Shown here: one piece after another, positions 1-64,000 of the stretch
Numbering within the stretch: the first letter of the stretch is position 1
Layout: every line of letters begins with the position of its first letter
Made by a program: the position numbers and the translations under genes
NCBI GenBank assembly: GCA_965205155.1
Contig: OZ242033.1
Span: 2,036,590-2,100,589, forward strand
Direction: 5' to 3'
Origin: Candidatus Aldehydirespirator sp.
GTDB taxonomy: Bacteria > Actinomycetota > Acidimicrobiia > Acidimicrobiales > Aldehydirespiratoraceae
Length of the DNA: 64,000 nt
Notes under the pieces: model-generated
The model's database searches: none
Told to the model about the DNA's origin: nothing
Seen by the model: only the letters and a program-made list of their open reading frames with translations

Positions 1-134
1 CCTTCGTGGCCATGGTCGGCGGCGCGCCGTCGCCGGTGACCCTGGCCGACGGCCGGGCCCCGCTGGTGATGGGCCTGGCTGCCTGGAAGTCGGTCCGCGA
101 GGGCCGCCCGGTGGCCATCGACGAGATCGGCTGA
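1..134 (+). CDS. 3' end of a gene running off the left edge (tail weakly resembles Gfo/Idh/MocA-type oxidoreductases)
   Basis: Open high-GC3 frame from the window edge, ...PLVMGLAAWKSVREGRPVAIDEIG, TGA at 132-134. Confidence 0.35.
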   Translation, partial: FVAMVGGAPSPVTLADGRAPLVMGLAAWKSVREGRPVAIDEIG

Positions 135-339
135 CCGATCATGCGAACCACCCGCACCCCATACCGGAATTGGCAGCGTTTTGCACGGTATGCGTGCGTA
201 ATGCTGCCAGTTCGGTCACGGCCGCACGGGAGGGGACAGCCATGAGGGCCTATGGAGTCCGCGGGCCGCCGCGCTGGAGGCCCAGGGCTACGCGGCCGAT
301 CCCGAGGCCGCGGCCACGCGGATACTGGACGGCTGGTCG

Positions 340-876
340 GTGGAGGCCGCGGCGGCTTGCGGGGCCTCCGCTGCGAAGCTGCTGATCTTCTACCGTCCCG
401 ACCGCGGCGAGCACGCCGCGGTCCAGGAGCGTGTGGCAGATGAGATCCTCGCCGAGTGCCGTCGGGTGGGGATCCCGCTGGTGCTGGAGCCGCTCTTCTA
501 CGGGCTCGATGACCCCGCCGCCCGCCGCGCCATCGTGATCGAGACGGTCGAACGGTTCGCGGCCATGGACCCCCACCTGCTGAAGCTCCCCTTCCCGGTG
601 GACCCGATGCACGAGCCCGACCGCAGCGTGTGGGCCGCCGCCTGCACCCAGATCACCGAGTGCTGCCACATGCCGTGGACTCTGCTGTCGGGCGGCGGCG
701 ACTACGCCTCCTACCGCGATCAGGTGGAAGTAGCGGTCTCGGCGGGCTGCTCCGGCTTCATGGCCGGCCGGGCCCTCTGGGGCGAAGCCGCCCTGGCATC
801 CCCGTCCGACAGGCCGGGGATCATCGCCGACCTAGTCGCCCCCCGCCTAGCCGAACTCCGCAGCCTTCTCGGCTGA
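340..876 (+). CDS. class I aldolase, LacD/tagatose-bisphosphate-aldolase-like, C-terminal part only (probably 5'-truncated)
   Basis: AAKLLIFYRPD, LVLEPL, HLLKLPFPV and GFMAGRALW motifs. Frame is open only back to 202 and the upstream gene ends at 134. Confidence 0.6.
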   Translation: MEAAAACGASAAKLLIFYRPDRGEHAAVQERVADEILAECRRVGIPLVLEPLFYGLDDPAARRAIVIETVERFAAMDPHLLKLPFPVDPMHEPDRSVWAAACTQITECCHMPWTLLSGGGDYASYRDQVEVAVSAGCSGFMAGRALWGEAALASPSDRPGIIADLVAPRLAELRSLLG

Positions 877-906
877 GGCCCGCCAGACGCTCGGCGCCAG
901 CCAGAC

Positions 907-1248
907 CTAACTCGCGGTCGTGTTCGGTGGCGGGAGGCCGATGCCGAAATGCCCCTCGATGCGGGCCAGCCGCTCGCGGGCGTCGGCGAGGCTGCCGGTG
1001 ACCTCGGCGAAGTTCTTCTCCGTCGTGCGGCGGTGATCCGCGAAGTCGTCGAGCAGGTGCTGCTGGCTGGACTCAAGGACCGCGGTCCGGCCGGCGAGTT
1101 CTCGCAGAGCCTCGTTGTTCTCGTCCAGCTTGTCGCGGGTCTTGGCGCCCTCCCGGCGTTGCTCGAAGATGCTCCCAAGCACGGCGACAAACGTCGCGGC
1201 GACAATCGTTAGTAGTGCAGCGTTCAGCGTGAGGAGTGCGGCCTCCAT
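907..1248 (-). CDS. hypothetical N-terminally membrane-anchored coiled-coil protein
   Basis: One hydrophobic helix (LLTLNAALLTIVAATFVAVLGSIF) then heptad-like charged sequence. AT-rich upstream region. Confidence 0.5.
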   Translation of the reverse strand: MEAALLTLNAALLTIVAATFVAVLGSIFEQRREGAKTRDKLDENNEALRELAGRTAVLESSQQHLLDDFADHRRTTEKNFAEVTGSLADARERLARIEGHFGIGLPPPNTTAS

Positions 1249-1423
1249 GCAAGCAACCCTAGAGGCTGAGTCAACAGGAATACAACCCTAATATCATAGA
1301 ATTATCCAAAGATCACTCAGACTTAGGTTCTCGATGCCCGGCTGAGGGGAGGCGCAGTCCCAGCGCCTTCTCGAGGTTCGACAGGTAGTCGGCGTAGGCG
1401 CGCAATCGCTTGAGCGAGGGGAA

Positions 1424-2344
1424 TCAGTAGCCGAGGGCTACGTCTACTAGGCCGAGCAGGTTCTCGCCGGCTAGCCAGCGGCGCACGTTCTCGCGCACCC
1501 GGTTGGTGATCAGCGGCAGGCCCATCTCGCGGGTGTTGCCGATGTGGGGCGTGATCACGCAGTTGGGCAGGGCCCACAAACCTGAGTCGTCGGGCAGGGG
1601 CTCGGGTTCGGTCACGTCCAGAACGGCCCCCGCGATGGTTCCCACGCGAAGCGCGGCCTCCAGCGCGGCGTGGTCGACGTGACCGCCCCGGGCCACGTTC
1701 ACCAGCCAGCACTGCGGCCCCATCGACTCCAGCAGTGCTCCGTCCACCACGCCGCGGGTCTCGTCGGTCAGCGCCAGCGCCACCACAACCGCGTCGGCCC
1801 CGGCCACCGCCTCATGCACATCGGCCAGCGTCATCGTCCGCACTGCGCCCGCGAAAGCCTCCTCGGAGCGCCGCACCACCGTCACCCGGCAGCCCCACGG
1901 CTCCAGCAGGCGGATCAGCGAGCGGGTGATGCCGCCCCCGCCCAGCACGGTGATTCGGGTCCCGAACAGGTTTCGGCCCGACTCCGCGCACCACGAGTCA
2001 GCTGCCGCGAACAGGTGGAAGTCCCGCAGTCCCATAAGCAGCGCGGCCATGACCCATTCCGCCACGGGATCGGCGTACACGCCCTTGGCGCAGGTCCAGG
2101 TCAGGCGGGTGTCGAGGTAGTCGAGGAACGGCTCCACGCCCGCATAGGGGAGCTGCACCCACTCCACCGACGGGGCCGCCGCGATCACCTCCGGGTACAT
2201 GGCGGCCGCATAGGGGTCGGCCCAGATCAGAGCCCCAGCATCGGCCAGGTCCGCCACGTCGCCGCCCGCGTCGCGCACCGCGGCCGCGAAGGCGTCGTAC
2301 ATCACCGGCCGGGTGTCCGGCGCAACCGCGACGAGCCGGCTCAC
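1424..2344 (-). CDS. D-isomer-specific 2-hydroxyacid dehydrogenase, NAD-binding
   Basis: GGGGITRSL Rossmann motif, ARGGHVD, DVTEPEPLP, TPHIG. Confidence 0.85.
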   Translation of the reverse strand: MSRLVAVAPDTRPVMYDAFAAAVRDAGGDVADLADAGALIWADPYAAAMYPEVIAAAPSVEWVQLPYAGVEPFLDYLDTRLTWTCAKGVYADPVAEWVMAALLMGLRDFHLFAAADSWCAESGRNLFGTRITVLGGGGITRSLIRLLEPWGCRVTVVRRSEEAFAGAVRTMTLADVHEAVAGADAVVVALALTDETRGVVDGALLESMGPQCWLVNVARGGHVDHAALEAALRVGTIAGAVLDVTEPEPLPDDSGLWALPNCVITPHIGNTREMGLPLITNRVRENVRRWLAGENLLGLVDVALGY

Positions 2345-2429
2345 GTGGCGTGTCCGGCGGTCACGCGACTGCGGCGACTGGTCCGGCGGCGACCGGTTCG
2401 GTGGCGGCTTCTCGCGGCGATGAGCCGGC

Positions 2430-3056
2430 TCACGACGGGTTGTACTGGCGGTCCCCGGCGTCGCCGAGCCCCGGCAGGATGAACCCGTTGGAGTCGAGGG
2501 ACTCGTCCATTGCGGCCACGCAGACGGCGTCGGCCAGCCCGGAGTCGCGCACCCGCTCGACCCCCTCGGGCGCTGCGATCACGCACACCGCGGTCAGGTG
2601 GCCCACGCCCGCGGCCCGCAGCAGCTCGCAGGCATGCACAATCGATCCGCCGGTGGCCAGCATCGGGTCCAGGACCAGCGCGTCCCGCCCATCGAGCGAC
2701 TCCGGCAGGGTGCTCGCATACTCCCGGGCCACCAGCGTGCTTTCGTTGCGCCTCAAGCCGACGAAGGCGACCTCCACGTCGCCGAGCAGTTCCAGCGCGG
2801 CGTCGAGCATGCCCAGTCCGGCCCGCAGCACCGGCACCACCACCGGGGCACGCTGGAGGCGGGAACCCACCGCCGGGCCCATGGGCGTGGTGACGTCGAC
2901 GGGTTCGAGCGGAGCCTGCCTCATGGCCTCGTACACCAGGATCGAGCTCAGGTCGCGCAGTAGCTGCCTGAACTCATGGTTCGGGGTGGACGCGTCGCGC
3001 AGGCGGGTCACCCGCTCGGCCACCAGGGCATTGTCGACGACGTGGATCTCGGTCAC
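2430..3056 (-). CDS. upp: uracil phosphoribosyltransferase
   Basis: Full-length 208 aa. VLDPMLATGGS PRPP motif and C-terminal ILPGLGDAGDRQY. Confidence 0.9.
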   Translation of the reverse strand: MTEIHVVDNALVAERVTRLRDASTPNHEFRQLLRDLSSILVYEAMRQAPLEPVDVTTPMGPAVGSRLQRAPVVVPVLRAGLGMLDAALELLGDVEVAFVGLRRNESTLVAREYASTLPESLDGRDALVLDPMLATGGSIVHACELLRAAGVGHLTAVCVIAAPEGVERVRDSGLADAVCVAAMDESLDSNGFILPGLGDAGDRQYNPS

Positions 3057-6000
3057 GGCCTTCTGATTATCTCGATTCGCCCGCCCTCACCGTAGAGCGC
3101 GGCGGCCACCGACTGCACGTCCTCGGGCGTCAGGCGGGCCAGCAACTGGGCCCGTCGCGCCTGGGTCAGCACGCTCTCATCGCCGACGAGGGGCTGGGAG
3201 AGCAGCGTGTTGAGCAGGTGGCTGTTGGTGGACTCGCGGTAGTCGGCGGCCCGGATGGCCAATGCCTGTGCGTACTCGGCGGCGGTGAGCCCGTTGGCCG
3301 CCACGTCGGCGAGTATCTTGAGGACCTCGGCGTAGACCTCGTCGTAGCGGGCCGGATCGAGGGTGAAGAACACCGCCGAATCGACGACGTGCTCGGGGAC
3401 GGCGCCGGTGTCGATCCGGGCGCCCGCCGTGTAGGAGGCCCCCAGTTCCTCGCGGATCGTCAGGAAGAGACGATTGCTGAGCGCGGTCGACAGCACATCG
3501 GTGGCGACCGAACGGAGCGGGGTCACCGCGAGGTCGGCCTCCTGGTAGATCACCAGGATGGCGCTCTCGCCCTCGGTGAGCATGATCTCGCGCTGCACCA
3601 GCTCCGACGGCATGGGCCGGCGACGGTTGACGAAGCTGTCGGGCTCGCCCGCCGGCAGGGTGCCGATGTAGTGGCGGGCCAGGCTCTCGATGACCGAAGC
3701 GTCGATGTCCCCGACGACGGCCACCACCATGTCGTCGACCGACCCGAGACGGCTCTGGTACAGCGACAGCAGGCGCTGCGGGGTGAGCGACGCGATCTCC
3801 TCGCGGCTGGCCACGATGCGGTGCCAGGTGTCGCCGTAGCGGGCCTCCCAGTAGGCCACCGACGCCTGCAGGCGGGGATCGCTCTCGGCTCGCGCCACCC
3901 GCTCCTCGGCGGTGTTGACGGCGTCGCCGTAGGCCCGGTCGTCCACCCGCGGCGCGGTCATCAGCAGGTGCATGAGCTGGAACATGGTCTCGGCGTCCTC
4001 GGGGCTGGCCCCGGCGTTGAAGCCCTCGACCGACTCGCCGATATAGGCGTTGACCACCGCGGCCCGGTCCTCGAGGAACCGGCTCAGCTGCGACCGGGAC
4101 AGGTCGCCCAGGCCGCTGCCCTGGACCGCGTCCAGCGCGATGGCCGACAGGGCCCGGTCGCCGGGCTGGAGGACCGACCAGCCTCCCAGCGACTGGGTGC
4201 GCATGTGGACCAGTCCGGCGGAGATGTCGGAGGGCGCGAAGATCACCCGCGCCCCGTTGGCGAACTCCCACTGGTAGGCGTCCGGCAGCACGTCGACGGG
4301 TCCCTCCGAGACCGGTGCGACCGGCTCGGGCGCGGACATGAGCTCCGTGACGGCGGCCTCCTCGGGCGGTGGAGGCCCGGGCTCGGCAGCCGCCCAGGCC
4401 GCATCGAGGTCGGCCTCCGTCGGCACGCTGGAGGGGTCGGGGCCGACCGCGATGGCCAGCAGCCCGCCCCGGTTCATCTGCCAGCGGTAGTGCTCGGTGA
4501 GCTCCTCGGGCGTTATCTGCTCGAGCAGCGCCACCGTGCGCAGCACCGCCGTCGCGACGGCGCTTATGTCGGCGCCGTAGAAGAAGTGGTTCTCGTAGAG
4601 CCCCGCCCACGCTTCGTCCTGGGTGGTGGATGCCCTGTTCAGCTGCAACTCGAGGGAGACCAGCCGTTGGCTGATGGCACGCCGGAGGTCTCCGGCGGTG
4701 AAGCCGTGCTCCTGCGCGGTGAGCAGCACCGCGAGATAGTCCGTCGAGGCGGTGTCGAGGTTGTCGCCCCGCCAGTTGGTGCCGTAGTAGCGCAGACCCC
4801 GGGTGTAGGTGAAGGCGAAGAAGCTGGGAGGATCGACCTGGCTCAGCTCCCCTCGCTGGTAGGCGTCGTCGAGACGGTTCTGGATCATCACCTCGATGAG
4901 GGTCTCCATCGTTGAGAGCCGGTCCCCGCCGACGGTGCTCAGGTCGTGGGGGGCGATGGGAATGTCGAGGGAGATGTACGAGTAGGCCTGCCTCGGGTCG
5001 GTGAACACATGGGACGAGGACTCCGGGTCGGGGGTTATGTCCGCTCTGGGCGGTCGGCGGCCCTCGCCGGCCGGCAGCGGCGCGAAGTACTCCTCCACCA
5101 GCGCCTCGAGGTCCTCGACGGACATGTCGCCCACGGCCACCACCGCCAGGTTGGCGGGGACGTACCACTTGTCGTAGAAGTCGCGCAGCATCTCGGGTGT
5201 GAACGAGTTCACGGTGCCGGCGTTGCCGATCGGGTCCCGGCCCTCGTAGGGGGTGCCCCGGGTGTAGATCCGGTCGAACCCGCGTGTGATGGTGCCGCTG
5301 AGGCTCGCCAGCGCGAGGCGCATCTCGTCGAGGACCACACCCCGCTCGGATTCGACCGCCTCGGCCTCGAACGTGGCCGAACCGGCCATCTGCGACAGGG
5401 CGTGGAACACCCGGGCCACGTCGGCGGGGTCGTCGGTGCGCACCTGGGCCTCGTAGACGGTCTCGTCGTAGCCCACATGGGCGTTCACGTCGGGCCCGAG
5501 CTCGACGCCGATCTCCCGCAGCGCCGCATCCAGGGTATTGCCGGGATAGTCGGCGGTGCCGTTGAACAGCATGTGCTCGACGAAGTGCCCGATGCCGGCT
5601 TCGTGGTCGGCCTCGTCGACCGATCCGACGTTGACGAGCAGCCGCACGTCGAGGCTGTCGCCCGGGCTGTCGTTTTGGCGCAGGTAGTACGTGAGGCCGT
5701 TGTCGAGTTTCCCGACGGTCACGGCCGGGTCGATGGGCAGCGGGGCGGGGTCCTGGGCGGGCACCGGTTCGGCCGGGTACACCAGCCCGATCGCCCGGGC
5801 CAGGAATGTGGCCATCTCTCCGCGGGTCACATTGTCCTGCGGGCAGTAGCGGGCCGGGTCGCGGTAGCACCCGGCTGTGATCCGCGCGGCTGCGAGCCGG
5901 TCGACGTCGTGGGCGAAGACATGATCGGCGGGCACGTCCGCGAAACCGGCCCTCACACCCTCGTCCAGGTTGAAGGCTCTAGCCAGGACCGCCGCCATCC

Positions 6001-6436
6001 GGCCGCGGTCGACGGGGTCGTCAGGGCAGAAGCTCAAGGGGTCGGTCTCGCACCCCTCGACGATTCCCAGCTCGGCGAGGCGCTCCACGTGCGGGGACCA
6101 CCATGCATCCGGGTCGACATCGGCGAAACGCGACGTCTCGGCCGCGGGCGGGTCGGCGCGGTCGAGGGTCCTGGCCAGCCAGACCGCCATCTCCCAGCGG
6201 GGAAGGTCCTCGTTGGGGCAGAGTTCGTCACTGTCGGCGCAGCCGGTGCGGGAGAACATGTCCACGCCCGTATGGATCTCGAATCTCGCCAGCGCATCGA
6301 TGGAAGGCTGATGGACGCCGGCGTCCTGGCTCGGCGCCGGCGCCGTCTGGCCGGCGGCGGCGGGGGCAAGGGCGAGGACCGAGGCCGCGATGGCGAGGGC
6401 GGCCAGCACGGCGATGCGGCGGTGGGCTTGGAGCAT
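3053..6436 (-). CDS. secreted M16 (insulinase/pitrilysin-type) zinc peptidase with three N-terminal SLH-like repeats
   Basis: HFVEHMLFNGT (HxxEH). Signal peptide MLQAHRRIAVLAALAIAASVLALAPAAAG preceded by AGGAGA. Three FADV...GI..GC...FCP....TR.EMA repeats. Start moved from 6541 to ATG 6436. Confidence 0.85.
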   Translation of the reverse strand: MLQAHRRIAVLAALAIAASVLALAPAAAGQTAPAPSQDAGVHQPSIDALARFEIHTGVDMFSRTGCADSDELCPNEDLPRWEMAVWLARTLDRADPPAAETSRFADVDPDAWWSPHVERLAELGIVEGCETDPLSFCPDDPVDRGRMAAVLARAFNLDEGVRAGFADVPADHVFAHDVDRLAAARITAGCYRDPARYCPQDNVTRGEMATFLARAIGLVYPAEPVPAQDPAPLPIDPAVTVGKLDNGLTYYLRQNDSPGDSLDVRLLVNVGSVDEADHEAGIGHFVEHMLFNGTADYPGNTLDAALREIGVELGPDVNAHVGYDETVYEAQVRTDDPADVARVFHALSQMAGSATFEAEAVESERGVVLDEMRLALASLSGTITRGFDRIYTRGTPYEGRDPIGNAGTVNSFTPEMLRDFYDKWYVPANLAVVAVGDMSVEDLEALVEEYFAPLPAGEGRRPPRADITPDPESSSHVFTDPRQAYSYISLDIPIAPHDLSTVGGDRLSTMETLIEVMIQNRLDDAYQRGELSQVDPPSFFAFTYTRGLRYYGTNWRGDNLDTASTDYLAVLLTAQEHGFTAGDLRRAISQRLVSLELQLNRASTTQDEAWAGLYENHFFYGADISAVATAVLRTVALLEQITPEELTEHYRWQMNRGGLLAIAVGPDPSSVPTEADLDAAWAAAEPGPPPPEEAAVTELMSAPEPVAPVSEGPVDVLPDAYQWEFANGARVIFAPSDISAGLVHMRTQSLGGWSVLQPGDRALSAIALDAVQGSGLGDLSRSQLSRFLEDRAAVVNAYIGESVEGFNAGASPEDAETMFQLMHLLMTAPRVDDRAYGDAVNTAEERVARAESDPRLQASVAYWEARYGDTWHRIVASREEIASLTPQRLLSLYQSRLGSVDDMVVAVVGDIDASVIESLARHYIGTLPAGEPDSFVNRRRPMPSELVQREIMLTEGESAILVIYQEADLAVTPLRSVATDVLSTALSNRLFLTIREELGASYTAGARIDTGAVPEHVVDSAVFFTLDPARYDEVYAEVLKILADVAANGLTAAEYAQALAIRAADYRESTNSHLLNTLLSQPLVGDESVLTQARRAQLLARLTPEDVQSVAAALYGEGGRIEIIRRP

Positions 6437-6500
6437 GGCTGAGTCTCCTGGGGTCCGGTGGGGGGTCGGGGCGGGGGAGGGCTTCAGGTGCGGCCTCGCG

Positions 6501-7547
6501 TCAAGCGGGGGGCTCGCTCTGGGCCGCCTCCAGCGGAGCATATCGAGGCTTGACGATGCCCTCGATTATCTGCAGCCGTTCCCGGAACGGCAGGAAGCTC
6601 GACTTCATGGCGTTGACCGTCAGCCACCGCAGGCGGGTCCAGTCGTATCCGAACGCATCGACGAGGGCGGCCATCTCCGAGGTCATCGACACGTTCGACA
6701 TCAGCCGGTTGTCGGTGTTGACCGTCACCCGGAACCGCAGGTCGACCAGCGTGTCGATGGGGTGCTCCGCAACCGAGGCGAACACGCCGGTGTTGACGTT
6801 TGAGGTGGGGCACACCTCCAGGGGGATGCGGCGGTCCCTGATGTAGTGGGCCAGCCGGCCCAACGTGCGGTCGCCGCCGTCGTCGGTGGCGATGTCCTCG
6901 ATGATGCGGATGCCGTGACCGAGGCGCTCGGCGCCGCAGAACTGCAGGGCCTTCCAGATCGAGCGGGGGCCGTAGGCCTCGCCCGCGTGGATGGTGATGT
7001 GGAAGTTCTCGCGATGGCAGTACTGGAACGCGGCCAGGTGGTCGTCGGGGGGATACCCGTCCTCGGGTCCGGCGATGTCGAAGGCCACCACACCCTGGTC
7101 CCTCCAGCGGACCGCGGCCTCGGCCACCTCGACCGACCGGTGCAGATGGCGCATTGCGCTGCAGATCGCCCGGATGGTCAGGGCGGTTCCGGAGCTCCCC
7201 TGGGAGAATCCCTCGAGGACCGCCTCGACGGCTCCGTCGAGGGTGAGGCCCCGCTCGACGTGCAACTCGGGCGCGAACCTCACCTCGGCGTAGACGACCC
7301 CGTCGGCCGCGAGGTCCTCGGCACACTCGCGTGCCACCCGCACGACGGCGTCGGGGGTCTGCATCACCCCGACGGTGTGGGCGAACGTCTCCAGGTAGAG
7401 GGTCAGGTCCTTGCGGTTGGCGCCCCGCTGCATCCAGGAGGACAGCCCGGCCGGATCGGTGGTGGGCAGATCTGCGTAGCCGGTCTCGTCGGCCAGTTCG
7501 ATGATGGTCTCCGGGCGCAGCCCGCCGTCGAGATGGTCGTGGAGCAC
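6501..7547 (-). CDS. add: adenosine deaminase
   Basis: LHDHLDGG, TIHAGE and NTDNRLMS motifs. First canonical start is GTG 7547, but the frame stays open to 7622 (see finding). Confidence 0.85.
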   Translation of the reverse strand: MLHDHLDGGLRPETIIELADETGYADLPTTDPAGLSSWMQRGANRKDLTLYLETFAHTVGVMQTPDAVVRVARECAEDLAADGVVYAEVRFAPELHVERGLTLDGAVEAVLEGFSQGSSGTALTIRAICSAMRHLHRSVEVAEAAVRWRDQGVVAFDIAGPEDGYPPDDHLAAFQYCHRENFHITIHAGEAYGPRSIWKALQFCGAERLGHGIRIIEDIATDDGGDRTLGRLAHYIRDRRIPLEVCPTSNVNTGVFASVAEHPIDTLVDLRFRVTVNTDNRLMSNVSMTSEMAALVDAFGYDWTRLRWLTVNAMKSSFLPFRERLQIIEGIVKPRYAPLEAAQSEPPA

Positions 7548-7635
7548 AACCTTGGGGGCGTGGCGGATGCGGGCAGGGGTAGGAGGGCCGACCTCGGCAG
7601 CGTTCTCGGGATTCAGGATGCCTCAGGGTAGCCTG

Positions 7636-8874
7636 ATGGTCCTGATGACCCTTTCTGATCCACTCATGGACGATCGCCCCCTCGGAGCCGACGCGGCTGA
7701 ACCTATCCCGACCGGGTCCGGCACCTTCGCCGAACTCGGGTTGCGCGACGAGATCGTGGTGGCGTTGACGGCGCGGGGGATCACCGCTCCGTTCCCCATC
7801 CAGACGCTCACCATTCCCGATGCGCTCGCCGGGCGCGACGTGTGCGGCAAGGCCAAGACCGGCTCGGGCAAGACCCTAGCCTTCGGCCTTCCGGTGTTGC
7901 AGCGGCTTCCCCGGTCCGAGCCCGGCTCGCCCACCGGCCTGGTGCTGGCGCCCACCCGCGAGCTGGCCAACCAGATCTGTGACGAGCTGGCTGCGCCTGC
8001 GGCCGCGGTGCGCCGGCGTGTGCTCGCCACCTACGGCGGGGCGCCCATCGACAAGCAGATCAACCGGCTGCGCGCCGGTGTCGATCTGGTGGTGGCCACG
8101 CCGGGCCGGATGATCGACCTGATCGACCGGGGCGCGGTGAACCTGCGAGCCGTGCGCCATGTGGTGGTGGACGAGGCCGACCGGATGGCCGACATGGGAT
8201 TCCTGCCCCAGGTCGAGTGGGTCCTGCGCAACGTCGAGAGCGGGCATCAGACGCTGCTGTTCTCGGCCACCCTCGACGGCGCGGTCGACTCGTTGATCAG
8301 GCGCTACCAGAGCAACCCCGCGATGCACTCGGTGGCTCCCCGCGAGATCACCGTGGCCGAGATGGTCCACCGATTCGTGGGGGTCCACAAGCTCGACAAG
8401 GTGAAGGTGGCCGCGGCCATCGCCGGCCCGGTGAGGCGCACGCTGATGTTCACCCGGACCAAGGTGGCCGCCGACCGCCTGGCCCGCGATCTGCGACGCG
8501 AGGGCGTCAAGGCCTCGCCCATACACGGCGACCTGCGCCAGACGGCCCGCGAGAAGTCCTTGAGCCAGTTCATCGCCGGCGAACTCCCAGTGCTGGTGGC
8601 GACCGATGTGGCCGCCCGGGGGATCCACGTCGACGATGTGGATGTGGTGGTGCAGTACGACCCGCCCTCGGATCACAAGACCTACGTGCACCGGTCTGGG
8701 CGCACCGCCCGGGCCGGCGAGTCCGGCGTGGTGGTGACCCTCTCGTTGTGGCACGAGGAACTAGACGTGAAGAGGCTCCAGCGGCGGCTCGAACTCGACG
8801 AGCCGATCGTTGAGATGTTCTCCAATGACGCCCGCTTGAAGAATCTGGTCCACTGGGACCGGAGCGCGCGTTGA
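7636..8874 (+). CDS. DEAD-box ATP-dependent RNA helicase
   Basis: Q-motif FPIQ, AKTGSGKT, VVDEADRM, FSAT, HRSGRTARAG. ORF-track start 7501 is antisense to add, so the start was moved to an internal ATG (7636, 7645 and 7666 are all possible). Confidence 0.85.
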   Translation: MVLMTLSDPLMDDRPLGADAAEPIPTGSGTFAELGLRDEIVVALTARGITAPFPIQTLTIPDALAGRDVCGKAKTGSGKTLAFGLPVLQRLPRSEPGSPTGLVLAPTRELANQICDELAAPAAAVRRRVLATYGGAPIDKQINRLRAGVDLVVATPGRMIDLIDRGAVNLRAVRHVVVDEADRMADMGFLPQVEWVLRNVESGHQTLLFSATLDGAVDSLIRRYQSNPAMHSVAPREITVAEMVHRFVGVHKLDKVKVAAAIAGPVRRTLMFTRTKVAADRLARDLRREGVKASPIHGDLRQTAREKSLSQFIAGELPVLVATDVAARGIHVDDVDVVVQYDPPSDHKTYVHRSGRTARAGESGVVVTLSLWHEELDVKRLQRRLELDEPIVEMFSNDARLKNLVHWDRSAR

Positions 8875-8911
8875 TCCTCGCGGCGGCCTAGACTGGTCGG
8901 CGACCCTTACG

Positions 8912-9010
8912 GGTCACGTCATCAAGAGCGGTTCGGCCCCGCGGGGTCGGGCCCGGCAACCTGGGACGGACACCCAAGGTGCCATCCCGCCTCCGGGCGG
9001 GGATGCGGCG
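8912..9010 (+). promoter_or_regulatory. SAM riboswitch of the SAM-I clan (SAM-I/IV-like, no kink-turn in P2)
   Basis: UCAUCAAGAG...GGCAACC...AAGGUGCC core. P1 is CGUCAUC/GAUGCG, P2 is a perfect 11-bp hairpin GGUUCGGCCCC/GGGGUCGGGCC, P3 is UGGG/CCCA, P4 is CCCGCC/GGCGGG. Sits directly upstream of metX. Confidence 0.65.
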
Positions 9011-9141
9011 CCGGCCCGGCCGGCGCAACCAAGTGTCCTACGGGGAACCCCCGCAGTCACTGGCCCTTGAGTATCCGGTCCGGCCGCCGGCCGCCGGTCC
9101 AGAGGAGCGGGGGCGCTGAGCACCGGAAGCGAGGAGCAAGG

Positions 9142-10365
9142 TTGAGCGCGGGTTCCCACATCGAGCCTCCGACTCCCGCGGGCGGGCGAGCCGGCCCCGG
9201 GGGGCGCTTCCCGGCCGGGCTGCCCGTCACCGGCGCCTGGCAGCCCGGCGACCCCGCGGGCGACCGCCGGTTCCTGGCCATCGCCGACGGGCGGCCCTTC
9301 GCCCTGGAGTGGGGCGGCCACCTGACCGAGGTGCGGCTGGCCTACGAGACCTGGGGCGAGCTCGACGCGCGAGCCTCCAATGCCGTGCTCGTGTGCCACG
9401 CACTGACCGGCGACTCGCATGCCGCCGGCGAGAGCGGTCCCGCTCATCCCACCGGGGGCTGGTGGGCCGAGTTGATCGGTCCCGGCAAGGCGATCGACAC
9501 CGACCGCTACTTCGTGGTGTGCAGCAACGTGCTGGGCGGCTGCCAGGGCACGACCGGTCCCGCCGACTTCGACCCCGCGGCCGGGCGGCGCTACGGGCCG
9601 CGCTTCCCGGTCGTGACGATCCGAGACATGGTGCGGGCCCAGGCTCTGCTGGCCGATCACCTTGGCATCGCGGGATGGCTCGGCGTGGTCGGCGGGTCGA
9701 TGGGCGGCATGCAGGTGCTGGAGTGGGCGGCCATGTACCCCAGGAGGGTGCAGTCGATCCTGCCGCTGGCCACCTGCGCCGCGGCCAGCGCCCTGCAGGT
9801 CGCTTGGAGCACGGTGGAGCGCCTGGCCATCGCCACCGACCCCGGCTGGTGCGACGGCGACTACTACGACAAGCCCGAGGGGCCCTGGATGGGCCTGGCG
9901 GTGGCCCGCCAGATCGCCCAGGTGACCTACCGGTCCGGTGAGTCCTTCGAGCGCCGTTTCGGGCGGCAGATGTTCGATCCCGTCGAGGCCTTCGATCTGT
10001 GGGGACGCTTCCAGATGGAGTCGTACCTGGACCACCACGGCCAGAAGCTGGTGAAGCGCTTCGACGCCAACACCTATGTGGTGCTCAACCGGTCGATGGA
10101 CCTGCACGACATCGGGCGGGGCAGGGGCGGCACCGCCGCCGCGCTCGGCCGCATCCGCGTGCCGGTTCTGACCGCGTCGGTTCGCAGCGACCGCCTGTAC
10201 CCGCCCCACGAGCAGCGGGAGCTGCGCGACGGGATCCTCGCGGGCGGCGGGGACTGCCGCCTCGTGACGCTCGACAGCGACGAGGGCCACGACGGGTTCC
10301 TGCTCGAGCACGAGCTGCTGCACGATCCGGTCAGCCGCTTCCTGGAGGAGGTTCACGGTGACTGA
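9142..10365 (+). CDS. metX: homoserine O-acetyltransferase
   Basis: AVLVCHALTGDSH, YFVVCSNVLGGCQGTTGP and GGSMGGMQ nucleophile elbow. In-frame TTG 9142 preceded by GAGGAG. Confidence 0.85.
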   Translation: MSAGSHIEPPTPAGGRAGPGGRFPAGLPVTGAWQPGDPAGDRRFLAIADGRPFALEWGGHLTEVRLAYETWGELDARASNAVLVCHALTGDSHAAGESGPAHPTGGWWAELIGPGKAIDTDRYFVVCSNVLGGCQGTTGPADFDPAAGRRYGPRFPVVTIRDMVRAQALLADHLGIAGWLGVVGGSMGGMQVLEWAAMYPRRVQSILPLATCAAASALQVAWSTVERLAIATDPGWCDGDYYDKPEGPWMGLAVARQIAQVTYRSGESFERRFGRQMFDPVEAFDLWGRFQMESYLDHHGQKLVKRFDANTYVVLNRSMDLHDIGRGRGGTAAALGRIRVPVLTASVRSDRLYPPHEQRELRDGILAGGGDCRLVTLDSDEGHDGFLLEHELLHDPVSRFLEEVHGD

Positions 10366-11554
10366 CGCCGAACTGCACGCCCACACCCGGGCGATCCGGG
10401 CCGGCCGCGCCGACAACCAGAACGCGCTGGCCCCGATCCTGTGGGCCACGTCAACGTTCACCGCGGCCAGCGTCGCCGAGGCCCGCGACCTCGCGGTCGA
10501 CACCCACTCGACCCGGTTCTACACCCGCTACGGCAACCCGACGGTCAAGGCGTTCGAGGACGTCGTGGCCGACCTCGAGGGCACCGAGTCGGCCCGGGCG
10601 TTCGCCTCGGGCATGGGCGCGTTGAGCGCCATCGTGCTGGGGCTGTGCTCCAGCGGCGACCACATAGTGGCCCAGCGCCAGCTCTACGGCGGCACGCAGC
10701 TGCTGTTGCAGACGGCCTGTCCCCGCTTCGGCATCGGCGTGACCTTCGTCGACGGCACCGAGCCCGGCGCGTTCGCCGATGCCGTCATCCCCGGTCGCAC
10801 GATGCTGGTGATCGCGGAGTCGCCCGCCAACCCGAAGCTCGATGTGGTCGATCTGGCCGAGGTGGGCGCCATCGCCGGGCCGATGACGGTGGTGGACTCG
10901 ACGTTCGCCACGCCGCTGGGGCAGAGGCCGGCCGAGTTCGGGGTCGACCTGGTGGTGCATTCGGCCACCAAGGCCATCGCCGGCCACAACGATGCCACCA
11001 TCGGGGTGGTGGCCGGCAGCGAGGAGTTGCTGGCGTGGCTGTGGAACTACGCCGTGCTGCACGGTGCGGCGGCCTCGCCGTTCGACGCCCTGAACGCCCT
11101 GAGGGGAATCCGCACGCTGGCGGTGCGCCTGCGTCAGCAGACCGGCACCGCCACCGCGCTGGCCGAAGCGCTCGGGAGTCATCCGGCGGTCGAGGCCGTG
11201 TACTACCCGGGCTTGGCCTCCCATCCCCAGCATGAGCTGGCGGCCAGGCAGATGGACCTGGCCGGGGGCCTGGTCACCTTCGACCTGAAGGGCGGGTACG
11301 AGGCCGGCAAGGCATTCATGGAGGAGGTCCGGGTGGTGCAGTTCGCCACCTCGCTGGGCGGTCCGGAGAGCCTGGTCACCCATCCGGCGTCCACCACCCA
11401 TGTGAGCCTGCTGCCCGAGGAGCTCGAGGCGCTGTGCGTCGGTCAGGGCACCGTCCGGTTCTCGGCGGGCCTGGAGCACACCGGCGATGTGGTCGCCGAC
11501 GTGGTCGGGGCTCTGGACCGGATCGACGGCAGCGCGGCTTCCTCGGCCCGGTAG
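10358..11554 (+). CDS. Cys/Met-metabolism PLP-dependent enzyme (O-acetylhomoserine sulfhydrylase / cystathionine gamma-synthase family)
   Basis: HSATKAIAGH PLP-lysine motif, 398 aa, overlaps the metX stop by 8 nt. Confidence 0.8.
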   Translation: MTDAELHAHTRAIRAGRADNQNALAPILWATSTFTAASVAEARDLAVDTHSTRFYTRYGNPTVKAFEDVVADLEGTESARAFASGMGALSAIVLGLCSSGDHIVAQRQLYGGTQLLLQTACPRFGIGVTFVDGTEPGAFADAVIPGRTMLVIAESPANPKLDVVDLAEVGAIAGPMTVVDSTFATPLGQRPAEFGVDLVVHSATKAIAGHNDATIGVVAGSEELLAWLWNYAVLHGAAASPFDALNALRGIRTLAVRLRQQTGTATALAEALGSHPAVEAVYYPGLASHPQHELAARQMDLAGGLVTFDLKGGYEAGKAFMEEVRVVQFATSLGGPESLVTHPASTTHVSLLPEELEALCVGQGTVRFSAGLEHTGDVVADVVGALDRIDGSAASSAR

Positions 11555-11562
11555 CGTCGAAG

Positions 11563-12279
11563 ATGGTGCGCTTGTTCAGAGGTTGGATGACGGCACCGCT
11601 GCTTGCGGTGGCGCTGTGCCTGCTGGCGGCCGGGCCGGCCTCGGCTGCCGACGGCGGCGACGAGCTGGTTGTCAGTGTCGACCAGTCCGACTCCCTGGGC
11701 CTGGTCAAGACGGCCCAGTCCGATGGCGGCACCGATGCGGACTCCGGTCCGGACCGGCGCCTGGTCGGGCGGGAGAGCGGCGAGCGGGTGGATGCGGTGG
11801 TGATCGCCCTCTGGACCATCGCCGGGGTGATGACCGTGCTGCTCGGGGTCTTCCTGTGGCACACCAGCCCTCGCCGGCGCCTGCGGTTGGCGGGCCCGTC
11901 GGCTGAGCTGTTCGACGGCGCCGAGGGGAGTGTCGGACCGTCCGAGGATGCGTCGACCGGGGATGTGGCGGCCGAGGATGTGGCGGCCGAGGATGTGGCG
12001 AGCGGGGATGTGGCGGCCGAGGATGCGGCGAGCGGGGATGTGGCGGCCGAGGACGAGTCGCGAGAGGACTCGCTCGAGGGTGGCGTTGGCGGGAGGGTGC
12101 GAGAGGCGCTCCTCTGGCTCCGCTCGCGGGTGGCTCCGCAACAGGTTTCGGTGCCTGCCGTCGATGAGGTTTCGGTGTCTGCCGTCGATGACTCCCAGCA
12201 GGAGTCCGGCAGGGATTCCGAGGACGAGTCGGCTGTGTGGAAGTTCGGCGAGGAGGACGGCGGGGAGCGTTCGGTCTAG
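11563..12279 (+). CDS. hypothetical signal-peptide/TM protein with an acidic repeat tail
   Basis: MVRLFRGWMTAPLLAVALCLLAAGPASA signal, later TM VVIALWTIAGVMTVLLGVFLW, GDVAAED-type repeats encoded by 15/30-bp DNA repeats. Confidence 0.55.
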   Translation: MVRLFRGWMTAPLLAVALCLLAAGPASAADGGDELVVSVDQSDSLGLVKTAQSDGGTDADSGPDRRLVGRESGERVDAVVIALWTIAGVMTVLLGVFLWHTSPRRRLRLAGPSAELFDGAEGSVGPSEDASTGDVAAEDVAAEDVASGDVAAEDAASGDVAAEDESREDSLEGGVGGRVREALLWLRSRVAPQQVSVPAVDEVSVSAVDDSQQESGRDSEDESAVWKFGEEDGGERSV

Positions 12280-12289
12280 ATTGGCGGCC

Positions 12290-12517
12290 ATGGCCGACGG
12301 TTTCGATGCTGACGCGATGATCGAGCGCTTCCGAGAGCGCGCCGCGGGGGTCAAGCGCCGGAACCTTCCGCCGGTGGCGGGCGAGGAGCGGAGGCACTTC
12401 CTGGAGCAGGCCCAGCTGGACTTCCAGGACTTCGCCATGATCGGCGACGCCACCGCCACGTTCACCGAAGGCGTCCTGCAGCTGACCATCGATCTGCGGC
12501 CGCCGGAGGCCGGCTGA
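12290..12517 (+). CDS. small hypothetical protein (75 aa)
   Basis: ATG 12290, high GC3, MADGFDADAMIERFRERAAG... Confidence 0.45.
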   Translation: MADGFDADAMIERFRERAAGVKRRNLPPVAGEERRHFLEQAQLDFQDFAMIGDATATFTEGVLQLTIDLRPPEAG

Positions 12518-12559
12518 AGGCGTGGGCCTCGGGGTGTTGGCGGTAGGATCGGCCATCCC

Positions 12560-12632
12560 GCGGACGTAGCTCAGTTGGTAGAGCGCAACCTTGCCAAGGT
12601 TGAGGTCGCCGGTTCGAAGCCGGTCGTCCGCT
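12560..12632 (+). tRNA. tRNA-Gly (anticodon GCC)
   Basis: Acceptor GCGGACG/CGTCCGC, D arm TAGCTCAGTTGGTAGAGC, anticodon loop TTGCCAA, T arm GCCGGTTCGAAGCCGGT. No encoded CCA. Confidence 0.9.
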
Positions 12633-12635
12633 CGG

Positions 12636-13226
12636 ATGGATACCGCCGGAGCCCTCCGTGGTGACCTTGGAGCGGGGCTCGGCGCGATAGGGGGCGTGGC
12701 GCTCTGCACGCTCGGCGACTATTGGCGACCGGACCGTGACGAGCGCACCGGGATCGGCGAGCTGGTCCACCGGGCCAAGGACGGGGACGATCCGGGGGCT
12801 GCGACGGAGCTGGCTGAGCGGTTCGCCGGCCTGGCACCGGGCCTGCCGGAGGCGCGAGGCGGCGTGCCGCGGCTGGTGGCGCCGGTCCCGTCCCGGCCGG
12901 CCGCGGACGGCGACGATGCCCGCCCGCATCTCGCTGAGCTGCTGGCTGCGTCGTTGGCCGCGGCCGGGGCGGGGGAGTACCGGCCGGAGCTTGTGGAGAA
13001 GACCAACCCCACGCCCCGCCTGCGTCACGTTGATCCCGAGCACCGAGCCGAGGTGGCGGCCTCAGCGGGCTACAGGGCTCGTGAGCCGGTGGCCGGACGC
13101 CACATCGTGGTGGTCGATGATGTGGTGCTCACCGGCACGACGCTTGGCGCGGTGACCGCCTGCCTGCGCGACGCGGGAGCGGCCTCGGTGACGGCGGCGG
13201 TAGCGGCCCGCACTCGGCTGCGCTGA
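12636..13226 (+). CDS. ComF-family / phosphoribosyltransferase-domain protein
   Basis: C-terminal PRTase motif HIVVVDDVVLTGTTL. Start uncertain: ATG 12636 abuts the tRNA, GTG 12696 is the alternative. Confidence 0.7.
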   Translation: MDTAGALRGDLGAGLGAIGGVALCTLGDYWRPDRDERTGIGELVHRAKDGDDPGAATELAERFAGLAPGLPEARGGVPRLVAPVPSRPAADGDDARPHLAELLAASLAAAGAGEYRPELVEKTNPTPRLRHVDPEHRAEVAASAGYRAREPVAGRHIVVVDDVVLTGTTLGAVTACLRDAGAASVTAAVAARTRLR

Positions 13227-13255
13227 AACAGCGCGAGTCAGCGGGCAGGACTCCG

Positions 13256-13660
13256 TCAGTCCCGTCCGGTACCCGGTTGCTCGTGCATGCGCCGCAGCGC
13301 CGCTGCGATGTCGTCAACGCTGAGGGAGCCCGCGGCGGCGGCCATGACGAGTTCGTACACGTCGTCGTTGGCGGCTGCGCGCACGCTGGCCTCGTTGAGT
13401 TCCAGGAAGACGGACGCCGCAAGCCAGCCGAGGCGCTTGTTGCCGTCGATGAGGGGGTGGCTGTTGACGACCGACTGCAGAAGCGCGCCGGCTTTGGTCC
13501 AGACATCCGGGTACGCGTCCTCGCCGAAGGCTGAGGCCTGTGGTCGTGCCGCGGCTGCCCCGAGAAGTCCGACATCGCGCACCGGCGGAGGCTCGCCGAG
13601 CAGCCGGCGGGCCAGTTCCAGGAGGTCCTCAGTGTCGAGGTACTCGAAGCTGCGGCTCAC
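13256..13660 (-). CDS. doc: Fic/Doc-family toxin (death-on-curing)
   Basis: HPLIDGNKRLGW Fic motif, 134 aa, 4-nt overlap with the upstream antitoxin. Confidence 0.85.
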   Translation of the reverse strand: MSRSFEYLDTEDLLELARRLLGEPPPVRDVGLLGAAAARPQASAFGEDAYPDVWTKAGALLQSVVNSHPLIDGNKRLGWLAASVFLELNEASVRAAANDDVYELVMAAAAGSLSVDDIAAALRRMHEQPGTGRD

Positions 13661-13860
13661 TCGCCCAGCCGCCGGAGCGCGTCGGCGTGGCGCTCCATGA
13701 TCGCGTCGGCCGCGGTTGCGACCCGGTCGCGATGCTCAGCCCTGGCGACGTACTCGCGCACCGCCCGCCGGACCGCCTCCTGCATGGAGGTGCCGTCGAG
13801 CGCGGCTCGCATCCGCAGAGCGTCCTGCTCCTCCTCGGTCAACCTGAGTGTCATCGCCAT
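13657..13860 (-). CDS. ribbon-helix-helix antitoxin partner of Doc
   Basis: MAMTLRLTEEEQDALRMRAALDG... RHH-type N-terminus. ATGA overlap with doc. Confidence 0.75.
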   Translation of the reverse strand: MAMTLRLTEEEQDALRMRAALDGTSMQEAVRRAVREYVARAEHRDRVATAADAIMERHADALRRLGE

Positions 13861-13941
13861 GGCAAAATGGTATCAAATCGATATCACACCCGTGCGACGT
13901 GACGTGGGCGACCCCATAGCGCCGGTACGCTGCGAGTCCCT

Positions 13942-14019
13942 GCGCCGGTGCCCGAGCGGACCAAGGGAACGGCCTGCAAAGCCGTAAAGCCGCGGGTTCA
14001 AATCCCGCCCGGCGCTCCA
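13942..14019 (+). tRNA. tRNA-Cys (anticodon GCA), CCA encoded
   Basis: Acceptor GCGCCGG/CCGGCGC, anticodon arm ACGGC-CTGCAAA-GCCGT, T arm GCGGG-TTCAAAT-CCCGC, discriminator T plus CCA. Confidence 0.85.
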
Positions 14020-14183
14020 GTCCAGTTTCCAGTGGCGCCTTCGCCTGCATTCTGCGTTTGGGTTCGCCAAACTGACCGCAAGTGCTCTGGGTGGCGCGAT
14101 TGGATGCCTGGATGGGCTATCTCGCCGTTGGTTGAGCGCGATCCAGGTGGTCGGTGATTCCTCTGGACTGCGCTCGGGTGCGC

Positions 14184-14214
14184 CCAGGTCGGCGGCCTCA
14201 GGCCGCCGACCTGG
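14184..14214. repeat. perfect 14-bp GC-rich inverted repeat (hairpin), loop TCA
   Basis: ccaggtcggcggcc tca ggccgccgacctgg. No T tract follows. Confidence 0.6.
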
Positions 14215-14616
14215 ACTTGAGTCCCTAGTGGGCGTCAGGGGGTGCTCGGTTGGGTTGTGGCTGATTGTTCCCGGGCTCTGGTGCGGGTAAGGGGGTCTGG
14301 CTGCCGTGTTACGGTCTGTGGTCATGGCATGGCCAACTGCTGCAATAGGCAGCACATCCAACCGGCTGCGAGTGTTCTCGTCGGATACCGCGAGCCCCGG
14401 ATTCGTTGCCTTGTGCTGGGGAGGCTTCCAGACTGCTCGGTGGTTGGCATGCTGGCGTACCGCGGGACACCCAGCCTACGTGCGGTGGCACCGGCACTCC
14501 AGAACTCGTACCGAGTATTGGGTCCCCGCAAACAGCACTCTGACGTCGACCGCTCTGGTTGGAGCACCCGGGCCATGCCAACGTAGCGCTACTCGTAGCT
14601 GCGGACTCGCATCAAG

Positions 14617-16680
14617 TTGCCGGAGACATCCGATGCGCGGCCGGCAGTATCTGGACCGACGATCCGGGCCCGATCTCGATTAAGGAAGCTGAGCCTGGGA
14701 AAGAGACCCGTGATACGACACACGACTGATCCGAAGCCCGCTCGTCGCGGTACCACTCACGCGCTAGTCCTCGTGGGTGTCGCCGCGGTCATGTTCTCGC
14801 TTATCCCTATCTCGATCGACGTTTCTGGCAGTAGTGGCGCTCCCATGGCGGTTGGTGCTGGCTTTATCGTCGGCTATGCGCTCTCAACGCATGTGGCGCG
14901 TTACTATAGTTCGGACAATCGACCAGTATCGTATCGACACATACTCCGAAGATGTCGCAGTGGCCAAGTCGCACTCGGAAGTCTCATTTTCTCCTTTGTT
15001 CTGATGGTCATCAACTCGTTCGATTATCTCTTTTTCTCATGGTCTACCGTCTATATGGACACAGCGGTGAGTTCGTCATTGATGGAGATATGGCCGGTGC
15101 TCTGGATCTTGGCCTTCCAGTATATTGACAGGGCGAGATATGGGGTTAGTGAGTATCGAGTTGTTCCATTCATTACCGTCGTCCTAATGATACTGGGAGC
15201 TGGAGCAATAGCCCTTGTCATATTCTCTTCTGTGAGTACACAATTCTCTGATCAGAGCGCATCATTGCCCATACTCGGAATCCTCCTTGGCATTGTGGCT
15301 CCAGCAGTTGGCGCGTTGGGAGCATTCAACTTCCTTCTCACTGATCGAATACTGTTCGGCAAGACTCGGAGCGCCAAGGATGATTGGGCGATACTCGCCT
15401 CAGAGGATGTCGAACTTGAGCAAGTCGAGGAGTCCATCACGCATGCTGGCGTGGTGCTAAGTCGTGTTTGTGCCACACCTATTGTGGTACTTGTTGCTGT
15501 TCTTGATGATGGGTTTAGGTCTGCCCTCTTATCTCGTCCATTCCTGGGAGGACTATTGTGCGGGTTGCTGCTGAATGGACCGGGAAGCGTACTACTTCGG
15601 AGAGCACACATCATTAGTTCACGACGAGAGATCATCTCGCTTCAGTACCTTTCTCCGATCTTGTCTCTGTTCTGGCTAGCACTCTTTACCAGCATCGATG
15701 TTGCAAGGATGGATTTTCTGATATTTGGTACAGTCAGTATTGTCGCACTCAACATGCTGATTAACGCTGACCCGGAGCAAAAGAAGGGAGTAGAGTTTGA
15801 CGATAGGGAAGCCGGAGTTATTCAAGAACGTTACAGCCTAAAGGCTCTTGTGATTTCGTTGCTGGGATTTGGTATGTTGATCTTCTTTCGCGATGAACTC
15901 TTGACTGGTTATGATCTTTCATGGAGCGAAGATGGGAGCTACTGGGCAGTGCTGGGATTGGCTTCTACAGTTTTCGCCCTTCTGTTAGCCTTCAGGCTGA
16001 CTCGTGTAGAATCGTTGCTCCTGGCAGAGGACTATAGGACGCTGGGGATAGTTCGTAGAGTCGAAATGCTTCCGAAGAAGATCTTTGGCACTCAAGATGA
16101 TGAAGACTCAAAGATGTACTTGCTCGAATGGATTCGGCGCCTAAATCGAGCCAACAGCCTCGATGAGTATCGTCACGCATACAATCGTACACATCGCTTC
16201 TTTCAGGTCATATTGAACCGAATCGATGAGGGTGACTTGCAACTAACGGGTGAGGAGAAGCTAGAAGTGAGTGCAATTCGTACCGAACTTGATGCTCTTG
16301 CACATGGAAGGCAACATGCCCGGGAGTTCGCGGAACGGGTTGCCTTGTGGTTGATTGGCGGAACGATTGTAGTGATCTGTATGGCAGTGCCACCACAAGG
16401 CTCGGACTGGGCTCGCGTGTTGTCGGAGATCTTCTCTATTGTTCTTTCCTCAATCGTAATCTATCTCCTATTTCACCTAGCTGATCTGCGCCGGTCACGT
16501 GCTGATGAGCTTCTGATGGAGAAGGATCCCGATTGGAAGTTCTTGTCGGATGGACTATATGTCCGCTTCCGTGACGAGAACGATGCGACATGGCAACGGA
16601 TTTTCTCTGGGCTCATCATTGTCGGGATCGTGGCTACGGTTGTGGGACTGTTGGTTTGGAATCGGTTGGGCTTTACGTGA
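14617..16680 (+). CDS. large polytopic membrane protein, AT-richer than its surroundings (N-terminal half looks EamA/DMT-like; function unknown)
   Basis: 687-aa uninterrupted ORF with more than 12 hydrophobic segments and a helical soluble insert. TTG 14617 or GTG 14710 start. Composition visibly lower in GC than flanking DNA. Confidence 0.7.
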   Translation: MPETSDARPAVSGPTIRARSRLRKLSLGKRPVIRHTTDPKPARRGTTHALVLVGVAAVMFSLIPISIDVSGSSGAPMAVGAGFIVGYALSTHVARYYSSDNRPVSYRHILRRCRSGQVALGSLIFSFVLMVINSFDYLFFSWSTVYMDTAVSSSLMEIWPVLWILAFQYIDRARYGVSEYRVVPFITVVLMILGAGAIALVIFSSVSTQFSDQSASLPILGILLGIVAPAVGALGAFNFLLTDRILFGKTRSAKDDWAILASEDVELEQVEESITHAGVVLSRVCATPIVVLVAVLDDGFRSALLSRPFLGGLLCGLLLNGPGSVLLRRAHIISSRREIISLQYLSPILSLFWLALFTSIDVARMDFLIFGTVSIVALNMLINADPEQKKGVEFDDREAGVIQERYSLKALVISLLGFGMLIFFRDELLTGYDLSWSEDGSYWAVLGLASTVFALLLAFRLTRVESLLLAEDYRTLGIVRRVEMLPKKIFGTQDDEDSKMYLLEWIRRLNRANSLDEYRHAYNRTHRFFQVILNRIDEGDLQLTGEEKLEVSAIRTELDALAHGRQHAREFAERVALWLIGGTIVVICMAVPPQGSDWARVLSEIFSIVLSSIVIYLLFHLADLRRSRADELLMEKDPDWKFLSDGLYVRFRDENDATWQRIFSGLIIVGIVATVVGLLVWNRLGFT

Positions 16681-16710
16681 GCACGAGATGACGCCGAGGG
16701 GATTAACGGC

Positions 16711-17117
16711 GTGACCCCAGGGTGCTATGTTCCGTGTGTGACGCCGGACTTCTTCCATTATGGGAGCAGCGACGTACCTCCGAGGCTTGTTAGGCAGCGT
16801 TCCTGGCCGAGCATTTCGGGAAGTTGGGCCGATCTTGAGGAAAGCACCACCTTGAATCCCTCGCTAGCAGGAGGTGGGCGAACCAGCTACGCAAACCAGA
16901 GTTCGACCGTCGATTGTTGGTCGCGTCGGGTCCTCTCAAGAAGCCCCTGCCCCAAAGCACCCGCGAACAGCAGCGCGAGCACCGCCGTATGTGGGACTGG
17001 ATCAAGAGCGCGGAACGAGTGGCCCTCAGGGAGGCTGAAGAGGACCTTCGCTACTATGGGAATCCTTGGGGAGCATTCAAGACAGCGAAGAAAGTGTACG
17101 ACCGGTTCCGGATCTGA
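16711..17117 (+). pseudogene. decayed paralog of the HExxH protein at 17829-18608 (internal deletion plus frame change)
   Basis: N-terminal LVRQRSWPSISGSWADLEE matches LVRQRPWPTLQGRLPDLEE. In another frame, LVASGPLKKPLPQSTREQQREHRR matches VVASGILRKPLPLDTREQQREHRR. The HExxH core is missing. Confidence 0.55.
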
Positions 17118-17250
17118 GCTGAGGCTTGGCGCGCACTAGGGAAGCCTCCGGGGTAGACGGCGGCGCGTGTCGTTCGCCTCTCGACGCGATGCGTAGCTGA
17201 GCGCTGCCCGCCGGTGGTGCGCGAAGCTAACTGACATCGGCATCGATGAT

Positions 17251-17820
17251 GTGCCCGAACTGATTGGCAACGGCGTGCGTTTGCGCGAACTCCGTGACAG
17301 CGACATCGCGCAGCGGGCGTCGTTGGGGCGTAGCCGTGAGATCATCCGCGGATTCGGCGGCGACCTCGACGCGGACGAGCCCATGACCGAAGCGGACGCC
17401 GCTGCAGAGCTGGGCCAGCGGTTCGGGCCGGGCCCGCACTGGGTGATCGCCGACCAACGCGACGTGTTCATCGGAGTGGTGCGCCTTGCTCCGATCGATG
17501 TTGCGAACCGGTCGGCACGGCTCGGTATCGGCATCCTTGATCCGGATCGCCTCGGTCAGGGACTTGGTAGCGAGGCAATTCGCCTCGCGCTGGGCTACGG
17601 GTTCGACTGTCTGGACCTGCATCGGGTGAGCCTCACTGTCCTGGCGGACAACTCCAGCGCTATCGCGGCCTACGCTCGATGCGGATTCGTCGTCGAGGGC
17701 CGATTTCGCGACAGCCTCTGGCGCGACGGCACGTGGCACGACGACTTGTCCATGGCCATCCTCAAACCGCAGTGGGATGCTCAACGCGCTGGTGAGCAGG
17801 TGCCGCAAGCGGGGCGTTAG
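17251..17820 (+). CDS. GNAT-family N-acetyltransferase (RimJ/RimL-like)
   Basis: LGQGLGSEAIRLALGYGFD...HRVSLTVLADNSSAIAAYARCGF acetyl-CoA-binding core. Confidence 0.85.
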   Translation: MPELIGNGVRLRELRDSDIAQRASLGRSREIIRGFGGDLDADEPMTEADAAAELGQRFGPGPHWVIADQRDVFIGVVRLAPIDVANRSARLGIGILDPDRLGQGLGSEAIRLALGYGFDCLDLHRVSLTVLADNSSAIAAYARCGFVVEGRFRDSLWRDGTWHDDLSMAILKPQWDAQRAGEQVPQAGR

Positions 17821-17828
17821 GGGTCAAC

Positions 17829-18608
17829 GTGTCTGGGTGGGATTACGGAGTGCCGGAGGGCTTTGGCCCGGCGGAGCATCTCGCGCCTAAGTTCCCGCGG
17901 GATTTCTTTGTGTTTCGGGGCACTGATCAGAGATGGGGGTCTGTACATGCTCCCGACAGGCTTGTGCGGCAGCGGCCGTGGCCGACACTGCAAGGGCGTC
18001 TTCCCGACCTCGAGGAAGCCATCGCGTGGTTCGAGCACATCGCTGAGATCAGCGGGATCATGCTGTTGAGGCTGGCTCCGGGCACGGGCCAGGCTGGGCT
18101 CTACAGCCTGCAGGAACGAGCGATCTACCTGGCTGATGAGCTGTTCGAGCTGCCGCCGATGTACGCGTGGGTGCTGGCCCATGAGCTGGCCCACGCCGTG
18201 GATCCGCGTTTTGAGGCGTTCGGCGCGATCGAGTACGGCCAACCCAAGTACAGCCACCGCACCCGCGACTACGAACTGATCGCCGAGAGTGCCGCCATGG
18301 ACGCCTTGTTGTCGTTCAAAGTGATTCCGTTTCAAGACAGCGAGTACCTGTCGGGCCTTGCTGGCAAGAGGTGGCGCAAGAAGCTGACCGGCCCCGACAG
18401 GGGCGCTCGCCTGGTGGTGGCGTCAGGCATCCTGCGCAAGCCGCTGCCACTAGACACCCGCGAGCAACAGCGCGAACACCGCCGAGCTCAACTAAACCTG
18501 CAGGCCACCATCCACCGCCTCGACAAGCGGCTACAACAGGAGATGGCGGTCCACAGATACACGCAGGACCCGTTCTCGCGCAAAGCAATACTCGATCTGT
18601 GGAGATGA
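17829..18608 (+). CDS. hypothetical protein with an HExxH zinc-metalloprotease motif
   Basis: WVLAHELAHAVDP. No family recognised beyond the motif. Confidence 0.6.
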   Translation: MSGWDYGVPEGFGPAEHLAPKFPRDFFVFRGTDQRWGSVHAPDRLVRQRPWPTLQGRLPDLEEAIAWFEHIAEISGIMLLRLAPGTGQAGLYSLQERAIYLADELFELPPMYAWVLAHELAHAVDPRFEAFGAIEYGQPKYSHRTRDYELIAESAAMDALLSFKVIPFQDSEYLSGLAGKRWRKKLTGPDRGARLVVASGILRKPLPLDTREQQREHRRAQLNLQATIHRLDKRLQQEMAVHRYTQDPFSRKAILDLWR

Positions 18609-19253
18609 CCCTGTAGCCGATCAGCGGTCAAGGGCGGCTCTGGTCTGTCGAGGGGTGGTTCGTAGACTTCGACTATGCGGACGCCGTTGTCGGATGGCGA
18701 TCATGAGTTCTTGAGCGGGTTCCGGTTCCAGTCCGAGCGGGTCTGGGATGACGACTCGGCGGTGTCTGATGCGGCGGTGGGGCGGGTGATGCTGTTGGGT
18801 GACATCCACAACAGCCGCAAGGTGTTGGACGCAGCGCTGCGAACCACTCGCGATGAGGATTGCGACGTGTTGGTGCAGGTCGATGACTTCTGGCTCCAGG
18901 ACTCCAACTGGCGTGGCTTCTCTCCCGAGCACGCCGGCGTCATGTACTCGGCGGTGCATGCGCCCATTCCGGTGGTGGTCGTGGATGGCAACCACGAAGT
19001 CTGGCCGTGCTTGTCGGCGTTTCTGGCACGCGACGACACCGCCACGGCTCGCGAGATGGGCCGGCCGCTGCACTTGGCCGGCTCGCTGTGGTGGGCCGAC
19101 CGCGGCAGCACCTAGACCTGGGCAGGCCGACGCTTCGGGGCGCTGGGCGGCTCCGCGTCGCCTGACCGGTGGATGCCCCGCGCCACGCCGTACTGAGGTG
19201 GGTCCCTGATTTGAGTCCGCGTGTTGTGGGTCTGAGTCCCCAAGGATGGGAGG

Positions 19254-19541
19254 ATGACCACAATGAAGCGGAGAAGGCATACTCCGGAGCAGGCGGTTCG
19301 CAAGGTCCGTGAGGGCGAGCGGATGCTGGGCGCGGGCACGGATCTCACCGAGGTTCTGCGGCATCTGGAGATCACCGAGTCGACCTGGCATCGCTGGCGC
19401 CGGGCCTATGCGGGGATGAGCGCGTCGGATGCTCGGCGGCTCAAGGAGCTGGAGGCCGAGAACGCCAGGTTGAAGAAGCTGTTGGCGGAGGCGGAGCTGG
19501 ACAAGGCGATGCTCAAGGAGCTGGCCGAGGGAAAATGGTGA
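19254..19541 (+). CDS. IS3-family transposase OrfA (HTH plus leucine zipper)
   Basis: RRRHTPEQAVRKV..., LKELEAENARLKKLLAEAELDKAMLKE. Confidence 0.85.
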   Translation: MTTMKRRRHTPEQAVRKVREGERMLGAGTDLTEVLRHLEITESTWHRWRRAYAGMSASDARRLKELEAENARLKKLLAEAELDKAMLKELAEGKW

Positions 19542-20383
19542 CCCCGGACCGTCGCCGGATCGCCGTTGAGCGGCTCCAGGTGCGGTTCGGGGTGTCTGAG
19601 CGTCGGGCGTGTCGGGTGGTGGGCCAGCACCGTTCGACCCAGCGCCGGCCCAAAGCGCCGCCGAGCGCAGCTGAGGAGCGGCTGCGGGAGCATCTGCGGG
19701 ACTTCGCGAGATGCCATCCCCGCCTGGGGTGGCGCAAGGCCCATGTGGTCGCTTGCCGGCAGGGGCTGGTGACCAATTCCAAGCGCACACGGCGCCTGTG
19801 GCGTGATGAGGGCCTTCAGCGGCCGCCTCAGCGTCGAGCCAAGCGCCGCCGGCTCACCGACGGCACCGCGGCGAGGCTGCGCGCCAGCTGCCCCAACGAC
19901 GTGTGGGCCCTGGACTTCCAGTTCGACGAGACCGCCGATCTGCGCCGCATCAAGCTGCTCAACGTCGTCGACGAGTTCACCCGAGAGGCCCTCGCCATCG
20001 AGGCCGCCCACAGCATCGACTCCGACGGCGTCGTCGGCACCGTGGAGCGCCTCGTCGCCGACCGCGGCGCCCCAGCGCATCTGCGCATGGACAACGGTCC
20101 CGAGCTCACCGCGGCCGCGCTAAGGGACTGGTGCCGGATCTGGGGCACCCACACCGCCTACATCGAGCCCGGATCGCCCTGGGAGACCCCCTTCGTGGAG
20201 TCCTTCAACGGCAGGCTGCGAGACGAGTGCCTCAACATCGAGGACTTCGCCAACATCCTCGAAGCCCAAGTGATCCTCGAGGACTGGCGAACTGAGTACA
20301 ACCACTACCGGCCCCACCAATCCCTCGGCGGGCTCACTCCCGCCGCCTACGCTTCCCACTGGAAGCAACACCAACACCCATAG
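19535..20383 (+). CDS. IS3-family transposase OrfB (DDE integrase core), probably expressed by -1 frameshift from OrfA
   Basis: WALDFQFD..., LRMDNGPEL, YIEPGSPWETPFVESFNGRLRDE, YNHYRPHQSLG. Confidence 0.85.
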   Translation: MVTPDRRRIAVERLQVRFGVSERRACRVVGQHRSTQRRPKAPPSAAEERLREHLRDFARCHPRLGWRKAHVVACRQGLVTNSKRTRRLWRDEGLQRPPQRRAKRRRLTDGTAARLRASCPNDVWALDFQFDETADLRRIKLLNVVDEFTREALAIEAAHSIDSDGVVGTVERLVADRGAPAHLRMDNGPELTAAALRDWCRIWGTHTAYIEPGSPWETPFVESFNGRLRDECLNIEDFANILEAQVILEDWRTEYNHYRPHQSLGGLTPAAYASHWKQHQHP

Positions 20384-20527
20384 CACCTGGACTCACAAAC
20401 GGGTCCCCCTCAGTACCGCTGGGAACAGGAAACAACCACCAGAGAGGACCTAGAGCGGCTGTTGGACAACGCCTCCGACGGGCTGGATGTACTGATCAGC
20501 CACGACGCGCGCAATGAACGCGCTTCG

Positions 20528-20665
20528 TGGTCTCCTCAAATGTGCAGCAAGGCGATTTCAAATGTGCAGCACCATCTGAGGGTGTTCGTTTGCGGAGGTC
20601 AGGGGATTATGCGAACCCGCCTCCAGTCCCAGCTCCAGTTCAGTCGGCGCCTTCACCCTATCTTG
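20528..20665 (+). repeat. junction element C1: two AAATGTGCAG boxes, a pseudo T-arm and a decayed tRNA-Cys 3' flank
   Basis: Boxes at 20538 and 20560. gaggtcaggggattatgcgaacccgcc-tccagtcc-...-ggcgccttc is collinear with 14004-14042. Confidence 0.75.
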
Positions 20666-20706
20666 GCTTTCTCCCTGGGCTAGGCGAACAGAGTCCGACC
20701 TCGGGC

Positions 20707-21183
20707 CTATTCGAAGACGTCCAGGCGTCCGCTGCCGAGGAGCCGCTTTGCCGCGTCGATCGCGGCTTGTGCGGTGTTGAGGGCTTGCTGGGCGTCGTTC
20801 TCGTCGACTCCGGGGGAGTCTTCGTCGGGATACTCGGTGCGGTTGCGGCGCCGGCGCATGGCGTGCAGGCGGCCGAATACCGCCATTCCGCCTCGATCGT
20901 TGAATTGGGCGCGCACGGCATCGATGACAGCGATGTGGCCCCCTCGGGTGGTGGCGCGCAGCCCTTGTACCGCGAGCAGTGCGGCAGCGGCCTTGCGTGC
21001 GGCGTCGTAGGAAAGCTGGAGCGCGCCTGCCGGGTCGTCTGAGGTGCCCTTTGAGGCGAGCCTGATATGCGCGTCGGCGTCGGCCACCAACCGGCTGGCG
21101 ACCCCGGCCGAGGGGGCCACCTGTTCGAGTTCGCCGTCCGCTATCAATCGTTCGACCTCGGCGTGTCCCCGTTGCCAGCTCAT
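20707..21183 (-). CDS. putative HEPN-like toxin partner of the upstream NTase/HTH protein
   Basis: All-helical 158 aa, 4-nt overlap with the NTase gene, Arg-rich RLHAMRRRRNRTEY segment. Family assignment is tentative. Confidence 0.5.
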   Translation of the reverse strand: MSWQRGHAEVERLIADGELEQVAPSAGVASRLVADADAHIRLASKGTSDDPAGALQLSYDAARKAAAALLAVQGLRATTRGGHIAVIDAVRAQFNDRGGMAVFGRLHAMRRRRNRTEYPDEDSPGVDENDAQQALNTAQAAIDAAKRLLGSGRLDVFE

Positions 21184-21818
21184 GGGGATCTACCACCTTT
21201 GGCTTCAAGCTCAAGGAGTTCTCTTGTTGGTTCGTGTTCATCGTTCGCGAGGACGACGACGAGGGGCCGCGACTTGACTTCCCGGATGAAACTGCTGCGC
21301 TCAGATCTCCACTGGGAGGGCGTGCGGACGGTCGCTTGGACCGGCATCCCGATCCGTTCCTCGACCCGTTGGGCAGCGTCGTCTACGAGATCGCGGTCTG
21401 CGTCTCCGATTACCAGCACGTCGACGTCGTTCGGGGCTCGGCCCGCCTCGCCCAAATAGCGTGCGGCCCAAGAACCGATCAACAGGACCGCTTCAGCCCC
21501 CTGGATGCCGGCGAGTTCTTCGGCAACCACCGTCGGCGGGCCGTATGTGGCGAGAATGATCCGGCGCACCGCGTCGTATAGAGGATGGTCGACCCTGGCA
21601 CGCACTTGCCGCATGGGACCGACCTTCTCGGTGGTGAGGATTCCGGCCTGCTCAGCTCGAAGCACTTCCCGCAGCACCGTCGGCATGCTCGTGCGGGTCG
21701 CGGCGACCAGGTCGGACAAGCTGTGGCTCTTGTCGGGGTCGGCGAGCACGCGCGCCAGGATCCTGCCCTGGGCGTCTGAGCGAAGGATAGGAGCGAGCGG
21801 CGGCGCAGGAACTTTCAT
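21180..21818 (-). CDS. winged-helix plus minimal nucleotidyltransferase (MNT-type) protein, putative antitoxin
   Basis: N-terminal HTH (LSDLVAATRTSMPTVLREV), NTase signature GSWAARY...PNDVDVLVIGD. Confidence 0.7.
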   Translation of the reverse strand: MKVPAPPLAPILRSDAQGRILARVLADPDKSHSLSDLVAATRTSMPTVLREVLRAEQAGILTTEKVGPMRQVRARVDHPLYDAVRRIILATYGPPTVVAEELAGIQGAEAVLLIGSWAARYLGEAGRAPNDVDVLVIGDADRDLVDDAAQRVEERIGMPVQATVRTPSQWRSERSSFIREVKSRPLVVVLANDEHEPTRELLELEAKGGRSP

Positions 21819-21860
21819 AAACCGTATAGAACTATACGCTTTTAGAAAGCAGATGCAACA

Positions 21861-21910
21861 GGGAATTATGCGAAGGCACCTCTAGTAGCTCCTCGAGTTT
21901 CGAATCGCAA
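21861..21910 (+). repeat. partial junction element (gggaattatgcgaaggcacctctag...agtttcgaatc)
   Basis: Matches the ggggattatgcgaaggcgcc...agtttgaacc part of the element at 22.4 kb. Confidence 0.5.
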
Positions 21911-22214
21911 CTACTTTCTCGTCGGGACCCACTTGAAGGTCCGGAGAGCAATAGCGATCGCGGCGATTCCCCAGAAGGTCAACACGAGAGAGGGGCCCAG
22001 AAGTGTGCCGTCTGCCATTGGATCGTAAGCCGATGTGAGGATTCCGACGAGCGCTCGAACGGGGAAGAGGGATACCAGCATCTCCAGCCAACCGGGGATG
22101 CAGCAGGCAGAAGATCTCCCCTCGCTCGATGGAGAACGAGAGTTCTTGCAGCACTGGCTGGGCCCCGAAGGACTTCGACACCCTGTCGACCTTGACCACC
22201 GGAGTCACAACCAC
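21882..22214 (-). pseudogene. remnant of an ABC transporter (ATPase N-terminus fused to permease C-terminal fragment)
   Basis: VKVDRVSKSFGAQPVLQELSFSIERGEIFCLL then nonsense. Another frame reads ...TFWGIAAIAIALRTFKWVPTRK stop. Confidence 0.55.
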
Positions 22215-22321
22215 TCTCCCACCGTGGCCACGAGCGCCCTCGGCACCAGTTCCGACCTCTTCCCCATGCGGCGGTCCAGCCTACGTTACGGCGACGCTCT
22301 GACCTTGATAAACGCGCTTCC

Positions 22322-22461
22322 TGATCTCCTCAAATGTGCAGCATGGCGATTTCAAATGTGCAGCAGCATCCTAGGAGTGCCCGTTTGCCGAGGTCAGGGG
22401 ATTATGCGAAGGCGCCGCCAGTTTGAACCGCCCTGGCTTTCCCGGAGGGTCTTGGTGTGCC
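22322..22461 (+). repeat. junction element C2 (direct repeat of C1)
   Basis: Boxes at 22332 and 22354. About 88 nt nearly identical by eye to 20528-20612, then ttgaaccgccctggctttcccggagggt. Confidence 0.75.
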
Positions 22462-22517
22462 CCGGGCAGTGCGCCTGTCCGGCAGTCCTAGGCCGGCTCC
22501 CTGGTTGCCATCGGGAT

Positions 22518-22544
22518 CGTTTGACATTAGATTAATGTCAAACG
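22518..22544. promoter_or_regulatory. 12-3-12 perfect palindrome, likely operator of the RHH antitoxin operon
   Basis: cgtttgacatta gat taatgtcaaacg, 35 nt upstream of the antitoxin start. Confidence 0.5.
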
Positions 22545-22578
22545 ATTCGATTGACTGCCAGCCGACGAAGGAGTCAGC

Positions 22579-22800
22579 ATGAGCCAGATCACCGCCCGGG
22601 TTCCCGATGAGCTCGTTGAGGCGCTCGATGCGGCCGCTGAGGCTCTGAAGCGCAGCCGGGCCGACGTCATTCGCCACGCCTTGGAACGCTATTTGGAGGA
22701 CTACGACGATCTCGATGTGGCCCTTGAGCGCCTGCGGGACCCAGCTGACCCGGTACTCGACTGGGACGAGGTCCGACAAGAGCTGCTCAACTCGGATTGA
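22579..22800 (+). CDS. ribbon-helix-helix (CopG/RelB-type) antitoxin
   Basis: MSQITARVPDELVEALDAAAEALKRSRADVIRHALERYL. Confidence 0.8.
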   Translation: MSQITARVPDELVEALDAAAEALKRSRADVIRHALERYLEDYDDLDVALERLRDPADPVLDWDEVRQELLNSD

Positions 22801-22847
22801 TCGCCGCGCGGCCCAGAGAACGCGAGATGGCGCAGAAGCCGTAGACG

Positions 22848-23111
22848 ATGGCCGCGTACTCAGTCCGGATCAAGCGCAGCGCCACCCGAGACCTGGCGCA
22901 GATTGCTCGCCAGGATCGCGAGCGCATCGTGTACGCCATCGATCGTCTCGGCGAGCAGCCGCATGCGGGCTACCCGCTGAAGGGAGCCCTGCGGGGCCTT
23001 CGCCGCATACGCGTCGGCGACTACAGGGTCATCTACGAAGTGCTCGACAATGAACTCGTCGTCCTCGTTGTTCGAGCCGCCCACCGCCGAGAGGCCTATC
23101 GCCGCCGCTAG
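22848..23111 (+). CDS. RelE/ParE-family toxin
   Basis: LKGALRGLRRIRVGDYRVIYEVLDNELVVLVVRAAHRREAY. Confidence 0.85.
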   Translation: MAAYSVRIKRSATRDLAQIARQDRERIVYAIDRLGEQPHAGYPLKGALRGLRRIRVGDYRVIYEVLDNELVVLVVRAAHRREAYRRR

Positions 23112-23202
23112 AACGGCAGACCGGTAGGACTCGCCAAGGGCGGCTTGGTCGTTCCAGTGACGCCGCTTTGGTATGGGAATGAGAACGATTATCATTTAGA
23201 TC

Positions 23203-24227
23203 ATGGTTGATGAGCGGGTTCCCGTGACGGTGCTGACGGGCTTTCTCGGTGCGGGCAAGACAACGTTGTTGAATCACATCCTCACCGAGCAGCACGGCAA
23301 GCGGATTGCGGTGATCGAGAACGAGTTCGGCGAGGTTGGCATAGACGATGCCATCGTCCTCGATGCCGAGGAAGAGATCTTTGAGATGAACAACGGTTGC
23401 ATCTGCTGCACCGTTCGAGGCGATCTGATCCGCATTCTCGGCAATCTGATGCGGCGCAAGGACCGGTTCGACCAGATCCTCATCGAGACGACGGGGCTGG
23501 CTGACCCTGCACCGGTGGCTCAGACGTTCTTCGTCGACGATGAGATAGCAGCCCAGCTGCGTCTCGACGCGATCGTCACGGTGGTCGACGCCAAACACCT
23601 GGTTCCACACTTGGACGAGGAGAAGCCCGACGGGGTCGAGAACGAAGCTGTCGAGCAGCTGGCGTTCGCCGATCGGGTCGTGCTCAACAAGATCGACCTC
23701 GCCGACATCAACGAGCTGGACGAGGTGGAGACCCGCATCCGGCAGGTCAACGCACTCGTGCCCATCGTCCGGACCCAGCATGGAAAGGTCGACCTTGATG
23801 CCATCCTCGAGGTCGGCGCGTTCTCGCTCGATCGTGTGTTGGCCGATGATCCCGAGTTCCTCGACCCCGATGCCGAGCATCAGCATGACCTCAGCGTGAC
23901 GTCGGTTGGCATCGAAGCCGATGGCGACCTCGATCTCGACCGGGTGAATGAATGGCTGGTCGATCTCCTGCGCACGAAGGGAACCGACATCTTCCGCTCG
24001 AAGGGCATCCTGTCGATCGCCGGCTGGGATCAGCGGTACGTGTTCCAGGGCGTCCACATGCTGCTTGACTGCGAGGCCCAGGGGGCGTGGGAGGACGGCG
24101 AGGAACGACGCAACCGCCTCGTGTTCATCGGACGCAACCTCGACCGACGGTCACTGTCGGTGCAACCGCATACGGCGGCGTCGGTTGGCACGATGTCGTT
24201 GGACCACGGACCGGCCGTCGACGTCGC
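23203..24227 (+). CDS. CobW/COG0523-family G3E GTPase (putative metallochaperone); reading frame breaks near 24.2 kb
   Basis: [13 protein letters not shown]-loop, [22 protein letters not shown]. The rest of ORF 23203-24618 is Arg/Pro-rich off-frame sequence. Confidence 0.8.
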
Positions 24228-24722
24228 TTCGAATGGAAGGGGTCGCTGCTCTCGCTGGCGATGTCTCCCGATGGAGCATGGGCCTGCGCCGGTGCCCAAG
24301 ACGCGACCGTGCAGCTGTGGCGGCTCTGGAGCGGCCGGGACCTCTCGATGTATGGCTATCCGTCCAAGATCGAGCGACTCGGGTTCCGCCACGACAGCCG
24401 ATGGCTTGCGGTTGCGTGCCTCGACGAGCTCACCGTCTGGGACTTCGGCGGGAAGGGGCCCGCCCGCACCGAGCCGGCAGTTGCCTCCGGTCACGACAAC
24501 CACATCGAGGACCTCGCTTGGGATCCATCCGGCCGGTCGGTCGCCACGGGGGGAGGAGACGGCCGCACCATCGTGTGGGCTGCCCCGACTCGTGCCGGCC
24601 AGGACCTGTCGCCGGTGACTGCACTCGAGTCCGATGCGGCGACCAGTCGACTCCGGTGGGTCAGCGAGGACAGCCTCCTGGTCGGTCGGGCCGACGGATG
24701 TCTGGTAAGACTCGCTCTCTGA
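24228..24722 (+). CDS. WD40-repeat segment (about 4 blades) in a different frame, apparently the displaced C-terminus of the CobW gene
   Basis: [66 protein letters not shown]. Confidence 0.6.
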
Positions 24723-24743
24723 AGAAGCTCTCTGAAGAACAGG

Positions 24744-25379
24744 TCAGAGGAGCCCGGCGAGCCACTCCCGGGCATCGACCATCATCTCGATGGTCTGGCT
24801 GTGAGCCATGTCGTAGGCGTGGTGTCGCAGATTCCACCCGCCATCGCCAAGGGCTGCGATCACCTCTCTGGGCTGCTCTTGGCCGATGAAGGCGTCGCGG
24901 GTTCCCCACTGGAAGAGCGCCGGTCGGCCGCCACCGTTGGACAGGTCGAGGTCGAGTCCTGGTGCGCTTGGAAGGCCGCTGCAGATGGCCCACACACCGG
25001 CGTAGCGGGGCGCCCCAACCCTGCCGGCGAGCGCCAGCGACAGGTAGCCGCCTTGGCTGAACCCGCCCACTATGCACCGCTCGAGGGGCACGCCTGCCTT
25101 TCTGGCCTCGTCCGCGATGAAGGACTCGAGCATCTCGAGCGAGGGCACGAACTGTGAGAAGTCGGATTCGAACGTGTCGAGGTCGATGTACCACCAGCCC
25201 GCGCCGTCGCCATCGGGCATGTCGATCGGTCCCCGCGGCGCGATCGCGCTGAATCGTTCGTCTGGGTCGACCAACGGCACGTACGACGCGAGGTGGTGCT
25301 GCTCGGCGGTGTAGCCGTGCATGAGGAAGAGGAGACGGTCTGCGCCGTCGCGGTCAATCCGGTACTGGGTCAGTGACAT
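24744..25379 (-). CDS. alpha/beta hydrolase, phospholipase/carboxylesterase family
   Basis: LFLMHGY, GGFSQGG nucleophile elbow, C-terminal ...YDMAHS. Confidence 0.8.
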   Translation of the reverse strand: MSLTQYRIDRDGADRLLFLMHGYTAEQHHLASYVPLVDPDERFSAIAPRGPIDMPDGDGAGWWYIDLDTFESDFSQFVPSLEMLESFIADEARKAGVPLERCIVGGFSQGGYLSLALAGRVGAPRYAGVWAICSGLPSAPGLDLDLSNGGGRPALFQWGTRDAFIGQEQPREVIAALGDGGWNLRHHAYDMAHSQTIEMMVDAREWLAGLL

Positions 25380-25656
25380 GGAACGAAACGCTCCTGTGCT
25401 GTTCGTTCGGTGAGCCTATGCGTGAACCGTGAGTGCGGCACGCCCCGACCCATCGTCAATCCGCGCACACCCATACATCGCCTACGGAGATCGCATCTTC
25501 GAGGATTCCCGCTGGAACGACTCTGCCGTCTGCTGACCCCCCGGCTTCGGCTAGCCGGCACTCTCGGGCACGCTGGTGCTTTGGGCGTCTGACATGCGGT
25601 TCTCCCGTCGAGGGGGTCAAGCGGGCACCTGGCAAGTGTATGTACTACCTTTGACC

Positions 25657-28600
25657 ATGGCCGGATGCCGCGTTCAATGGGCCAGACGGTTGGTTGTTTG
25701 GGTCGCTGTTGCGGTGGTGTCAGTGGCGGTGGCAGCCGCGCCGGGCGCGGCCCAGGATGATGCGCCCTATTCGGACGTGGCTGCTGACGCCTACTACGCC
25801 GAGACTGTCAGCAGGCTGTCCGCGGACGGTGTGTTCGAGGGCACAGAGTGCGATGAGGGGTTCTGCCCCGATGAGGCCATAGACCGCGCCACGATGGCGG
25901 TGTGGACCGTGCGTGTCGTCGATGAAGCGGACCCCGCGCCGGTGAGTTCCACACGCTTTGCCGATGTGGACGCGACGCATGCTCAAGCGGCGTTCGTCGA
26001 GCGCCTAGCAGCACTCGGTGTCACCCAAGGATGCGGAGACGGCACCAACTTCTGCCCCGACAGCGCCGTGACCCGCGCCGAGATGGCCGTGTTCCTGTCG
26101 CGGGCCTTCGATCTGGCTGAAGGACCAGATCCCGGCTTCGGCGATGTGCCTGCTGACGCCTGGTACGCGGCCGACGTCGCCAAGCTCGCCGCATCGGGCA
26201 TCACCACCGGATGCGGGGACGGCACCAACTTCTGCCCGGACCAAGACACCACCAGAGCCCAGATGGCCAGCTTCCTGGCCCGCGCGCTGGGACTGGTCGA
26301 GCTGCCTGCATCGGTCCGATTCACAGCCTTGGACACCGGCGAAGCGCATTCGTGCGCGCTACGGACTGACAGCACTGTCGTCTGCTGGGGCGACAATGCA
26401 CACGGGCAGGCTGACGCTCCCGACGGTGCATTCCAGGCGGTTTCCGCTGGCGGAAGTGAATGGGACGGGAGCCATTCGTGCGCGCTGCGGACAGACGGCA
26501 CTGTCGTCTGCTGGGGATCCAACAACGTCGGGCAGAGCGACGCTCCTGGTGGGGAGTTCGTGACGGTCTCGGCCGGCGGCTATCACTCCTGCGGTGTGCG
26601 CGTCGACGCGACGGTCGCCTGCTGGGGCTTGAACACCCGCGGGCGGAGCGACGCTCCCGGTGGGGAGTTCGTGATGGTCTCGGCCGGTGGCGGCCATACG
26701 TGCGGTGTGCGCGTCGACGCGACGGTCGCCTGCTGGGGATGGAGAATTGGCGGGGCGACGGACGCTCCCGGTGGGGAGTTCGTGACGGTCTCGGCCGGCA
26801 GCAGCTCTTACTCGTGCGGTGTGCGCGTCGACGCGACGGTCGCCTGCTGGGGCTCCGACCTCGGGCTGACGGAGGCTCCTGGTGGGCAGTTCGTGGAGGT
26901 CTCGGTCGGCGTCCGCCGTGTGTGCGGTCTGCGAGTCGATGGAAGGGCCGTCTGCTGGCGCCTCCACCCCTGGCAGCAGGCTGTTCCCGACGGGGAGTTC
27001 GTGACGGTCTCCGCCGGGCGACGTCATTCGTGCGGTCTTCGGGTCGAGGGAACGGTGGTCTGCTGGGGCGACCACTCCGAGTACGCCTCGCCGGCTGACG
27101 CGCCTGTCGGGAAGTTCGCTGCTGTGGTGGCCGGTGATCAACATGCGTGCGGCCTGCGGGTCGACAGCAGCGCTGTCTGCTGGGGCAGAAGCCTCTTCGG
27201 GGAGGCGCACGCCTCGCCCGGGAAGTTCAGCGCCGTCTCGGCCGGCGGCTCGCAATCGTGCGGTGTGCGGGTCGATGGCGAGGTCGCCTGCTGGGGCGAA
27301 CGCGCCGAACGGCAGGCCGACGCTACCGGCGGGAAGTTCAGGGCAGTGACGAGCGGCGACAGGTACTCGTGCGGTCTGCGGGTCAACTACACCATTGAGT
27401 GCTGGGGCGTGATCGACGATGCCACCGTCCTGCCGATCCGCGGTCAGTTCGACGAGATCGCTGCGGGCGGCAGGTTTGTGTGCGGGCTGCGTCGTGATCG
27501 CACGATTGCTTGCTGGACGCCGCTGCCCGAGGCGCAGGTCGATCCTCCCGACGGTCGTTTCGACGGGGTGTCTGTCGGTGGAGCGCACGGCTGCGGGCTG
27601 CGCTCGGAGGGCGTGGTCGTCTGCTGGGGCGACGACTCCCATGGTCAGTCCGACGCCCCGGACGGCCGGTTCGTCGAGGTCTCGGCCGGAGGGCTGCATT
27701 CCTGCGGCCTGCGCGCCGATAGGACCGTCGAGTGCTGGGGCGACGACTCTGATGGTCAGTCCGACGCCCCGGACGGCCGGTTCGTCGCGGTCTCGGCCGG
27801 CTCAGACTTCTCGTGCGGAGTGCACGAGTCCGGCGCAATCCGGTGCTGGGGTTCTCATGTAGTCGGTCCGCCGGTCGGGGTGCAAGAAACAGGCGAGCCC
27901 CTCGGGCCCGACCCCCACAGCTGCCGGCCCTTCGCCGATGGGGGCACAGCCAATTGGCGCACAACGACGGGCTTCCCGCCGTCCCCAGAGGTGTCCTCGA
28001 CCACGGGCCGGCTGCGGGTGGCGGTCCTGTTCGTGGACTTCGACGATGCCATAGCAATCAACAGCGCTCAGCAGGAGAGCCTCAAGGGATTGCCCTACAT
28101 GAGGCGGTACCTGGAAGCCTCGAGCTACCGCAGGCTGCGGATCGAGTCCGTGCCGCTGTTGCGGTGGCTGCGGGCCGAGCACGGCTACCAGCACTACTTG
28201 TCGCAGTCGGCGTACGGGCCGGTGGACATCAGGCGCCGCATCGATCGGGAGGTGGTGTGGTTGGCGGATCCCCACTTCGACTTCAGCGGGATCGACGCGG
28301 CGATGATCGTCATGCCCAGCGCGCACTTCAGCGGCGGCAACGCTCGCGGCTACGTCGAGTCCGCGGAAGGACTGGTATCGACGCTGCGGGTCAACACGAT
28401 TCCTGCGGCCGGACACTTGGACGCGGGTTATGTGATGGCCCACGAACTGGCCCACAACCTTGGGTTGGCGGACCTGTACCCCTACAAGGCGCACCCCTAC
28501 ACGAGCATCCGTCGGCCGGCACCTCCTGCCGACGGCAAGTCGTGGCGCTGGGTCGAGCTGGGGCTGATGGGCCTGGCCTCATGGGTGCCGACGGACCGGG

Positions 28601-29043
28601 TCGCCGCCGGCGAGATCGACGCGGACGAGATGCTGGCGTGGAGCCGCTGGCAACTCGGCTGGCTCGGCGAGGATCGGATCCGCTGCATCCGCGAACCGGC
28701 CGAGACGGTGGAGCTGAGCCCGGTGGCCGATCCTGGCAACGGCGTCGCCATGGCTGCCGTGCCGCTGTCGCAAGACGAGGTGATCGTCGTCGAGAGCCGG
28801 CGCAGGATCGGATACGACAAGCGGGCGGCGTGGGGCGAAGGCGCCGTGGTGGTGTACACCGTCGACGCTTGGGTCCCCAGCGGGGAGCTGCCCATCAGGC
28901 TGGCCGGCGACGCCGGGAGGGGGTACACCCGCGAGTCGCCCATTCTCGCCGAGGGCGAGAGCGTGACCGTGCGGGGCTACACGATCACCGTCACAGCCGA
29001 CGACGGCGACACCCACACCGTCCACATCACCAGAACCGACTAG
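25657..29043 (+). CDS. secreted multidomain protein: 3 SLH-like repeats, 14 RCC1-type blades and an M6 (InhA)-like zinc metalloprotease domain
   Basis: Signal MAGCRVQWARRLVVWVAVAVVSVAVAAAPGAAQ. Three F.DV...G(V/I)T.GCGDGTNFCPD..TRA.MA repeats. 14 x ..HSCG(L/V)R.D.TV.CWG.N..GQ.DAP. VMAHELAHNLGLADLY. Confidence 0.85.
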   Translation: MAGCRVQWARRLVVWVAVAVVSVAVAAAPGAAQDDAPYSDVAADAYYAETVSRLSADGVFEGTECDEGFCPDEAIDRATMAVWTVRVVDEADPAPVSSTRFADVDATHAQAAFVERLAALGVTQGCGDGTNFCPDSAVTRAEMAVFLSRAFDLAEGPDPGFGDVPADAWYAADVAKLAASGITTGCGDGTNFCPDQDTTRAQMASFLARALGLVELPASVRFTALDTGEAHSCALRTDSTVVCWGDNAHGQADAPDGAFQAVSAGGSEWDGSHSCALRTDGTVVCWGSNNVGQSDAPGGEFVTVSAGGYHSCGVRVDATVACWGLNTRGRSDAPGGEFVMVSAGGGHTCGVRVDATVACWGWRIGGATDAPGGEFVTVSAGSSSYSCGVRVDATVACWGSDLGLTEAPGGQFVEVSVGVRRVCGLRVDGRAVCWRLHPWQQAVPDGEFVTVSAGRRHSCGLRVEGTVVCWGDHSEYASPADAPVGKFAAVVAGDQHACGLRVDSSAVCWGRSLFGEAHASPGKFSAVSAGGSQSCGVRVDGEVACWGERAERQADATGGKFRAVTSGDRYSCGLRVNYTIECWGVIDDATVLPIRGQFDEIAAGGRFVCGLRRDRTIACWTPLPEAQVDPPDGRFDGVSVGGAHGCGLRSEGVVVCWGDDSHGQSDAPDGRFVEVSAGGLHSCGLRADRTVECWGDDSDGQSDAPDGRFVAVSAGSDFSCGVHESGAIRCWGSHVVGPPVGVQETGEPLGPDPHSCRPFADGGTANWRTTTGFPPSPEVSSTTGRLRVAVLFVDFDDAIAINSAQQESLKGLPYMRRYLEASSYRRLRIESVPLLRWLRAEHGYQHYLSQSAYGPVDIRRRIDREVVWLADPHFDFSGIDAAMIVMPSAHFSGGNARGYVESAEGLVSTLRVNTIPAAGHLDAGYVMAHELAHNLGLADLYPYKAHPYTSIRRPAPPADGKSWRWVELGLMGLASWVPTDRVAAGEIDADEMLAWSRWQLGWLGEDRIRCIREPAETVELSPVADPGNGVAMAAVPLSQDEVIVVESRRRIGYDKRAAWGEGAVVVYTVDAWVPSGELPIRLAGDAGRGYTRESPILAEGESVTVRGYTITVTADDGDTHTVHITRTD

Positions 29044-29102
29044 CGGCGGCTAGCAGACGGCCCTGGTCGTTCCAGCGGACGTCCTCGAAGATGCGATCGG
29101 GA

Positions 29103-30275
29103 TCAGGCCGAGGAGGCCTTCCGTCGTAACGGTTGCCAGGTGCGGTAGGTCGCGCAGCGCCATGCCCATTCGAAGGGTCCGTACCGGAACCGGGCCAGCC
29201 ACCACGTCGACCACCAGAGTTGCAGCCCCCACACGCCGAGGATCCAGGCGGCGATCATGGTGCGGCTGAGGTCGACGCCGTCCCACCACAGCGTGAGCAT
29301 GGTGACGCCGAGGATGGTCTGGGTGAGGTAGTTGGTGAGCGCCATCCTGCCGACGCTGCGGAAGCGCTCGATGTGGTGGCTGCTGCGCCGGTTCCACATG
29401 ATGATCAGCGCCATGTAGCCGAGGGCCATGGGGATCGTCCCCAAGCCGGTGAGGATGTGTCCCGTGAGCGCGTAGTCCGGTGACCAGTCGCCCGCGATCC
29501 GGAACACGAACTCGGCGGCGGTGACCGCCGTTCCGGCGGCGAGACCCCAGCGGGCCATGCGCCGGTAGTACGTGTCGTCTCGCTGTCCCTGCACGATGCC
29601 GAGCCGGAACAGAGCGACGCCGATGAGCATCAGCCCCAGGGCTCGCCCGATGACGTCCAGGAAGAACCAGCCCGAGATCGCGCCCGACTTGCCGACCGCG
29701 TCGGCGAACCAGTAGTCGCCGAGTTCGGCTCCGTCGGCGCCCACGGTGCTCTGGAACAGGGGGGCCGTGAGGCCGCCCGCCAGGGCCAGCACCACCCCCG
29801 AGCCGATCAGCAGGCCCGCCGGGAGCTTGCGGACCAGCAGCACGATCGGCGCGCACAGGGCGTAGAGGACCAGGACGTCGCCCTCCCACGCGGCGGTGTG
29901 GGCGAGGCCGACAGCGAACAGCAGCCCGAAGCGCCACAGGCTCAACCACACGACTCGGCGACCCTTGGCCTTGGCCCGGTCGGCGAAGACGACGACGCCC
30001 ACGCCGAACAGCAGCGAGAACAACGCCATCATCTTCTGGTTGACGAAGACCATGGTCGCCACGCCGACGACCCAGTCGAAGGGTTGACGGATCCCGTCGG
30101 CGGAGACGTTGAAGTAGGCGGCCGGCGCCAGGCCGAAGGCCAGCGCGTTCATGGGCAGGATGCCGAGCACGGCCACACCCCGGACGGCGTCCAGCGAGGA
30201 GATCCGCTCGGCCGCCGAGACCGGTCCCGATGCCCGCCTGCGCTCGGATCGTGGGGTGGGGGACGGCGTCACCAC
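29103..30275 (-). CDS. DUF418 (YeiB-like) polytopic membrane protein
   Basis: RISSLDAVRGVAVLGILPMN, MALFSLLFGVG, C-terminal FRYGPFEWAWR. Confidence 0.8.
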   Translation of the reverse strand: MVTPSPTPRSERRRASGPVSAAERISSLDAVRGVAVLGILPMNALAFGLAPAAYFNVSADGIRQPFDWVVGVATMVFVNQKMMALFSLLFGVGVVVFADRAKAKGRRVVWLSLWRFGLLFAVGLAHTAAWEGDVLVLYALCAPIVLLVRKLPAGLLIGSGVVLALAGGLTAPLFQSTVGADGAELGDYWFADAVGKSGAISGWFFLDVIGRALGLMLIGVALFRLGIVQGQRDDTYYRRMARWGLAAGTAVTAAEFVFRIAGDWSPDYALTGHILTGLGTIPMALGYMALIIMWNRRSSHHIERFRSVGRMALTNYLTQTILGVTMLTLWWDGVDLSRTMIAAWILGVWGLQLWWSTWWLARFRYGPFEWAWRCATYRTWQPLRRKASSA

Positions 30276-30283
30276 CGGTCACC

Positions 30284-30355
30284 CGTCCCGTCGGGGAGGG
30301 CACGGCTCGTCCCGTCGGGGAGGGAACGGCCCGTCCCGTCGGGGAGGGCACGGCT
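30284..30355. repeat. tandem repeat, 3 x 24 bp (cgtcccgtcggggagggcacggct)
   Basis: Three adjacent near-identical units directly upstream of the DUF418 start codon. Confidence 0.9.
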
Positions 30356-30384
30356 CGTCTTGCACGGCGCTGCGGTGAACCACC

Positions 30385-30753
30385 TCAGCGGACGGCCTTG
30401 CGGACGATGGCGGCGAGCTCGGCCTCGGTGGCGTCGTCGAGCGAGGTGAAGAACCACGCGCATTCCATGAGCTGGTGGGGCGCGCCGTCCTGCGTTTCGA
30501 AGCTCGCCTTCTCGGTGAGGCCGAAGGTCATGTAGTCGTCCAGCCGGAAGAAGCACAGGACGGGGCCGGAGCCCTTCGCATAGCCCGGCATCCCGTACCA
30601 CGGCCGGGCTTGGAGCTCCGGTGCGCTCTCGAGGATGAGTTCGTGGAGCCGCTCGCCCATGGCTCGGTAGGGCTCGGGCATGGCTGCGACCTTCTCCAGC
30701 ACGGCCGCTTCGTTGTCGATCTTCTTGTTCGTCGTCTTGCGGGTGCTCGCCAT
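30385..30753 (-). CDS. DUF1801 (YdhG-like) domain protein
   Basis: PWYGMPGYAKGSGPVLCFFRLDDYMTFGL pattern, 122 aa. Confidence 0.7.
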   Translation of the reverse strand: MASTRKTTNKKIDNEAAVLEKVAAMPEPYRAMGERLHELILESAPELQARPWYGMPGYAKGSGPVLCFFRLDDYMTFGLTEKASFETQDGAPHQLMECAWFFTSLDDATEAELAAIVRKAVR

Positions 30754-30830
30754 CGGACGTCCTCGGAGGTCTGCTTGCGGGGTCGTCTGTGCCGATCAGC
30801 GGATGAGCCGTGGCCCTGCACCGGCCGGCG

Positions 30831-30866
30831 CAACTGTGTCTACAGGATCAACTGTGTCTACAGGAT
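30831..30866. repeat. tandem repeat, 2 x 18 bp (caactgtgtctacaggat)
   Basis: Exact duplication. Confidence 0.9.
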
Positions 30867-30904
30867 CAGGTCGGTTAACAGACCGGCGGATGCGGCCACG
30901 ACGA

Positions 30905-30968
30905 ACACGTAGGCGAAGGAACACGTAGGCGAAGGGACACGTAGGCGAAGGGACACGCAGGCGAAGGG
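30905..30968. repeat. tandem repeat, 4 x 16 bp (acacgtaggcgaaggg)
   Basis: Four adjacent units with 1-2 substitutions, immediately 3' of the serpin stop. Confidence 0.9.
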
Positions 30969-30976
30969 CGCGGCCA

Positions 30977-32188
30977 CTACCCGGCCGGGTCCACGAGGCG
31001 GCCCACGAACAGGAGGGCGCCGGTGTCCTGGTGGACGATGGCCCACAGGAAGGGCCGGTCGGCGACGACGGTGAGGTCGGGTCGGGGAGGTGCGGACTCC
31101 TGGAAGGCCATGGCGGTGGCTGCGGCTGCCTCGGTGCCCTTCTCGTCGACGATCACCTTGGCGCCGTGGAGCGCGGCGGTGATGAAGATGCCGGGAGCGA
31201 TGCCGTCGAAGCCGGCGCCGGCGCAGAACCTGAGCGGGCACAGCCACTCGAACAGGTCGGTGGGCGGCAGGGTCTGCTCCCACTTGGGCATGGTGAGGTC
31301 GACGTAGCCGGTCTGGGCGGCGCCCGCCAGCGCGGTCAGTGCTGCGGCGTCGAGCGACTCCTCGACGGCCGCGAGACCGTCGCGGTCGCGGGGCACGACG
31401 ATCCACATGGCCAGCCCGCCGTCGCGGTAGGGCAACTCGACCGCGTCGGCGCCGTCGAGACGGACGTAGCGGCGGTAGCCGGGTTCGCGGTCGGTCATGA
31501 ACGGCACCGTCACCGACCGGTTGTCGCCGGTGGTGAAGGGGCCGTCGCGGGTGTACTCGGGCAGGAACGGCTCGGCCCAGTCCGCTTTCAGGTACACGGT
31601 GTTGACGAGGACCAGCCTCTGGTCCTGGACGGTGTCGCCGTCGACTATCACCGGGACGAGCCCGCGGGTGCTCTCAGACACCCACCGGTTGACGGCGTCG
31701 GCCGCGGCCGCGCCGTCGGCGGTGTCGACCGGCTCGATGCCCGCTCCGTAGTGGGTGGAGGCGACCTCCAGGAACTCGGGCCGCATCGTGAACGCGTCGT
31801 CGGGGAACAGACGGTTGGCCACCTCGAGGGTGGTGGTGTCCGCCGAGGCCCCTCCCAGCGCGAGGTCGACGGCGTTGGCGGCGCGGTGCGTACCGGTCTC
31901 TGGGAATCCGAAGATGTCGTCGAGGGCGGCGGCGGAGTCGGCCGACGCCCCGGCCCGGCTCAGGCTGAAGGCGGTGCCGATGCTGATCGGGCTGGAGACG
32001 GCGTTGCCTCTCAGGTGCCGGTGGAAGTCCCATCCGGCGGCGTTGACTCCGGCGACCCAGTCGGCGGCGGGCGCGTCGGGATCGGCCGGAAGCCGGTCAG
32101 CCACCGGCTCCAACACCGTCGTGTCCGAGGATGCGCAGGCCACCGCGATCGAGCAGAGCAGGACTAGAGGTCCGAGTATCTTGATCAT
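30977..32188 (-). CDS. serpin-family protease inhibitor, lipoprotein
   Basis: LVLVNTVYLKADWAEPF, hinge/RCL DEKGTEAAAATAMAF, PFLWAIVHQDTGALLFVGRLVDP. Lipobox LCSIAVAC. Confidence 0.9.
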   Translation of the reverse strand: MIKILGPLVLLCSIAVACASSDTTVLEPVADRLPADPDAPAADWVAGVNAAGWDFHRHLRGNAVSSPISIGTAFSLSRAGASADSAAALDDIFGFPETGTHRAANAVDLALGGASADTTTLEVANRLFPDDAFTMRPEFLEVASTHYGAGIEPVDTADGAAAADAVNRWVSESTRGLVPVIVDGDTVQDQRLVLVNTVYLKADWAEPFLPEYTRDGPFTTGDNRSVTVPFMTDREPGYRRYVRLDGADAVELPYRDGGLAMWIVVPRDRDGLAAVEESLDAAALTALAGAAQTGYVDLTMPKWEQTLPPTDLFEWLCPLRFCAGAGFDGIAPGIFITAALHGAKVIVDEKGTEAAAATAMAFQESAPPRPDLTVVADRPFLWAIVHQDTGALLFVGRLVDPAG

Positions 32189-32247
32189 GACAGTTGGACG
32201 ATACGGCGGCGCCCCAGGTTCCCGGGGCCGTTGGTAGCGTCTGCCCG

Positions 32248-33006
32248 ATGACTGACCCGGTGGCGATCGAGATCGACGACGGCTACGTGGCCACCATCGA
32301 GTTGCGGCGCCCGCCCAACAACTTCTTCTCGCTGGAGATGATCGACGGGATCGCCGATGGGCTGGAGTCGCTGGACGACGACCCCCGCTGCCGGGTCGCG
32401 GTGCTGTGCGCGCAGGGCAAGCACTTCTGTGCCGGCGCCGACTTCTCGCCCGCGGGGGCCCGTTACACCACCGAGGACCTGTACGCGGCCGCGGTCCGCA
32501 TCTTCCGCACCCACACTCCGGTGGTGGCTGCCGTGCACGGCGCGGCGGTGGGCGGAGGCCTGGGCCTGGCGCTGACAGCAGACTTCCGGGTGGCCGCGCC
32601 CGAGGCCCGCTTCAGCGCCAACTTCGCCCGGCTCGGCTTCCATCAGGGCTTCGGCCTGAGTGTGACCCTGCCCCGGCTGGTGGGCCCGCAGGTGGCCGCC
32701 GACCTGCTCTACACGGGCCGGCGAGTGCCGGGCGAGGAGGCTGCCCGGCTGGGCTTGGCCGACCGCCTAGTGGACCGCGACGAGGTCCGGTCCGAGGCGC
32801 ACACCATGGCCCGCGAGATCGCCATGTCGGCGCCGCTGGCCGTGAGGTCGATCCGGACCACGCTGCGAGGCGACCTGGCCGACCAGGTGGAGGCGGCCAC
32901 GTTCCACGAGCACCGCGAGCAGGACCGCCTCCAGCACACGGCCGACTTCGCGGAGGGAACCCGGGCCATGGCCGAGCGCAGAACGCCCGAGTTCCGAGGC
33001 GAGTGA
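32248..33006 (+). CDS. enoyl-CoA hydratase/isomerase (crotonase) family
   Basis: FCAGADF, VVAAVHGAAVGGGLGLAL. Start moved to ATG 32248. Confidence 0.85.
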   Translation: MTDPVAIEIDDGYVATIELRRPPNNFFSLEMIDGIADGLESLDDDPRCRVAVLCAQGKHFCAGADFSPAGARYTTEDLYAAAVRIFRTHTPVVAAVHGAAVGGGLGLALTADFRVAAPEARFSANFARLGFHQGFGLSVTLPRLVGPQVAADLLYTGRRVPGEEAARLGLADRLVDRDEVRSEAHTMAREIAMSAPLAVRSIRTTLRGDLADQVEAATFHEHREQDRLQHTADFAEGTRAMAERRTPEFRGE

Positions 33007-33029
33007 CGCCTGCTACCCTGCGTGGCTCG

Positions 33030-33107
33030 GGGCCGTTAGCTCAGCCTGGTTAGAGCGCCTGCTCGACACGCAGGAGGTCAGAGGTTCAAATCCCCTACGG
33101 CCCACCA
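33030..33107 (+). tRNA. tRNA-Val (anticodon GAC) with unusual anticodon loop UCGACAC, CCA encoded
   Basis: Acceptor GGGCCGT/ACGGCCC, D arm GCTCAGCCTGGTTAGAGC, anticodon stem CCTGC/GCAGG, T arm AGAGG-TTCAAAT-CCCCT. Confidence 0.85.
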
Positions 33108-33108
33108 C

Positions 33109-33175
33109 GGGGGGTTCGCGACATGGAGCAGTTCGCGTTCGCGAGTTTGTTGAGAGATAAGCCCTCTTGGTGCCT
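33109..33175 (+). repeat. tRNA-Val downstream flank, repeated at 50211-50275
   Basis: ggggggttcgcgacatggagcagttcgcgttcgcgagtttgttgagagat versus ggggcgttcgcgagatggagcggtccgcgttcgcgagtttgttgggagat. Confidence 0.8.
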
Positions 33176-33532
33176 TCTGTTCGGTTGAAGGCTTGATCGA
33201 CCAGCGGTCGGGCGATCCGAATCCGTCCGGAATGCACGCGAGCGCGTCGTGACGTGTTCTTGGGCGCGCTGAAGCTGACAGCGCTCAGGCCGTCAGCTTC
33301 AGGGACAGCACCGCTACCGCGTGCGTGATGCTCGCGCCGTGCGGTGCACGGCGCGTCATGACTCTGGACCTGGGAACGGCACGACGCAGCAAGTCGTTGT
33401 CCTCATAATGCCGCAGGAGAGGGACGAGGACTACCCGGGGGTTACGCTGCTGTAGCCACGCAACCCCTAACGCCACGCCTACATCGGGCGGAACACCGTC
33501 GTATGGGCCCGGGACAAATCCGACTCAATGGG

Positions 33533-33883
33533 TCAAGTCAAGAGCCATCTCTGAGTATCCAATTGTTCGATGGGGCCGCGGACGCTGACGTTCTCGTTGC
33601 CGGGGCAGTCGTGCCACCAGATCACCAGCTCATCGCCCATCACATCACGGAACCTCGCGATGTCGGAACGATCCAATACGTCGCCTTCCGGGTAAGCGGC
33701 GCTGCCCACGTCCTCCAGGCTGATCTGCACAGCGTCGTGGGCTGAGCATCCGCACGGGAACACCGAGGGCCCACCGAACCGGAGGAACTCCTCCACAGCG
33801 CCGGGGCCTGTCTCTGCCATCTGGATGTCCGCCGGGCCGACTCCGCGGCGACGGTGGCTCGGACGCTTGCGTTTGCGGCTCAT
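33533..33883 (-). CDS. hypothetical protein (basic N-terminus)
   Basis: 116-aa ORF in a lower-GC stretch. No recognisable motif. Confidence 0.35.
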   Translation of the reverse strand: MSRKRKRPSHRRRGVGPADIQMAETGPGAVEEFLRFGGPSVFPCGCSAHDAVQISLEDVGSAAYPEGDVLDRSDIARFRDVMGDELVIWWHDCPGNENVSVRGPIEQLDTQRWLLT

Positions 33884-34056
33884 GACAGCACCTCCGTTGA
33901 CGACAGCGGATCGATGGGGGACGCGGGAGCCTCAAGCGAGGCAAGTCCCGTGGACGTAACTTACGGCCGAGGTGTGACATTTCGGAGCGCTGACTGTTTC
34001 AGGGCACCTGCGCAGGCCAGAGCCGACGAGCGTTAGCTAAGGCACCAGACACCCTT

Positions 34057-34225
34057 CGCACCACTCTGACCTCGTTAACTGAGCGTTGTCGATGGGCGTT
34101 GTAAATCAGCGTTCTGACGCCAGCGGACGGCCAAGAAAGTCAAGAAACCACCCTTCCGGATGTGAAGGTCTTTCCGCCAGTTACTAGAACGCCGAAGTCA
34201 AAGATGGTTGCCCCCGGGTCGAGGA
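34057..34225 (+). repeat. degenerate junction element V1
   Basis: cgcaccactctgacctcg...ggatgtgaaggtc...ctagaacgccgaagtcaaagatggttgccccc is collinear with the elements at 50.1 and 51.6 kb. Confidence 0.55.
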
Positions 34226-34656
34226 CCGCGCTTCATCAGATTTCTTCGCTAAAGGGTTGCTACGCAGAGTGAGCAGAATCTGCACGGTCCAACTGTTCAT
34301 TGGAACTATCAAAGAACGGGCGTCGTGGGCCGTAGCCATGCGCGTCTAGTGGCGAACACAGATCTAGACGCTCTGCGCAAGTCGTGTCTCTCACAATGAA
34401 GATCGAACAACGGAGAACAGCCGCTGAATGGGTTCTCTCAAACAAGTCTTGGTCTTCAGGCATTACGGATATCTGACTTTGTCGCCGTGGCTCAGAACTC
34501 ACTTTGAGCCCCTGCAAAAAAGTACGTGCGATCGCGAGAGTTGACCCGTACCGTCCCGCCTATACGACCTCAACCCACACCACCAAGGGGCTCACAACTG
34601 TCGGACTACGGTCGCAGGTGCCATCTATTGTTCCTTTCTCTGGGAAAGGAGCAGGC

Positions 34657-35694
34657 ATGACTCTTCGAACCATCACCAATAGGACGATGATCGCGGCCCT
34701 AGCAGCGGCCACGATGGTCGCCTCCGCGTGCGCCAGCGAAGCCGACCCCTTGGAGGCCGTCTCGACGACGGCGGCGGCCCCCGCGATCACCTCGGCACCC
34801 ACCATGACCGCCGTCGCCGAGCCGACCGCCTGCGACGATCCGTCCGCAGAGTATCTCGGCGACGGGCGCTACGAGCGCGACGGACTCGTCTACAAGTTGA
34901 TCGAGGGGCACTGCCTGATCCGACCGAACCGACCCGACGACGCTGATGATGTCCTCGACGACGCTCCCGTGCTGCATGGCGCAGACGCCGCCGGTGGTCA
35001 GGCGACCGTGATGGCGGAGCAGGTCTGCGTCGAGGGCGTGTGTGTCGACGTGCCACAGGACGGTTCGCCTATCGAGTTGCCTGAGGGTTTCGCCAACCAC
35101 GAGCACCCGACTGAGACAGAACCCGACCCTGAGGCTGCGGTCGCCTCCGCCACGACCGTGCCCGCGGTGGAGGCGACCACCACAGCCGCGCCCGAGCCGG
35201 ACCCCGGGCCGACCACCACAGCCGCGCCCGATTCGGAGCCTGAGGCAACCACCAGCACAACCACCTCGACAACGACCAGCACAACGACCACAACGACTTC
35301 GACGACGACCAGCACGACGACTGTGCCACCGCCGTCCACGACGGCTCCGCTGCCCGAGCAGGTCGGCGAGGTCATCACCGTGGACTTTGAGGTAGACCGC
35401 GAGTGCCACGACACGGGATGCACGCGGCCGTTGCTGTTACAGGTCGGGTCGGTGCTGCGCCTGAGCGATTATCCCGAGGATCACATTGTGATCGTCGAGA
35501 TGGAAGAGCCGGCATTCGACGGGGTAGTGGTGCTCTGGGTCTGCTGGGAATACGCCTCGGATGGGTTCTACGGGCGGTTTCGGTGGAGCGCCTGGGACAT
35601 GTCTTGGCGGCCGGACAAGTCGGGCGCCTATGAGCCGGTGCCGGGCACCTACCGCCTCGGGGACAACCTGTCCGACTATCACGGGCCGTGTTGA
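34657..35694 (+). CDS. lipoprotein with a Thr-rich linker (module A, N-terminal-type domain)
   Basis: GGAAAGGAG SD, lipobox MVASAC. ACDDPSAEYLGDGRYERDGLVYKL domain shared with 37608-39740. TTSTTTSTTTSTTTTTTSTTTSTTT linker. Confidence 0.7.
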   Translation: MTLRTITNRTMIAALAAATMVASACASEADPLEAVSTTAAAPAITSAPTMTAVAEPTACDDPSAEYLGDGRYERDGLVYKLIEGHCLIRPNRPDDADDVLDDAPVLHGADAAGGQATVMAEQVCVEGVCVDVPQDGSPIELPEGFANHEHPTETEPDPEAAVASATTVPAVEATTTAAPEPDPGPTTTAAPDSEPEATTSTTTSTTTSTTTTTTSTTTSTTTVPPPSTTAPLPEQVGEVITVDFEVDRECHDTGCTRPLLLQVGSVLRLSDYPEDHIVIVEMEEPAFDGVVVLWVCWEYASDGFYGRFRWSAWDMSWRPDKSGAYEPVPGTYRLGDNLSDYHGPC

Positions 35695-36938
35695 CGCGTC
35701 GCCGCCGCTGGCTGCTGCGCGCCCTGGCGGCGGTGACGCTTCTCCCGGTGATGTCGCCTGCGACGACATCTGCTGACCACGGCACCCCCGACACCGGTCG
35801 CCTCAAGCAGGTCTACACCCGCTACTACCATCACAATCCTTGGATCTGTGAGTCGTCCTTCGATGATCAGACCTACACGCTGCCCGACTGCGACTGGCCA
35901 AGAACTCTGTCAGAAACCGGATACAAGAGCACACCTCCCGAGCGAGTGGGCGGCGCGCCGCATCAGGGCACTGTCGTCACGCGATGCGAGATCGACGCCA
36001 CAGACCCGGCGAGTTCAGCGAACTGCGGTCACAGCCCGCGGGACACCGGGAATCCGTTGACGTCGTGGCGGTTCGGCGGGCAGTACCATCCCATCCACCA
36101 AGACGAAATAGGCGTCGCGGGCAGAACGGCGTATGTGTGCAGCGCGTCTGTCTCCAGCCTGTCCATCTACACCTCGTCGATGGGGCCGCTGTATCGGGCG
36201 GACGGGCATCCGGTGCAGGCCGGCGCCGGGGAATACTGCGGCACCGCTGCGCATCAGTTGTGCATCAGCGAGGTGACTGTCACCGAGGGCGCCCGCGCCA
36301 TATTGACGATCACCGCGTCGGGCGGCACCGGCACCGGGACGGTGCGGTTCGCGACCTCTGACGGCACCGCCGCGGCGGGCAGCGACTACACGGCCGTCGT
36401 GCCGTCCGTTCACACATTCGATGCGTCGACGACCTCGCAGCCGGTGATCGTGGCCACGATCGACGACACCGATGTGGAGTCCGCTGAGACGTTCACTGTG
36501 ACCCTCTCCAACGCCGACTCGGGGGCGTCCATCTCGTGCGCCACGGCGACGGTCACGATCCTCGACAACGAACCCCCGCCCACTACGACCACGACCGTGC
36601 CCAGCACCCCCACTACGACCACGACCGTGCCCAGCACCCCCACTACGACCACGACCGTGCCCAGCACGACCACTACCACGCCGCCGATGGCGGGCTGTGA
36701 TGCACCCCACACCCGGCTGAGTTCGTTGTACGGGCTGGAACGGGCCGGCTACATCGCCGAGACCAAGGCCATGTACTGCGAGGGCAGCCGCGCCCATCTG
36801 CACAACTATCCGCAGTTCCACGGCCCCTGGGTGGCGTCTTGGCTGCCTCCCGACGGGACGGTCTGCTTCGAGGCGGCGCTGCTGCACGCGGCGCGCACCG
36901 GCACCTACGACGAGGCCACGCGGGTCAAGTTCTGTTGA
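35688..36938 (+). CDS. secreted Calx-beta-domain protein with PTTTTTVPST repeats and a conserved Cys-containing C-terminal domain (module A)
   Basis: RRRRW signal. Calx-beta pattern TVRFATSDGTAAAGSDYTAV...VATIDDTDVESAETFTVTLS. Last 70 aa shared with 37608-39740. Start overlaps the upstream stop. Confidence 0.75.
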   Translation: MLTRRRRWLLRALAAVTLLPVMSPATTSADHGTPDTGRLKQVYTRYYHHNPWICESSFDDQTYTLPDCDWPRTLSETGYKSTPPERVGGAPHQGTVVTRCEIDATDPASSANCGHSPRDTGNPLTSWRFGGQYHPIHQDEIGVAGRTAYVCSASVSSLSIYTSSMGPLYRADGHPVQAGAGEYCGTAAHQLCISEVTVTEGARAILTITASGGTGTGTVRFATSDGTAAAGSDYTAVVPSVHTFDASTTSQPVIVATIDDTDVESAETFTVTLSNADSGASISCATATVTILDNEPPPTTTTTVPSTPTTTTTVPSTPTTTTTVPSTTTTTPPMAGCDAPHTRLSSLYGLERAGYIAETKAMYCEGSRAHLHNYPQFHGPWVASWLPPDGTVCFEAALLHAARTGTYDEATRVKFC

Positions 36939-36956
36939 GCCCATGAGGAGGGGACA

Positions 36957-37112
36957 ATGACCGACACACGCCACGACGCCCGACGCCGATGGGTGCTGGT
37001 AGCGGTGTCGGTCGCCGTGGTCCTCTACGGCATCGTCGGGTTCCCCAGCATCGAACGGCAGTGTGGGATTCCTTCTCTCCCGTCTGGTCAACGAACACCC
37101 GCGCCCACATAG
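36957..37112 (+). CDS. small membrane protein (51 aa), short paralog of 37302-37592
   Basis: GAGGAGGGG SD. MTDTRHDARRRWVLVAVSVAVVLYGIVGFP matches MTDTRRHARRRWALYAVVAAVVLYGIVGFP. Below the ORF-track size cutoff. Confidence 0.55.
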   Translation: MTDTRHDARRRWVLVAVSVAVVLYGIVGFPSIERQCGIPSLPSGQRTPAPT

Positions 37113-37181
37113 CGCTCGTCAGCACCGCCTTGGCCTCTCCCAATACGTCAAGCGGCCATCGTGAACGGGCCTACGCCACGC

Positions 37182-37292
37182 CTGTCGGAACGCAGTCCGT
37201 TGCGCTATACGAGAAATCCGCTACAGAACCTCATTTGCGACCCTGCAAGATCGTTGCAGTCTCAACGATCTTGGGACTAACGCACCAACCCC
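37182..37292 (+). repeat. about 111-bp repeat with an internal 11-bp-stem hairpin (copy A)
   Basis: ctgtcggaac...caagatcgttg cagtct caacgatcttg ggactaacgcaccaacccc. Direct repeat of 39774-39885. Confidence 0.8.
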
Positions 37293-37301
37293 GGGCGGCA
37301 G

Positions 37302-37592
37302 CTACTGAGCCGTCGTGGTGGGCGTCGGCCTGGCCGTCGTGGTGGGCGTCGGGGCGTGGGTGTGGGGCTTGTTGTAGCAGTACGGCGTGTCGAGCCTCTG
37401 CCCCCAGAAGGTGGTTATGCACTCGCGCTGCGTGTCGGCGGCGGCGGGCGCTATGTCGAAGTCCAGGGCCGCTCCGGGGTCGGTGACCAGATCGTCGGGC
37501 GTGGGGAAACCGACTATGCCGTAGAGGACCACCGCGGCCACCACCGCGTACAGCGCCCATCGGCGGCGGGCATGGCGGCGGGTGTCGGTCAT
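37302..37592 (-). CDS. small N-terminally anchored membrane protein (96 aa), partner of the module B secreted protein
   Basis: TM AVVAAVVLYGIVGF, starts 16 nt after the stop of 37608-39740, PTPTTTARPTPTTTAQ tail. Confidence 0.6.
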   Translation of the reverse strand: MTDTRRHARRRWALYAVVAAVVLYGIVGFPTPDDLVTDPGAALDFDIAPAAADTQRECITTFWGQRLDTPYCYNKPHTHAPTPTTTARPTPTTTAQ

Positions 37593-37607
37593 CGCATCCT
37601 CACGCTC

Positions 37608-39740
37608 TCAGCAGTACAGGACCTTCGTGGCTTGGTCGTAGACGGCGGTGCGGGCGGTCTCTAACAGCGCCGCTTGGAAGCAGACCGCCCCATCAGGCGG
37701 CAGCCACAAGGCAACCCACTCGCCGTGGAACTGCGGGTACCTCTTGAGGTTCTCGGAGGTGCCGGCGCAGTGCATGGCCTTCATTTGGGCGATGTAGTCG
37801 GCCCGCGGCAGGCCGTAGCCCTCAGCGGCGGTGTCGGTGTCGCCGGGCCGGGCCGCTGCCGCGGCATCTATGACCGCCTCGCAGCGCAGCCGGAAGCCCG
37901 CCGTGCGCAACTCTGCGGGCAACAGTCGGCTGGCATGGGTCTCGCAGTTCGCCCATGAGTGCTCTCCCGCGTAGTACAAGCCGCGCTCGCTGTCACGGAA
38001 GAGTTCCGCCCGGTCCCTGGCCTTGCGCTCAGCGACCAGTCCCACATACTGCTCGGCGGCGCACTCCGCTGTGACGCCCAGATAGCGCACCGGGTTCCCG
38101 AAGTCGTTGATGAGGAGGGTGCAGAAGTGGACGGTCATCCACTCGCCGCCGCCCGGCGACGTCCAACCCGGCGGGGGCCCCGACAGCGCGTCGCGGTAGC
38201 AGCCGTAGAGCGCCGCCACCAGCGGCGGTTCGTTGGGCGGCAGGATGTAGTTGTCTTCCACAAGCGACGTGTCGTGACCCTCGGCGCGCAGCGCCTTCTC
38301 GTTTCCGCCCTCCAGCAGCCGGGGCCAGCAGCCCACCAGCAGCGCCGGACCGTTGGCGTCGGGGTAGCTCTCCCATATGGCGTCGGCGGTGGCGTACTCG
38401 CAGGGGTACTGGCCCTCCAACATGCGTTCGGCCTCGGCCGCGGTGATCTGATCCCACCACGCCTTGATCCGCTCACAGGAGTCGCTGCCGCCCTGCACCA
38501 CCGGCTCGTAGTGCCCGGCTGCTGTCGTGCCGACTAGAGCCGACACCCGCGTGGCGCCGTACCAGTCGACCTCGCTGGCGCACTGCTCCAGCGGCTCACC
38601 GACCAGCCACGCCGCAGGCTCCGGCTCAGGAGGCTCGGTCGTGGCCGTGTCGGGCTGCTCGTGCCAGCAGTCCAGCACTTCATCTATGTACTGGCAGATG
38701 TAATCCTCGGGGTAGGGGAAGCCGTCCTGGTCCCCCTCGGGCCACAGCTCAGCCGCCGCAACAGGCTCAAGACGCGCCCTGTCCCACGGACCGGGCCCCT
38801 CCACCGAAACCGGCGCAGTGGTGGTCGTGACGGGCTCGGGCTCAGGCTCGGGTTCCGGCTCAGGTTGTGGTTCAGGCTCGGGCTCGGGCTCCGGCTCGGG
38901 CGTGGCCTCAGGCTCGGGGTCTGGTTCCGGTTCCGGTTCGGGTTCGGGCGGTGCCGTGGTAGTGGTCGTGGTGGTCGGCCCGGGCTCGGTCGGTGCCGGT
39001 GTGGGCTCGACAGTGACCACAGCGGCGGCGGACTGGACGCGCTCGTGGTCGCTGGCGACCCACACGAAGTCTCCCGCAGCGACGGCGTCGCGTGTCACGA
39101 CGAAGAAGCCGCCGCTGTTGACCTCCGCGGCCTCGAGTGAGTCGAGATCGCAGTCGGAGACATCAACCAAGGCTGTGGCGGCGTTCAACTCGTCTTCTGT
39201 GGCGTCCTCGGGCAGGCCTTCCGCCAGATCGCACAGCATCGTGAAGATCGCAAGGCTCGGATCGAACCCCGACCCGAAGAGAGTGAAAGTGGTGAGACCC
39301 TCCGACACCGTGACCGGGTCAACGACCAGGTGCGGAGCAGCAACTGCGTCTGACGGCGCCGTGCTCGGGACCAGATCAGACTCGACCGCTGCATCAACGA
39401 CGGCATCCGCTTGGCCGGTCCCTTCAGCGACGGCTGGGTCGGGCAGTCCGCGGGGCCGAGGCAGGCACCTAGTGTCGGTCATCTCATAGACCAGCCCGTC
39501 GCGTCGGAAGAACCCGCCGCCGAGGTCCTCGGCTGCGGGGTCGTCGCAGGCGCTGAGCTCTTCGGCGGGAGCGGTGGTCGAGGACGGCTGATCGTGCCCG
39601 ATGGATGTGGTGGCTGCTTCCGTGACAGAGGGCGCGGCGGGCTGGGGAACGGTCGGTTCCTCCGAGGCGCAGGCTGCGGCCACTGCGGCCGCGGCGACGA
39701 GGGCTATGCCGATCTTTCGGATACTGGCTGAGCGAAGCAT
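37608..39740 (-). CDS. large lipoprotein (module B) combining the N-terminal domain of 34657-35694 and the C-terminal domain of 35688-36938
   Basis: GAGGAG SD, lipobox [30 protein letters not shown], (PE)n linker, C-terminal [19 protein letters not shown]...[21 protein letters not shown]...KVLYC. Confidence 0.75.
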
Positions 39741-39773
39741 GGCAACTCCTCTGCAACTGGGTGGCGCAAACGC

Positions 39774-39885
39774 TCTGTCGGAACCCAAATCCGTTTCGCC
39801 ATACGGGAAATCCGTTTCAGGCCTCCATCAGCGACCCTTCAAGATCGTTGAGATTTCAACGATCTCGGGACTCACGCACCAGCCC
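39774..39885 (+). repeat. about 112-bp repeat with an internal hairpin (copy B)
   Basis: ctgtcggaac...agatcgttga gatt tcaacgatct...cgcaccagcccc, between the divergent starts at 39740 and 40079. Confidence 0.8.
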
Positions 39886-40078
39886 CCGCATCCGATCATC
39901 CCAACCAGCCTCGGCCCAATTCGCTGACGTCCCCTCTCAGGTCCCGGCAGCCAGCGTAATGACCTTCTCGGCTCGCATGCCGCTGACGACTCGACAGGCC
40001 GTGCGCGTCCCGACAGGGGCAAAACCCGTTTCGCACTCGGTCTACGGTTCTGCGACGCCCAACCGCCGAGGTGAGACA

Positions 40079-40735
40079 ATGGGAACCAGTCTTGACAACA
40101 CGGATGCTTGTGATGGCCTCGGTGAGGCCGCCGCGGTGCGTCCCATCGACGATACCGCGAACCGGGCGAGCGAGACCCACTTCTGGTTCGAGGCCGCCAG
40201 CCCGCTGGGAACCGTGTTCGTCACCCATTGCCGCGGGTGGGTGTCAGGAGTTCGCCTAGCGGCCACCCCCGACTGCCTGGAGGTTGACCGCAGTGACGCC
40301 GAGTGGGGCTTCTGGGATGCTGACACGTTCGTTCAGCTCATGCCCGGTGAGATCAAGGTTCGCTCCGTCGAGCCCGATCGAGGCCACGACCCAGCTTTCC
40401 AGGAACGCATACGAGGAGCCCTCATCGAGGGACGCACCGACATACCAATAGACCTCATGTGGCTCAAGACGGCTCCGAAGCACCGCATGGCGTTGCAAGC
40501 CGTTACCAGAATCCCTCGCGGCGCAACGCTTACTTACGAAGCAATCGCCAACATCTGTGAGTCTAGGGGCGGCCGGTGGGTGGGCAGAGCCATGAAGCGC
40601 AACCCGGTGCCGCTGTTGATCCCCTGTCATCGCGTCATCCATCAACAGGGCGAAGACGACAGGTGGGGCTACGGCAGAGGCCTCAAGAAGAAACTGCTGG
40701 CACATGAGCGCGAAGAGCGCGTAGCAACATGCTGA
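40079..40735 (+). CDS. methylated-DNA-protein-cysteine methyltransferase (MGMT/Ogt) family protein with an unrecognised N-terminal domain
   Basis: C-terminal TYEAIA...GRAMKRNPVPLLIPCHRVI (PCHRV active-site motif). Confidence 0.7.
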   Translation: MGTSLDNTDACDGLGEAAAVRPIDDTANRASETHFWFEAASPLGTVFVTHCRGWVSGVRLAATPDCLEVDRSDAEWGFWDADTFVQLMPGEIKVRSVEPDRGHDPAFQERIRGALIEGRTDIPIDLMWLKTAPKHRMALQAVTRIPRGATLTYEAIANICESRGGRWVGRAMKRNPVPLLIPCHRVIHQQGEDDRWGYGRGLKKKLLAHEREERVATC

Positions 40736-41207
40736 GCGACCCACCCCGTGGAGTGCTGCCGTGAGCCGACGCAGCAGCTACCGCTCCCGGGGTGTCGCAA
40801 GGCACCATGCAGCTCTTCTGGGCGGCGGTGCTTCTCGTGGTGATCGCTGTCTTGGTCTACTCCGGTTTGTGGACAGGCTTTCTCGGCTTGGATAGGCGAC
40901 ATGATCGTCTGTTGATCGGGTCACGGAAATTGACAATACGCAGCCGGAGTGACTGTCAGCGGGACACCGATGGTGGCGACCAGCTAGTACACGAGTCAGT
41001 ACGGCGTGTCATCGCCTTGTGCTGGCGACGGCCCCGGACTCGAACAGCCGCAGCACGATGTGGCGACTGTCGTCGGATGATCTGCCGGTTACCCACAACT
41101 CATCGAAGGGTGGAGCGTCTGATGGAGCGGCTTGCTGGTGATGTTGCCGACCTCGTCGCGGACAGGCTGAAGGGCGAGGAGGACACCTGACCGCCCAGAA
41201 GCGGCAT

Positions 41208-41711
41208 CTAGCCCCAGATGTTGTCGGATGGGTCGTCGCTAGCCCGTGGGAGCTTCGCCCTCTTGCGGAGCGCGGACGACAGCGATACGGCGTCACGCTG
41301 CAACTTGGAGCACCGCTTGCGTCGAAACACGAACGCTTCCTCGTGTTCGGGAGGGGTGACATGATCTCCTAGGTAACCCAACTCCTGGTCGGCTCTGATC
41401 GTCGCGAGCGGCAGCGACAGGATTCGGTTGGCCAATTTCGGGTTGATGGATGTCCAATCCACCCCGGTAGGGAATTCGGGCCCGGTCGGCATCGGCACGC
41501 TGAAGTGCCGGGTGCCCGAAGCGTGCCGCTGTCCGTCGTCATCGATGGTTGCCTGGCAGTCAGCCGCGAACCGGTCCAAGACGGGACACACCAGCAGAGC
41601 CAGCGCACGGCGTCTCCGTCCCTTGGCGAGCCAGTGGGCCACCTCCTGAGCGAAGACAGTCAATACCGCACCGACGCCGACGCCGATGAGTCCGCTCATT
41701 AGTCCATTCAC
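41208..41711 (-). CDS. hypothetical N-terminally anchored membrane protein
   Basis: GGAG then GTG 41711 (or ATG 41699). TM MSGLIGVGVGAVLTVFAQEV. Confidence 0.45.
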   Translation of the reverse strand: MNGLMSGLIGVGVGAVLTVFAQEVAHWLAKGRRRRALALLVCPVLDRFAADCQATIDDDGQRHASGTRHFSVPMPTGPEFPTGVDWTSINPKLANRILSLPLATIRADQELGYLGDHVTPPEHEEAFVFRRKRCSKLQRDAVSLSSALRKRAKLPRASDDPSDNIWG

Positions 41712-41856
41712 AACGATTCGGGCTCCTTGCTGTGCGGGAGGGCGACGGCCAGCCACGCTACCGAGGAGCGCAACGCGGAAGGGCTCTACGCTGACGCGCA
41801 CCGCATGCGGCGAGACGACAGACCTCGGCTGCACAACCGGGCGCGGGTTAGGGGAG

Positions 41857-42174
41857 CTAGTGCGATGGTGCGACAGCAGCGCAACGGTGGCGGTCAGCCG
41901 GCAAGCACCTCAGCGCGGGCACGATCTTGTGCCGTGGGGCGTCACCTGTCTTGAGCAGGCGCAGCACGATGTGGCTTCTGTCTTGGAATGCTCTGCCGGT
42001 GATCCAGACCTCGTCGAAGTAGTCGAATGTGAGCCTGCCGAGCACTTGGTACGGACAGCGGTCCGATGCTTCTAGTTCCTGGCAGGCGGGACCGAAGTAG
42101 TCGTCTAGCTGCGCTGCGGCCGTGTTGTCGTCCAGCACCACGAACAGCCACTTCAGGCCGGGGGCGTTCTCCAT
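41857..42174 (-). CDS. hypothetical protein; a fragment copy of its 3' part lies at about 41009-41110
   Basis: FDEVWITGRAFQDRSHIVLRLLKTG versus FDELWVTGRSSDDSRHIVLRLFESG. Confidence 0.45.
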   Translation of the reverse strand: MENAPGLKWLFVVLDDNTAAAQLDDYFGPACQELEASDRCPYQVLGRLTFDYFDEVWITGRAFQDRSHIVLRLLKTGDAPRHKIVPALRCLPADRHRCAAVAPSH

Positions 42175-42252
42175 CTGCGCCTTGGTGGTCTTCTTGTCTA
42201 TGCGGCGATGGGAAGAGGCAGAACAGGATCATCGCCCGTCGCTCCCCGGAGG

Positions 42253-42483
42253 TCATGTGACAGCAGACCAGACGAGCAGGAACAACGCTGTCAGCACCAT
42301 GAGGAAGCTGGCGAGGGAGGCGAGGTAGGTGAGGTACCGGGTGCGGCGCAGGTCCTGCCATGCCTGCGCTTCCCGCTCCGATGCCCTCGCTTCCCGTTCC
42401 TCGGCTCGGGCGACGTCCTTCTCGAGGGACTGCTCGATGCGCTGCATCTGCCGCCAGAACTCGGTGTCGTCCTTTGGGTTCAT
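42253..42483 (-). CDS. small tail-anchored coiled-coil membrane protein
   Basis: Charged helix then C-terminal TM YLASLASFLMVLTALFLLVW. Confidence 0.45.
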   Translation of the reverse strand: MNPKDDTEFWRQMQRIEQSLEKDVARAEEREARASEREAQAWQDLRRTRYLTYLASLASFLMVLTALFLLVWSAVT

Positions 42484-42621
42484 CCAGTGCCTTTCGTCGG
42501 TCGGATATTAGAGGATCGGGCGTGCAACCGAACCGGGCCCCACGGGCCGCTTCCAGTTGTCTCCTGGCTTCATAGCCGCATCGCCTCATAGCCCCGGTCG
42601 CCGCATACACGCTGCTGTGCT

Positions 42622-42715
42622 GCGGGGTGGCCGCAACCAGGCCTGGGCTCGGCGCTCCAGTGCCTGAACGGCGAAACCTTCACATCCTGTAGGGAGCTTC
42701 TTCACATTGCACAGT
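42622..42715 (-). repeat. junction element V2 (inverted orientation)
   Basis: Reverse complement reads aatgtgaagaagctccctacaggatgtgaaggtttcgcc...cctggttgcggccacccc. Boxes 22 nt apart. Confidence 0.65.
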
Positions 42716-42798
42716 CAGCGTCAGCGTCCTGGCCTCAGTGGGGGCCACAGTCAAGCGTTGCATAGCCGCAGGTCTTCCCGACTCGGCGACCGCCGGTT

Positions 42799-43116
42799 TC
42801 AGGAGTCCAGCGCCGCGGCTGGCTGCATGCCTGCGGACAGGCGCTCGGTCTCGGCTGCGGCGGTCTCCTTGATGCGGGCCAGGGCCGCCATCGCCTTCGG
42901 GTTAGCCCGAAGCGTGCCCGGCACCACAGGACGCGCGCCCATGTATGCCTCGTCCTCGGGAGAGCATCTCGGGCCCTCGGCCACCAGTCGGCGCTTGAAT
43001 TCGTCGGACGCGCCCGGGCGCGTCAACTGCAGTAGGCGTGCCCGCTCCTGGAAGTAGCGCGCACGCCGCTGGTCAGGCGAGCGGCGGCACACGAACGACT
43101 CGATGGACAGCAGCAT
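42799..43116 (-). CDS. hypothetical protein
   Basis: 105-aa ORF, moderate coding look, no motif. Confidence 0.35.
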   Translation of the reverse strand: MLLSIESFVCRRSPDQRRARYFQERARLLQLTRPGASDEFKRRLVAEGPRCSPEDEAYMGARPVVPGTLRANPKAMAALARIKETAAAETERLSAGMQPAAALDS

Positions 43117-43499
43117 CCGCTCGTGCTGCTCAGGGGTCCGCTGTTGCGACAGGTAGCGCGGCCGCTTTGTATGACAGTCCCAGGGCCTTGCTCACGCGCC
43201 CGCGGACACGGACGTCCAGCCGCCGTGGCCGCCACAGCCGCCGATGCATGATCAGCGGCGGCGGCTCGCCTTCGATGTTTCGGACTAGGCGTCTCATGCC
43301 CTCTCTCCTAGCTCGCAGGCTAGTGCCCGGGCATAGGCCCGCACGAAGGTGTGACGCGGCAGCCGAGATGCCGGTGCAGGGGCCTTGTGCCGCCAGCCGC
43401 GTCTCGCAGGCGAATAGGTTGAGGCTTCCCTCCATGCCTCCGCAGGTGGCAGCGGGGACGCTTCTTCGTGCCGGGTATCTGCGGGAGGCACCGCGTCGG

Positions 43500-44678
43500 T
43501 CAGCGGCGGCGGACGTCCAGCAGCACCCTGTAGGTTCGCTTGAAGCGGGGGTCCTCCAGCGATCTCACGCCGAAGAGCACGATGGACCCCTCCGTGCCGC
43601 CGCGAACTATGCGACGCACGGCCGTGGAATCGGATTCGTCGCCGCTGGTTGGGACCGCCGTCCGCACTTCGCTGCCCGGCGTGAGAGCGTTCAGGGCGTC
43701 GTTCGACAGACTAGGTGTCCATCGCGCCCGCGGTCCGTATTCTCGCGTCCCGTGCGCGGAAACCTCGTAGCCGTCTGCTGCGGTCGCCGTCACAGTCAAT
43801 ATCTTCGACAAACCGGGAGATGGCAGCACCCCGTCGTACGAGATCAAGATGTTGTAGCGCAGGATGTCCGGGTCGAACGGAGGGTTCAGCCTGTCGCCGT
43901 CGAACATGAGTCCAGGCAGGTCCGACTCGAGGGGGCTTATGGAGATACTGATGCCGCTGAGGTGCGGTAGCGGGTCGGTGACGGTGAGCGTGACCTGCGG
44001 TTGGAGTATTGTGCCGTCCTGCCCGCGGCTGGCGAGGATGTATGAGAATGTGGTTTGGGCTGGACTAGTGACGTCGACCGTGAACTCCCCGCTGGGCAGG
44101 GAGAGGTCGATGCCGCTGCTGTTGATCCCCTCGAACCCCATTTCACGGAACTCAGAACCTGTGGTGCTGTAGCTCAGCGTCACCGTCTCGCCGAGGCGGA
44201 CACTTGTGGGCCCGAGGACCTCCAGCGTCGCTGTGTGGTCGCTGTCGCCCTGTTGCTCCGAGGCGGTGACGCTGCTGCCGGCTGATCCGGTGTCGGCGAC
44301 CGTCCCTTCCGGCACAGCGGCCGTGGTCGCTGGTGCGGCCGTGGGCTGAGCCTCCTGCGCCACTTCGGCCTCGCCGTCCTCCTGGGCGGCTGGGGCCACG
44401 TCGTCCTGCTGCGCCGCTTGGGCCTCGGCGTCTTGCTGCGCCGCTTGGGCCTCGGCGTCCACTTGGAGTTCCTGGGAGTCGTCGCCCTCTTGGGCCACGT
44501 CGCCATCTTGCGGCTCCTGGGTGGCCTGGGCGGCTTGAGCCTCCTCGACAGCCTGGACCTCGCCGCCCTCGTCGTCAGCGCCGCACGACACCATGGCCAT
44601 GGCCAGCACCGCAGCGGTGACCGCGAGCAGCAGCGGACGGGCTGCCATCCGCCTGGGGATAGTGGCGTGTCTGGGCAT
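43500..44678 (-). CDS. lipoprotein with an acidic AQ/E-rich linker and a cadherin-like beta-sandwich domain
   Basis: Lipobox AMAMVSCG (start ATG 44678 or 44648). LSGISISISPLESDLPGLMFDGDRLNPPFDPDILRYNILISYDG...LTVTATAADG pattern. Confidence 0.65.
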   Translation of the reverse strand: MPRHATIPRRMAARPLLLAVTAAVLAMAMVSCGADDEGGEVQAVEEAQAAQATQEPQDGDVAQEGDDSQELQVDAEAQAAQQDAEAQAAQQDDVAPAAQEDGEAEVAQEAQPTAAPATTAAVPEGTVADTGSAGSSVTASEQQGDSDHTATLEVLGPTSVRLGETVTLSYSTTGSEFREMGFEGINSSGIDLSLPSGEFTVDVTSPAQTTFSYILASRGQDGTILQPQVTLTVTDPLPHLSGISISISPLESDLPGLMFDGDRLNPPFDPDILRYNILISYDGVLPSPGLSKILTVTATAADGYEVSAHGTREYGPRARWTPSLSNDALNALTPGSEVRTAVPTSGDESDSTAVRRIVRGGTEGSIVLFGVRSLEDPRFKRTYRVLLDVRRR

Positions 44679-45364
44679 CGGGTCAACGAGATTACACCGT
44701 CGGGGCACCGTCATCTGGCTGCGCTGAGTGCGCTTGCTGCAACTGCGGCTCATGGAACGGGAAGGCGCCCGTCCGGGTCGTGGGCCGGATCGGACATCAC
44801 GCCCAGCGCCGACGTCGAGAGCCTCGGCTGGCAAGGCTCCCCTCGCGCCCGGCCGTGGCAGGGGCCACCAGGCGGTTGCCTGGCGGGTCGTGTCCATCTT
44901 CGGCAGTCGTCGGCGTGGCACGCTGGTAGCGCCATAGCTCATGGCGCCTCCTAGCAGCCTGAGTGCCCCGGCAGCCGACGCCGGGGCACTCACGCGTCCG
45001 GGTGGCTATGGGCGGCGTCGGACGCTGCTTGCTCCACGCTCTCTCGCTCACGACGATGCTCGGGCAAGCCGCCCTACATCAGAGCGCCCGCCTGCATCAA
45101 CAGCCGGGGCGCTCTGATGGTTCGGTTGTCGCTCGCCATGGGTGTGGCGGGCCTCCACACTCTACAGCCTCTCTGACCTGCGCTGTCGTGACGCTATGCG
45201 GTCCCCCATCGCCGACTCGCCGCCAGGCCCGCATCCGATTCAGCGTCTGACCGCGGCCCGACAGGCCCACAGGCTAGGAGACCGGCATGGCCGACCAGCA
45301 CGGGCAGGCGGAGCGCCGCTAAGCCACCGCCACCAAGCGCCGGATCAGGCCCATGGCCGTCTGC

Positions 45365-46510
45365 TCATGGTTCGCAGGACTCAGCGAGCGACAGCTGGAA
45401 CGCTCTCCACGCAGGCTCTTCCGGGATGAACTTGCTCGTGGCTTCCCATAGAGCTTCATGTCCGATTCGGCTAACGTACCCGGCCTCGACCCAACGATCG
45501 TGGTGGAACGACACAAAGCCAAGAGGGTCGAATCTGGGAATGGACTCACCTAGATTCTCCAGTTCGAGATACCGTTCGTAAGGTCGGAACTCCCCGCCAG
45601 ACTCCAGGAAGGCTCTCTGTAGGGCATGAGCGGTCACATACTCCATGTCAGCAGCAGCGAAGATGTCGGATACGGCCACTAGTTCCGCCTGGAGCCGCTC
45701 ATAGGCACCCCACGCTTCTCCTAGCTGTTGTGCATCTTGGATTGCGTGGTATGCGTCCACCGCCGCTGCTTTGGCTGCATCGCTCTCATGCTTCAATCTT
45801 GTCATCTCTGCGTGAATGAGGTCTATGGCGGCGCGCAATTCTTCCCACATGCGTGCATCCATCTCGGGCGAAACTGGCTCTCCGGGCAGGACTGGATGCG
45901 GTGTAGACAGTCTCATCGTTGGCGCATCGCTCATAGGCGCACTCATGGATGTGACCTCGATCATCTCGACAAGTTCCGGGGAGGCAACCTCTGCGAAGGC
46001 ATCCCGGGCCCGACTGATAGCTATCCGCGCCGTTTCCTCGTCCGCGTAGGGAGAGCCTTCTAGTGCATGTGGGGCAAGTGGCGCCATCGCTTCCCTTGCC
46101 GCCTGCACAAGGTCCAGCCGTGCGATGTCGTACTTCTCCTCAGCGGACTCGTAGTCGCTCAGCGCTTCGGCCTTGTCCAGTTCGTCTGTGGCGGCTTCGA
46201 AAAGGCTCTGAGCCTTGTAGTAGCGAAGCTCGGCCCTATGTGCCGCCATCCAACGGCCTGAGAACCCGCTCCAAGCCTGTTGGATGGTCGCGCACCAGAC
46301 GAACCGGTTGCCGAGGCGCACCGTCATCTGAGGCTCGGGTTCTGTGCCCGCGTCTGGGCGCTCGCTGGCATCTGTCGGCGACTCCTGCCCACCTGCATCC
46401 AAGGCGACTTCGGCCGCTTCGGGCTGCGCATCTTCCGCTGCGGGAGAGTCATCGCCTCCGCAAGCCGCGGCCAAGAGAACGACTGCAAGCAACACAGCGG
46501 CTAGGCGCAA
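45365..46510 (-). CDS. helical lipoprotein, function unknown
   Basis: In-frame TTG 46510 gives (M)RLAAVLLAVVLLAAACGG lipobox. The longer ORF-track N-terminus is Arg-rich noise. Confidence 0.6.
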   Translation of the reverse strand: MRLAAVLLAVVLLAAACGGDDSPAAEDAQPEAAEVALDAGGQESPTDASERPDAGTEPEPQMTVRLGNRFVWCATIQQAWSGFSGRWMAAHRAELRYYKAQSLFEAATDELDKAEALSDYESAEEKYDIARLDLVQAAREAMAPLAPHALEGSPYADEETARIAISRARDAFAEVASPELVEMIEVTSMSAPMSDAPTMRLSTPHPVLPGEPVSPEMDARMWEELRAAIDLIHAEMTRLKHESDAAKAAAVDAYHAIQDAQQLGEAWGAYERLQAELVAVSDIFAAADMEYVTAHALQRAFLESGGEFRPYERYLELENLGESIPRFDPLGFVSFHHDRWVEAGYVSRIGHEALWEATSKFIPEEPAWRAFQLSLAESCEP

Positions 46511-47156
46511 GATGCAGGCCTGGGCCGGTGTGGGGTGGGTGTCGCGCGAGTCGGCATTCAAGGCCGCTCCTCTCGTGTCGTAGCAAGCTGAAGTGTCCGA
46601 CCCATCCGCGGCTCGGCGCCGGAGCGCTGGTAGCGCTCGCAACGAGGCACTGGATGCAGGGCCTGGCCTGTGGCTGTTCTCGGCATAGGTGGCATCTCTG
46701 GAGCGGGTCTGGGCATGCTTGCCAGAGAACGCCTTGCAACAGGACCGGAGGGAGCCTCGACTGGGCCCACCGCGGCGGGCCCAGTCGCTCAACGGGATTG
46801 CCGGATACCGATGTTCTCGGACGGCGGGCACCGTAGCTGCGGCCGTCACAGTGGGCAAGCCCCGAGACTGCTTGCTGCAGCACGACCATGCCAGCAGGTG
46901 CAGCAGCCGCACGCGTCGGACCCCACCGCGCGAAGCCCATCGTCGATGGAATGGCGTCAGATGGGTTGGAGTGAGCTGTCCAGGTTGAGCAGAGCGTTGA
47001 GCTCGGGATCCACGATGTGCAGCGCGCCGTCGACATGGCGTTTGGAGGTTGGATACGAGCCGTGCGACGGTGTTGCCGCATGCCCCTTCGTGGACCTGAA
47101 CCCGCAGAAACTCCGACTGGGCTTCGACCCTCAAGCTCGCACCGACATGCAGGTCG

Positions 47157-47260
47157 ACCGCGTTCGCGAATCACCCGATTCGCGTTCGGGAATTCGCCAA
47201 ATCGCGTTCCGACTACGACTCGGCGCAAGCTGCTGACCTAGGGGTTCGTGATTTCGCGCC
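47157..47260 (+). repeat. partial junction element V3 (gttcgcga-type flank repeats plus tgacctagg box)
   Basis: gaccgcgttcgcgaatc...gattcgcgttcgggaattc...cgcaagctgctgacctagggg. Confidence 0.5.
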
Positions 47261-47368
47261 ACGCCCCACAGGCCGGGCAGAATCTCTGGACAGGTCCAGC
47301 AGCCGTCCCAAGGAATCCCAGCCCCAGTCCACAGGCAGGGCCCTCTGGCGTCACGCCCCGTCGATAGG

Positions 47369-48118
47369 TTGACCCGGAGTGACCTGCTCACATCGTGCGA
47401 CCACCGACCGAGGAGACCAGCCGTGGGTATAGCCGATTCCGAGTTCGCGCTGGAGAAGCTGAGAGAGTTTCTCGCGCTAATCGCAGAGAGCGACCACGAC
47501 GCAGTTCATAGGTCGCTGCCCATCATCGAAGCAATCGCGAAGCAGGTGGACCCCGGCAATGTCCTAGAACTGAGATCGGTGGCTCTGCCCCTGGGTGGAG
47601 TGAGTTGGGAGCCCGCTCGCGTGGAGGCCCTTCGGCTCGTCGGGATTGTGGAGCAGGACGCGGACTTTCAGCGGATGAGCGGCCCTGTGGGCCCGATGTT
47701 GGCTGCTAGTCGTCTGCATCGTTGGGTCTGGAACGCCGCGGCGAGCCTGTGGGATGACGGGCACTACGAGCCTGCCGTGCATGAGGCGGCCAAGGCTGTG
47801 GAGCTACGAACGCAGTTGAAGGTCGGCCGCCGCGACATCAGCGGCAAGGACTTGTACGCCCAAGCCTTCTCGGTCAAGGAGCCGACAGGCAAGATGCCCC
47901 GCCTTCGGTTCTTGCACATTGACAGGAACGAGCGACCCGATGACTGGACCTCCGCGCACGAGGGAGCCATGCATCTCGGGATGGGCTGCGCTCAGGGCAT
48001 CCGCAACCCGCAAGCGCATCCGTCGGAGGACATCACAGAGCAGGAAGCGCTGGAGCAGCTGGCCGCTCTGAGCGTGCTGGCTCGCTGGGCGGACGCGTGC
48101 GAGGTCGTCGCGAGTTAG
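47369..48118 (+). CDS. TIGR02391 (Hypoth_Ymh)-type protein, a family commonly seen in Abi/TA contexts
   Basis: LHRWVWNAAASLWDDGHYEPAVHEAAKAVE...SAHEGAMHLGMGCAQGIRNPQAH...EALEQLAALSVLARW. Confidence 0.65.
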   Translation: MTRSDLLTSCDHRPRRPAVGIADSEFALEKLREFLALIAESDHDAVHRSLPIIEAIAKQVDPGNVLELRSVALPLGGVSWEPARVEALRLVGIVEQDADFQRMSGPVGPMLAASRLHRWVWNAAASLWDDGHYEPAVHEAAKAVELRTQLKVGRRDISGKDLYAQAFSVKEPTGKMPRLRFLHIDRNERPDDWTSAHEGAMHLGMGCAQGIRNPQAHPSEDITEQEALEQLAALSVLARWADACEVVAS

Positions 48119-48183
48119 ACACCTCTCAGCCGCAACCGGCCTCTACGGGTTGGAGCTGACCCGGTTTCGTTGACACCGGGTGG

Positions 48184-49062
48184 TTATGCGGCGTGGGCCG
48201 CGGGTTGGTGGTGTTGTTCGTAGCGGATGGGTGACAGGTTGTCGAGTCGGGTGTGGCGGCGGTGGTGGTTGTACCAGTCGATGAAGCTCATGATTTGGGT
48301 GCGGGCGTCGGTGTGGCTGCGGAACCGGGTCTTGTCGAGCAGCTCGCACTCGAGGGTCGCGAAGAACGATTCGGCCATGCTGTTGTCAAAGCAGTCGCCT
48401 CTGGTGCCCATCGACAGCACGATCCCGGCGCGGCGGCAGCGGCGCCCGAACGCGATGCTGCCGTATTGGGATCCCTGGTCTGAGTGGTGGATGAGGCCTC
48501 GGGGCGGTCGGCGGGTCTGGATGGCCATGTCGATGGCGTCAACGATCAACTCTGTGCGCATGTGGGTGGCGTAGGACCAGCCCACGATGCGGCGGCTGAA
48601 CACGTCGAGCACGGTGGCGAGGTACCCGAACCCGGCCCAGGTCGGCACGTAGGTGATGTCGGCCACCCACAACTCGTTGGGGCCCGCCGCGGTGAACTGG
48701 CGGTTGACCCGGTCCGGTGCCGGCGACTGCGAGTCGTCGCGGCGTGTGGTCCAGGCCTTCTTGCGGCGGTGACAGCCGGCGATGCCGGCCTGGCGCATCA
48801 GGCGGGCGACCCGTTTTCGGCCGCAGCGAATGCCGTAGTCATCGGCGAGCTCGGCACAGATCCTCGGGGCCCCGTAGTTGTGCCGCGAGTCGGCATGGAT
48901 CTTCTTGATGACCGCGGTGTAGGCCGCGTCGGTGATGCGACGTTGAGAGGGCGGCCGCTTGCGCCACGCGTAGAAGCCCTGGCGGGTGACGCCGAGGCGC
49001 TCGCACATGAACTTGACCGGGAAGTTGGCCTTCTCCGCCTCGATGAAGCTGAACACCCTCAC
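48184..49062 (-). CDS. IS3-family transposase OrfB (DDE)
   Basis: WVADITYV, IHHSDQGSQYGS, DCFDNSMAESFFATLECEL, YNHHRRHTRL. Confidence 0.85.
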   Translation of the reverse strand: MRVFSFIEAEKANFPVKFMCERLGVTRQGFYAWRKRPPSQRRITDAAYTAVIKKIHADSRHNYGAPRICAELADDYGIRCGRKRVARLMRQAGIAGCHRRKKAWTTRRDDSQSPAPDRVNRQFTAAGPNELWVADITYVPTWAGFGYLATVLDVFSRRIVGWSYATHMRTELIVDAIDMAIQTRRPPRGLIHHSDQGSQYGSIAFGRRCRRAGIVLSMGTRGDCFDNSMAESFFATLECELLDKTRFRSHTDARTQIMSFIDWYNHHRRHTRLDNLSPIRYEQHHQPAAHAA

Positions 49063-49361
49063 CGCGTCGGGGCGTTCTTCGCCGCGAAGAAGGCCGCGGC
49101 TGCTTTTTCCAGCAGGTCCTTCTCCATGCGCAGCACCCGGTTCTCGGCCCGCAGCCGGCGAAGCTCGGCCTTCTCATCGGTCGTGAGCCCGCCCCGCTGG
49201 CCGTCATCGATCTCGGCCTGGACGACCCAGTTCATGATCGACTGCGCCGACGGCTCGAACTCGCGGGCAAGCTCCGACGGCGACCGGCCCTCCTCACGGA
49301 CCAGCCGCACCAGCTCGGCCTTGTACTCAGTCGGATACGGCGGACGAGTGCGTCCTCCCAT
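49059..49361 (-). CDS. IS3-family transposase OrfA
   Basis: ATG 49361. PPYPTEYKAELVRLVREEGRSPSELAREF, LRRLRAENRVLRMEKDLLEKAAAFF. Confidence 0.85.
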   Translation of the reverse strand: MGGRTRPPYPTEYKAELVRLVREEGRSPSELAREFEPSAQSIMNWVVQAEIDDGQRGGLTTDEKAELRRLRAENRVLRMEKDLLEKAAAAFFAAKNAPTR

Positions 49362-49631
49362 AGTTGACTCCCCTCTGGACCCCCTCAAGGATCCCAGGAT
49401 CAGGGTGTCAACCAAACCGGGTCAGCTCCAAACTGCCCTTGAAGCAAGTCTGGACGCTGGTAGAGAACTGAGCATGGCGGGCGGGAGTCGGCTCGCCCAG
49501 CCCAGACCTTCCCGCAAAGCAAACGCTGTGCTCCTCGTCCCGAGAGATCACCGAACCGTCCGACTGGACCTGCCAGAATTCGCCTCCGTGAGGCATCCCG
49601 TGCGCGAGCGGTTCCCCTCGGGCGGTGACGC

Positions 49632-50027
49632 GTGACGACGGTGCTGGTATCAGCCGCGGTGAGCGCGGTCGTGGCTTTGCTCGTGGTGCTACTGGCCCAG
49701 CACTTGTCGGACCGGTCCGAACGACGCCGCCTGCGTCGCGACGTGCTGCGCAAGCTCGCAGGACACCGCTACCTGATCGCCGGAGACGTCAGCCCTGTGC
49801 CCAACGAATTCTGGGTGGCACTGAACGAGGTCGGCATCGCGTATCTGGACGACGATGAGGTCATGGAGGCACTGCGTGTGTTCAGGACACGAGTCAACCG
49901 CGGACAGGTGGCCGAGGACTTCGTTCCGCTCATTGAGGCGATGGCGAGAGCGGCCAGGCTGCCCGCTGAGCGCCTCGATTCTGAGATGCTGACGACTCCG
50001 TTCGCTCCGCAGAATCCTAAGAGCTAG
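49632..50027 (+). CDS. hypothetical N-terminally anchored membrane protein
   Basis: TM VLVSAAVSAVVALLVVLLA then a soluble helical domain. Confidence 0.5.
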   Translation: MTTVLVSAAVSAVVALLVVLLAQHLSDRSERRRLRRDVLRKLAGHRYLIAGDVSPVPNEFWVALNEVGIAYLDDDEVMEALRVFRTRVNRGQVAEDFVPLIEAMARAARLPAERLDSEMLTTPFAPQNPKS

Positions 50028-50078
50028 CAGTGAACCGGACGGGCTTCGCCGTCCAGCACGCACTGCCTGGGAGTCGCC

Positions 50079-50280
50079 GCGCACTACCTTTGACCTAGGC
50101 TTTTGCGGCCAAATGTGGAGTCCCCTACCAACCAAATGTGGAGACCTCTTCTTCGGAGTGCGCTAGAAGGTAGAGGTCAAGGCAGGTCGCGAACACCCTA
50201 CAACAACTATGGGGCGTTCGCGAGATGGAGCGGTCCGCGTTCGCGAGTTTGTTGGGAGATGGGCATTCTTGGCCGGGAAG
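50079..50280 (+). repeat. junction element V4: tgacctagg box, two AAATGTGGAG boxes, a decayed tRNA-Val 3' half and a copy of the tRNA-Val downstream flank
   Basis: Boxes at 50111 and 50134. gaggtcaaggcaggtcgcgaacaccctacaacaactatgggg aligns with tRNA-Val gaggtcagaggttcaaatcccctacggcccaccacgggg, then the flank repeat. Confidence 0.8.
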
Positions 50281-50445
50281 ATGCGAAGAGCCCGCGGGCG
50301 GCTGCCCGGCGTCACTTTCCTTCTTGGTGCGCGAGTGGCGGATGCGACTCTTGGCGCCCCGGAGCTCGGCCGGCACGAGCCCGTCCGCAGGCACGGTCCA
50401 GAGCTCTGGCAGCCGTTCTGGCAACGGGTGCCGAGGGTCGAGCCC

Positions 50446-50991
50446 CTATGCGCTGGTAGCGGGTTGCGAGGATGCCTGGTCCGAGGTGTCAACCGCGATG
50501 TGCTGCATGAAGACACGGTATGTCTCTGCTGATTCTTGAAGGGTGTTCCCCAAGTCCGCTAGCAGGCGCAGCGCCTCGCGCTGCTCTTCAGTGAACTTCC
50601 GGCTGGCTGGGTGTATCGCTGTGCGGAACATCGCGATCCAGGCGTCAGGCCTCTCCTCGTGGTCTTGGTGGGCTGTGCGGGTGTGGGTGGTCAGCGGGAT
50701 GCGCTCGTTGTCGAATACGGCGGTCACCTCTAGGTGGCCGCCCATGCCTTCGACCGCCATCCGCAGAGTCGACACCAGGTTGTCGGCGGCGGTCTCCATT
50801 GCCGACACGGACGCCTGGGCGCGGTCAAGGCGTCGTGCCAGCTCGGTCTGGGTGAGATTGCGGCGCTGGCGCAGTTCCTTGAGGGTGTAGGCCACGGTCT
50901 CGGCGCGGGCTTCCTCCTTGAGGGCCTCGACCCGGGCGCGCTGCTCAGGGGTCAACTCGCCGACGAGTTCATCGAAGTCGTAGTAGGTCAT
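50446..50991 (-). CDS. XRE-family HTH antitoxin (HigA-like) with a C-terminal extension
   Basis: LKELRQRRNLTQTELARRLDRAQASVSAMETAADN. Start ATG 50991. Confidence 0.75.
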   Translation of the reverse strand: MTYYDFDELVGELTPEQRARVEALKEEARAETVAYTLKELRQRRNLTQTELARRLDRAQASVSAMETAADNLVSTLRMAVEGMGGHLEVTAVFDNERIPLTTHTRTAHQDHEERPDAWIAMFRTAIHPASRKFTEEQREALRLLADLGNTLQESAETYRVFMQHIAVDTSDQASSQPATSA

Positions 50992-51038
50992 GTGGGGTGG
51001 TCTCCTGTGGTGGGGGCGGTGCATCGTGGGGCTGCTGG

Positions 51039-51426
51039 CTACGGGTCTGGGAACTCGCCTTGGGATCGGAGATCGGCCAGGTACTGCTCGTACAGGCGCT
51101 CCGCCTCCGGGATGGCGCTCCGGTACCAGTCGTTCCATTGGCGGGCTTTGCTGCCTCCGAACAACAGGATCGCCTGCCGGCGCGGGTCGAACATGAACAG
51201 GATGCGCAGGTTCCTGCCCGCGCCGCGGGGTCTGAGTTCTTTCATGTTCTGATGTTGGGAGCTGTGGATCCGTTCGACGATGGGACGCCCCTACGTCGGG
51301 CCGCCCTCGCGCAGCAGCTCTAGGGCAGCGATGAACGAGAGCCGCTCTTCTTCGTTGAGCGACTCCTGCCAGGACTTCACCTGCGCTGTCGCCTTGATCT
51401 CCCACGCCACCAACATAGTATAGGGC
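51039..51426 (-). pseudogene. HigB/Gp49-like (RelE superfamily) toxin interrupted by an in-frame TAG at 51291-51293
   Basis: ...LELLREGGPT*GRPIVERIHSSQHQNMKELRPRGAGRNLRILFMFDPRRQAILLFGGSKA... Both halves are in the same frame. Confidence 0.7.
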
Positions 51427-51570
51427 TGACTCGATATAGGTGCTACTTGTGTCAGATGGCCGGTCGCGGATCCGTGGTGCTGTACGCCGCGTCTGGCACA
51501 CAGTAAAGGCGCACTCGCCGTCGAGCCACACACGGCCGTAGCGCGGCACCCTGAACGGAGGGCCCATCCT

Positions 51571-51700
51571 CGCACCGCCTCTGACCTAGGGTTTTCTCCG
51601 CGAAATGTGAAGAAGGCACCTCTCAGGATGTGAAGGTTTCGCAGCGAGGTGCTAGAACCCCGAGGTCAGAGGTGGTCGCGAACACCCCACTGACTGACCG
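51571..51700 (+). repeat. junction element V5
   Basis: cgcaccgcctctgacctagg, AAATGTGAAG at 51603, GGATGTGAAG at 51626. gaggtcagaggt is identical to 12 nt of tRNA-Val, then ggtcgcgaacacccc. Confidence 0.75.
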
Positions 51701-51752
51701 AGGGATGTCACGCCGCTGCGACCGCCACGGACAACGACACGGAGCCTCTCGA

Positions 51753-52463
51753 TCAGTACTCGACGTAGAGGCCCAAGTCGGTGCATAGTTCCGTGACCAG
51801 AGCCAGCCCATCCCCGTCCCCTAGGTCGTCGTATTCGATTGAGGCTTCAAGATGCTTGATTGCTTCTCCGGTGATGTCATGGATGACAGCCGTGCGGGCG
51901 GCTTGTTCGACGCCTGTCAACAGGATCCGCATCGGCATCCTCGCATGCGTAGCGGCAAGCTCCATCTGGCGGGAATGCCAGATCATCCCGGTCGTCGCCT
52001 TCCCCTTGAAGTGGGATTGGAGGTGATGGTGCGCCCAGCGGCGCGTGCACGCGTAGTGCTCCGAGGGACTGGAAACGAGTTGCTCTCGGCTGAGTCCATA
52101 TCTGGCGAGCTGTTGATCTTGCAGGTCAACGACGTGTAGGTCGCTCGTGCATACGATGCGCCGCAGGCGACGCCCACTCAGATCGACATGCTGCACGGCC
52201 CGATTGGTCCCCCAGACATCGTGAAGCGCGGTCTCCAGCAGCGCACCGATTGGGTTCTGCGCGAGATAGACGTAGGGAACCGCCTGACCCGCGGAGCTGA
52301 ACAGCGGAGCGAACCGGCTGTCTCCTCCCCCAGCCGAGTTGAGCACTTCGTCGTGGCGCGACACGTTGAACCACTCTGCGCCTGCCTTGATGACATACGG
52401 TCGAAATGCCCTACCAGCACCAGGATGTAGAACCCGGCAGCTAGCCGGGTCAGGGCAGGTCAC
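51753..52463 (-). CDS. RES-domain toxin
   Basis: SRFAPLF...VPYVYLAQNPIGALLETALHDV, ACTRRWA, GMIWHSRQ (R/E/S signature positions). Confidence 0.75.
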   Translation of the reverse strand: MTCPDPASCRVLHPGAGRAFRPYVIKAGAEWFNVSRHDEVLNSAGGGDSRFAPLFSSAGQAVPYVYLAQNPIGALLETALHDVWGTNRAVQHVDLSGRRLRRIVCTSDLHVVDLQDQQLARYGLSREQLVSSPSEHYACTRRWAHHHLQSHFKGKATTGMIWHSRQMELAATHARMPMRILLTGVEQAARTAVIHDITGEAIKHLEASIEYDDLGDGDGLALVTELCTDLGLYVEY

Positions 52464-53095
52464 TCTGCGAGTTGGGCTGCTCGGCGTTCGGCTGCCGCGT
52501 ACACGCGGTCAGGATTGTTCTCGATGACATCGGCGGCGACCTCGCCAGACAGACCGGCGTTGGCTTCCGCTATCCAACGCCAGATTCCCCAGCCGTTCAT
52601 ACCGGCCTCCCGCAACGTTGACACGACAGGCGCCCAGTCCTCGCGCACTTCAAGCGCGTCATCAAGCAACACGGCAGGCACGTGCTTCTCGCCATTGACT
52701 CCAACGGTGAAGAGGGCACCGCGCTCGCAGGCTCGCCGAACCTCCTGGTGAACAGTGTTCCTAGGGCGACCACGCGCCGCTGCTATCTCCCCTACCGTGC
52801 ATGTCCCTTGGTCGACCAGCGCCTGCCGTCCGGCGTGGATACGCGCCACGTTCAACAGCAGAGCCTCCGGATCGGGTCGCTCGTAGCGATCCCCGACGGC
52901 GCGGCGCGCCTCGGCTGCGCTGAACTCGTACTCATCGCGATGCGGCTGCGATCTGAGGCCAGACCGAGCGGAATCCGGGTTCGCGAAGCCCCACAGAGTG
53001 AACCATCGGGCGCAATCGGCAACCTGAGCGCCGACCAGTCGGATCGTTCTTGTGGTCGAATCCTCGCCGTCAAGTTCTCTGAGCACGGCAAGCAC
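52460..53095 (-). CDS. Xre/MbcA/ParS-type antitoxin cognate to the RES toxin
   Basis: 4-nt overlap with the RES gene. C-terminal W..WI.EANAGLSGEVAADVIENNPDRV resembles the toxin-binding domain of this family. Confidence 0.65.
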   Translation of the reverse strand: MLAVLRELDGEDSTTRTIRLVGAQVADCARWFTLWGFANPDSARSGLRSQPHRDEYEFSAAEARRAVGDRYERPDPEALLLNVARIHAGRQALVDQGTCTVGEIAAARGRPRNTVHQEVRRACERGALFTVGVNGEKHVPAVLLDDALEVREDWAPVVSTLREAGMNGWGIWRWIAEANAGLSGEVAADVIENNPDRVYAAAERRAAQLAE

Positions 53096-53472
53096 CTCCT
53101 GTCCAAAGCGTACACAAGCTATACCTATGTGACAATCTAGACAGCATAGAGAAGCAGTCAGCTCGCCTCACTGACCTTTCAGCCGCCAGCGCTGGCGATG
53201 CGTACAGCAGACTGTTGACGCGCGTGTCGGCAGTGACGATGTTGCCGGCCCGGTGCAGCAGGCGGGCGCAACCCATGATCAGTCCCGACGCTGCCCCGAA
53301 GGCCGCCGAGCGGGTAGCGCCCAATCCGCCGAAGGCGAACGTCAGCCCAACCGCGGCCGCGATCGGAACGCTTACCGCCGAGGCGGCGAACGGCGACCAC
53401 CACAGGGCGACGCCGTACTCCTTGACGGAAGCCTCAGATAGCCTCGGCGGAGGAGGAGGCGGCGGGCGAGGA

Positions 53473-55116
53473 ATGACGACTCCGGGCAAGGTCCGCGCCG
53501 GCCTGATGTCGGCGCTGGCCCTGGCGTTCCTGTCCCCGGTGACGGCGGCCTGCACCGATCCGCCGACGCCGCCAACCCTCGCGCCCACGACGACGCCCGC
53601 TCAGTCGCCGGCGCCCAACCCAACGGTGACGTCCTCTCCAACACCGACCTCCGCGCCGACGGCCTCGCCCACTCCGACATCTATGCCGACACTGTCTCCG
53701 ACCCCCGCGCCGGCGGCTGCGCCTACTACGACCTCTGCGCCGACACCATATCCAACGCCCGATCCGACCTCTGCGCCGGTGGCTGTGCCCGATCCGACCT
53801 CTGCGCCGGTGGCTGTGCCCGATCCGACCTCTGCGCCGGCGGCTGCGCCTACTACGACCTCTGCGCCGGTGGCTGTGCCCGATCCGACGCCTACGTCTGC
53901 ACCGACACCCGCACCCGCTCCCAGCCCCGAGGAAACGGCGCACGCCGTCCTGTCGCAACTGCTCCCGTGGTACGACGATCCGCCGTACCCGCTCGCCGTC
54001 GTGCCAATCGTCGAGGTGTGGCTGAAGGACGCCGAACTCGGCATGGAGCTGGCCCGCGCGCCGTGGCTCAACGACGGCCTGGGCCCGCTGGAGTCCGACG
54101 CCGTCTACGGCCTCTCCTACCTGTACGACTGGGACCCCGCCCTGGCGCGCCGGATGCTTGCCCACAGCGTGGAGACGCCGGTGCGGACCCTCAACGTCGA
54201 TGCCCTCTACGCGCTGGGAGACATGGCGTGGCAGCACCCGGACAGCTTCAAGCGCCTGGAGGCCCAGGAGTGGTTCGCCGACGGCCTCTCGCCGGAGGAG
54301 AGCGCCTTCGTGATCGTGCTGGCGAAGATCGTCGGCGATGACGCGCTCTACGCCGACCTGCTGGAGGAACGCTTCACCGAGTCGGCGTCCGTCGATCTGC
54401 CGCTGAGCGGCGCGGTCGGCCTGTGGGCCTTCGGGCACGGCGCCGTCGAGGGCGACGTCCTGGGTGCTATGGAGGCCGGCGCCCGGGCGGCCGAGCGGGT
54501 GATGGCCAGCCCGTTTCCGGTGACCGACATCATCGTGCTCCAGGTCGACGCCGAGAAGTACGGGTACGGGTTCGGCGGGGCGAACTTCCGGGACTCGATG
54601 GTGCTGTCCATAGGGAGCGATTGGGAGGACTTCGCCCACGCCGACCTGCTGTACCACGAGGTCGCCCACTACCACCTGGCCTTCGAGGTCGGGCCGCACT
54701 GGCTGGTGGAGGGCGGCGCCGACTTCGTTCGGGCCTACCGGAATGCGTGGGACGGCACCGAGGACTGGGACGGCGAGGTGCCCCTGTTCGAGGGCAACGA
54801 GTATGCCGGCAAGGTGTGGTGCGTGAACAACGGCGTCGCCACCATCGCCGCGCTCGCGGAGCCCAGCGAATTCCGGGACCCGTGCGGCTACGCCCTGGGC
54901 CAGTATTTCCTGACCCACCTGTACGGCGCCATGGGGCTGGCCGCCTTCTCGTCGGCGATGCGGGAGCTCTACGAGCGGTACCTGGACTACCAGCATCACC
55001 CGACCGAGGAGCAGGTCTACCTCGTCTTCCTGGAGCACACCCCGCCGGACCGCGAGGCGGCGTTCCAGGACGTGTACCGGCGGCTCCACGGCGGGCCGTC
55101 CTCAGACTGGGAATGA
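53473..55116 (+). CDS. lipoprotein with a Pro/Thr/Ala repeat linker and a peptidase-MA-like HExxH domain
   Basis: GGAGGAGGAGG SD, lipobox PVTAAC, PDPTSAPVAV repeats, LLYHEVAHYHLAFEVGPHWLVEGGADF. Confidence 0.7.
   Translation: MTTPGKVRAGLMSALALAFLSPVTAACTDPPTPPTLAPTTTPAQSPAPNPTVTSSPTPTSAPTASPTPTSMPTLSPTPAPAAAPTTTSAPTPYPTPDPTSAPVAVPDPTSAPVAVPDPTSAPAAAPTTTSAPVAVPDPTPTSAPTPAPAPSPEETAHAVLSQLLPWYDDPPYPLAVVPIVEVWLKDAELGMELARAPWLNDGLGPLESDAVYGLSYLYDWDPALARRMLAHSVETPVRTLNVDALYALGDMAWQHPDSFKRLEAQEWFADGLSPEESAFVIVLAKIVGDDALYADLLEERFTESASVDLPLSGAVGLWAFGHGAVEGDVLGAMEAGARAAERVMASPFPVTDIIVLQVDAEKYGYGFGGANFRDSMVLSIGSDWEDFAHADLLYHEVAHYHLAFEVGPHWLVEGGADFVRAYRNAWDGTEDWDGEVPLFEGNEYAGKVWCVNNGVATIAALAEPSEFRDPCGYALGQYFLTHLYGAMGLAAFSSAMRELYERYLDYQHHPTEEQVYLVFLEHTPPDREAAFQDVYRRLHGGPSSDWE
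53761..53880 (+). repeat. intragenic tandem repeat, 4 x 30 bp
   Basis: gatccgacctctgcgccggtggctgtgccc repeated; the first two units are identical. Confidence 0.9.
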
Positions 55117-55160
55117 AGCGACCCTGGGCGCGCGACGCGGAGTTTCATCAGCAACGAGTT

Positions 55161-55217
55161 GGATTGTGCCTCTAGGAATCTTGAACCGCCTGGCTTTCTT
55201 GGAGGGTGGTTGACACC
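55161..55217 (+). repeat. partial junction element (flank-type part)
   Basis: gtgcctctagg...ttgaaccgcctggctttcttggagggtggttgacacc matches 22423-22461 ttgaaccgccctggctttcccggagggtcttggtgtgcc. Confidence 0.6.
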
Positions 55218-55268
55218 ATCTCGCAAGGCGCGGCAAGCTCGTGGCAGATAGCCAACCGGGGAGTGACG

Positions 55269-55481
55269 ATGGCTCGCCGCGAGTTCGACTTCGGCTTCGC
55301 GCTCGACTGGATGCGCAAGGACCGGGCCATCTGCTTCGCGGAGGCTGAGCGCGTCGGCGCCACACTTCCGGTCACCGCGGGCGATCGACCAGTTCTACGC
55401 CAGTTCTACGCCCGGCTCCAGTGCCAGGGACGGGGCCGCTGGGACACCAGCTCGCTCATCGAGTTGCTGGTGGACAACTAG
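55269..55481 (+). pseudogene. C-terminal remnant of a 3-hydroxyisobutyrate/6-phosphogluconate-dehydrogenase-family gene
   Basis: FDFGFALDWMRKDRAICFAEAERVGATLPVTA...QFYARLQ.QGRGRWDTSSLIELL. The N-terminal Rossmann domain is absent. 11-bp tandem duplication at 55390-55411. Confidence 0.5.
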
Positions 55482-55489
55482 GCAGGCTG

Positions 55490-55882
55490 ATGAGCAGAGA
55501 TCCCAGGCTGCTCCTCCTGGTCGCGATAGCTGCCGTGGCTGGGGTCGTGTTGCTGCCTGAGTGGGTGGGGTTCTTGATCCTGCCGGTGACGGTGTTCGCA
55601 GCGGGTTGGCTCTTTCCGGAACATCCCGTCGTGACAGCGACCGCGGTAGCTGCGTTCACCATCCTGCCAGGCGTCGTGATGCTTCTCTTGCGTGCAGACT
55701 CCTGGTTCACGCACTACTGGGACGGCTACAACCTGCTGAGCTTCGATCTGGCGCCCGCGTTCCTCTTGGTCGCCGTGGATTTCGCGGTGAACATTCTGGT
55801 CGCCTGGGGATGGCTGGTCTTCGCGGGCTACATGGGGGCAGGCATAGCGCTGCGTCTGCGGAAGCGGGCAGCCGCCGCCTAG
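55490..55882 (+). CDS. hypothetical 4-TM membrane protein
   Basis: ATG 55490, four hydrophobic segments. Confidence 0.55.
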   Translation: MSRDPRLLLLVAIAAVAGVVLLPEWVGFLILPVTVFAAGWLFPEHPVVTATAVAAFTILPGVVMLLLRADSWFTHYWDGYNLLSFDLAPAFLLVAVDFAVNILVAWGWLVFAGYMGAGIALRLRKRAAAA

Positions 55883-56049
55883 CGAGTCCCTGATGGCCCC
55901 TGCCCGGTCCGGTTTGCGGTTCATCCGCCACTTCGCCGGGACGGCGCGCCATCCACGGGTCGCCTCGCCGGGGTGGCGAGCGGTAGGAGCAGGTGAAGGA
56001 GACCTTGGTTGTCGGCACGTGAGACGCTGATGCGGGCCCCGGCATCATC

Positions 56050-56733
56050 GTGAGTTCCCGGACTCCCGGCGCTGGCACGGGGCACGCGCCGGCGCACCTC
56101 GAGTTCGCTGGCAGGGCTGTGCGTCTAGCAGCGCGGGCCATAGACGCTGTGATCATGGTCGGCGCGTACTGGCTGCTGGAGGCACTGGATGTGGCCCCGC
56201 CCGCCCATTTCAGTTCCCTGGTGACGGGTGACGCTCTCGACACCGGCATCGCCTCACTGCTTCGAGCAGTTCTGGTCATCCCGCTGATCACGCTGGCGAT
56301 CTGGCTGGTCTTCGAGGTTGTGCCGACAGCCGCGTGCGGTCGCACGATCGGCAAGCTCATCGTGGGCCTCAAGGTGCTGCGCGCCGACACCTGGAGCGAG
56401 CCGGGAGTGGGCAAGTCGCTGGGACGCTGGGCTGTTCCCGCCGCCCTGTTCTTGGTGCCCGGCTTCGGAAATCTGCTGGTTGCGCTCGTGTATGCGTCGG
56501 TGGTCTGGAATAGGCAGGGCCAGGGCTGGCACGACAGGGCCGCCGGCACCGTGGTGGTGCGCGCCCGGGTCGACCGGTTGCACCCCGCAAGAACTCGACC
56601 GGAGGCGCCCGACGCGTCCGCGCCCCCGGCAGCCGTCTCCATGGCCGACACCGACGCCTGGGCGCGGTCCAGGCGTCGGGCCAGCTCGGTCTGGGTGAGC
56701 TCACGGTGTCGGCGCAGCTCCCCGAGGGTGTAG
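56050..56733 (+). CDS. RDD-family membrane protein with a foreign 3' end
   Basis: AGRAVRLAARAIDAVI, CGRTIGKLIVGLKV, GWHDRAAGTVVV. The last 35 or so codons are antisense to an antitoxin fragment. Confidence 0.7.
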   Translation: MSSRTPGAGTGHAPAHLEFAGRAVRLAARAIDAVIMVGAYWLLEALDVAPPAHFSSLVTGDALDTGIASLLRAVLVIPLITLAIWLVFEVVPTAACGRTIGKLIVGLKVLRADTWSEPGVGKSLGRWAVPAALFLVPGFGNLLVALVYASVVWNRQGQGWHDRAAGTVVVRARVDRLHPARTRPEAPDASAPPAAVSMADTDAWARSRRRASSVWVSSRCRRSSPRV

Positions 56734-56790
56734 GTCACCATCTCGGCGCGGGCCTCGTCCTTCAGCGCCTCCACGCTGGCCTTGGGGCAT
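56635..56790 (-). pseudogene. 5' fragment of a HigA-like antitoxin gene (paralog of 50446-50991)
   Basis: VEALKDEARAEMVTYTLGELRRHRELTQTELARRLDRAQASVSAMETAA. DNA is collinear with about 50790-50940. Confidence 0.6.
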
Positions 56791-56951
56791 GGCCCCGAAC
56801 CCAAGGGGTCGGCCTTACTGTGCTGGGTTGCATGACAGTGTATGTGATATTACATTGAACATCGAGCCTTGCCACCGGGTGTCAGCGATGCGCCAACCAG
56901 CACGACACTACCCGACAGGATCCCTGCCAAGGACACCCGAGAGGCACCCGA

Positions 56952-57300
56952 GTGACCGCAACCGCAGCTGAGTCGACCCAGATGGCCCACACCCCTGACG
57001 CGCGACCCGACCCGCCCGCAGCCAACGGGGCCGCGGCCGGGGCCCGCCTTCGGGCCGTGCTCGGCGACAACCCGCTCCAGACGGCGTTGGCCACTGTCGC
57101 GGTGGCGCTGCTCGTCTTCGTGCTCACCGACAACCGCAGTCGCGTCGACCGCGTCGAAGACACAGTGAACGCCAGGATCGACCGCCTCGAGGACACCATG
57201 AACGACCGCTTCGCCGAGCAGGACGCCAAGATCGATGAGATCAACTTGAAGCTGACCGCGCTGATCGCCGCGTTGAACAAGACCCGCGAGGTCGACGCGG
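56952..57300 (+). CDS. membrane-anchored coiled-coil protein (same architecture as 907-1248), 3' end apparently replaced
   Basis: TM LATVAVALLVFVL, then VDRVEDTVNARIDRLEDTMNDRFAEQDAKIDEINLKL. Sequence after ...TREVDAA runs into the VapC fragment. Confidence 0.5.
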
Positions 57301-57303
57301 CTG

Positions 57304-57639
57304 GTGAACGGAACCGAGCGAGTCGGTGTTCCGTGGCTTGTAGCGGCAGGGTTCGTGCGGCTGCTCACCCACCCCAGCGTTCTGAGCACTCCAGCGGCTC
57401 CCGAGCGGGCCGTTGACCTCATGGCCCAATGGTTTCGCTCACCCAGCGTCACACCGTTGAACCCAGGTACCCAGCACATCGCCATCTTCCGCAACATGCT
57501 GGTCGCCGCCGGCGTAGCGGGGAACCTCGTTACCGGCGCCCACATCGCTGCGCTGGCCATCGAGCACCAAGCCGAGGTCCACTCCAACGACAGCGACTTC
57601 GCACGCTTCCCGGGACTGCGCTGGCGCAACCCCCTCTGA
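57304..57639 (+). pseudogene. PIN-domain VapC toxin lacking its N-terminal 30 or so residues; no antitoxin gene
   Basis: VGVPWLVAAGFVRLLTHP...GNLVTGAHIAALAIEHQAEVHSNDSDFARFPGLRWRNPL. Frame closed by TGA at 57274. Confidence 0.6.
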
Positions 57640-57694
57640 CGCTGCAACTTGTGAGACGAGGGCCCCTAGACCGCAGTCCCCTGTGGGGACACCC

Positions 57695-58996
57695 ATGACA
57701 AGAGATGAACACGTCTGGCCCCAGCAGGGCATGAGCCTCGCACAGGGCTCTGTGCCTGACATCGATTCTGGGGCTGCATCCAATCCAGCCGTCGTGGAGT
57801 GGGAGGCGGCCGGTCTGCGGGCCCCGGACATGGACGCCGTCCGCTCGTGGCGGCTCCGCCAACTCCGGGACCAGCTCGAGGACGAGGATCTGGCCGGCAT
57901 CGTGTTGCTCGACCCGCTCAACATCCGGTACGCCACCGACGCGACCAACATGCAGGTGTGGACCACCCACAACCCGGTGCGGTACGCGTTCGTGGCCACC
58001 GACGGTCCGGTCGTCTTGTTCGATCTGGCCCGCTGCGAGCATCTGGTAGAGCATCTGCCGCTGATCGACGAGGTCAGGCCGGCGACAGGCTGGTTCTTCT
58101 TCGAGAACGGCCCCCGGGAGGCCGAAGCGGCCGATCGATGGGCCGACGAGATCGCCGACTTGGTGCGGAGCCATGGCCGGGGCAGCCTGCGGATCGGGCT
58201 CGACAAGTGCGAGTGGCTCGGGCTGGCCGCGCTGCAGCGCCGCGGCCTCGACACCGTCGCCACGATGCGCACGGCCGAGTTGGCCCGCTACCGCAAGCAC
58301 CCCGAAGAGATCGTGGCCATGCGCCGGGCCGTGCATGCCGGCCAGCAGGCGGTGGGGGAGATGTGGCAAGCGCTCGAGCCCGGGATCACCGAGGCGCAGC
58401 TGTGGTCGCACCTGCACGCCGGCAACATCGCCCGCGGCGGAGAGTGGGTCGAGACCCGGCTGCTGTCGAGCGGCCCGCGCACCAATCCGTGGTTCGCGGA
58501 GTGCTCCCACCGGGTGATCGAAGCCGGCGACCTGGTCTGCTTCGACACCGACTTGATCGGCCCCTACGGATATGCCGTCGACATGTCCCGCAGCTGGGTC
58601 ACACCGGGCCGTGAACCGACCCCGCAGCAGCAGTCGCTGCACTCGCTCGCCTGCGACGTGCTCGCCCACAATTGCGCCCTACTTGAGCCCGGGGTGACCT
58701 TCCGGGAGTTCGCCGAACGCAGCTACCAGCTGCCGGACCGGTACCTGCCGAACCGGTACGCCGACATCGCCCATGGCCTGGGCCTATCTACCGAGTACCC
58801 CATGATCCACTACATCCAGGACTGGGACACTCACGGCTACGACGGCGTCATCGCCGACGGCGTGGTGATGTGCCTCGAGGTGTACGTCGGCGAACCCGGC
58901 GGACCCGAGGGAGTCAAGCTCGAGAACCAGATCCACGTCACCGACGACGGCGCCGAAGTGCTCGACACCTTCCCCATGGCACTGACCCCAAACTGA
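57695..58996 (+). CDS. M24-family metallopeptidase fold protein (creatinase/prolidase/DddP-like)
   Basis: Creatinase-type N-domain LLDPLNIRYATDATNMQVWTTHNPVRYAFV. Pita-bread domain FDTDLIGPYGYAVDMSRSW...LENQIHVTDDG. Confidence 0.8.
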   Translation: MTRDEHVWPQQGMSLAQGSVPDIDSGAASNPAVVEWEAAGLRAPDMDAVRSWRLRQLRDQLEDEDLAGIVLLDPLNIRYATDATNMQVWTTHNPVRYAFVATDGPVVLFDLARCEHLVEHLPLIDEVRPATGWFFFENGPREAEAADRWADEIADLVRSHGRGSLRIGLDKCEWLGLAALQRRGLDTVATMRTAELARYRKHPEEIVAMRRAVHAGQQAVGEMWQALEPGITEAQLWSHLHAGNIARGGEWVETRLLSSGPRTNPWFAECSHRVIEAGDLVCFDTDLIGPYGYAVDMSRSWVTPGREPTPQQQSLHSLACDVLAHNCALLEPGVTFREFAERSYQLPDRYLPNRYADIAHGLGLSTEYPMIHYIQDWDTHGYDGVIADGVVMCLEVYVGEPGGPEGVKLENQIHVTDDGAEVLDTFPMALTPN

Positions 58997-59039
58997 CAGG
59001 GCCCACCGGGCTTCGCTCTTGTGACCAGCCGGGGGCGGT

Positions 59040-59310
59040 GGTCCGTGGGCTGGTGGCGGGTCTGCCCCGCTGCGTCACGCCGCGACAAGCCCGCAGCCTG
59101 CGCCAACACGCCTACACCGCCGTCGCCGTGACGCTCCCGCACCGCGAGTCCAGTAGCCGCGTCGGCCTGCAACACCGTCAACTGCGCGCCGTATGTCTTG
59201 CACTCTCCCAGCACCGCCTGCAGATCCGCAGTCGAGGTGGCCGGATCGTTCACCAGCCGGATCAGCTCCGCCAGCCCCTCCCGCACCCGTCGTGCCGTGT
59301 TCATCACCAT
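59040..59310 (-). pseudogene. possible N-terminal fragment of a DUF222/HNH-endonuclease (13E12-type) gene
   Basis: REGLAELIRLVNDPATSTADLQAVLGECKTYGAQLTVLQADAATGLAVRE...LAQAAGLSRRDA pattern only. Weak. Confidence 0.3.
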
Positions 59311-59417
59311 GCGCACATGCTGCCACGGGGGTGTGGCATCTGTCAGTGGTTTCAGATAAAAATCAGGATCTATCAGTGTCTTCCAGGCGATAGACGCGGG
59401 CCTTGCGCGGGACGGTG

Positions 59418-59834
59418 CTAGGTGTGGACGGTGAAGGCTTGGCGGCGGTCGCGCCCGAACCGGTAGATCGAGTAGTCCCGATCGAACGAGACCGCCTCGT
59501 GCACGCCGAGACGCTGCATGATCGACCAGCTCGTACGATCGACGATCGAGAACTCCTGGTCGGCGAACGCATTGTGGATCTGCGCGGCAACCTCCAGATC
59601 GGCGACAGTGGCGACCGCGACGCGGGCCCTGCCGGCGCGGATCGCGGTGACCAGCGTCTCGGCAACATCGACGCCGAGACGGTTCGCGGCCAGGAACCAC
59701 GTCTCGACGAGCACATGGTCGCTCGTCAGCAGGTCTCCGGAGAACTCGCTGAGCCGCTCGACGGCTCGACCGTGATGGACGCCGCCGAGGTCGGCCGCCG
59801 CGTACCACGCAGACGTGTCAACGAAGACACTCAC
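59418..59834 (-). CDS. vapC: PIN-domain toxin VapC
   Basis: MSVFVDTSAWYAAAD..., TSDHVLVETW, FSIVDRTSWSIM, VSFDRDY. Confidence 0.85.
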   Translation of the reverse strand: MSVFVDTSAWYAAADLGGVHHGRAVERLSEFSGDLLTSDHVLVETWFLAANRLGVDVAETLVTAIRAGRARVAVATVADLEVAAQIHNAFADQEFSIVDRTSWSIMQRLGVHEAVSFDRDYSIYRFGRDRRQAFTVHT

Positions 59835-60073
59835 CGCTCGGCGGCTCTAGCGGCTATCGCCTCGGCCGTGGCCCCCTTGCGGTCGAGGGCGATGTCGCTG
59901 CCGCCGGAGTCTCCGATACCGAAGATTGCAGAGATGTCAGCGCCCGGGCCTGTCTGCGCGAGGTCGCGCTCGACGAGGCGGCGGATGTACTCGGCCATGC
60001 TGATGCCCAACTCGGCGGCCTTGCGCTTGACGAGCGCATGCTGCTCAGCCTCGAGATCTATCTGTGTACGCAT
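59831..60073 (-). CDS. vapB: antitoxin VapB (RHH-type)
   Basis: 4-nt overlap with vapC. MRTQIDLEAEQHALVKRKAAELGISMAEYIRRLVERDL. Confidence 0.75.
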   Translation of the reverse strand: MRTQIDLEAEQHALVKRKAAELGISMAEYIRRLVERDLAQTGPGADISAIFGIGDSGGSDIALDRKGATAEAIAARAAER

Positions 60074-60126
60074 GACGCTACATCATAACATCAGAGGAGT
60101 TCGACCCCGCAGTCGATGCCGGCGGA

Positions 60127-60606
60127 ATGGGCCAGCCGCGCGTCATTCTCCACGCAACCTTCGCTGCACCGAACGATCGCACTCCCAGAGCAGCCGTGGT
60201 GTGGTTGACGAAGCAGCTCAAGTCAGCCAATGGGTCGCTGCTGGTGGATGCCTACGCGCGCAACGCCAAGCATCCGGTCACGGCCTCGCTGGAAGAACTG
60301 CGCGATGATCCCCGTAACGGACTGGGACCGGCCAAGCAGATGCCAGCGCGGTTCCAGCTTCGCTACTCCGCGCCTATGGGTCAGGGTCGCCGCAGCACAC
60401 GCAAGAAGGGCTTCATCGACTCAGTGCTCGACGCGGTGATCGGCTTCTACGGTGACGTCCTGCAGGACCTCAAGCCGTTCGTGCCCAGCGCCCCGGCCAT
60501 CGACCGGCGCAGCATTCCTGCCAGCGCCTCCGACACTCCGAAGAGCCCGCCACAGTCATCGGGAGGCGCGGGATCGGCCACGATGACCGATGCCAGCAGT
60601 CGGTGA
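60127..60606 (+). CDS. hypothetical protein
   Basis: 159-aa ORF, reasonable GC3, no motif. Confidence 0.4.
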   Translation: MGQPRVILHATFAAPNDRTPRAAVVWLTKQLKSANGSLLVDAYARNAKHPVTASLEELRDDPRNGLGPAKQMPARFQLRYSAPMGQGRRSTRKKGFIDSVLDAVIGFYGDVLQDLKPFVPSAPAIDRRSIPASASDTPKSPPQSSGGAGSATMTDASSR

Positions 60607-60724
60607 ACGTCAGAGCGACGGGCTATCGCGACCGGCCACAAACTGCAGGTCAGAGCAGATTTCGAGTGCTGCGATCTGGCGGTTAGTGTCGCAGCCGCGT
60701 GGGAGCGGCCACTCGGTCGGCGTT

Positions 60725-61042
60725 CTAGCGGAGGTCGAGGACGGTGCTCAGGGCGGTGTCGATGCCCCACTGCTCCTCGGGGCGCAGATGCCCAGCCAGG
60801 TCGCCCAGACGGGTGACATCGACGGCTCCGACCTGTTCGACGAGCACGGTTGTCTGCTGTCCGTCGAGCTCGATGAGAGGGCGGAAGGAGGCGGGCCGAG
60901 CACTGGTGGAGGTTGGTGCTACCAGCACGACGGAGCGAGGCAGGAGCGCGTCGGACTGCACCACCACACCGAAGCGGCGGCCCCGCTGCTCATGGCCCAC
61001 GCCTCGAGGGACGCGCAGCTCGAAGATGTCACCCCGGCGCAC
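60725..61042 (-). CDS. mazF: MazF/PemK-family toxin
   Basis: GTG 61042. RRGDIFELRVPRG...RFGVVVQSDALLPRSVVLVAPTSTS. Confidence 0.8.
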   Translation of the reverse strand: MRRGDIFELRVPRGVGHEQRGRRFGVVVQSDALLPRSVVLVAPTSTSARPASFRPLIELDGQQTTVLVEQVGAVDVTRLGDLAGHLRPEEQWGIDTALSTVLDLR

Positions 61043-61268
61043 GCAGTTGCTCCATGAGGCTTGCGACTGCGGCCATCTCAGCCCGGTCGGCTTCGTCGGC
61101 CTCCAGGGCGGACACTTCCGCGGCGAGCGCCTGGCGGGCCCGCAGCCGAGCTGCCTCATGTACGAGAGACGACCGGATCGCCTCCGACTGTGTAAGGCCC
61201 TGCGCCTCCAGCTGGCTGAGCGCCCGCAGGGCATCGTCGTCAAGTCGCACCGAGATCGCACGGGTCAT
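61029..61268 (-). CDS. RHH antitoxin partner of MazF
   Basis: MTRAISVRLDDDALRALSQLEAQGLTQSEAIRSSL. 14-nt overlap with the toxin. Confidence 0.75.
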   Translation of the reverse strand: MTRAISVRLDDDALRALSQLEAQGLTQSEAIRSSLVHEAARLRARQALAAEVSALEADEADRAEMAAVASLMEQLRAPG

Positions 61269-61277
61269 GCGAGTAGG

Positions 61278-61296
61278 GTATCACGAAACGTGATAC
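61278..61296. promoter_or_regulatory. 8-3-8 perfect palindrome, candidate operator of the MazEF-like operon
   Basis: gtatcacg aaa cgtgatac, 10 nt upstream of the antitoxin start. Confidence 0.45.
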
Positions 61297-61472
61297 ATCA
61301 GGGATTGGAGGCCGTGAACTAACCTTCACATGAGCCTCGATGGCATTCCTCTGGTCCCGGAACTGTCCAAGCGGATCGGGTTGACGCTGGCGGAACAACG
61401 AGTCTTCGAGAAGACAGGCACTGTGAGCCTGGTCTATGCGGTGAACGAGCAGCCGGCGATAGGTTCCCGTCC

Positions 61473-62378
61473 GTGAGTATGGGCAGTATCGACCTGGGCC
61501 GGGTCGGGATCTGGACCGGGCTCCTGGACCAGGTGCCGTCGTCCCAAGCGATCGAGCTGGCGGCCGAGGTGCAGGAGATGGGCTACCGAGCGATCTGGAT
61601 CCCCGAAGCGGTCGGGCGGGACCCGTTCGTGGCGGCGGCGCTGCTGCTCCAGGGCACCTCCTCGATCAAGGTCGCCACCGGCATCGCCAACATCTACGCC
61701 CGCGACCCGATGACGACGGCCAACGCCCAGCGAACCGTCGAGGAGGCGTTCCCGGGCCGCTTCCTGCTGGGGCTCGGGGTCAGCCACCGGCGCCTGGTGC
61801 AGGACCTCCGCAACCACGAGTACTCGCGCCCGCTCAGCTACATGCGCGACTACCTCGCCCGCATGCGCGAGGCACTGTTCCTGGCCCACGGCCCCCAGGA
61901 ACTGCCCGAGATCGTGCTGGCCGCGCTCGGCCCCAGGATGCTCGCCCTGTCGGCCGAGGCCGCCGCCGGAGCGCACCCGTACTTCGTGCCGCCCGAGCAC
62001 ACCGCCATCGCCCGCGACGTCATGGGCCCCGACGCGGCGCTGTACCCCGAGCAGATGGTCGTACTCGAGACCGACCCGGCCACCGCCCGCGCCCTCGCCC
62101 GCAAGAACATGGCGCCGTACCTCGGGCTGCCCAACTACACCAACAACCTCCTCCGCCTCGGCTTCGAGCAGTCCGACATCGGCGGCGGCCCCGGCGGCGG
62201 ACCCTCCGACCGCCTGGTCGACGCCATCGTGGCCTGGGGCACCCCCGAGCAGGTCACGTCACGCGTCCGGGAGCACCTCGACGCCGGTGCCGACCACGTC
62301 GGGGTGCAGGTCCTAGCCGACAACATCGACACCGCCGCCGACGGCTGGAGAACCCTCGCTCCCCACCTGCTGAGCTGA
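61473..62378 (+). CDS. LLM-class (luciferase-like) F420-dependent oxidoreductase
   Basis: GIWTGLLD..., GYRAIWIPEAVGRDPF, FLLGLGVSH, C-terminal GADHVGVQVL. Confidence 0.85.
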   Translation: MSMGSIDLGRVGIWTGLLDQVPSSQAIELAAEVQEMGYRAIWIPEAVGRDPFVAAALLLQGTSSIKVATGIANIYARDPMTTANAQRTVEEAFPGRFLLGLGVSHRRLVQDLRNHEYSRPLSYMRDYLARMREALFLAHGPQELPEIVLAALGPRMLALSAEAAAGAHPYFVPPEHTAIARDVMGPDAALYPEQMVVLETDPATARALARKNMAPYLGLPNYTNNLLRLGFEQSDIGGGPGGGPSDRLVDAIVAWGTPEQVTSRVREHLDAGADHVGVQVLADNIDTAADGWRTLAPHLLS

Positions 62379-62648
62379 CTGAGCCGACCGCGGCTGCCGT
62401 CCGGCGTGGACTGACAGGCAGCGTGCCCGTCTCGATGCGGGCAACGACAACAACAACGCTCGCCTAGCAGTTCAGACCGGCTGATCGGGCAGTTGCACTC
62501 TTGTGGGCTTGCCGTTGGTGTAGCTGACGATCTCTCGTGGCACTCTCAACCGTTTGTCGCGCCCGAACCGGCCCTTCGGGAGATCGGACAGCAGCGGGTG
62601 GGTCGGCAGCGCGGTCATCGCAGTCGGCGAGCAGTAGTACTCCATCGT

Positions 62649-63572
62649 TCAGAACATCTGCCATCGCAGCGTTGGATCGTCCCAGTGATCCACGCGCCGT
62701 GTGAGTTCCTTGTCGGCGCCCGGCACGACGCCCCACAGACAGGCGAGCCACACCAGTTCGTTGACCTCTTCCGCGGCGTAGATCTCGGCCAGCAGTCGCT
62801 CGTTCACCGCGCCGTGATAGGCGGCGCGGATCCGCTCCACCACGTCCGGCTCCTGGTCGTGACGCTGGTATTGCACTCGCACGGTCGACAGATCCACCTC
62901 CGGTGGGCCGATCCCGATGTAGTCGAGATCCACGAACGCCAGGGTCCCGTCGCCGCGGCGCACGACATTGGGCGGGTAGGCGTCGCCGTGGATCAGCACC
63001 CGGGACTGAGCCTCTCCCCCGGAGTCGGCCCAGCACTCGCTGAGCGCCCCCAACCGGCGGTGCAGCGTCACCTCGAGGAAGGCACGCACACGGGCGGGCA
63101 CGCCTCTCGCCTCCATCAGCGGCACTCGGTTCGTCCACCGCGTCAGGAAACACGCCTCCGGGCCCCACACCGGCAGAGCGTCCGACGCCTCAATGCGATG
63201 GCATCGCCAGACCAGCTCGACGAGCGTCTCGAGGGACACCTTCGGTGCGGGGGACTGCATCGGCCAGAAGGTGACGATCCGACCGTCGCTCAACCGGCAT
63301 GGATCGCACAGCGGAGCCACGAACGGAGCACCCGCTGCCGCCAACTGCTTGAGGCGGCTGTGATGAGCGATGTGGTGCTCGAGCGGCTGGCGACTGAGGT
63401 ACCCGACCCGGGCCACGACCTGATCGTCGAGGCTTCCCAGCACGATGTGGTTGCCCACTCGAAGCAGCCTGAACCCAGCCGCGGTGAGTTCCAGCCCGAG
63501 AGCTGCGTCATTCACCAACTGGGCGGTTCGCTCGATATCTGGCTCGGCGTCGGCTCCGGCCCGGGCATCCAC
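62649..63572 (-). CDS. aminoglycoside/choline-kinase-type phosphotransferase (APH family)
   Basis: VLIHGDAYPPNVV catalytic loop, FVDLDYIGIGPPEVDLS. Confidence 0.8.
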   Translation of the reverse strand: MDARAGADAEPDIERTAQLVNDAALGLELTAAGFRLLRVGNHIVLGSLDDQVVARVGYLSRQPLEHHIAHHSRLKQLAAAGAPFVAPLCDPCRLSDGRIVTFWPMQSPAPKVSLETLVELVWRCHRIEASDALPVWGPEACFLTRWTNRVPLMEARGVPARVRAFLEVTLHRRLGALSECWADSGGEAQSRVLIHGDAYPPNVVRRGDGTLAFVDLDYIGIGPPEVDLSTVRVQYQRHDQEPDVVERIRAAYHGAVNERLLAEIYAAEEVNELVWLACLWGVVPGADKELTRRVDHWDDPTLRWQMF

Positions 63573-63635
63573 GACCCGCGACGATAAACGGCTGGGTGCT
63601 AGCTTGCGGGCCGATCCGGGCCGGATGGGGGACCA

Positions 63636-64000
63636 ATGGACGCGGCGCTAGTCAGCCCGATACCGCTGGAGGAGTTCGAGGCGTCGGCCACCGACATCGA
63701 CCAGGCGGTCACGCTGCCGCCCGGCGCCTACACCCGGGCCGACTTCCACCACTTCGAGCTGGCCGCGGTGTTCGACCGCAGCTGGCTGTGCGTGGGCCGC
63801 ATCGACGAGATCCCCGAGCCGGGCGACTACTTCACCACCACCCTGCCCGGTGGCGAGAAGGTCATCGTCGCCCGGGACAAGCAGCACAACGTCAACGTCA
63901 TATCGTCGGTGTGCCAGCACCGGGGCATGTGCGTGACCGCCCCGGCCAAGCGCGAGCGCGACTCCTGGTACGCGGAGCCCGGTGAGCAGCGGGGCAACGT
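63636..64000 (+). CDS. Rieske [2Fe-2S] ring-hydroxylating oxygenase alpha subunit, 5' part (runs off the right edge)
   Basis: ATG 63636. SWLCVGRIDEIPEPGDYFTT..., VCQHRGMC (CxH Rieske ligands). Not in the ORF track because no stop falls in the window. Confidence 0.8.
   Translation, partial: MDAALVSPIPLEEFEASATDIDQAVTLPPGAYTRADFHHFELAAVFDRSWLCVGRIDEIPEPGDYFTTTLPGGEKVIVARDKQHNVNVISSVCQHRGMCVTAPAKRERDSWYAEPGEQRGN

Follow-up and report, generated by a model that had tools for sequence, protein, structure and literature searches.

What occupies the ~9 kb behind tRNA-Cys in an uncultured Acidimicrobiia bacterium, and how a stack of accessory genes could be built up there, was addressed by analysis of a 64-kb stretch of its DNA (hereafter, the window). 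An earlier note, made from the sequence alone, had described two accessory modules behind the tRNA gene, both ending in what it took for degenerate remains of the 3' part of tRNA-Cys and its downstream flank. The tRNA-Cys(GCA) gene was confirmed on the forward strand at 13942..14019 (ARAGORN; Rfam tRNA, 59.9 bits), and is preceded by genes for a PRTase, Fic/RHH, a 75-aa protein, a membrane protein and a Cys/Met PLP enzyme. The region 14016-23158 is probably an array in which four non-autonomous gene cassettes stand in tandem, inserted site-specifically at the tRNA-Cys 3' end by a recombinase acting in trans. In the window these cassettes carry toxin-antitoxin pairs, a membrane protein and decayed genes.

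Comparison with relatives, which the earlier note had proposed, recovered both empty and differently filled sites. The closest relative (L001) has an empty site: its flanks are 95% identical to those of the window and 14026-23158 is entirely absent. Homology breaks at 14025/14026, at the tRNA-Cys 3' end (...CCCGGCGC-TCCA(G), the attB-like insertion point), and starts again at 23159, so that the island ends at 23158 and not at 22461 as had been suggested. The reading of the region as accessory DNA, modular and placed precisely behind the last bases of tRNA-Cys, is supported, and the three junctions marked in the earlier note are its module boundaries. Turnover is visible between strains: contigs encoding an identical neighbouring ComF-like protein differ in their tRNA-proximal cassettes, which hold Fasciclin/ECF sigma genes, a restriction-modification (RM) system or DUF3644, and the order of the array is common to the window and L013, a different species.

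The direct repeat reported at the three junctions is real, with 87-90% identity between 20514-20627 and 22308-22422 and a partial copy of 28 nt at 21859-21886. It does not consist of decayed T-arm, acceptor and flank of tRNA-Cys, and is an independent, conserved, non-coding element of ~128 nt (here called X). The block match between 14004-14045 and 20616-20657 gave a Smith-Waterman score of 33, equal to the mean best match of 60 random 71-mers from the window (23/60 random queries scored at least as high); compared with the tRNA flank, the copies at 22391-22461 and 21861-21910 reached scores of no more than 15 and 17. With the score of 33 at the random expectation, the idea that the distal end directly repeats the 3' segment of the tRNA was rejected. 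The sequence aggggattatgcgaa, read in the note as a corrupted T-loop, forms the conserved 3' end of X and does not derive from the tRNA; X and the tRNA 3' end share only GGCGC(C)TCCAG, ~10-11 nt.

An nhmmer profile of X, built from 12 copies in other genomes only (window excluded), matched the 64-kb window at 22294-22421 (E=2e-39), 20512-20626 (2e-31) and 21859-21885 (0.0025), and at no other place. CAAATGTGCAGCA occurs four times (0.7 expected) and GGGGATTATGCGAA three times (0.2 expected). X holds a 9-bp inverted repeat (CTCTGACCT/AGGTCAGRG), between the halves of which lie two 13-bp direct repeats with a spacing of 22 bp, and it terminates in GCGAAGGCGCC; this 11-nt arm is followed by a ~6-nt spacer (O) and then by an arm of ~120 nt (P'). 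All copies have the same, direct orientation. X was found in only about 10 genomes and contigs of one Acidimicrobiia clade, occurring once per genome in six genomes by genome scan, and was not found in searches of JGI metagenome, IMG/VR, PLSDB and INPHARED.

In the window, P' also stands directly after tRNA-Cys (14034-14137, E=4.3e-7), which is the best window match of a P' profile built without the window; this copy (P'1) matched the flank behind X in L010 by BLAST (E=2.5e-7). Among the loci compared, P' lies immediately behind tRNA-Cys in the window, L002, L003, L009, L057, L059 and L060, and immediately behind X in L006, L008, L013, L055 (twice), L058, L059 and L060. Over 117 nt, the tRNA flank of L009 shares 83% identity with the X flank of L006 (E=5e-29). 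The stacked attL...attR-like geometry of the earlier note stands in that P' behind tRNA-Cys and the sequence behind X in other genomes are members of one family; its count of two modules gives way to four cassettes. The L054 and L056 arrays have neither X nor P'.

Insertion at O is seen in L059, which matches L057 except for an additional 5.5-kb P'...X segment set exactly at O. The uninserted junction of L057 reads CCCGGCGC-TCAAGT-GGCGCCTTCGCC; in L059 the left junction is CCCGGCGC-TCAAGT-GGTGCC... and the right is ...GCGAAGGCACC-TCAAGT-GGTGCCTTCGCC, with TCAAGT on both sides of the insert, as is equally expected from recombination overlap or target-site duplication. Counted against insertion at O is the comparison of L058 with L060, in which homology restarts at the 5' edge of X and not at O. 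A break at the edge of X would suit an account in which X-O-P' is a conserved intergenic regulatory unit (small RNA gene, terminator hairpin or promoter/operator) copied by duplication, in a slot reshuffled by homologous recombination with no dedicated site-specific system, and the same account would accommodate the 80-92% conservation of X, its long-range inverted repeat and GC-rich end hairpin, and the position of P' directly upstream of MNT-HEPN in six genomes. We judge it highly improbable, since homologous recombination cannot produce the initial tRNA-O-P'...X-O-P' tandem, nor the L059 insert with its exact O-to-O placement, and P' precedes unrelated cargo on either strand. Moreover, X gave no Rfam match at E up to 1 (window and six loci), its fold lacked covariation support (RNAalifold covariation term +1.06) and had z-scores of -0.1 to -1.4, and its end hairpin was not called as an intrinsic terminator.

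The four cassettes can be followed along the window. Behind the tRNA, O is expanded (TCCAG-TCCAG-TTTCCAG-T, 14016..14033, forward strand) and is followed by the left arm of cassette 1, P'1 (14034..14137, forward), which starts with GGCGCCTTCGC, the inverted X arm. Its cargo, all on the forward strand, begins with a 687-aa predicted membrane protein lacking a Pfam match (14617..16680), across which GC falls to 0.51. A group at 16711..18608 comprises a decayed paralog (16711-17139), a GNAT acetyltransferase (17251-17820; Pfam) and a 259-aa paralog (17829-18608), the paralog pair being 40% identical over 53 aa (BLASTP, E=2.6e-7). The last gene is a metallophosphoesterase pseudogene (18675..20510; Pfam Metallophos) with an in-frame stop, split by an IS3-family insertion sequence (19195..20413, forward; rve/rve_3/HTH_21 domains, inverted repeats with ends TGAGG...CCTCA, GTAC target duplication) that is an unrelated later insertion. 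The 3' end of the pseudogene was deleted along with the first ~12 nt of the right-end element, X_A (20512..20621, forward; nhmmer E=2.1e-31), which is 5'-truncated, matches the X profile from model position 13 onward and has two CAAATGTGCAGCA boxes and the arm GCGAACCCGCC.

Cassette 2 starts with an expanded O (TCCAG-TCCCAG-CTCCAG-TTCAG-TC) and a decayed P'2 (GGCGCCTTCACCCTATCTTGGCTTTC), together at 20622..20700 on the forward strand. P'2 alone (20646-20700) was not significant with the P' profile in the window; the region 20622..20700 is orthologous to L013 11185-11296, which matches that profile at E=1.5e-8. The cargo (20707..21818, reverse strand) is a HEPN toxin (20707-21183; Pfam HEPN) and an MNT/ArsR-like partner, so called from homolog names (21180-21818). 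It has 91-94% nucleotide identity to L008 and L013, and the pair is inverted relative to X/P' as compared with six other genomes. The right end, X_C (21859..21886, forward; nhmmer E=0.0025), consists of the final ~22 nt of X (CAGGGAATTATGCGAAGGCACC) and the spacer TCTAGT; its counterpart in L013 is a conserved 41-nt version at 12599-12639 (E=8e-6). Cassette 3 holds ABC-2 permease and ABC ATPase remnants (21887..22290, reverse strand) with 92-94% identity to intact L013 genes (12666-14362), relative to which a 1.4-kb internal deletion lies at 22100/22101; this homology bears out the description of this segment as ABC-transporter debris. It is closed by X_B (22294..22422, forward; nhmmer E=2.1e-39), a full-length X (arm GCGAAGGCGCC) with the spacer GCCAGT. 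Cassette 4 (22423..23158, forward) opens with what is left of a P' and holds, besides a palindromic operator, genes for an RHH antitoxin (22579-22800) and a ParE toxin (22848-23111; Pfam RHH_1, ParE_toxin); it ends in TTCCAG (23152-23157) with no X retained. The other cargo descriptions of the earlier note likewise hold, namely an AT-richer membrane-protein ORF, a paralog pair, a GNAT, a HEPN protein and an IS-disrupted phosphoesterase. The window copy of the array, with its pseudogenes, IS, deletions and truncated X copies, is old and decaying.

Heavy decay, attL...attR geometry and insertion exactly at a tRNA 3' end are also features of an explanation along the lines of the earlier note, in which two or more tRNA-targeting integrative elements of classical type (prophage, ICE or IME) are stacked, have lost their own integrases by decay and have decayed tRNA-Cys 3' ends as attR sites; cases of elements that decayed to cis-mobilizable elements (CIMEs) and then accreted are documented elsewhere (PMC5704250, PMC3146451). 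The note had reported no tyrosine or serine recombinase in the window, and no such domain was found in about 65 window ORFs covered by a non-exhaustive Pfam scan; within the island only the IS3 rve transposase was detected. No recombinase was found in about 25 cassettes at 18 loci, and integrase was absent even from the recent 5.5-kb insert of L059 and from the intact 1.5-kb HEPN-MNT cassettes with full X and P' that exist in relatives. By contrast, the integration module, CcrB-like serine integrase in type, is kept in 16/31 Dehalococcoides ssrA islands (PMC3146451). With 0 of about 25 cassettes carrying an integrase, and a tRNA match at chance level in which ~10-11 nt are shared and the rest is unrelated X, we consider classical elements unlikely.

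Several known systems share features with the array. Tandem elements that have no integration genes and keep both att-type ends, as in a CIME or accretion array, are what the X and P' profile maps show here (tRNA-O-P'...X-O-P'...X). As in the CIMEs and accretion arrays at tRNA genes (ICESt1-type, streptococcal IME/CIME tandems), integration and transfer genes are missing, att sites are kept, and the tandem stands at a tRNA 3' end, where such arrays are built by repeated site-specific integration and deletion (PMC5704250). Unlike CIMEs, the present cassettes are many and short (0.5-6.6 kb), a long site with two arms (X plus P') is common to all of them, and tRNA identity is only ~10 nt; no cognate ICE or IME bearing an integrase, nor any autonomous element of the same site specificity, was seen in the 18 loci. 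The Dehalococcoides islands likewise form tandem series, in their case behind the gene for a small stable RNA. Each is delimited by a repeated stretch of the 3' end of that gene (20 bp of ssrA) and by a conserved motif next to it that shows no alignment to the gene; the islands drive strain-level diversity and in some cases lack an integration module (PMC3146451). They differ from the present array, where none of the cassettes carries a recombinase, less of the tRNA is shared and the part unrelated to the tRNA is a structured element of 128 nt.

The junctions themselves were examined for core geometry. Cores of 11-6-11 form were found in L008 (GCGAAGGCGCC-TCAACG-GGCGCCTTCGC), L059 (GCGAAGGCACC-TCAAGT-GGTGCCTTCGC) and, in similar form, L006; the window copies are degenerate. 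The arms of the dyad covary as pairs (GGCGCC/GGCGCC, GGGGCC/GGCCCC, GGCACC/GGTGCC, CCTGCCTC/GAGGCGGG), and cognate arms match at 9.1/11 positions versus 7.6 for non-cognate arms (48/20000 permutations). Such covariation at X-O-P' junctions sits ill with simple accretion, where the arms come from different cassettes. O is often expanded to tandem TCCAG units, which conservative recombination does not predict. Both observations count against the preferred reading, as do the lack of significance of P'2 alone, the narrow distribution of X and the arrays without X and P' in L054 and L056.

Mobile insertion cassettes, or non-autonomous TIR elements, carry passenger genes between short terminal inverted repeats and have no transposase. 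Applied here, the repeats would be 11-18 bp long (GGCGCCTTCGC...GCGAAGGCGCC), a DDE transposase would act in trans at a TCCAG/TCAAGT target with duplication of 5-6 bp, and the TCCAG units would be excision footprints. The two ends of one cassette do match as inverted repeats at 7-10/11 positions, the same 6 bp (TCAAGT) stands on either side of the L059 insert, clusters of at least three TCCAG are confined to such junctions (322 kb scanned) with two copies in the L001 empty site, and IS3-, IS110-, IS21- and ISL3-family transposases occur in these genomes. Yet none of the transposase genes seen belongs to an element with ends like the cassette repeats, and no matching autonomous IS was found. 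Simple IS ends also differ from the conserved cassette ends, which are asymmetric and long (about 128 nt and 120 nt) and include direct repeats. TCCAG units are separated by A or T, whereas the repeats terminate in G/C, and strict targeting of a single site beside one tRNA is unusual for DDE elements except Tn7-like ones, whose TGT...ACA ends are absent. Elements of this kind are a quite improbable source of the array.

For site-specific recombination, the following scheme is proposed. Each cassette has P' (~120 nt, starting with GGCGCCTTCGC) as its left arm and X (~128 nt) as its right arm. In a circularised cassette, X would meet P' and the two would form a dyad of 11-6-11 type, centred on the 6-nt spacer (TCCAGT or TCAAGT); this X-O-P' junction would resemble an attP, with a core and two arms. 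The tRNA end GGCGC-TCCAG mimics the X end GGCGCC-TCCAG, so that new cassettes can enter at the tRNA. Entry at the tRNA is demonstrated and entry at an existing X junction perhaps occurs as well; both routes would yield tRNA-O-P'...X-O-P'...X-O. The recombinase would be encoded outside the cassettes and have to act in trans, and the core geometry suggests a tyrosine recombinase. The sites, their order, the exact point of insertion and the existence of empty and filled alleles are directly observed; because no recombinase was identified anywhere, we infer the enzymology, including circular intermediates and recombinase class, from the sites.

Host-encoded recombination is known from the pdif (XerC/XerD) modules of Acinetobacter, which are discrete, recombinase-less, often of toxin-antitoxin content, bounded by 11-6-11 sites and found as the same module in different contexts and orientations (PMC6449649, PMC6160057). 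Those modules are plasmid-borne with dif-like sites alternating in orientation, whereas the X copies are all direct, chromosomal and tRNA-adjacent, with long accessory arms. Integrons (IntI, attI, attC) offer a further parallel in recombinase-less cassettes that each have a conserved, imperfectly palindromic site of ~130 nt, one preferred chromosomal insertion site, toxin-antitoxin-rich arrays and strain-level cassette turnover. Unlike integrons, the array lies at a tRNA 3' end with no intI found beside the insertion site, its sites are without R''/L''/L'/R' boxes, and its cassettes may hold several genes and have two arms. An attC architecture folding as a single-strand hairpin was rejected, with no GTTRRRY at the crossover point and ssDNA z-scores of -0.07 to -1.4. 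The array, whose cargo consists mostly of toxin-antitoxin, defence and surface-protein genes, is best read as a variant of accretion or integron-like arrays.

The DNA downstream of tRNA-Cys (13942-14019) carries an array of recombinase-less cassettes that are bounded by a conserved two-armed site with a dyad-symmetric 11-6-11 core, insert precisely at the tRNA 3' end, stack in tandem and turn over at the population level. Two further tRNA genes, tRNA-Gly (12560-12633) and tRNA-Val (33030-33107), were called in the window by ARAGORN together with tRNA-Cys. The earlier note had named repeated junctions at three places, and a direct repeat was found at all three: 20514-20627 and 22308-22422 share 87-90% identity, and the final ~28 nt of the repeat are present again at 21859-21886. 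The note had taken these junctions for decayed copies of the tRNA-Cys T-arm, acceptor and flank, a reading that was abandoned. Local alignment of 13990-14060 with the region of 20616-20657 gave a best score of 33, equal to the mean best score of random 71-mers in the same window (n=60, of which 23 scored as high or higher), and the other two proposed tRNA copies scored 15 and 17; chance was accepted as the explanation of the tRNA match. The string aggggattatgcgaa, described as a corrupted T-loop, is instead the conserved 3' end of the repeat. The tRNA end (CCCGGCGC followed by TCCAG) and the repeat end (GAAGGCGCC followed by TCCAG) have ~10 nt in common and no more. What does recur at the junctions is the flank of the tRNA gene, as a member of a sequence family described below (P'), and not the tRNA body. 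Island borders read as "tRNA fragment" can thus be mistaken although the island geometry is correct, which is a lesson for annotation.

The repeat, termed X, spans ~128 nt by alignment of its copies, begins with ACGCTCTGACCT and ends with AATTATGCGAAGGCGCC. It contains two direct repeats of 13 bp, 22 bp apart, followed by AGGTCAGRG, the inverted partner of CTCTGACCT. Chance was ruled out for X by box counts and by profile search. The box CAAATGTGCAGCA occurs in 4 copies against 0.7 expected and GGGGATTATGCGAA in 3 against 0.2, every copy on the plus strand, and a profile of 12 copies from which the window copies were left out matched 22294-22421 (E=2e-39), 20512-20626 (E=2e-31) and 21859-21885 (E=0.0025), the rest of the 64 kb giving just weak reverse-strand self-matches due to the internal dyad. 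A double-box scan with one genome per species detected X in six Acidimicrobiales genomes, one copy in each, and more copies were present in contigs reached via neighbouring proteins. Complete MAG chromosomes with X include OZ220709.1, OZ244866.1, OZ220747.1 and OZ220743.1. The window was assigned to uncultured Acidimicrobiia/Acidimicrobiaceae by homologs of a PRTase (ComF-like) gene that lies between the tRNA-Gly and tRNA-Cys genes, and several related metagenome bins are presumably sponge-derived, going by their names. In one genome (L012, 681-764) X is reduced to its 5' 84 nt and runs straight into the beginning of a holB-like (DNA polymerase III delta') gene, probably the far boundary of the array in that genome.

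Several identities were considered for X and rejected. X has no Rfam match and its RNA fold has no covariation support; as an attC-like single-strand hairpin it folds no better than shuffled sequence, and no terminator was called there by a terminator scan. It is not the end of the nearby IS3-family element, which stops at 20413, ~100 bp before X, and has inverted repeats and a target duplication of its own, nor a multicopy MITE or IS end, being present in 1-2 copies per genome and never inverted. A phage or plasmid attP was searched for in IMG/VR, INPHARED and PLSDB with no match, and matches to JGI metagenomes were unrelated.

In the cleanest junctions X runs into a spacer of 6 nt (O), after which its own terminal 11 nt recur as an exact inverted copy. 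Junctions from homologous loci of related genomes read GCGAAGGCGCC-TCAACG-GGCGCCTTCGC (L008), GCGAAGGCACC-TCAAGT-GGTGCCTTCGC (L059), GAAGGGGCC-TCAGT-GGCCCCTTC (L058) and AACCTGCCTC-CAGT-GAGGCGGGTT (L010). The right arm is the start of another conserved segment, ~120 nt by alignment and termed P', which comes after tRNA-Cys in the window, L002, L003, L009, L057, L059 and L060, and after X in L006, L008, L013, L055, L058, L059 and L060. The tRNA flank of L009 and the X flank of L006 are 83% identical over 117 nt (E=5e-29), and a P' profile from which the window was excluded had its best window match at 14035-14137, directly 3' of tRNA-Cys (E=4e-7).

Delimited by these elements, the window holds four cassettes. 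The att-type geometry stacked at tRNA-Cys that the earlier note had proposed is supported, with four X/P'-bounded units in place of its two modules and an end at 23158 rather than at 22461. Cassette 1 (14016-20621) comprises O, P'1, a 687-aa low-GC membrane protein, a GNAT gene between two decayed paralogs, a metallophosphoesterase pseudogene and X_A, the first ~12 nt of which are lost along with the end of the phosphoesterase; the pseudogene is split by an IS3-family element (19195-20413) with a GTAC duplication. Cassette 2 (20622-21886) has an expanded O, a decayed P'2, a HEPN and MNT toxin-antitoxin-type gene pair on the minus strand and X_C, of which 22 nt and the spacer remain. Cassette 3 (21887-22422) consists of ABC-2 permease and ATPase remnants and the full-length X_B, and cassette 4 (22423-23158) of a P' remnant and an RHH-ParE pair, with a TTCCAG end and no X. 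Upstream of RHH-ParE a near-perfect palindrome, CGTTTGACATTAGATTAATGTCAAACG (22501-22561), overlaps a promoter-like site (22505-22533) and is probably the autoregulatory operator of the pair. In L013, a different species, the array has the same order, with intact ABC genes, an internally deleted X_A and a mostly deleted cassette 1; the shared order indicates that the array is older than the split of both lineages and is decaying. A pseudo-site was considered as the explanation of the L013 deletion, which a sequence check did not bear out. The window and L013 have the MNT-HEPN unit (~1.3 kb, window 20707-21818; 91-94% identity from genome to genome) in inverted orientation with respect to X/P', with one breakpoint inside P'; the unit has the opposite orientation in L008, L055, L058, L060 and L074, with X on one or both sides.

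Comparison with relatives located the insertion boundaries. In L001, the closest relative, the flanks are 95% identical to the window, 14026-23158 is missing, and tRNA-Cys with its TCCAG is followed by 48 bp and then directly by the cobW promoter. Other relatives carry unrelated cargo at the same place, including McrBC, AbiE, HipBA, PIN and restriction-modification genes. Contigs with an identical PRTase protein differ in their tRNA-proximal cassettes (Fasciclin/ECF-sigma/anti-sigma; Eco57I-type methylase with BsuBI-type endonuclease; DUF3644/DUF4365), and all three variants are followed by the same MNT-HEPN cassette. The contigs L057-L062 represent a polymorphic population from ENA samples such as ERZ15614535, ERZ15614356, ERZ15614704 and ERZ18545484, and in it L059 equals L057 plus 5.5 kb: at the left end of the insert P' lies directly after tRNA...GGCGC/TCAAGT, and at the right end X...GCGAAGGCACC/TCAAGT is followed by L057 sequence again at 98% identity. 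The insert carries an SLH-RCC1 surface protein gene and IS debris, with no integrase.

Variation at tRNA-Cys extends beyond these cassettes. In a more distant lineage (L066-L073) an MNT-HEPN pair, 82% identical, occupies the interval from tRNA-Gly to tRNA-Cys in the absence of X and P', and a DndB/protein-kinase/MmeI defence island lies after tRNA-Cys; the hot spot at this tRNA gene is therefore broader than the X/P' system. A Fic/Doc toxin and RHH antitoxin pair lies directly upstream of tRNA-Cys (13256-13860, minus strand) and is present in L001, L003 and L056; L013 has no toxin and L002 neither gene, a patchy presence by which the upstream side of tRNA-Cys is variable too.

Further features were recorded elsewhere in the window. 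The 471-aa "cobW" ORF (23203-24618, break at 24156) is a fusion; 482 bp present in L001 (6286-6767), where they split a 327-aa CobW from a WD40-type gene, are missing from the window. A 33-nt inverted repeat, 91% complementary (25489-25521 and 29066-29098), surrounds an SLH/RCC1-repeat surface-protein gene (25576-29043). L010 and L013 have an intact PhyH-family gene whose 3' end is matched by each arm, which suggests that the PhyH gene was disrupted or replaced at this place in the window. GC falls to 0.59 right after tRNA-Val (33108-35000), which could be the sign of a second island; near tRNA-Val, the P' profile matched 33131-33156 only, at a non-significant E=1.6. A second IS3-family transposase (rve, HTH_21; 48184-49062, minus strand) and the IS at 19195-20413 share no nucleotide similarity. 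A Hypoth_Ymh-domain protein (47369-48118), a RES-domain toxin preceded by a partner ORF (51753-53095) and, near it, a 373-aa HTH protein (50446-51567) are more toxin-antitoxin/defence-type genes, far outside the tRNA-Cys array. Short tandem repeats (24 nt x3, 16 nt x3-4 and 15 nt) lie at 30282-30359, 30905-30968 and 12000-12059, the 15-nt repeat being in the acidic repeat region of a membrane protein upstream of tRNA-Gly.

That no tyrosine or serine recombinase is visible in the 64 kb, as first noted, agreed with a non-exhaustive Pfam scan of ~65 ORFs, in which just two unrelated IS3-family transposases were found. A recombinase is likewise absent from ~25 cassettes at 18 loci, and the other arrays searched yielded IS3-, IS21-, IS110- and ISL3-family transposases only, none with matching ends. 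IS110-family (DEDD) transposases lie near arrays in two genomes, at L008 (~2.2-3.5 kb upstream of X1) and at L057 and L062 (7459-8664), and the ends of these elements have no X or P' match. The ~600-aa proteins beside P' were considered as a hidden mobility gene and are mutually unrelated, one being the SLH-RCC1 surface protein; conserved genes of 75 aa and ~225 aa upstream of tRNA-Gly were considered as a recombinase and encode a small acidic protein and a membrane protein. Possible resemblances to dif and, for the arms, to ISL3 inverted repeats were considered and set aside; the stretch ATTATGCGAAGG may look like a XerD arm, and the crossover point does not fit. A recombinase would act in trans, and judging from core geometry our best guess is a tyrosine recombinase. 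A cassette would circularise to give an attP-like X-O-P' site, in which the two 13-bp repeats would serve as arm-type protein-binding sites, and the circle would recombine with GGCGC/TCCAG at the tRNA, or perhaps at an existing X end.

Two facts misfit simple conservative recombination of this kind. Firstly, the spacer is often expanded to 2-7 tandem TCCAG units with 0-2 A/T bases between them (window 14016-14033 and 20622-20645; L055 3492-3545; L074 1737-1790; L009 5618-5650; L001 5229-5240), with 3 copies after the window tRNA-Cys, 7 in L055 and L074, and 2 at the empty L001 site; in 322 kb scanned, clusters of at least 3 TCCAG within 32 nt occur at these junctions only. Excision footprints, slippage or unequal exchange are possible causes. 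Secondly, the junction arms covary, with 9.1 of 11 positions matching within a junction versus 7.6 in mismatched pairs (48 of 20000 permutations), and under conservative recombination the arms should derive from different cassettes. The main mechanistic rival is transposition with terminal inverted repeats and target-site duplication (TIR-plus-TSD), in which excision leaves footprints; it would account for the tandem TCCAG expansion.

Acinetobacter pdif modules are among the closest concepts to the X/P' array, which is set apart from them by the direct orientation of all X sites. Integrons are close as a concept too, yet intI and the attC architecture that define them are both missing from the array; lacking an integrase and a genuine tRNA repeat, it also departs from a classical self-encoded integrative element. 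CIMEs and tRNA-gene arrays formed by site-specific accretion (PMC5704250) are likewise among the closest concepts, and the array has a defining trait of these, a tandem of elements with both att-type ends and no integration genes. The ssrA-specific islands of Dehalococcoides are tandem, carry a conserved non-ssrA motif beside the repeat and in some cases have no integration module (PMC3146451); the adjoining motif and the integrase-less islands are alike in both systems, whereas a serine integrase is kept in 16 of 31 islands there and in none here. A limited full-text literature search turned up no account of the X/P' site, nor of arrays like these in Acidimicrobiia. We put forward, quite tentatively, that X-O-P' cassettes and the tRNA-Cys 3' end might form an integron-like platform for gene capture, so far undescribed, in one Acidimicrobiia clade, served by a chromosomal recombinase encoded elsewhere and not by a helper mobile element. 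The tRNA end would take the part of attI, and the recombinase would insert and excise cassettes with a two-armed ~250-bp site whose cargo would be toxin-antitoxin, defence and surface-protein genes.

X and P' provide a sequence signature for tracing the recombinase and for mapping defence-island turnover in metagenomes. If the proposed model is right, the cassette-array logic of integrons, CIME accretion and pdif modules would extend to a phylum and a site architecture that are both new to it, and a clade of uncultured Acidimicrobiia would hold, at one tRNA gene, a rapidly changing reserve of genes for toxin-antitoxin systems, restriction, defence and the cell surface in cassettes that bring a recombination site alone and rely on an enzyme from elsewhere.

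Follow-up and report, generated by a model that had tools for sequence, protein, structure and literature searches.

AICEs of the pSAM2 type have tyrosine integrases that target tRNA genes, with attP and attR sites. HUH single-strand transposons (IS200/IS605, IS91, Helitrons) carry subterminal hairpins. Lambda-like (heterobivalent) tyrosine integrases of actinobacteriophages use sites at tRNA genes, for example tRNA-Lys attB-4, in which paired putative arm-type sites flank a short common core of 10 bp (PMC10865867). CIMEs (cis-mobilizable elements) and the tandem accretion of integrative elements at one att site have been reviewed (PMC5704250); the ssrA islands of Dehalococcoides are an example (PMC3146451).

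The 64-kb stretch of DNA analysed here (the window) contains modules with paired direct repeats downstream of a tRNA-Cys and a tRNA-Val gene (Table 1). Like the att sites of lambda-like tyrosine integrases, these junctions show a short core-like sequence common to element and tRNA gene, with inverted half-sites around a putative overlap, direct-repeat pairs of different sequence on the two arms, tens of bp from the core, and a hybrid build of element arm, core and flank. Unlike them, they have no adjacent integrase gene, their arm boxes lie within an inverted repeat that is long and conserved, the same scaffold is used at two tRNA targets by a swap of its 3' segment, and the Cys-type half-sites are widely separated. 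The crossover would also fall at the extreme 3' end, so that the tRNA needs no repair. As in CIMEs, integrase-less segments stand in tandem beside one RNA gene with repeated att-like junctions between them, and their content and order differ among close relatives. Unlike CIMEs, the arrays have no known autonomous partner element, and their junctions bear, in place of a simple core direct repeat, a conserved module that is far larger (~125 nt, with a trailer in addition).

A conserved module with paired boxes

The sequence-only reading had proposed box pairs at a fixed spacing of 22-23 bp as candidate arm-type sites. Exact AAATGTGNAG was found 7 times against 0.08 expected in 64 kb, a number reached in 0 of 100 shuffles, which confirmed the observation. 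All 7 matches lay inside the junction elements listed in that reading, and tolerating one mismatch added a single match in the window, CAATGTGAAG in copy B. The boxes come in pairs without exception, and the composite box-N12-13-box-N24-32-GAGGTCA had 4 matches in the window against 0 expected. The proposed positions and spacings stood, while the second box of the 51603/51626 pair is GGATGTGAAG and not AAATGTGAAG. The variable base N is the same in both boxes of each copy, which could reflect gene conversion instead of protein specificity.

The box pairs are genuine and form part of a conserved module of ~125 bases. It opens with the left arm (CTCTGACCT), continues with boxes 1 and 2 and the right arm (AGGTCAGAG), and closes with the putative half-site (T)GCGAA... 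and a sequence that mimics the 3' end of the tRNA. The upstream CTCTGACCT box and the presumed "core" GAGGTCAGAG (GAGGTCA) are reverse complements, forming the arms of a 9-18 bp inverted repeat around both boxes. The upstream tgacctagg box was found at 50090, 51581 and 47233, and CTCTGACCT at 34064 and 22297. The claimed distance of 12-20 nt between this arm and the box does not hold in copy C, where box 1 is ~70 nt away. Copy E (20538) has no left arm; its upstream sequence is replaced, with an IS3-type transposase gene (19313-20383) directly upstream.

Alignment agreed with the proposal that the upstream part is common to Cys and Val junctions and the downstream part tRNA-specific. The common scaffold, consisting of left arm, two boxes, right arm and GCGAA, is followed by 8-11 nt that mimic the end of tRNA-Val (GAACACCCCAC vs CTACGGCCCAC) or tRNA-Cys (GAAGGCGCCTCCAG vs CCCGGCGCTCCAG), as expected of a single element family with two tRNA-specific variants. 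Moreover, GAGGTCAGAGGT of tRNA-Val (variable loop and 5' strand of the T-stem) is identical to the module right arm.

Direct repeats spaced two helical turns apart are also usual in operators, and some copies adjoin divergent genes, a Gp49-like toxin gene starting beside the left arm of copy A. It is nevertheless highly improbable that the boxes serve as operators, or as a promoter element, in a dispersed unit that regulates neighbouring cargo such as toxin-antitoxin operons. The neighbours vary in gene and orientation at every copy, and this lack of a constant neighbour already weakened the idea. Homologous Gp49/HTH operons elsewhere have no module, no sigma-70-like promoter was found, and the tRNA-3'-end mimic and the link to the trailer would stay unexplained.

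Table 1. Positions of tRNA genes, trailers and module copies in the window.
Feature	Position	Strand	Boxes	Other parts and basis
tRNA-Cys(GCA) gene	13942..14019	+		ARAGORN, Rfam; flank alignment
Cys trailer	14017..14068	+		(T)CCAG(T) repeats, then GGCGCCTTCGC 14034-14044; second TTCGCC copy 23 nt downstream, at 14062
Copy E, Cys-type module without left arm	20527..20656	+	20538-20547, 20560-20569; GTGCAG; spacing 22	right arm 20595-20605; half-site GCGAACCCGCC 20611-20621; TCCAG repeats; trailer half-site GGCGCCTTCAC 20646-20656
Copy F, complete Cys-type module	22297..22424	+	22332-22341, 22354-22363; GTGCAG; spacing 22	left arm 22297-22305; right arm 22390-22400; half-site GCGAAGGCGCC 22406-22416; core GCCAG 22417-22421
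tRNA-Val(GAC) gene	33030..33107	+		ARAGORN, Rfam
Val trailer	33103..33170	+		putative overlap CACCACG; right half-site GGGGGTTCGCG 33110-33120; GTTCGCGA at 33114 and 33137, spacing 23 bp
Copy C, decayed Val-type module	34064..34211	+	degenerate pair: box 1 near 34136 (AAAGTCAAG), box 2 34158-34167 (GGATGTGAAG)	left arm 34064-34072; right arm GAAGTCAAAG 34194-34203
Copy B, decayed Val-type module, inverted	42623..42711	-	42700-42709 (CAATGTGAAG), 42678-42687 (GGATGTGAAG); spacing 22	
TTCGCG-rich trailer-like stretch, then short-form junction	47150..47269	+	without boxes	CTGACCTAGG 47233-47242, ~21 nt, then CCCCAC 47264-47269
Copy D, Val-type module and trailer (attP-like P-O-P' junction)	50088..50272	+	50111-50120, 50134-50143; GTGGAG; spacing 23	left arm CTTTGACCT 50088-50096; right arm GAGGTCAAGG 50173-50182; half-site TCGCGAACACCC 50187-50198; 13-nt spacer; GGGCGTTCGCG 50212-50222; GTTCGCGA at 50216 and 50239
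Copy A, Val-type module	51578..51694	+	51603-51612, 51626-51635; spacing 23	left arm CCTCTGACCT 51578-51587, stem reaching upstream to TCGCACCG; right arm 51662-51672; half-site TCGCGAACACCC 51676-51687; overlap-like CACTGAC 51688-51694

Core palindrome and trailers

The GCGAA stretch had been taken for a pseudo T-arm, a decayed tRNA arm. It is better explained as the putative left half of a recombinase-type core, with the right half located in the trailer, a conserved stretch that follows the tRNA. At the related locus L066 this core reads TCGCGAACACCC, CACTGAA and GGGTGTTCGCGG, with 11 of 12 positions complementary around the 7-nt spacer. CAC[TC]GA[AG] also follows tRNA-Val in L063-L065 and occurs in the short-form junctions, of which homologs lie at L066 13182 and L002(-) 1470. 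The Cys-type half-site GCGAAGGCGCC and the trailer sequence GGCGCCTTCGC are exact reverse complements. The 3' end of tRNA-Val, CCCAC, falls within the putative overlap, and that of tRNA-Cys, GGCGC-TCCAG, is the attL-like insertion point of the Cys-type array by flank alignment.

The trailers hold a second direct-repeat pair (GTTNGCGAG or TTCGCC), also with 23-bp spacing, which fits a two-armed attP. Direct-repeat pairs on either side of a short common core are likewise found in attP of lambda-like actinobacteriophages (PMC10865867). The Cys-type half-sites are 18-25 nt apart, the gap being filled by (T)CCAG(T) repeats that vary in number, and those of copy D 13 nt apart; both gaps exceed the canonical 6-8-bp overlap and count against a recombinase core.

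Modules and trailers could also be the ends of non-autonomous DDE transposons (Tn7-, Mu- or MITE-like) homing to tRNA 3' ends. The transposase would then bind the repeats of 22-23-bp period, and the (T)CCAG repeats would be 5-bp target duplications. Candidate TG...CA terminal inverted repeats can be read in ...CGCGAACACCCCA at the right end and in TGAAGGGTGTTCGCG... at the left; both ends hold two sites spaced 23 bp apart (GCTAGAAC and TCGCGAAC vs GTTCGCGAG twice), and the Cys site carries pentamer repeats. Moreover, a divergent DDE-like gene with a weak Pfam match (DDE_Tnp_1_6, E 1.5e-4 to 7e-4) recurs directly downstream of tRNA-Val in L063, L093, L091 and L090. This origin is very unlikely, however, since mimicry of 8-11 nt of the target tRNA by each element is expected of conservative site-specific recombination and not of DDE transposition. 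The AAATGTGNAG boxes are present at a single end only, the DDE-like genes have no matching inverted repeats at their bounds, and the elements are not scattered to unrelated loci in the sequence examined.

The inverted repeat around the boxes

Pairing between the arms is well conserved: 81.6% of cells are paired, a share that does not exceed 43% when the partners are slid, and the covariation score is 0.194 against 0.117±0.018, a value reached by 0 of 500 shuffles. The arm change TTGACCT/AGGTCAA in copy D is compensatory, and in two copies the arms are swapped yet still pair, as AGGTCAG...CTGACCT (L093 16614) and GTCGGG...CCTGAC (L002 1470). The sequence-only reading had named a conserved transcribed RNA with covarying structure as evidence against itself. 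The boxes do lie inside a conserved inverted repeat with compensatory changes, which that reading had missed and which answers in part to the covarying structure it named. Boxes enclosed by a conserved hairpin are not required by a simple arm-site model on duplex DNA and count against it, and the compensatory changes leave room for an RNA or single-stranded-DNA mechanism.

Recombination sites used as folded single-stranded DNA, with the hairpin as substrate and the boxes as contacts in its interior, would resemble attC or the subterminal hairpins of HUH elements; IS200/IS605, IS91 and Helitron-type elements, inserting 3' of a 4-5-nt target, were compared. We regard such sites as unlikely. They would account for the paired, covarying and swapped arms and for stem mismatches that are mostly G.T on the + strand (23 G.T vs 10 A.C cells, from few independent events, about 10 vs 2-3), strand-specific tolerance of G.T pairs being a feature of HUH hairpins. 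From the hairpin foot it is 12-25 nt in the 3' direction to the cassette end, which has the same closing pentamer as the target (CCCAC or TCCAG); likewise, HUH hairpins lie 10-25 nt inside the 3' terminus, with insertion directly 3' of a short specific sequence. As in integron attC/CALIN arrays, foldable imperfect inverted repeats stand at the distal end of each cassette, the cargo of toxin-antitoxin, GNAT acetyltransferase, defence and unknown genes resembles that of chromosomal integrons, and integrase-less arrays exist.

In contrast to attC, however, the R''/R' consensus is absent, the breakpoints lie beyond the stem, the boxes in its interior are conserved, a tRNA 3' end takes the place of attI as anchor of the array, and the cassettes are irregular in size and orientation, many being large and multi-gene with mixed orientation. 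Pfam searches of the window and the examined loci gave no IntI, Y1/Y2 transposase or Rep domain. Unlike HUH transposons, the elements have a hairpin at one end only, as well as target mimicry and a duplex-type palindromic core, which together with the strongly conserved direct repeats suits a double-stranded site better.

The same stem evidence would suit a structured small RNA gene at the cassette ends, with a closing stem, internal boxes and a tRNA-like 3' tail, which might regulate or guide recombination or mimic the tRNA end. The fold forms on the strand that is sense for the tRNA genes, a scaffold with a variable 3' segment is reminiscent of guide RNAs, and single-sequence fold z-scores reach -4.7 (copy A), -3.4 (L003) and -3.2 (L002). 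Such a gene is quite unlikely, as other copies, at -0.1 to -1.4, fold no better than shuffles, RNAalifold gave no consensus structure in the module interior, Rfam had no match up to E<=10, and no promoter-like or terminator-like site was found around copies D and A. Inner and outer stem extensions differ between subfamilies, and the survival of right halves only suits a DNA site better.

Tandem arrays at tRNA 3' ends

The same ~125-nt module, 78-93% conserved, is present in about 10 other Acidimicrobiales assemblies, often as the sole sequence common to otherwise unrelated flanks. Modules for which a tRNA is visible stand downstream of a tRNA-Cys or tRNA-Val gene in the same orientation, and the predicted placement of the modules at cassette or island boundaries was seen in the window and in relatives. 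Copy C is the positional equivalent of L093 11172-11303, and many copies persist as right halves only. Breakpoints between close relatives are exactly the tRNA 3' end and the module 3' edge: homology with L066 ends at 33106 (L066 10859), the tRNA 3' end, and at 51693 (L066 14711), the edge of copy A, and homology with L004 ends at 22424 (L004 6307), the edge of copy F. One and the same HTH/Gp49 cassette, together with its module, is 17 kb away from tRNA-Val in the window and 2.4 kb away in L066.

Pfam searches of the window's called ORFs, and of gene tables and scanned ORFs at related loci, detected neither a tyrosine nor a serine recombinase gene. PHROGs searches with ten unannotated proteins gave no recombinase, and the viral, phage and plasmid collections searched held no free attP or intact element.

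Taken together, the observed anatomy, conservation, boundary position, breakpoints and core palindrome make it somewhat more probable than not that the modules are att-type sites of integrative cassettes specific for tRNA 3' ends and accreted in tandem, with the boxes as putative arm-type sites. The attR-like arm-site proposal is supported in part: the family, its boundaries, the breakpoints and the palindrome speak for it, and the failure to detect a recombinase gene speaks against it. What follows on the class of recombinase, on proteins that bind the boxes and on present-day activity is inferred. Each module would close the far end of a cassette or island inserted serially, exactly at the tRNA-Cys or tRNA-Val 3' end. 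Its 3' part, joined to the trailer or to the next cassette, would form a tyrosine-recombinase-type core of two inverted ~11-12-bp half-sites around a short overlap containing the last tRNA bases. The boxes, 40-65 bp from this core, are most likely P-arm binding sites, either for a recombinase through its arm-binding domain or for an accessory or directionality factor. The window's arrays would then be integrase-less remnants of CIME-like tandem accretion, and any remaining mobility would need a recombinase encoded elsewhere.

Box pairs and the junction module

Seven copies of the decamer AAATGTGNAG are present in the window, the G+C content of which is high (about 0.69), against 0.08 expected, and none of 100 shuffles reached seven. 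All seven sites are located within four elements, where they are paired at 22 or 23 bp, and when one mismatch was allowed the sole extra match was the minus-strand copy at 42700. The composite pattern of two boxes separated by 12-13 nt and followed, after 24-32 nt, by GAGGTCA was found four times in the window, with none expected. Base N of the decamer is identical between both boxes in every copy, being C in the Cys type and A or G in the Val type. Each box pair listed by an earlier sequence-only reading was verified by reading the sequence, except that in copies A, B and C the second box reads GGATGTGAAG; the upstream box is present as well, but lies about 70 nt upstream in copy C and is absent from copy E.

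Alignments showed that the Cys and Val types share a scaffold, which consists of CTCTGACCT, box 1, a 12-13-nt spacer, box 2, about 27 nt, GAGGTCAGRG, 5-7 nt and GCGAA, and is followed by a type-specific end resembling the 3' end of the target tRNA (see table). The interpretation given by the sequence-only reading is partly supported: the family, its two tRNA targets and the junction nature hold. Some junctions have a short form, made of CTGACCTAGG, about 18 nt, CACCCCAC and the trailer, the conserved sequence found 3' of both tRNA genes. Right after tRNA-Cys and after Cys-type modules, the pentamer (T)CCAG(T), made up of the discriminator base and the CCA of tRNA-Cys, is present in two to four tandem copies, their number varying among genomes. 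A run of ACAACAAC has a similar role at some Val junctions, and both kinds of repeat could be recombination scars or products of slippage.

Coordinates and sequences of the features (L handles designate related or compared loci)
Feature	Locus	Position	Details
tRNA-Gly	window	12560	
tRNA-Cys	window	13942	
tRNA-Val	window	33030	left half ...CTACGGCC; spacer CACCACG; right half GGGGGTTCGCG
Copy E, Cys type	window	20527	
Copy F, Cys type	window	22297	
Copy C, Val type	window	34064	
Copy B, Val type	window	42623 (-)	
Copy D, Val type	window	50088	
Copy A, Val type	window	51578	
Copy A	L066		left half TCGCGAACACCC; spacer CACTGAA; right half GGGTGTTCGCGG
Val-type end			module ...GCGAACACCC(C/T)AC; tRNA 3' end CTACGGCCCAC
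Cys-type end			module ...GCGAAGGCGCCTCCAG (variant GCGAACCCGCCTCCAG); tRNA 3' end CCCGGCGCTCCAG
Short form	window	47233	
Short form	L066	13182	
Short form	L002	1470	
Trailer repeat, first/second copy	window	33114/33137, 50216/50239, 14039/14062	
(T)CCAG(T) repeats	window	14017-14033	
(T)CCAG(T) repeats	L003	5612-5640	
(T)CCAG(T) repeats	L004, L063, L064		tRNA-Cys flanks
Weak-DDE family	L063	11059-13916	
Weak-DDE family	L093	11520-12755	
Weak-DDE family	L091	11292-13396	
Weak-DDE family	L090	14181-15065	
IS110-family transposase gene	L091	1658-2878	DEDD_Tnp_IS110 + Transposase_20
IS3-family insertion	window	19254-20383	rve + HTH_Tnp_1
IS3-family insertion	window	48150-49431	rve + HTH_Tnp_1; inverted repeats 48150-48177/49404-49431
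Metallophosphoesterase gene	window	18666-19115	
RCC1-repeat gene (1163 aa)	window	25555-29043	
RCC1-flanking repeat	window	25483-25541, 29045-29103	33-59 nt, inverted
Short tandem repeats	window	11913-12077, 30282-30359, 30905-30968, 53637-53906, 38819-38961	units 15, 24, 16, 30, 6-18 nt
97-nt direct repeat	window	37196-37292/39790-39886	hairpin CAAGATCGTTG...CAACGATCTTG
Large inverted repeat	window	36729-37047/37502-37817	arms 226 and 100 nt
22-bp iterons	L043	3380-3560	
22-bp iterons	L018	about 6280-6420 (-)	

Outside the window, five loci of the species-representative genome collection contain the composite pattern, all of them Acidimicrobiia or Acidimicrobiales metagenome-assembled genomes (MAGs), Candidatus Aldehydirespirator included. 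Further copies were found in five loci fetched via neighbouring proteins (L065, L066, L090, L091 and L093), and in a metagenome scan L011 was a plausible diverged copy, the six other matches being due to chance. In an all-against-all BLAST of the bearing loci, the module (125-190 nt, 78-93% identity) was often the sole sequence common to otherwise unrelated flanks. In loci that show their tRNA genes, the modules are always found downstream of tRNA-Cys or tRNA-Val and in the same orientation, and in the sequence examined they are confined to tRNA-linked variable regions. Scans of viral contigs with four patterns returned nothing relevant, and no BLAST match to the module was obtained in the GenBank phage and plasmid collections. 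The viral-contig matches L082-L089 are chance hairpins, while those of L018 and L043, two high-GC contigs, are 22-bp iterons in unrelated contexts, which contain AAATGTGCAG or AAATGTGGAG (units CAACCTTCAAATGTGCAGGTTG and GGGAAATGTGGAGGGGCTTC). These look like replication-origin iterons, with a different context, and their likeness to the boxes may be fortuitous. The module is undescribed in the resources searched, including Rfam and the phage and plasmid collections.

Core palindrome, breakpoints and cassette arrays

The conserved GCGAA motif of the pseudo T-loop is one half of a core palindrome that the sequence-only reading had missed, the other half being located in the trailer after the tRNA genes and several junctions. 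In copy A of the related locus L066 the half-sites are complementary at 11 of 12 positions around a 7-nt spacer, and the match is weaker in short forms and tRNA-Val flanks. The Cys-type module contains GCGAAGGCGCC, to which GGCGCCTTCGC, 15 nt past tRNA-Cys, is exactly reverse-complementary. Against the 6-8-bp overlap of a lambda-type site, the half-sites are 13 nt apart in copy D of the window and 18-25 nt apart in Cys-type modules. An overlap sequence is shared between tRNA ends and element junctions: CAC[TC]GA[AG] follows CCC at the tRNA-Val of L063-L065, in L066 copy A and in the short forms of L066 and L002, while TCCAG is common to tRNA-Cys and all Cys-type modules. A second copy of the trailer repeat occurs 23 bp further on. 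Direct repeats 22-23 bp apart are found on both sides: the P arm carries the two boxes, and the trailer carries two TTCGCS repeats.

Pairwise comparison with the closest relatives gave exact breakpoints. Homology to L066 ends at the 3' end of tRNA-Val (window 33106/L066 10859) and again three bases past the CCCCAC of copy A (51693/14711), and homology to L004 ends three bases past the CCAG of copy F (22424/6307), where the following 6.6 kb (window 22425-29043) are swapped for about 0.64 kb. The HTH/Gp49 cassette that carries copy A, 1.5 kb long, has a counterpart of 93.6% identity in L066. There, 2.4 kb separate the cassette from tRNA-Val, and after it comes the trailer which in the window is found directly behind the tRNA. 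Homologues of this cassette in L070-L081 occur without the module, and it was discarded as a constant companion. The window contains one array at tRNA-Cys (E, F) and one at tRNA-Val (C, B, short form, D, A), and the cassette order differs from that in L066, L004 and L093. Integrase-less segments bounded by att-like repeats lie beside the target gene and vary between strains, as described for CIMEs and tandem accretion. Their cargo (toxin-antitoxin, GNAT, HEPN, AbiTii, PIN, Hypoth_Ymh, RCC1-repeat and IS genes) is typical of variable islands; an exact-protein look-up of the ParE gene beside F returned no record.

Several other features were observed in these regions. The first cassette past tRNA-Cys (14001-18000) has a G+C content of 0.55-0.59, against about 0.70, and codes for a protein of 687 aa that matches nothing in Pfam or PHROGs, consistent with a recent foreign origin. 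One IS3-family insertion splits a metallophosphoesterase gene just upstream of the truncated copy E, and the other has 28-nt flanking inverted repeats that are 96% complementary. The inverted repeat on both sides of the RCC1-repeat gene has a single counterpart in L004, L067 and L068, beside the conserved gene at 29103, which points to an insertion or an inversion that took place independently of the box modules. The short tandem repeats appear to lie mostly within genes and to encode repetitive low-complexity protein segments. The island downstream of tRNA-Val also contains the 97-nt direct repeat and the large inverted repeat (73-81% complementary).

Taken together, the mimicry of tRNA ends, the palindromic core with its shared overlap, the exact breakpoints, the two arms each bearing a direct-repeat pair at two helical turns, and the tandem, reshuffled, integrase-less cassettes suggest that the modules are probably attachment sites of conservative site-specific recombination, most simply by a lambda-like tyrosine integrase with arm-type sites. 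The window copies would then be junctions, attR-like or attP-like, of elements that accreted in tandem and are no longer autonomous, and, judging from their sequence, binding at the boxes as arm-type sites is plausible. For actinobacteriophage integrases, pairs of putative arm-type sites have been described around a 10-bp core at a tRNA gene (PMC10865867), and integrase-less tandem arrays are known as CIMEs (PMC5704250) and at Dehalococcoides ssrA (PMC3146451).

The inverted repeat and the search for a recombinase

The upstream box is the reverse complement of the GAGGTCA arm that had been called the core, and with adjacent bases the two arms form a 9-18-bp stem enclosing both boxes (TCGCACCGCCTCTGACCT and AGGTCAGAGGTGGTCGCGA in copy A), which extends inward in the Cys type, where CTCTGACCTYGRYARACG pairs with CGTTTGYCGAGGTCAGRG. 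The junction family had been recognized correctly and this stem missed; RNAalifold found no consensus structure in the box-to-core segment or interior, the closing stem being seen only once the upstream box was included. Among nine complete copies, 81.6% of cells are paired, against at most 43% with partners slid, and the covariation score exceeds all 500 shuffles with seven pairs altered on both sides, figures which overstate independence because the sequences come from two related subfamilies. The closing helix is supported by this covariation, the related sequences available numbering only about 12, from the two subfamilies. Copy D carries a compensatory TTGACCT/AGGTCAA change, and at L093 16614 and L002 1470 the arm order is swapped around the boxes with pairing retained.

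The attachment-site reading does not explain this conserved hairpin, nor the long, variable Cys-type spacer, and therefore two rivals remain. A folded single-strand substrate, attC-like or HUH-like, is a minor possibility. Integron cassettes form co-oriented arrays with a foldable site at the distal end of each; here, most complete copies have a hairpin and the arrays are co-oriented save for copy B, and many junctions are decayed or short forms. Integron attC sites have R'' (RYYYAAC) and R' (GTTRRRY) at the palindrome ends with crossover in R', whereas the module arms are CTCTGACCT/AGGTCAGAG and its breakpoints fall 12-25 nt 3' of the stem. Somewhat less probable is a structured RNA. On the plus strand the stem mismatches comprise 23 G.T versus 10 A.C cells (about ten versus two or three independent events), a bias that is suggestive and not decisive; they were counted by anchored gapless comparison, since a single 12-sequence MAFFT alignment misplaced the left arm between subfamilies. 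No described RNA family was matched: Rfam 15 at the gathering score gave nothing in the window beyond the three tRNAs, and Rfam at E<=10 nothing relevant over 50000-51800. A scan around copies D and A (49900-51900) revealed neither a consensus promoter nor a terminator.

No tyrosine or serine recombinase domain (Phage_integrase, Resolvase) was detected by Pfam in the called ORFs of the window or in the related-locus genes examined, and among these no cognate integrase gene lies next to a site. PHROGs searches with ten unannotated proteins found no recombinase, and searches of the viral, phage and plasmid collections revealed no related autonomous element supplying one. A search for hidden recombinases among unannotated proteins (PHROGs, permissive Pfam and PDB sequence search) yielded just a weak DDE-transposase signal, a C-terminal DDE_Tnp_1_6 match (E 1.5e-4 to 7e-4). 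The corresponding family, 28-81% identical and with no confident annotation, is located just downstream of tRNA-Val in four relatives, and no matching terminal inverted repeats surround its genes. That the modules are DDE-transposon ends, MITE-like or otherwise, is unlikely: their inverted repeat is internal to the conserved unit, the sequence examined showed no dispersal to unrelated loci, and the pentamer repeats are ambiguous as target duplications. A regulatory element is the least probable reading, and both fit less well than the single-strand and RNA rivals. The IS110-family gene of L091 is 3.3 kb from a Cys-type module and not adjacent to it, and none was seen near other copies. Two likenesses were rejected on inspection. 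In a T-box-like codon/anticodon reading of the boxes, pairing with the anticodon loop of tRNA-Cys is conceivable for the Cys UGCAG, but GAC is not matched by the boxes of the Val type; the XerCD/dif likeness of TTCGCATAAT (minus strand, Cys type) concerns one arm only and is missing from the Val type.

A more speculative and rather doubtful combination is a tRNA-anchored, integron-like platform, in which a recombinase encoded elsewhere would recognise a folded hairpin site, and would take up and rearrange Acidimicrobiales cassettes carrying toxin-antitoxin, defence and other genes precisely where tRNA-Cys and tRNA-Val end. The site would consist of a constant scaffold (stem and two boxes) and an exchangeable 3' segment mimicking the tRNA end, so that an exchange of about 10 nt could retarget the system. 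Either DNA or a transcript might provide the folded strand.

Meaning for Acidimicrobiales islands

If the modules are attachment sites as proposed, they would represent a family not described before, and a clean natural case of one site scaffold retargeted to two tRNA genes via about 10 nt. For a lambda-type site, the conserved hairpin around the arm boxes, the arms of which are swapped in some copies, is an unusual feature and suggests a possible single-strand or RNA step, which would interest work on recombinase mechanisms and tools more widely. As a marker, the module is also of practical use for placing the limits of cassettes in MAGs of the Acidimicrobiales, a poorly studied actinobacterial order. 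Should the attachment-site reading be true, it would explain how defence and toxin-antitoxin islands pile up beside the tRNA-Gly/Cys/Val cluster.

Follow-up and report, generated by a model that had tools for sequence, protein, structure and literature searches.

A probable head-to-tail stack of transposon remnants just 3' of tRNA-Val(gac) in a Candidatus Aldehydirespirator genome

The transposon Tn7 leaves a conserved gene undamaged by inserting, in a specific orientation, between a few and some tens of bases past its 3' end, and combines asymmetric ends bearing several subterminal repeats with a separate, non-catalytic site chooser and a cargo rich in defence and toxin-antitoxin genes. Tn7-like transposons home to attTn7 under the direction of TnsD/TniQ, and some of them home beside tRNA genes. 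In Tn4430, of the Tn3 family, a DDE transposase is paired with TnpI, a catalytically active tyrosine recombinase that resolves cointegrates. Genomic islands linked to tRNA genes are routinely ascribed to tyrosine integrases, with their limits mapped via displaced tRNA fragments. Islander-type tRNA/tmRNA islands carry tyrosine integrases (PMC4383910).

Here, we analyzed a 64,000-nucleotide stretch of Candidatus Aldehydirespirator sp. (hereafter, the window), in which an earlier note had explained repeats behind tRNA-Val as decayed copies of the tRNA 3' half together with its flank, marking distal ends of islands. Based on directly observed end-module homology, inverted repeats, tRNA/tmRNA adjacency, protein folds and motifs, and presence or absence between genomes, we conclude that the window probably contains a head-to-tail array of elements, non-autonomous or decayed, which all belong to a single transposon family with insertion sites immediately 3' of tRNA/tmRNA genes.

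End modules and cargo behind tRNA-Val(gac)

The proposed target, tRNA-Val(gac) (33030..33107, + strand; ARAGORN; Rfam RF00005, 62.5 bits), follows an ECH gene in an order kept in 18 relatives, and three tRNAs are the sole Rfam matches across the whole window. G+C content drops from ~0.70 before the gene to ~0.65 after it. Of the elements, only end modules and cargo (HigBA, IS3 and orphan genes) survive in the window. Directly behind the tRNA lies LE1, a full-length left-end module (33108..33305, + strand; nhmmer left-end profile E 3e-47) whose terminal inverted repeat GGGGGGTTCGCGAC occupies 33109-33122; within the module, GTTCGCGA recurs at 33114 and 33137, and a terminator-like hairpin at 33269-33302 is followed by no transposase gene. 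In relatives, the left-end module is conserved, spans ~215 nt and reaches the stop codon of a DDE transposase gene; LE1 is 87.5% identical to one such copy (L081 9667-9363), with homology ending at the hairpin, just before the L081 transposase stop codon.

A right-end module of ~120 nt occurs in four copies in the window, at 34.2, 42.7 (inverted), 50.1 and 51.6 kb. One of them, RE-D (51568..51688, + strand; nhmmer E 1.3e-26), contains two AATGTGAAG-type repeats, GCTAGAAC and the 12 nt GAGGTCAGAGGT (51662-51673), and ends in a terminal inverted repeat GGTCGCGAACACCCC at 51674-51688 followed by ACTGACTGACC; the ACTGAC.. that comes after the module matches the native tRNA-Val flank of relatives L007 and L017. 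The other three copies align with RE-D at 75% over 76 nt (RE-A, decayed, 34131..34225, + strand; E 9e-11, nhmmer E 2e-22), 74% over 86 nt (RE-B, inverted, 42615..42718, − strand; E 9e-11, nhmmer E 3.5e-25) and 68.5% over 127 nt (RE-C, 50077..50198, + strand; E 2e-9, nhmmer E 2.6e-23). The earlier reading overlooked that this module has four copies and that what it called a 'ruined T-arm' repeats the start of the flank in reverse complement.

RE-C terminates in that very stretch, GGTCGCGAACACCC (50185-50198), which at 50.19 and 51.68 kb mirrors the left-end tip GGGGKGTTCGCGA as its inverted repeat. Reverse-complemented, the RE-D tip (GGGGTGTTCGCGAC) matches the LE1 tip at 13/14 positions (33109-33122 vs 51674-51688), and across the window tips (33109-33122 and 50211-50224 vs 50185-50198 and 51674-51688) there are 12-13/14 inverted-repeat matches, short matches that are each non-significant alone by BLAST (E 0.5-1.5). 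The motif GTTCGCGA has 10 copies in the window vs 3.7 expected, a count reached by no shuffle, and 7 of the 10 fall inside end modules.

Beginning with GGGGCGTTCGCGAG only 12 nt past RE-C is LE2, the first ~65-74 nt of a second left-end module (50211..50275, + strand; 84% to LE1, nhmmer E 1.8e-14, profile positions 3-74). This order of right end, spacer and left end is a head-to-tail junction of two elements, and L009 has a matching arrangement at 15900-16290, in which TGAA separates the ends. Second left-end copies were found by profile search in L009, L005, L017 and, at 50204, the window. We also tentatively assign, on weak evidence, a truncated remnant at 47157..47268 (+ strand), comprising a left-end remnant (47157-47215) and a short right-end-like piece reading ctgacctagg...cacgccccac, upstream of a Hypoth_Ymh gene (47369-48118). 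The left-end part aligns with L017 7154-7223, a truncated left end that precedes the same gene at an equivalent position and itself matches the left-end profile (E 8e-10); of the gttcgcga-type repeats described there earlier, one is an exact GTTCGCGA copy, at 47162, and the others are degenerate.

The cargo is varied. An IS3-family insertion sequence lies inside the array (48150..49431, − strand; orfA/orfB; Pfam rve, HTH_21, HTH_Tnp_1), with 28-nt inverted repeats that are 96% complementary. The unit at 50.2-51.7 kb had been described as a HigBA pair, as our searches bear out: a Gp49/HigB-type toxin gene lies upstream of an XRE helix-turn-helix antitoxin gene. The latter, higA (50446..50991, − strand; Pfam HTH_31, HTH_37, HTH_3), is cargo of the 1.48-kb unit 50211-51688 and is 93.5% identical to its counterpart in L001. 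The toxin gene higB (51039..51416, − strand) is a pseudogene in the window, with an in-frame TAG at 51291-51293 (GGPT*GRP vs GGPTQGRP in L001), and its L001 orthologue matches Pfam Gp49 at 5e-18.

The tRNA-like sequences quoted in the earlier note are present at 50173-50272 and 51662-51690, and its alignment between 33.07 and 50.17 kb is real (33074-33170 vs 50173-50272, 77% over 101 nt, E 1e-14, in-window blastn), but it owes its significance to the flank (33104-33170 vs 50206-50272, 84% over 67 nt) and not to the tRNA part. We tested the tRNA-like part alone by local alignment of tRNA positions 33060-33110 with each right-end module against 2000 dinucleotide shuffles. Likeness was marginal for RE-C at 50.1 kb (91/2000 shuffles), not significant for RE-A (34.1 kb) and RE-B (42.7 kb), and suggestive for RE-D at 51.6 kb (6/2000 shuffles), where the 12-nt identity GAGGTCAGAGGT within the previously reported copy at 51662-51690 does exist. 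The right ends of the related elements L085 and L009a likewise showed no significant tRNA similarity. Mimicry of the target tRNA by right ends is thus suggested for RE-D only, being not significant for RE-A, RE-B, L085 and L009a, and an nhmmer version of the test gave no match. The tRNA-derived part of the right ends looks to be at most their last 2-7 nt (..CCCAC), as expected from target-site duplication. The 12-26 nt likeness of RE-D to the tRNA anticodon-to-T-stem region is not accounted for by the transposon model.

These data bear on whether classical integrase islands recombined within tRNA-Val, leaving a decayed, displaced copy of the tRNA 3' half (attR). The location at a tRNA, the tRNA-like stretches in the same orientation at distal ends, right ends finishing in CCC(C/T)AC much as a tRNA does, and an RE-D alignment to the tRNA anticodon loop-T-stem better than 1994/2000 shuffles would all suit such islands, as would the tyrosine-recombinase fold of the partner protein described below. 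However, neither Pfam (no Phage_integrase among ORFs) nor tblastn finds an integrase gene in the window, GGTCGCGAACACCC is the reverse complement of the flank tip rather than a T-loop, and RE-A, RE-B and the L085 and L009a right ends are without significant tRNA similarity. Insertion on the 3' side of tRNA/tmRNA genes agrees with tyrosine-integrase islands, but we found neither an R-H-R-Y integrase gene nor a distal tRNA 3' copy. Together with the missing nucleophile tyrosine of the family's recombinase-fold protein and the different junctions of identical elements (both below), these observations make an origin by classical integrases very unlikely. The supposed att-type duplication instead reads as a transposon left terminus (the flank) and its inverted repeat (the T-arm).

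A two-gene element family beside tRNA and tmRNA genes

Within the window, we found no transposase or partner gene (Pfam of ORFs, tblastn), and we accordingly regard it as an array of stacked non-autonomous remnants. Given the same absence, past movement of the window copies as units is hypothetical. In relatives, the left-end module adjoins a Tn5/IS4-type DDE transposase gene, which overlaps the gene of a partner with a tyrosine-recombinase fold. The two protein families comprise 66 and 129 clusters; no Pfam domain passes the cut-off in either, weak precomputed DDE matches occur in a few transposase entries, and in annotation only one is named functionally ('transposase') and a few are called 'hypothetical protein'. 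PDB sequence and profile searches returned nothing meaningful for either protein, and we therefore turned to structure prediction.

The best PDB match of the transposase AlphaFold model is Tn5 transposase (probability 1.0). Across 32 sequences, all from relatives, D243, D381 and E557 are invariant together with a Y-x2-R-x3-E-x6-K signature; sequence matches to DDE_Tnp_1_6 and IS1182 are weak (26-28 bits vs a cut-off of 270 for IS1182). For the partner (model pLDDT 91), XerA, Cre, XerH and IntI are matched with probability 1.0; R197, R252, R254 and H261 are invariant, and Arg-I is present in 12/30 sequences. No tyrosine is conserved in its last 60 residues, 28 of 30 sequences having Leu where one would be expected. 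By hhalign against XerD, only box I and the beta-hairpin align. Domains of a TnsB-type transposase, a TnsC ATPase or a TnsD/TniQ selector are absent from the core genes by Pfam and NCBIfam.

One might argue that in this same family the partner is a true integrase with a non-canonical nucleophile, the DDE protein being an accessory or a second mode of mobility. The full two-domain Cre/Xer-like fold predicted with high confidence, the invariant arginines and histidine (R197, R252, R254, H261), and tRNA/tmRNA targeting, a classical habit of the tyrosine-recombinase fold, would favour this. Set against it are the absence of a conserved tyrosine, the variable Arg-I, the limited XerD alignment (box I and beta-hairpin), the DDE triad and YREK signature invariant in 32 sequences, and inverted terminal repeats with putative short flanking duplications that suit transposition; we give an integrase role for the partner very little credence and favour transposition by the DDE protein.

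In every one of the 8 homologue places that were fetched, the arrangement is tail-to-tail with tRNA-Val(gac), tRNA-Val(tac), tRNA-Ser, tRNA-Ala or tmRNA. The left-end profile matches directly after tRNA-Val in >10 relatives and also beside tmRNA in L085, and in related Acidimicrobiales genomes the module starts 4-8 nt past the tRNA-Val discriminator base. Within one genome, two elements (L086 and L087) are 100% identical over >7.6 kb, with identity that stops 1-4 nt short of tmRNA (one copy) or tRNA-Val(tac) (the other copy), and their proximal junctions have no tRNA segment in common. A (TC)n run considered as their distal end was ruled out, as identity continues past it and off the locus.

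Two elements are closed at both ends. L085 has a 13/15 inverted repeat, (C)CACTTT on both flanks and a right end built like those of the window; L009a has an inverted repeat of ~12/17, (C/T)ACTGAA on both flanks and a right end abutting the next left end. Neither unit of the window has matching flanks: one lies between CCACGG and TACAAC, and the second between CTAT and ACTGAC. At E<1, the only matches to the right-end profile are within the window itself, and the right ends of other family members resemble these in architecture only. Terminal inverted repeats were not found within the 8-10 kb fetched for L003, L018, L081, L083 and L084, and generic and targeted inverted-repeat searches located no distal ends in L003, L009, L018, L081, L083 and L084. 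We discarded a 359-aa ORF in L081, an artefact of low complexity where the DNA is non-coding and rich in repeats, as well as 120 loci from a metagenome scan with GGTCGCGAACACCCC, none of which had end modules of either type or the two proteins, indicating chance matches.

Each right-end module immediately precedes a small gene whose reading direction leads away from the tip (e.g., higB at 51416), and the modules carry paired direct repeats with putative TTCACA..TAGGTC promoter-like hexamers. They might be cassettes that supply promoters or operators to small regulator or toxin-antitoxin genes and were dispersed by ordinary recombination, rather than serving as element ends. Yet the left terminus recurs, inverted, at the tips of the modules, one module abuts a left end and another the native tRNA flank, and the intact L085 and L009 elements are closed by the same architecture, which renders cassettes of this kind very improbable. 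The promoter and element-end roles are compatible, and we retain the modules as transposon ends.

Array growth and differences between genomes

Cross-genome comparison agrees with the earlier proposal of serial accretion at tRNA-Val, revealing a hypervariable pile of separately acquired blocks that relatives lack as wholes. In the closest relative, L001, tRNA-Val is followed by ~570 nt and then the higBA pair; window positions 33.1-50.5 kb and 51.53-56.82 kb are absent. In L008, tRNA-Val reaches the sequence of window position 47341 after ~18 nt. Conserved genes resume at ~61.4 kb, as had been anticipated, in L001 and L002 at 92-96% identity, but the weak element traces suggested at 55.17 and 61.32 kb were undetected by profile search at E<1 and appear chance-like. 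Behind tRNA-Val, L007, L017 and L004 have tandem ACTGAC and ACTGGTA repeats, which could be target-duplication footprints.

Intact members, found in relatives only, consist of a ~215-nt left end (tip GGGG(K)GT.., two 9-10-nt direct repeats and a terminator hairpin), a DDE transposase gene met tail-on, the overlapping gene of the fold partner without nucleophile tyrosine, cargo genes, and a right end finishing in the inverted repeat of the left tip. We infer the target recogniser, the insertion order and any present-day activity as follows. The Tn5/IS4-type transposase would cut and join the element ends, while the dead recombinase-like partner may read the tRNA/tmRNA gene end or the element ends, setting site and orientation. 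Each newcomer would insert between the tRNA and the resident element, shifting older copies outward; such stacking would yield junctions of right end, spacer and left end like that at 50.19-50.22 kb, and the right end of the earliest arrival (51.69 kb) would still border the former native flank ACTGAC...

It is possible, and we propose it tentatively, that the family forms a previously undescribed site-specific transposon class, in which a Tn5-like DDE transposase is joined by a dead tyrosine integrase acting as target selector and keeping its ancestral tRNA/tmRNA recognition, with homing that builds tandem arrays and AC-initiated repeats in element-free relatives as excision footprints. A limited full-text literature search yielded no account in which a DDE transposase is paired with an inactive tyrosine recombinase beside tRNA genes.

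Comparison with described systems

The familiar picture of a tRNA island appears here to be made by a DDE transposon, and island finders based on integrase genes and tRNA-fragment repeats would mis-delimit or miss such arrays. The two-gene core bridges two recombinase worlds, pairing a transposase of the Tn5 type with an integrase-fold protein that has seemingly lost catalysis. If the partner is the target reader, the family would represent a compact, protein-guided and orientation-specific way of inserting at a safe site, assembled independently of Tn7, and a clear case of an integrase turned DNA-targeting subunit.

Like Tn7, the present family shows oriented insertion beyond an intact gene, asymmetric repeat-bearing ends, a presumed separate selector, and defence and toxin-antitoxin cargo; unlike Tn7, it is without TnsA, TnsB, TnsC and TniQ, its transposase is Tn5/IS4-like, its presumed selector has a tyrosine-recombinase fold, its core has two genes, and insertion falls 4-8 nt from the tRNA end. 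With Islander-type islands it shares tRNA/tmRNA 3' targets, a recombinase-fold gene near the tRNA-proximal end and tandem arrays at one tRNA, but it has a DDE transposase and inverted terminal repeats in place of a catalytic tyrosine and a regenerated or displaced tRNA fragment. The catalytic Y-R-E-K signature and fold, short terminal inverted repeats and putative short target duplications recall IS4, IS5, IS1182 and ISL3, whereas scores far below cut-offs, a second obligatory gene, cargo, a length of 5 to >7.6 kb, and one or two copies per genome strictly at tRNA/tmRNA genes set the family apart. Finally, the pairing of a DDE transposase with a tyrosine-recombinase-fold protein is shared with Tn4430, but the partner here has no tyrosine and the transposase is unrelated to Tn3 TnpA.

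Variable DNA behind tRNA-Val

We compared the window with 80 loci from relatives retrieved by an anchor gene, the enoyl-CoA hydratase gene at 32194-33006, the nearest coming from Acidimicrobiales MAGs assigned to 'Candidatus Aldehydirespirator' (84-96% protein identity). The order from hydratase to tRNA-Val, which ARAGORN and Rfam place at 33030-33107 on the + strand with a gac anticodon, is kept in 18 of those loci, and the DNA after tRNA-Val is different in almost every genome. In L001, one of the closest relatives (anchor-gene protein identity 94%), tRNA-Val is followed by ~570 nt, then by window 50469-51526 (higBA, 93.5%), 56819-57302, 57494-57651, 61452-62370 and 62615-63611; in L008, window sequence from 47341 onward begins about 18 nt after tRNA-Val; and L002 has in common with the window 47350-48104, 56819-57302 and everything from 61405 on. 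These block differences make 33.1-61.4 kb a mosaic, variable region. The earlier note's proposal of a variable region behind tRNA-Val therefore holds, with conserved genes back at about 61.4 kb, and its idea of serial accretion at this tRNA is supported, while profile search and sequence checks gave no support to its element traces at 55.17 and 61.32 kb. G+C falls behind the tRNA from about 0.70 to about 0.65. Since the DNA upstream of higB in L001 runs directly into window 56819 onward, 51527-56818 is a single indel, containing a RES-domain toxin pair, a 633-aa repeat protein and the terminal repeat RE-D. A second XRE-HTH gene (55707-56804) is paralogous to higA (84% identity over 154 nt against 50784-50937).

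Further rearrangement and repeat content was seen on both sides of tRNA-Val. An Abhydrolase_2 gene that precedes the RCC1/SLH protein in the window (24734-25386) lies inverted in L001 (17787-18439, 96% identical) between luciferase-like and APH genes, a displacement that is a rearrangement joining both sides of the variable region. A second island (14020-25400), directly 3' of tRNA-Cys and with G+C dropping to 0.49-0.65, carries a 687-aa orphan ORF (14617-16680), an IS3-type transposase (19535-20383), a HEPN protein and a CobW GTPase; tRNA-Cys and tRNA-Val are 19 kb apart in the window vs. only 6-10 kb in relatives, and L008 has parts of this island in common (20670-22424). The IS3-type transposase here differs from that of the IS3-family element at 48150-49431, which has 28-nt inverted repeats and whose end recurs at L008 12835-12951 (95.7% identical). 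A 97-nt direct repeat (37196-37292 and 39790-39886, 80% identical) with a 26-nt hairpin inside it (AGATCGTTG..CAACGATCT) brackets a 726-aa gene (37608-39788) near large imperfect inverted repeats (36729-37047 vs. 37502-37817), and may represent a further small repeat, mobile or regulatory, within the island. Tandem repeats of 24 nt x3 and 16 nt x4 occur in the DUF418-serpin spacer region (30282-30359, 30905-30968), and the serpin gene is duplicated in L001, L006, L009, L017 and L018.

Repeats at tRNA-Val as transposon ends

The earlier note had described decayed copies of the tRNA-Val 3' half at 50.1 and 51.6 kb, an observation that is real, yet misread. Its repeat sequences were all found at 33074-33160, 50173-50260 and 51662-51690, and in-window alignment of 33074-33170 with 50173-50272 gave 77% over 101 nt (E 1e-14), with most of the signal coming from the post-tRNA flank (33104-33170 vs. 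50206-50272, 84% over 67 nt). Scored alone against 2000 dinucleotide shuffles, the tRNA-like part was marginal in the 50.1 kb copy (91/2000) and suggestive in the 51.6 kb copy (6/2000), where 26 nt align from anticodon loop to T-stem with a 12-nt identity within. The window also holds 10 copies of GTTCGCGA vs. 3.7 expected, a count reached by no shuffle.

The DNA immediately upstream of the supposed ruined T-arm is part of a repeat family with four copies, missed in that reading: RE-A (34131-34225, + strand), RE-B (42615-42718, - strand), RE-C (50077-50198, + strand) and RE-D (51568-51688, + strand), each with two AATGTGAAG-type direct repeats followed by GCTAGAAC and ..GGT(C/T)GCG..CACCCC. 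RE-C and RE-D terminate in GGTCGCGAACACCC(C). In reverse complement this is how the flank begins, GGGGGGTTCGCGAC at 33109 and GGGGCGTTCGCGAG at 50211 (12-13/14 positions match), so that 'T-arm' and 'flank' are mutual inverted repeats. The repeats are transposon termini rather than tRNA halves that decayed. The likeness of RE-D to the tRNA interior is absent from the other family members compared and may be chance or a relic.

The flank itself (33108-33305) is a copy of a conserved left-end module ~215 nt long, which starts GGGG(K)GT.., contains two 9-10-nt direct repeats and closes with a hairpin (CTGAAGCTGACGG..CCGTCAGCTTCAG). A profile of this module matched directly 3' of tRNA-Val in L003, L009, L010, L011, L012, L014, L018, L081/82, L083 and L084, and adjoining tmRNA in L085, with second, farther-out copies in L009 (16085), L005, L017 and L008; the second copy in the window (50204-50275) covers the first 74 positions only. 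Intact copies occupy the gap from the tRNA 3' end to the stop codon of an opposite-strand 450-645-aa protein, the transposase described below. Window and L081 are 87.5% identical across the full module, and homology breaks off at the hairpin, precisely where one would expect the gene to begin.

Complete elements in relatives show how these ends pair. L085 is a complete 5.2-kb element whose tips (left GGGGGTTTCGCGGGT, right ACCCGCGAACACCCC) match at 13/15 positions as inverted repeats, with (C)CACTTT flanking both; its right end follows the same plan as RE-A to RE-D, with AAAATGTGGAAC, two GAATATGGGGAACTC repeats and the inverted repeat. In L009, two elements stand in tandem: the proximal one has a right end with three AAATGTGAAAC repeats, the last ~40 nt of which are left-end-like in reverse complement, followed by TACTGAA and the second element's left end, and the tRNA junction is CACTGAA. 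Because window 50185-50224 is arranged as in this tandem, the key site of the earlier note is, judged by that likeness, a junction at which two elements meet head to tail. The distal unit, 50211-51688 (1478 bp), forms a miniature element: its inverted repeats are good, and its sole cargo is higA plus a higB pseudogene. Directly 3' of RE-D lies ACTGACTGACC, a sequence type seen behind tRNA-Val in L007, L017 and L001, as would be expected if an old insertion at the tRNA had later been pushed outward by newer arrivals. The proximal unit, from the left end at 33108 to RE-C, is clearly composite, with extra right ends RE-A and RE-B, the IS3 element and, at 47.16 kb, what may be a remnant of a left end. 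No matching target duplications were found for the window's units.

Element-free relatives carry short tandem repeats directly 3' of tRNA-Val, whose units each open with the final two bases of the tRNA: ACTGAC.. in L007 (10913-10960) and L017 (4195-4250), and ACTGGTA.. in L004 (10913-10935), candidates for stacked target-duplication footprints. L001 (10890-10950) has a perfect 23-bp tandem duplication, CCCCTACGGCCCACCCAAGACTG x2 followed by ACTGACTGACAACAAC, which spans the last 15 nt of tRNA-Val and could be either a footprint left by excision or a long target duplication. Taken as sequence patterns, the repeats in these four relatives might be footprints left by successive rounds of insertion and excision.

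Transposase and partner proteins

The opposite-strand protein, known from relatives, matches DDE_Tnp_1_6 and IS1182 only weakly, but across 32 homologues D243, D381 (ADRGxT) and E557 are invariant, with a Y-x2-R-x3-E-x6-K signature around E557 and a Cys cluster, and its AlphaFold model (pLDDT 81) has Tn5 transposase as best match (probability 1.0). A partner gene overlaps its start; most gene tables give an overlap of 4 nt, and L085 one of 25 nt. The partner family comprises 129 clusters, none with a Pfam domain or functional name; its model (pLDDT 91) matches, across both domains, XerA, Cre, XerH, IntI and Tn1549 Int (probability 1.0, E as low as 3e-7). Among 30 sequences, Tyr stays below 20% in every column of the last 60 residues, the expected nucleophile position is Leu in 28, and only 12 have Arg at the Arg-I position; hhalign against E. 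coli XerD aligned box I and the beta-hairpin only. Fold matches, no conserved Tyr and a variable Arg-I together point to a tyrosine-recombinase fold in which catalysis has probably been lost.

In L081, a non-coding stretch of ~1 kb (5375-6454) upstream of the partner gene is dense in GTGTCC(A/G)GAAGT-like repeats resembling the first repeat of the same element's left end, and may be a regulatory region or an extended right end; a 359-aa ORF there was rejected as a gene callers' low-complexity call over repeat-packed non-coding DNA.

Searching the window by tblastn with all 186 family proteins gave no credible trace of either gene, and the window holds non-autonomous remnants only, i.e., ordinary decay. 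The sole matches (18260-18418 and 24405-24713, + strand, E about 0.004), both in the tRNA-Cys island, are probably noise, though they could be very old remnants.

Target choice and likeness to known systems

Every homologue place fetched lies tail-to-tail with a tRNA-type gene: tRNA-Val(gac) in L081/82, L083 and L084, tmRNA in L085 and L086, tRNA-Val(tac) in L087, tRNA-Ser in L088 and tRNA-Ala in L089. L086 and L087, from the same 3.44-Mb genome, are 100% identical over >7.6 kb, which shows recent movement. This identity stops 1-4 nt short of the target's end, tmRNA in L086 and tRNA-Val(tac) in L087, targets whose 3' ends are not alike, so the proximal junction includes no tRNA segment, which argues against exchange within the tRNA and for insertion beside it.

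The window remnants belong to an undescribed family of DDE transposons that apparently home to tRNA and tmRNA genes and have an integrase-fold partner, and a full-text literature search of limited scope found no description of this gene pairing or targeting. We infer all mechanistic steps past sequence, fold and placement. The real interest lies in this family rather than in the window's remnants. It resembles Tn7-like homing transposons in behavior but has no TnsABC or TniQ; it resembles integrase islands in location but has neither an active integrase nor a displaced tRNA fragment; and it resembles IS4/Tn5 in catalysis, although its transposase scores far under the cut-offs of the named IS families.
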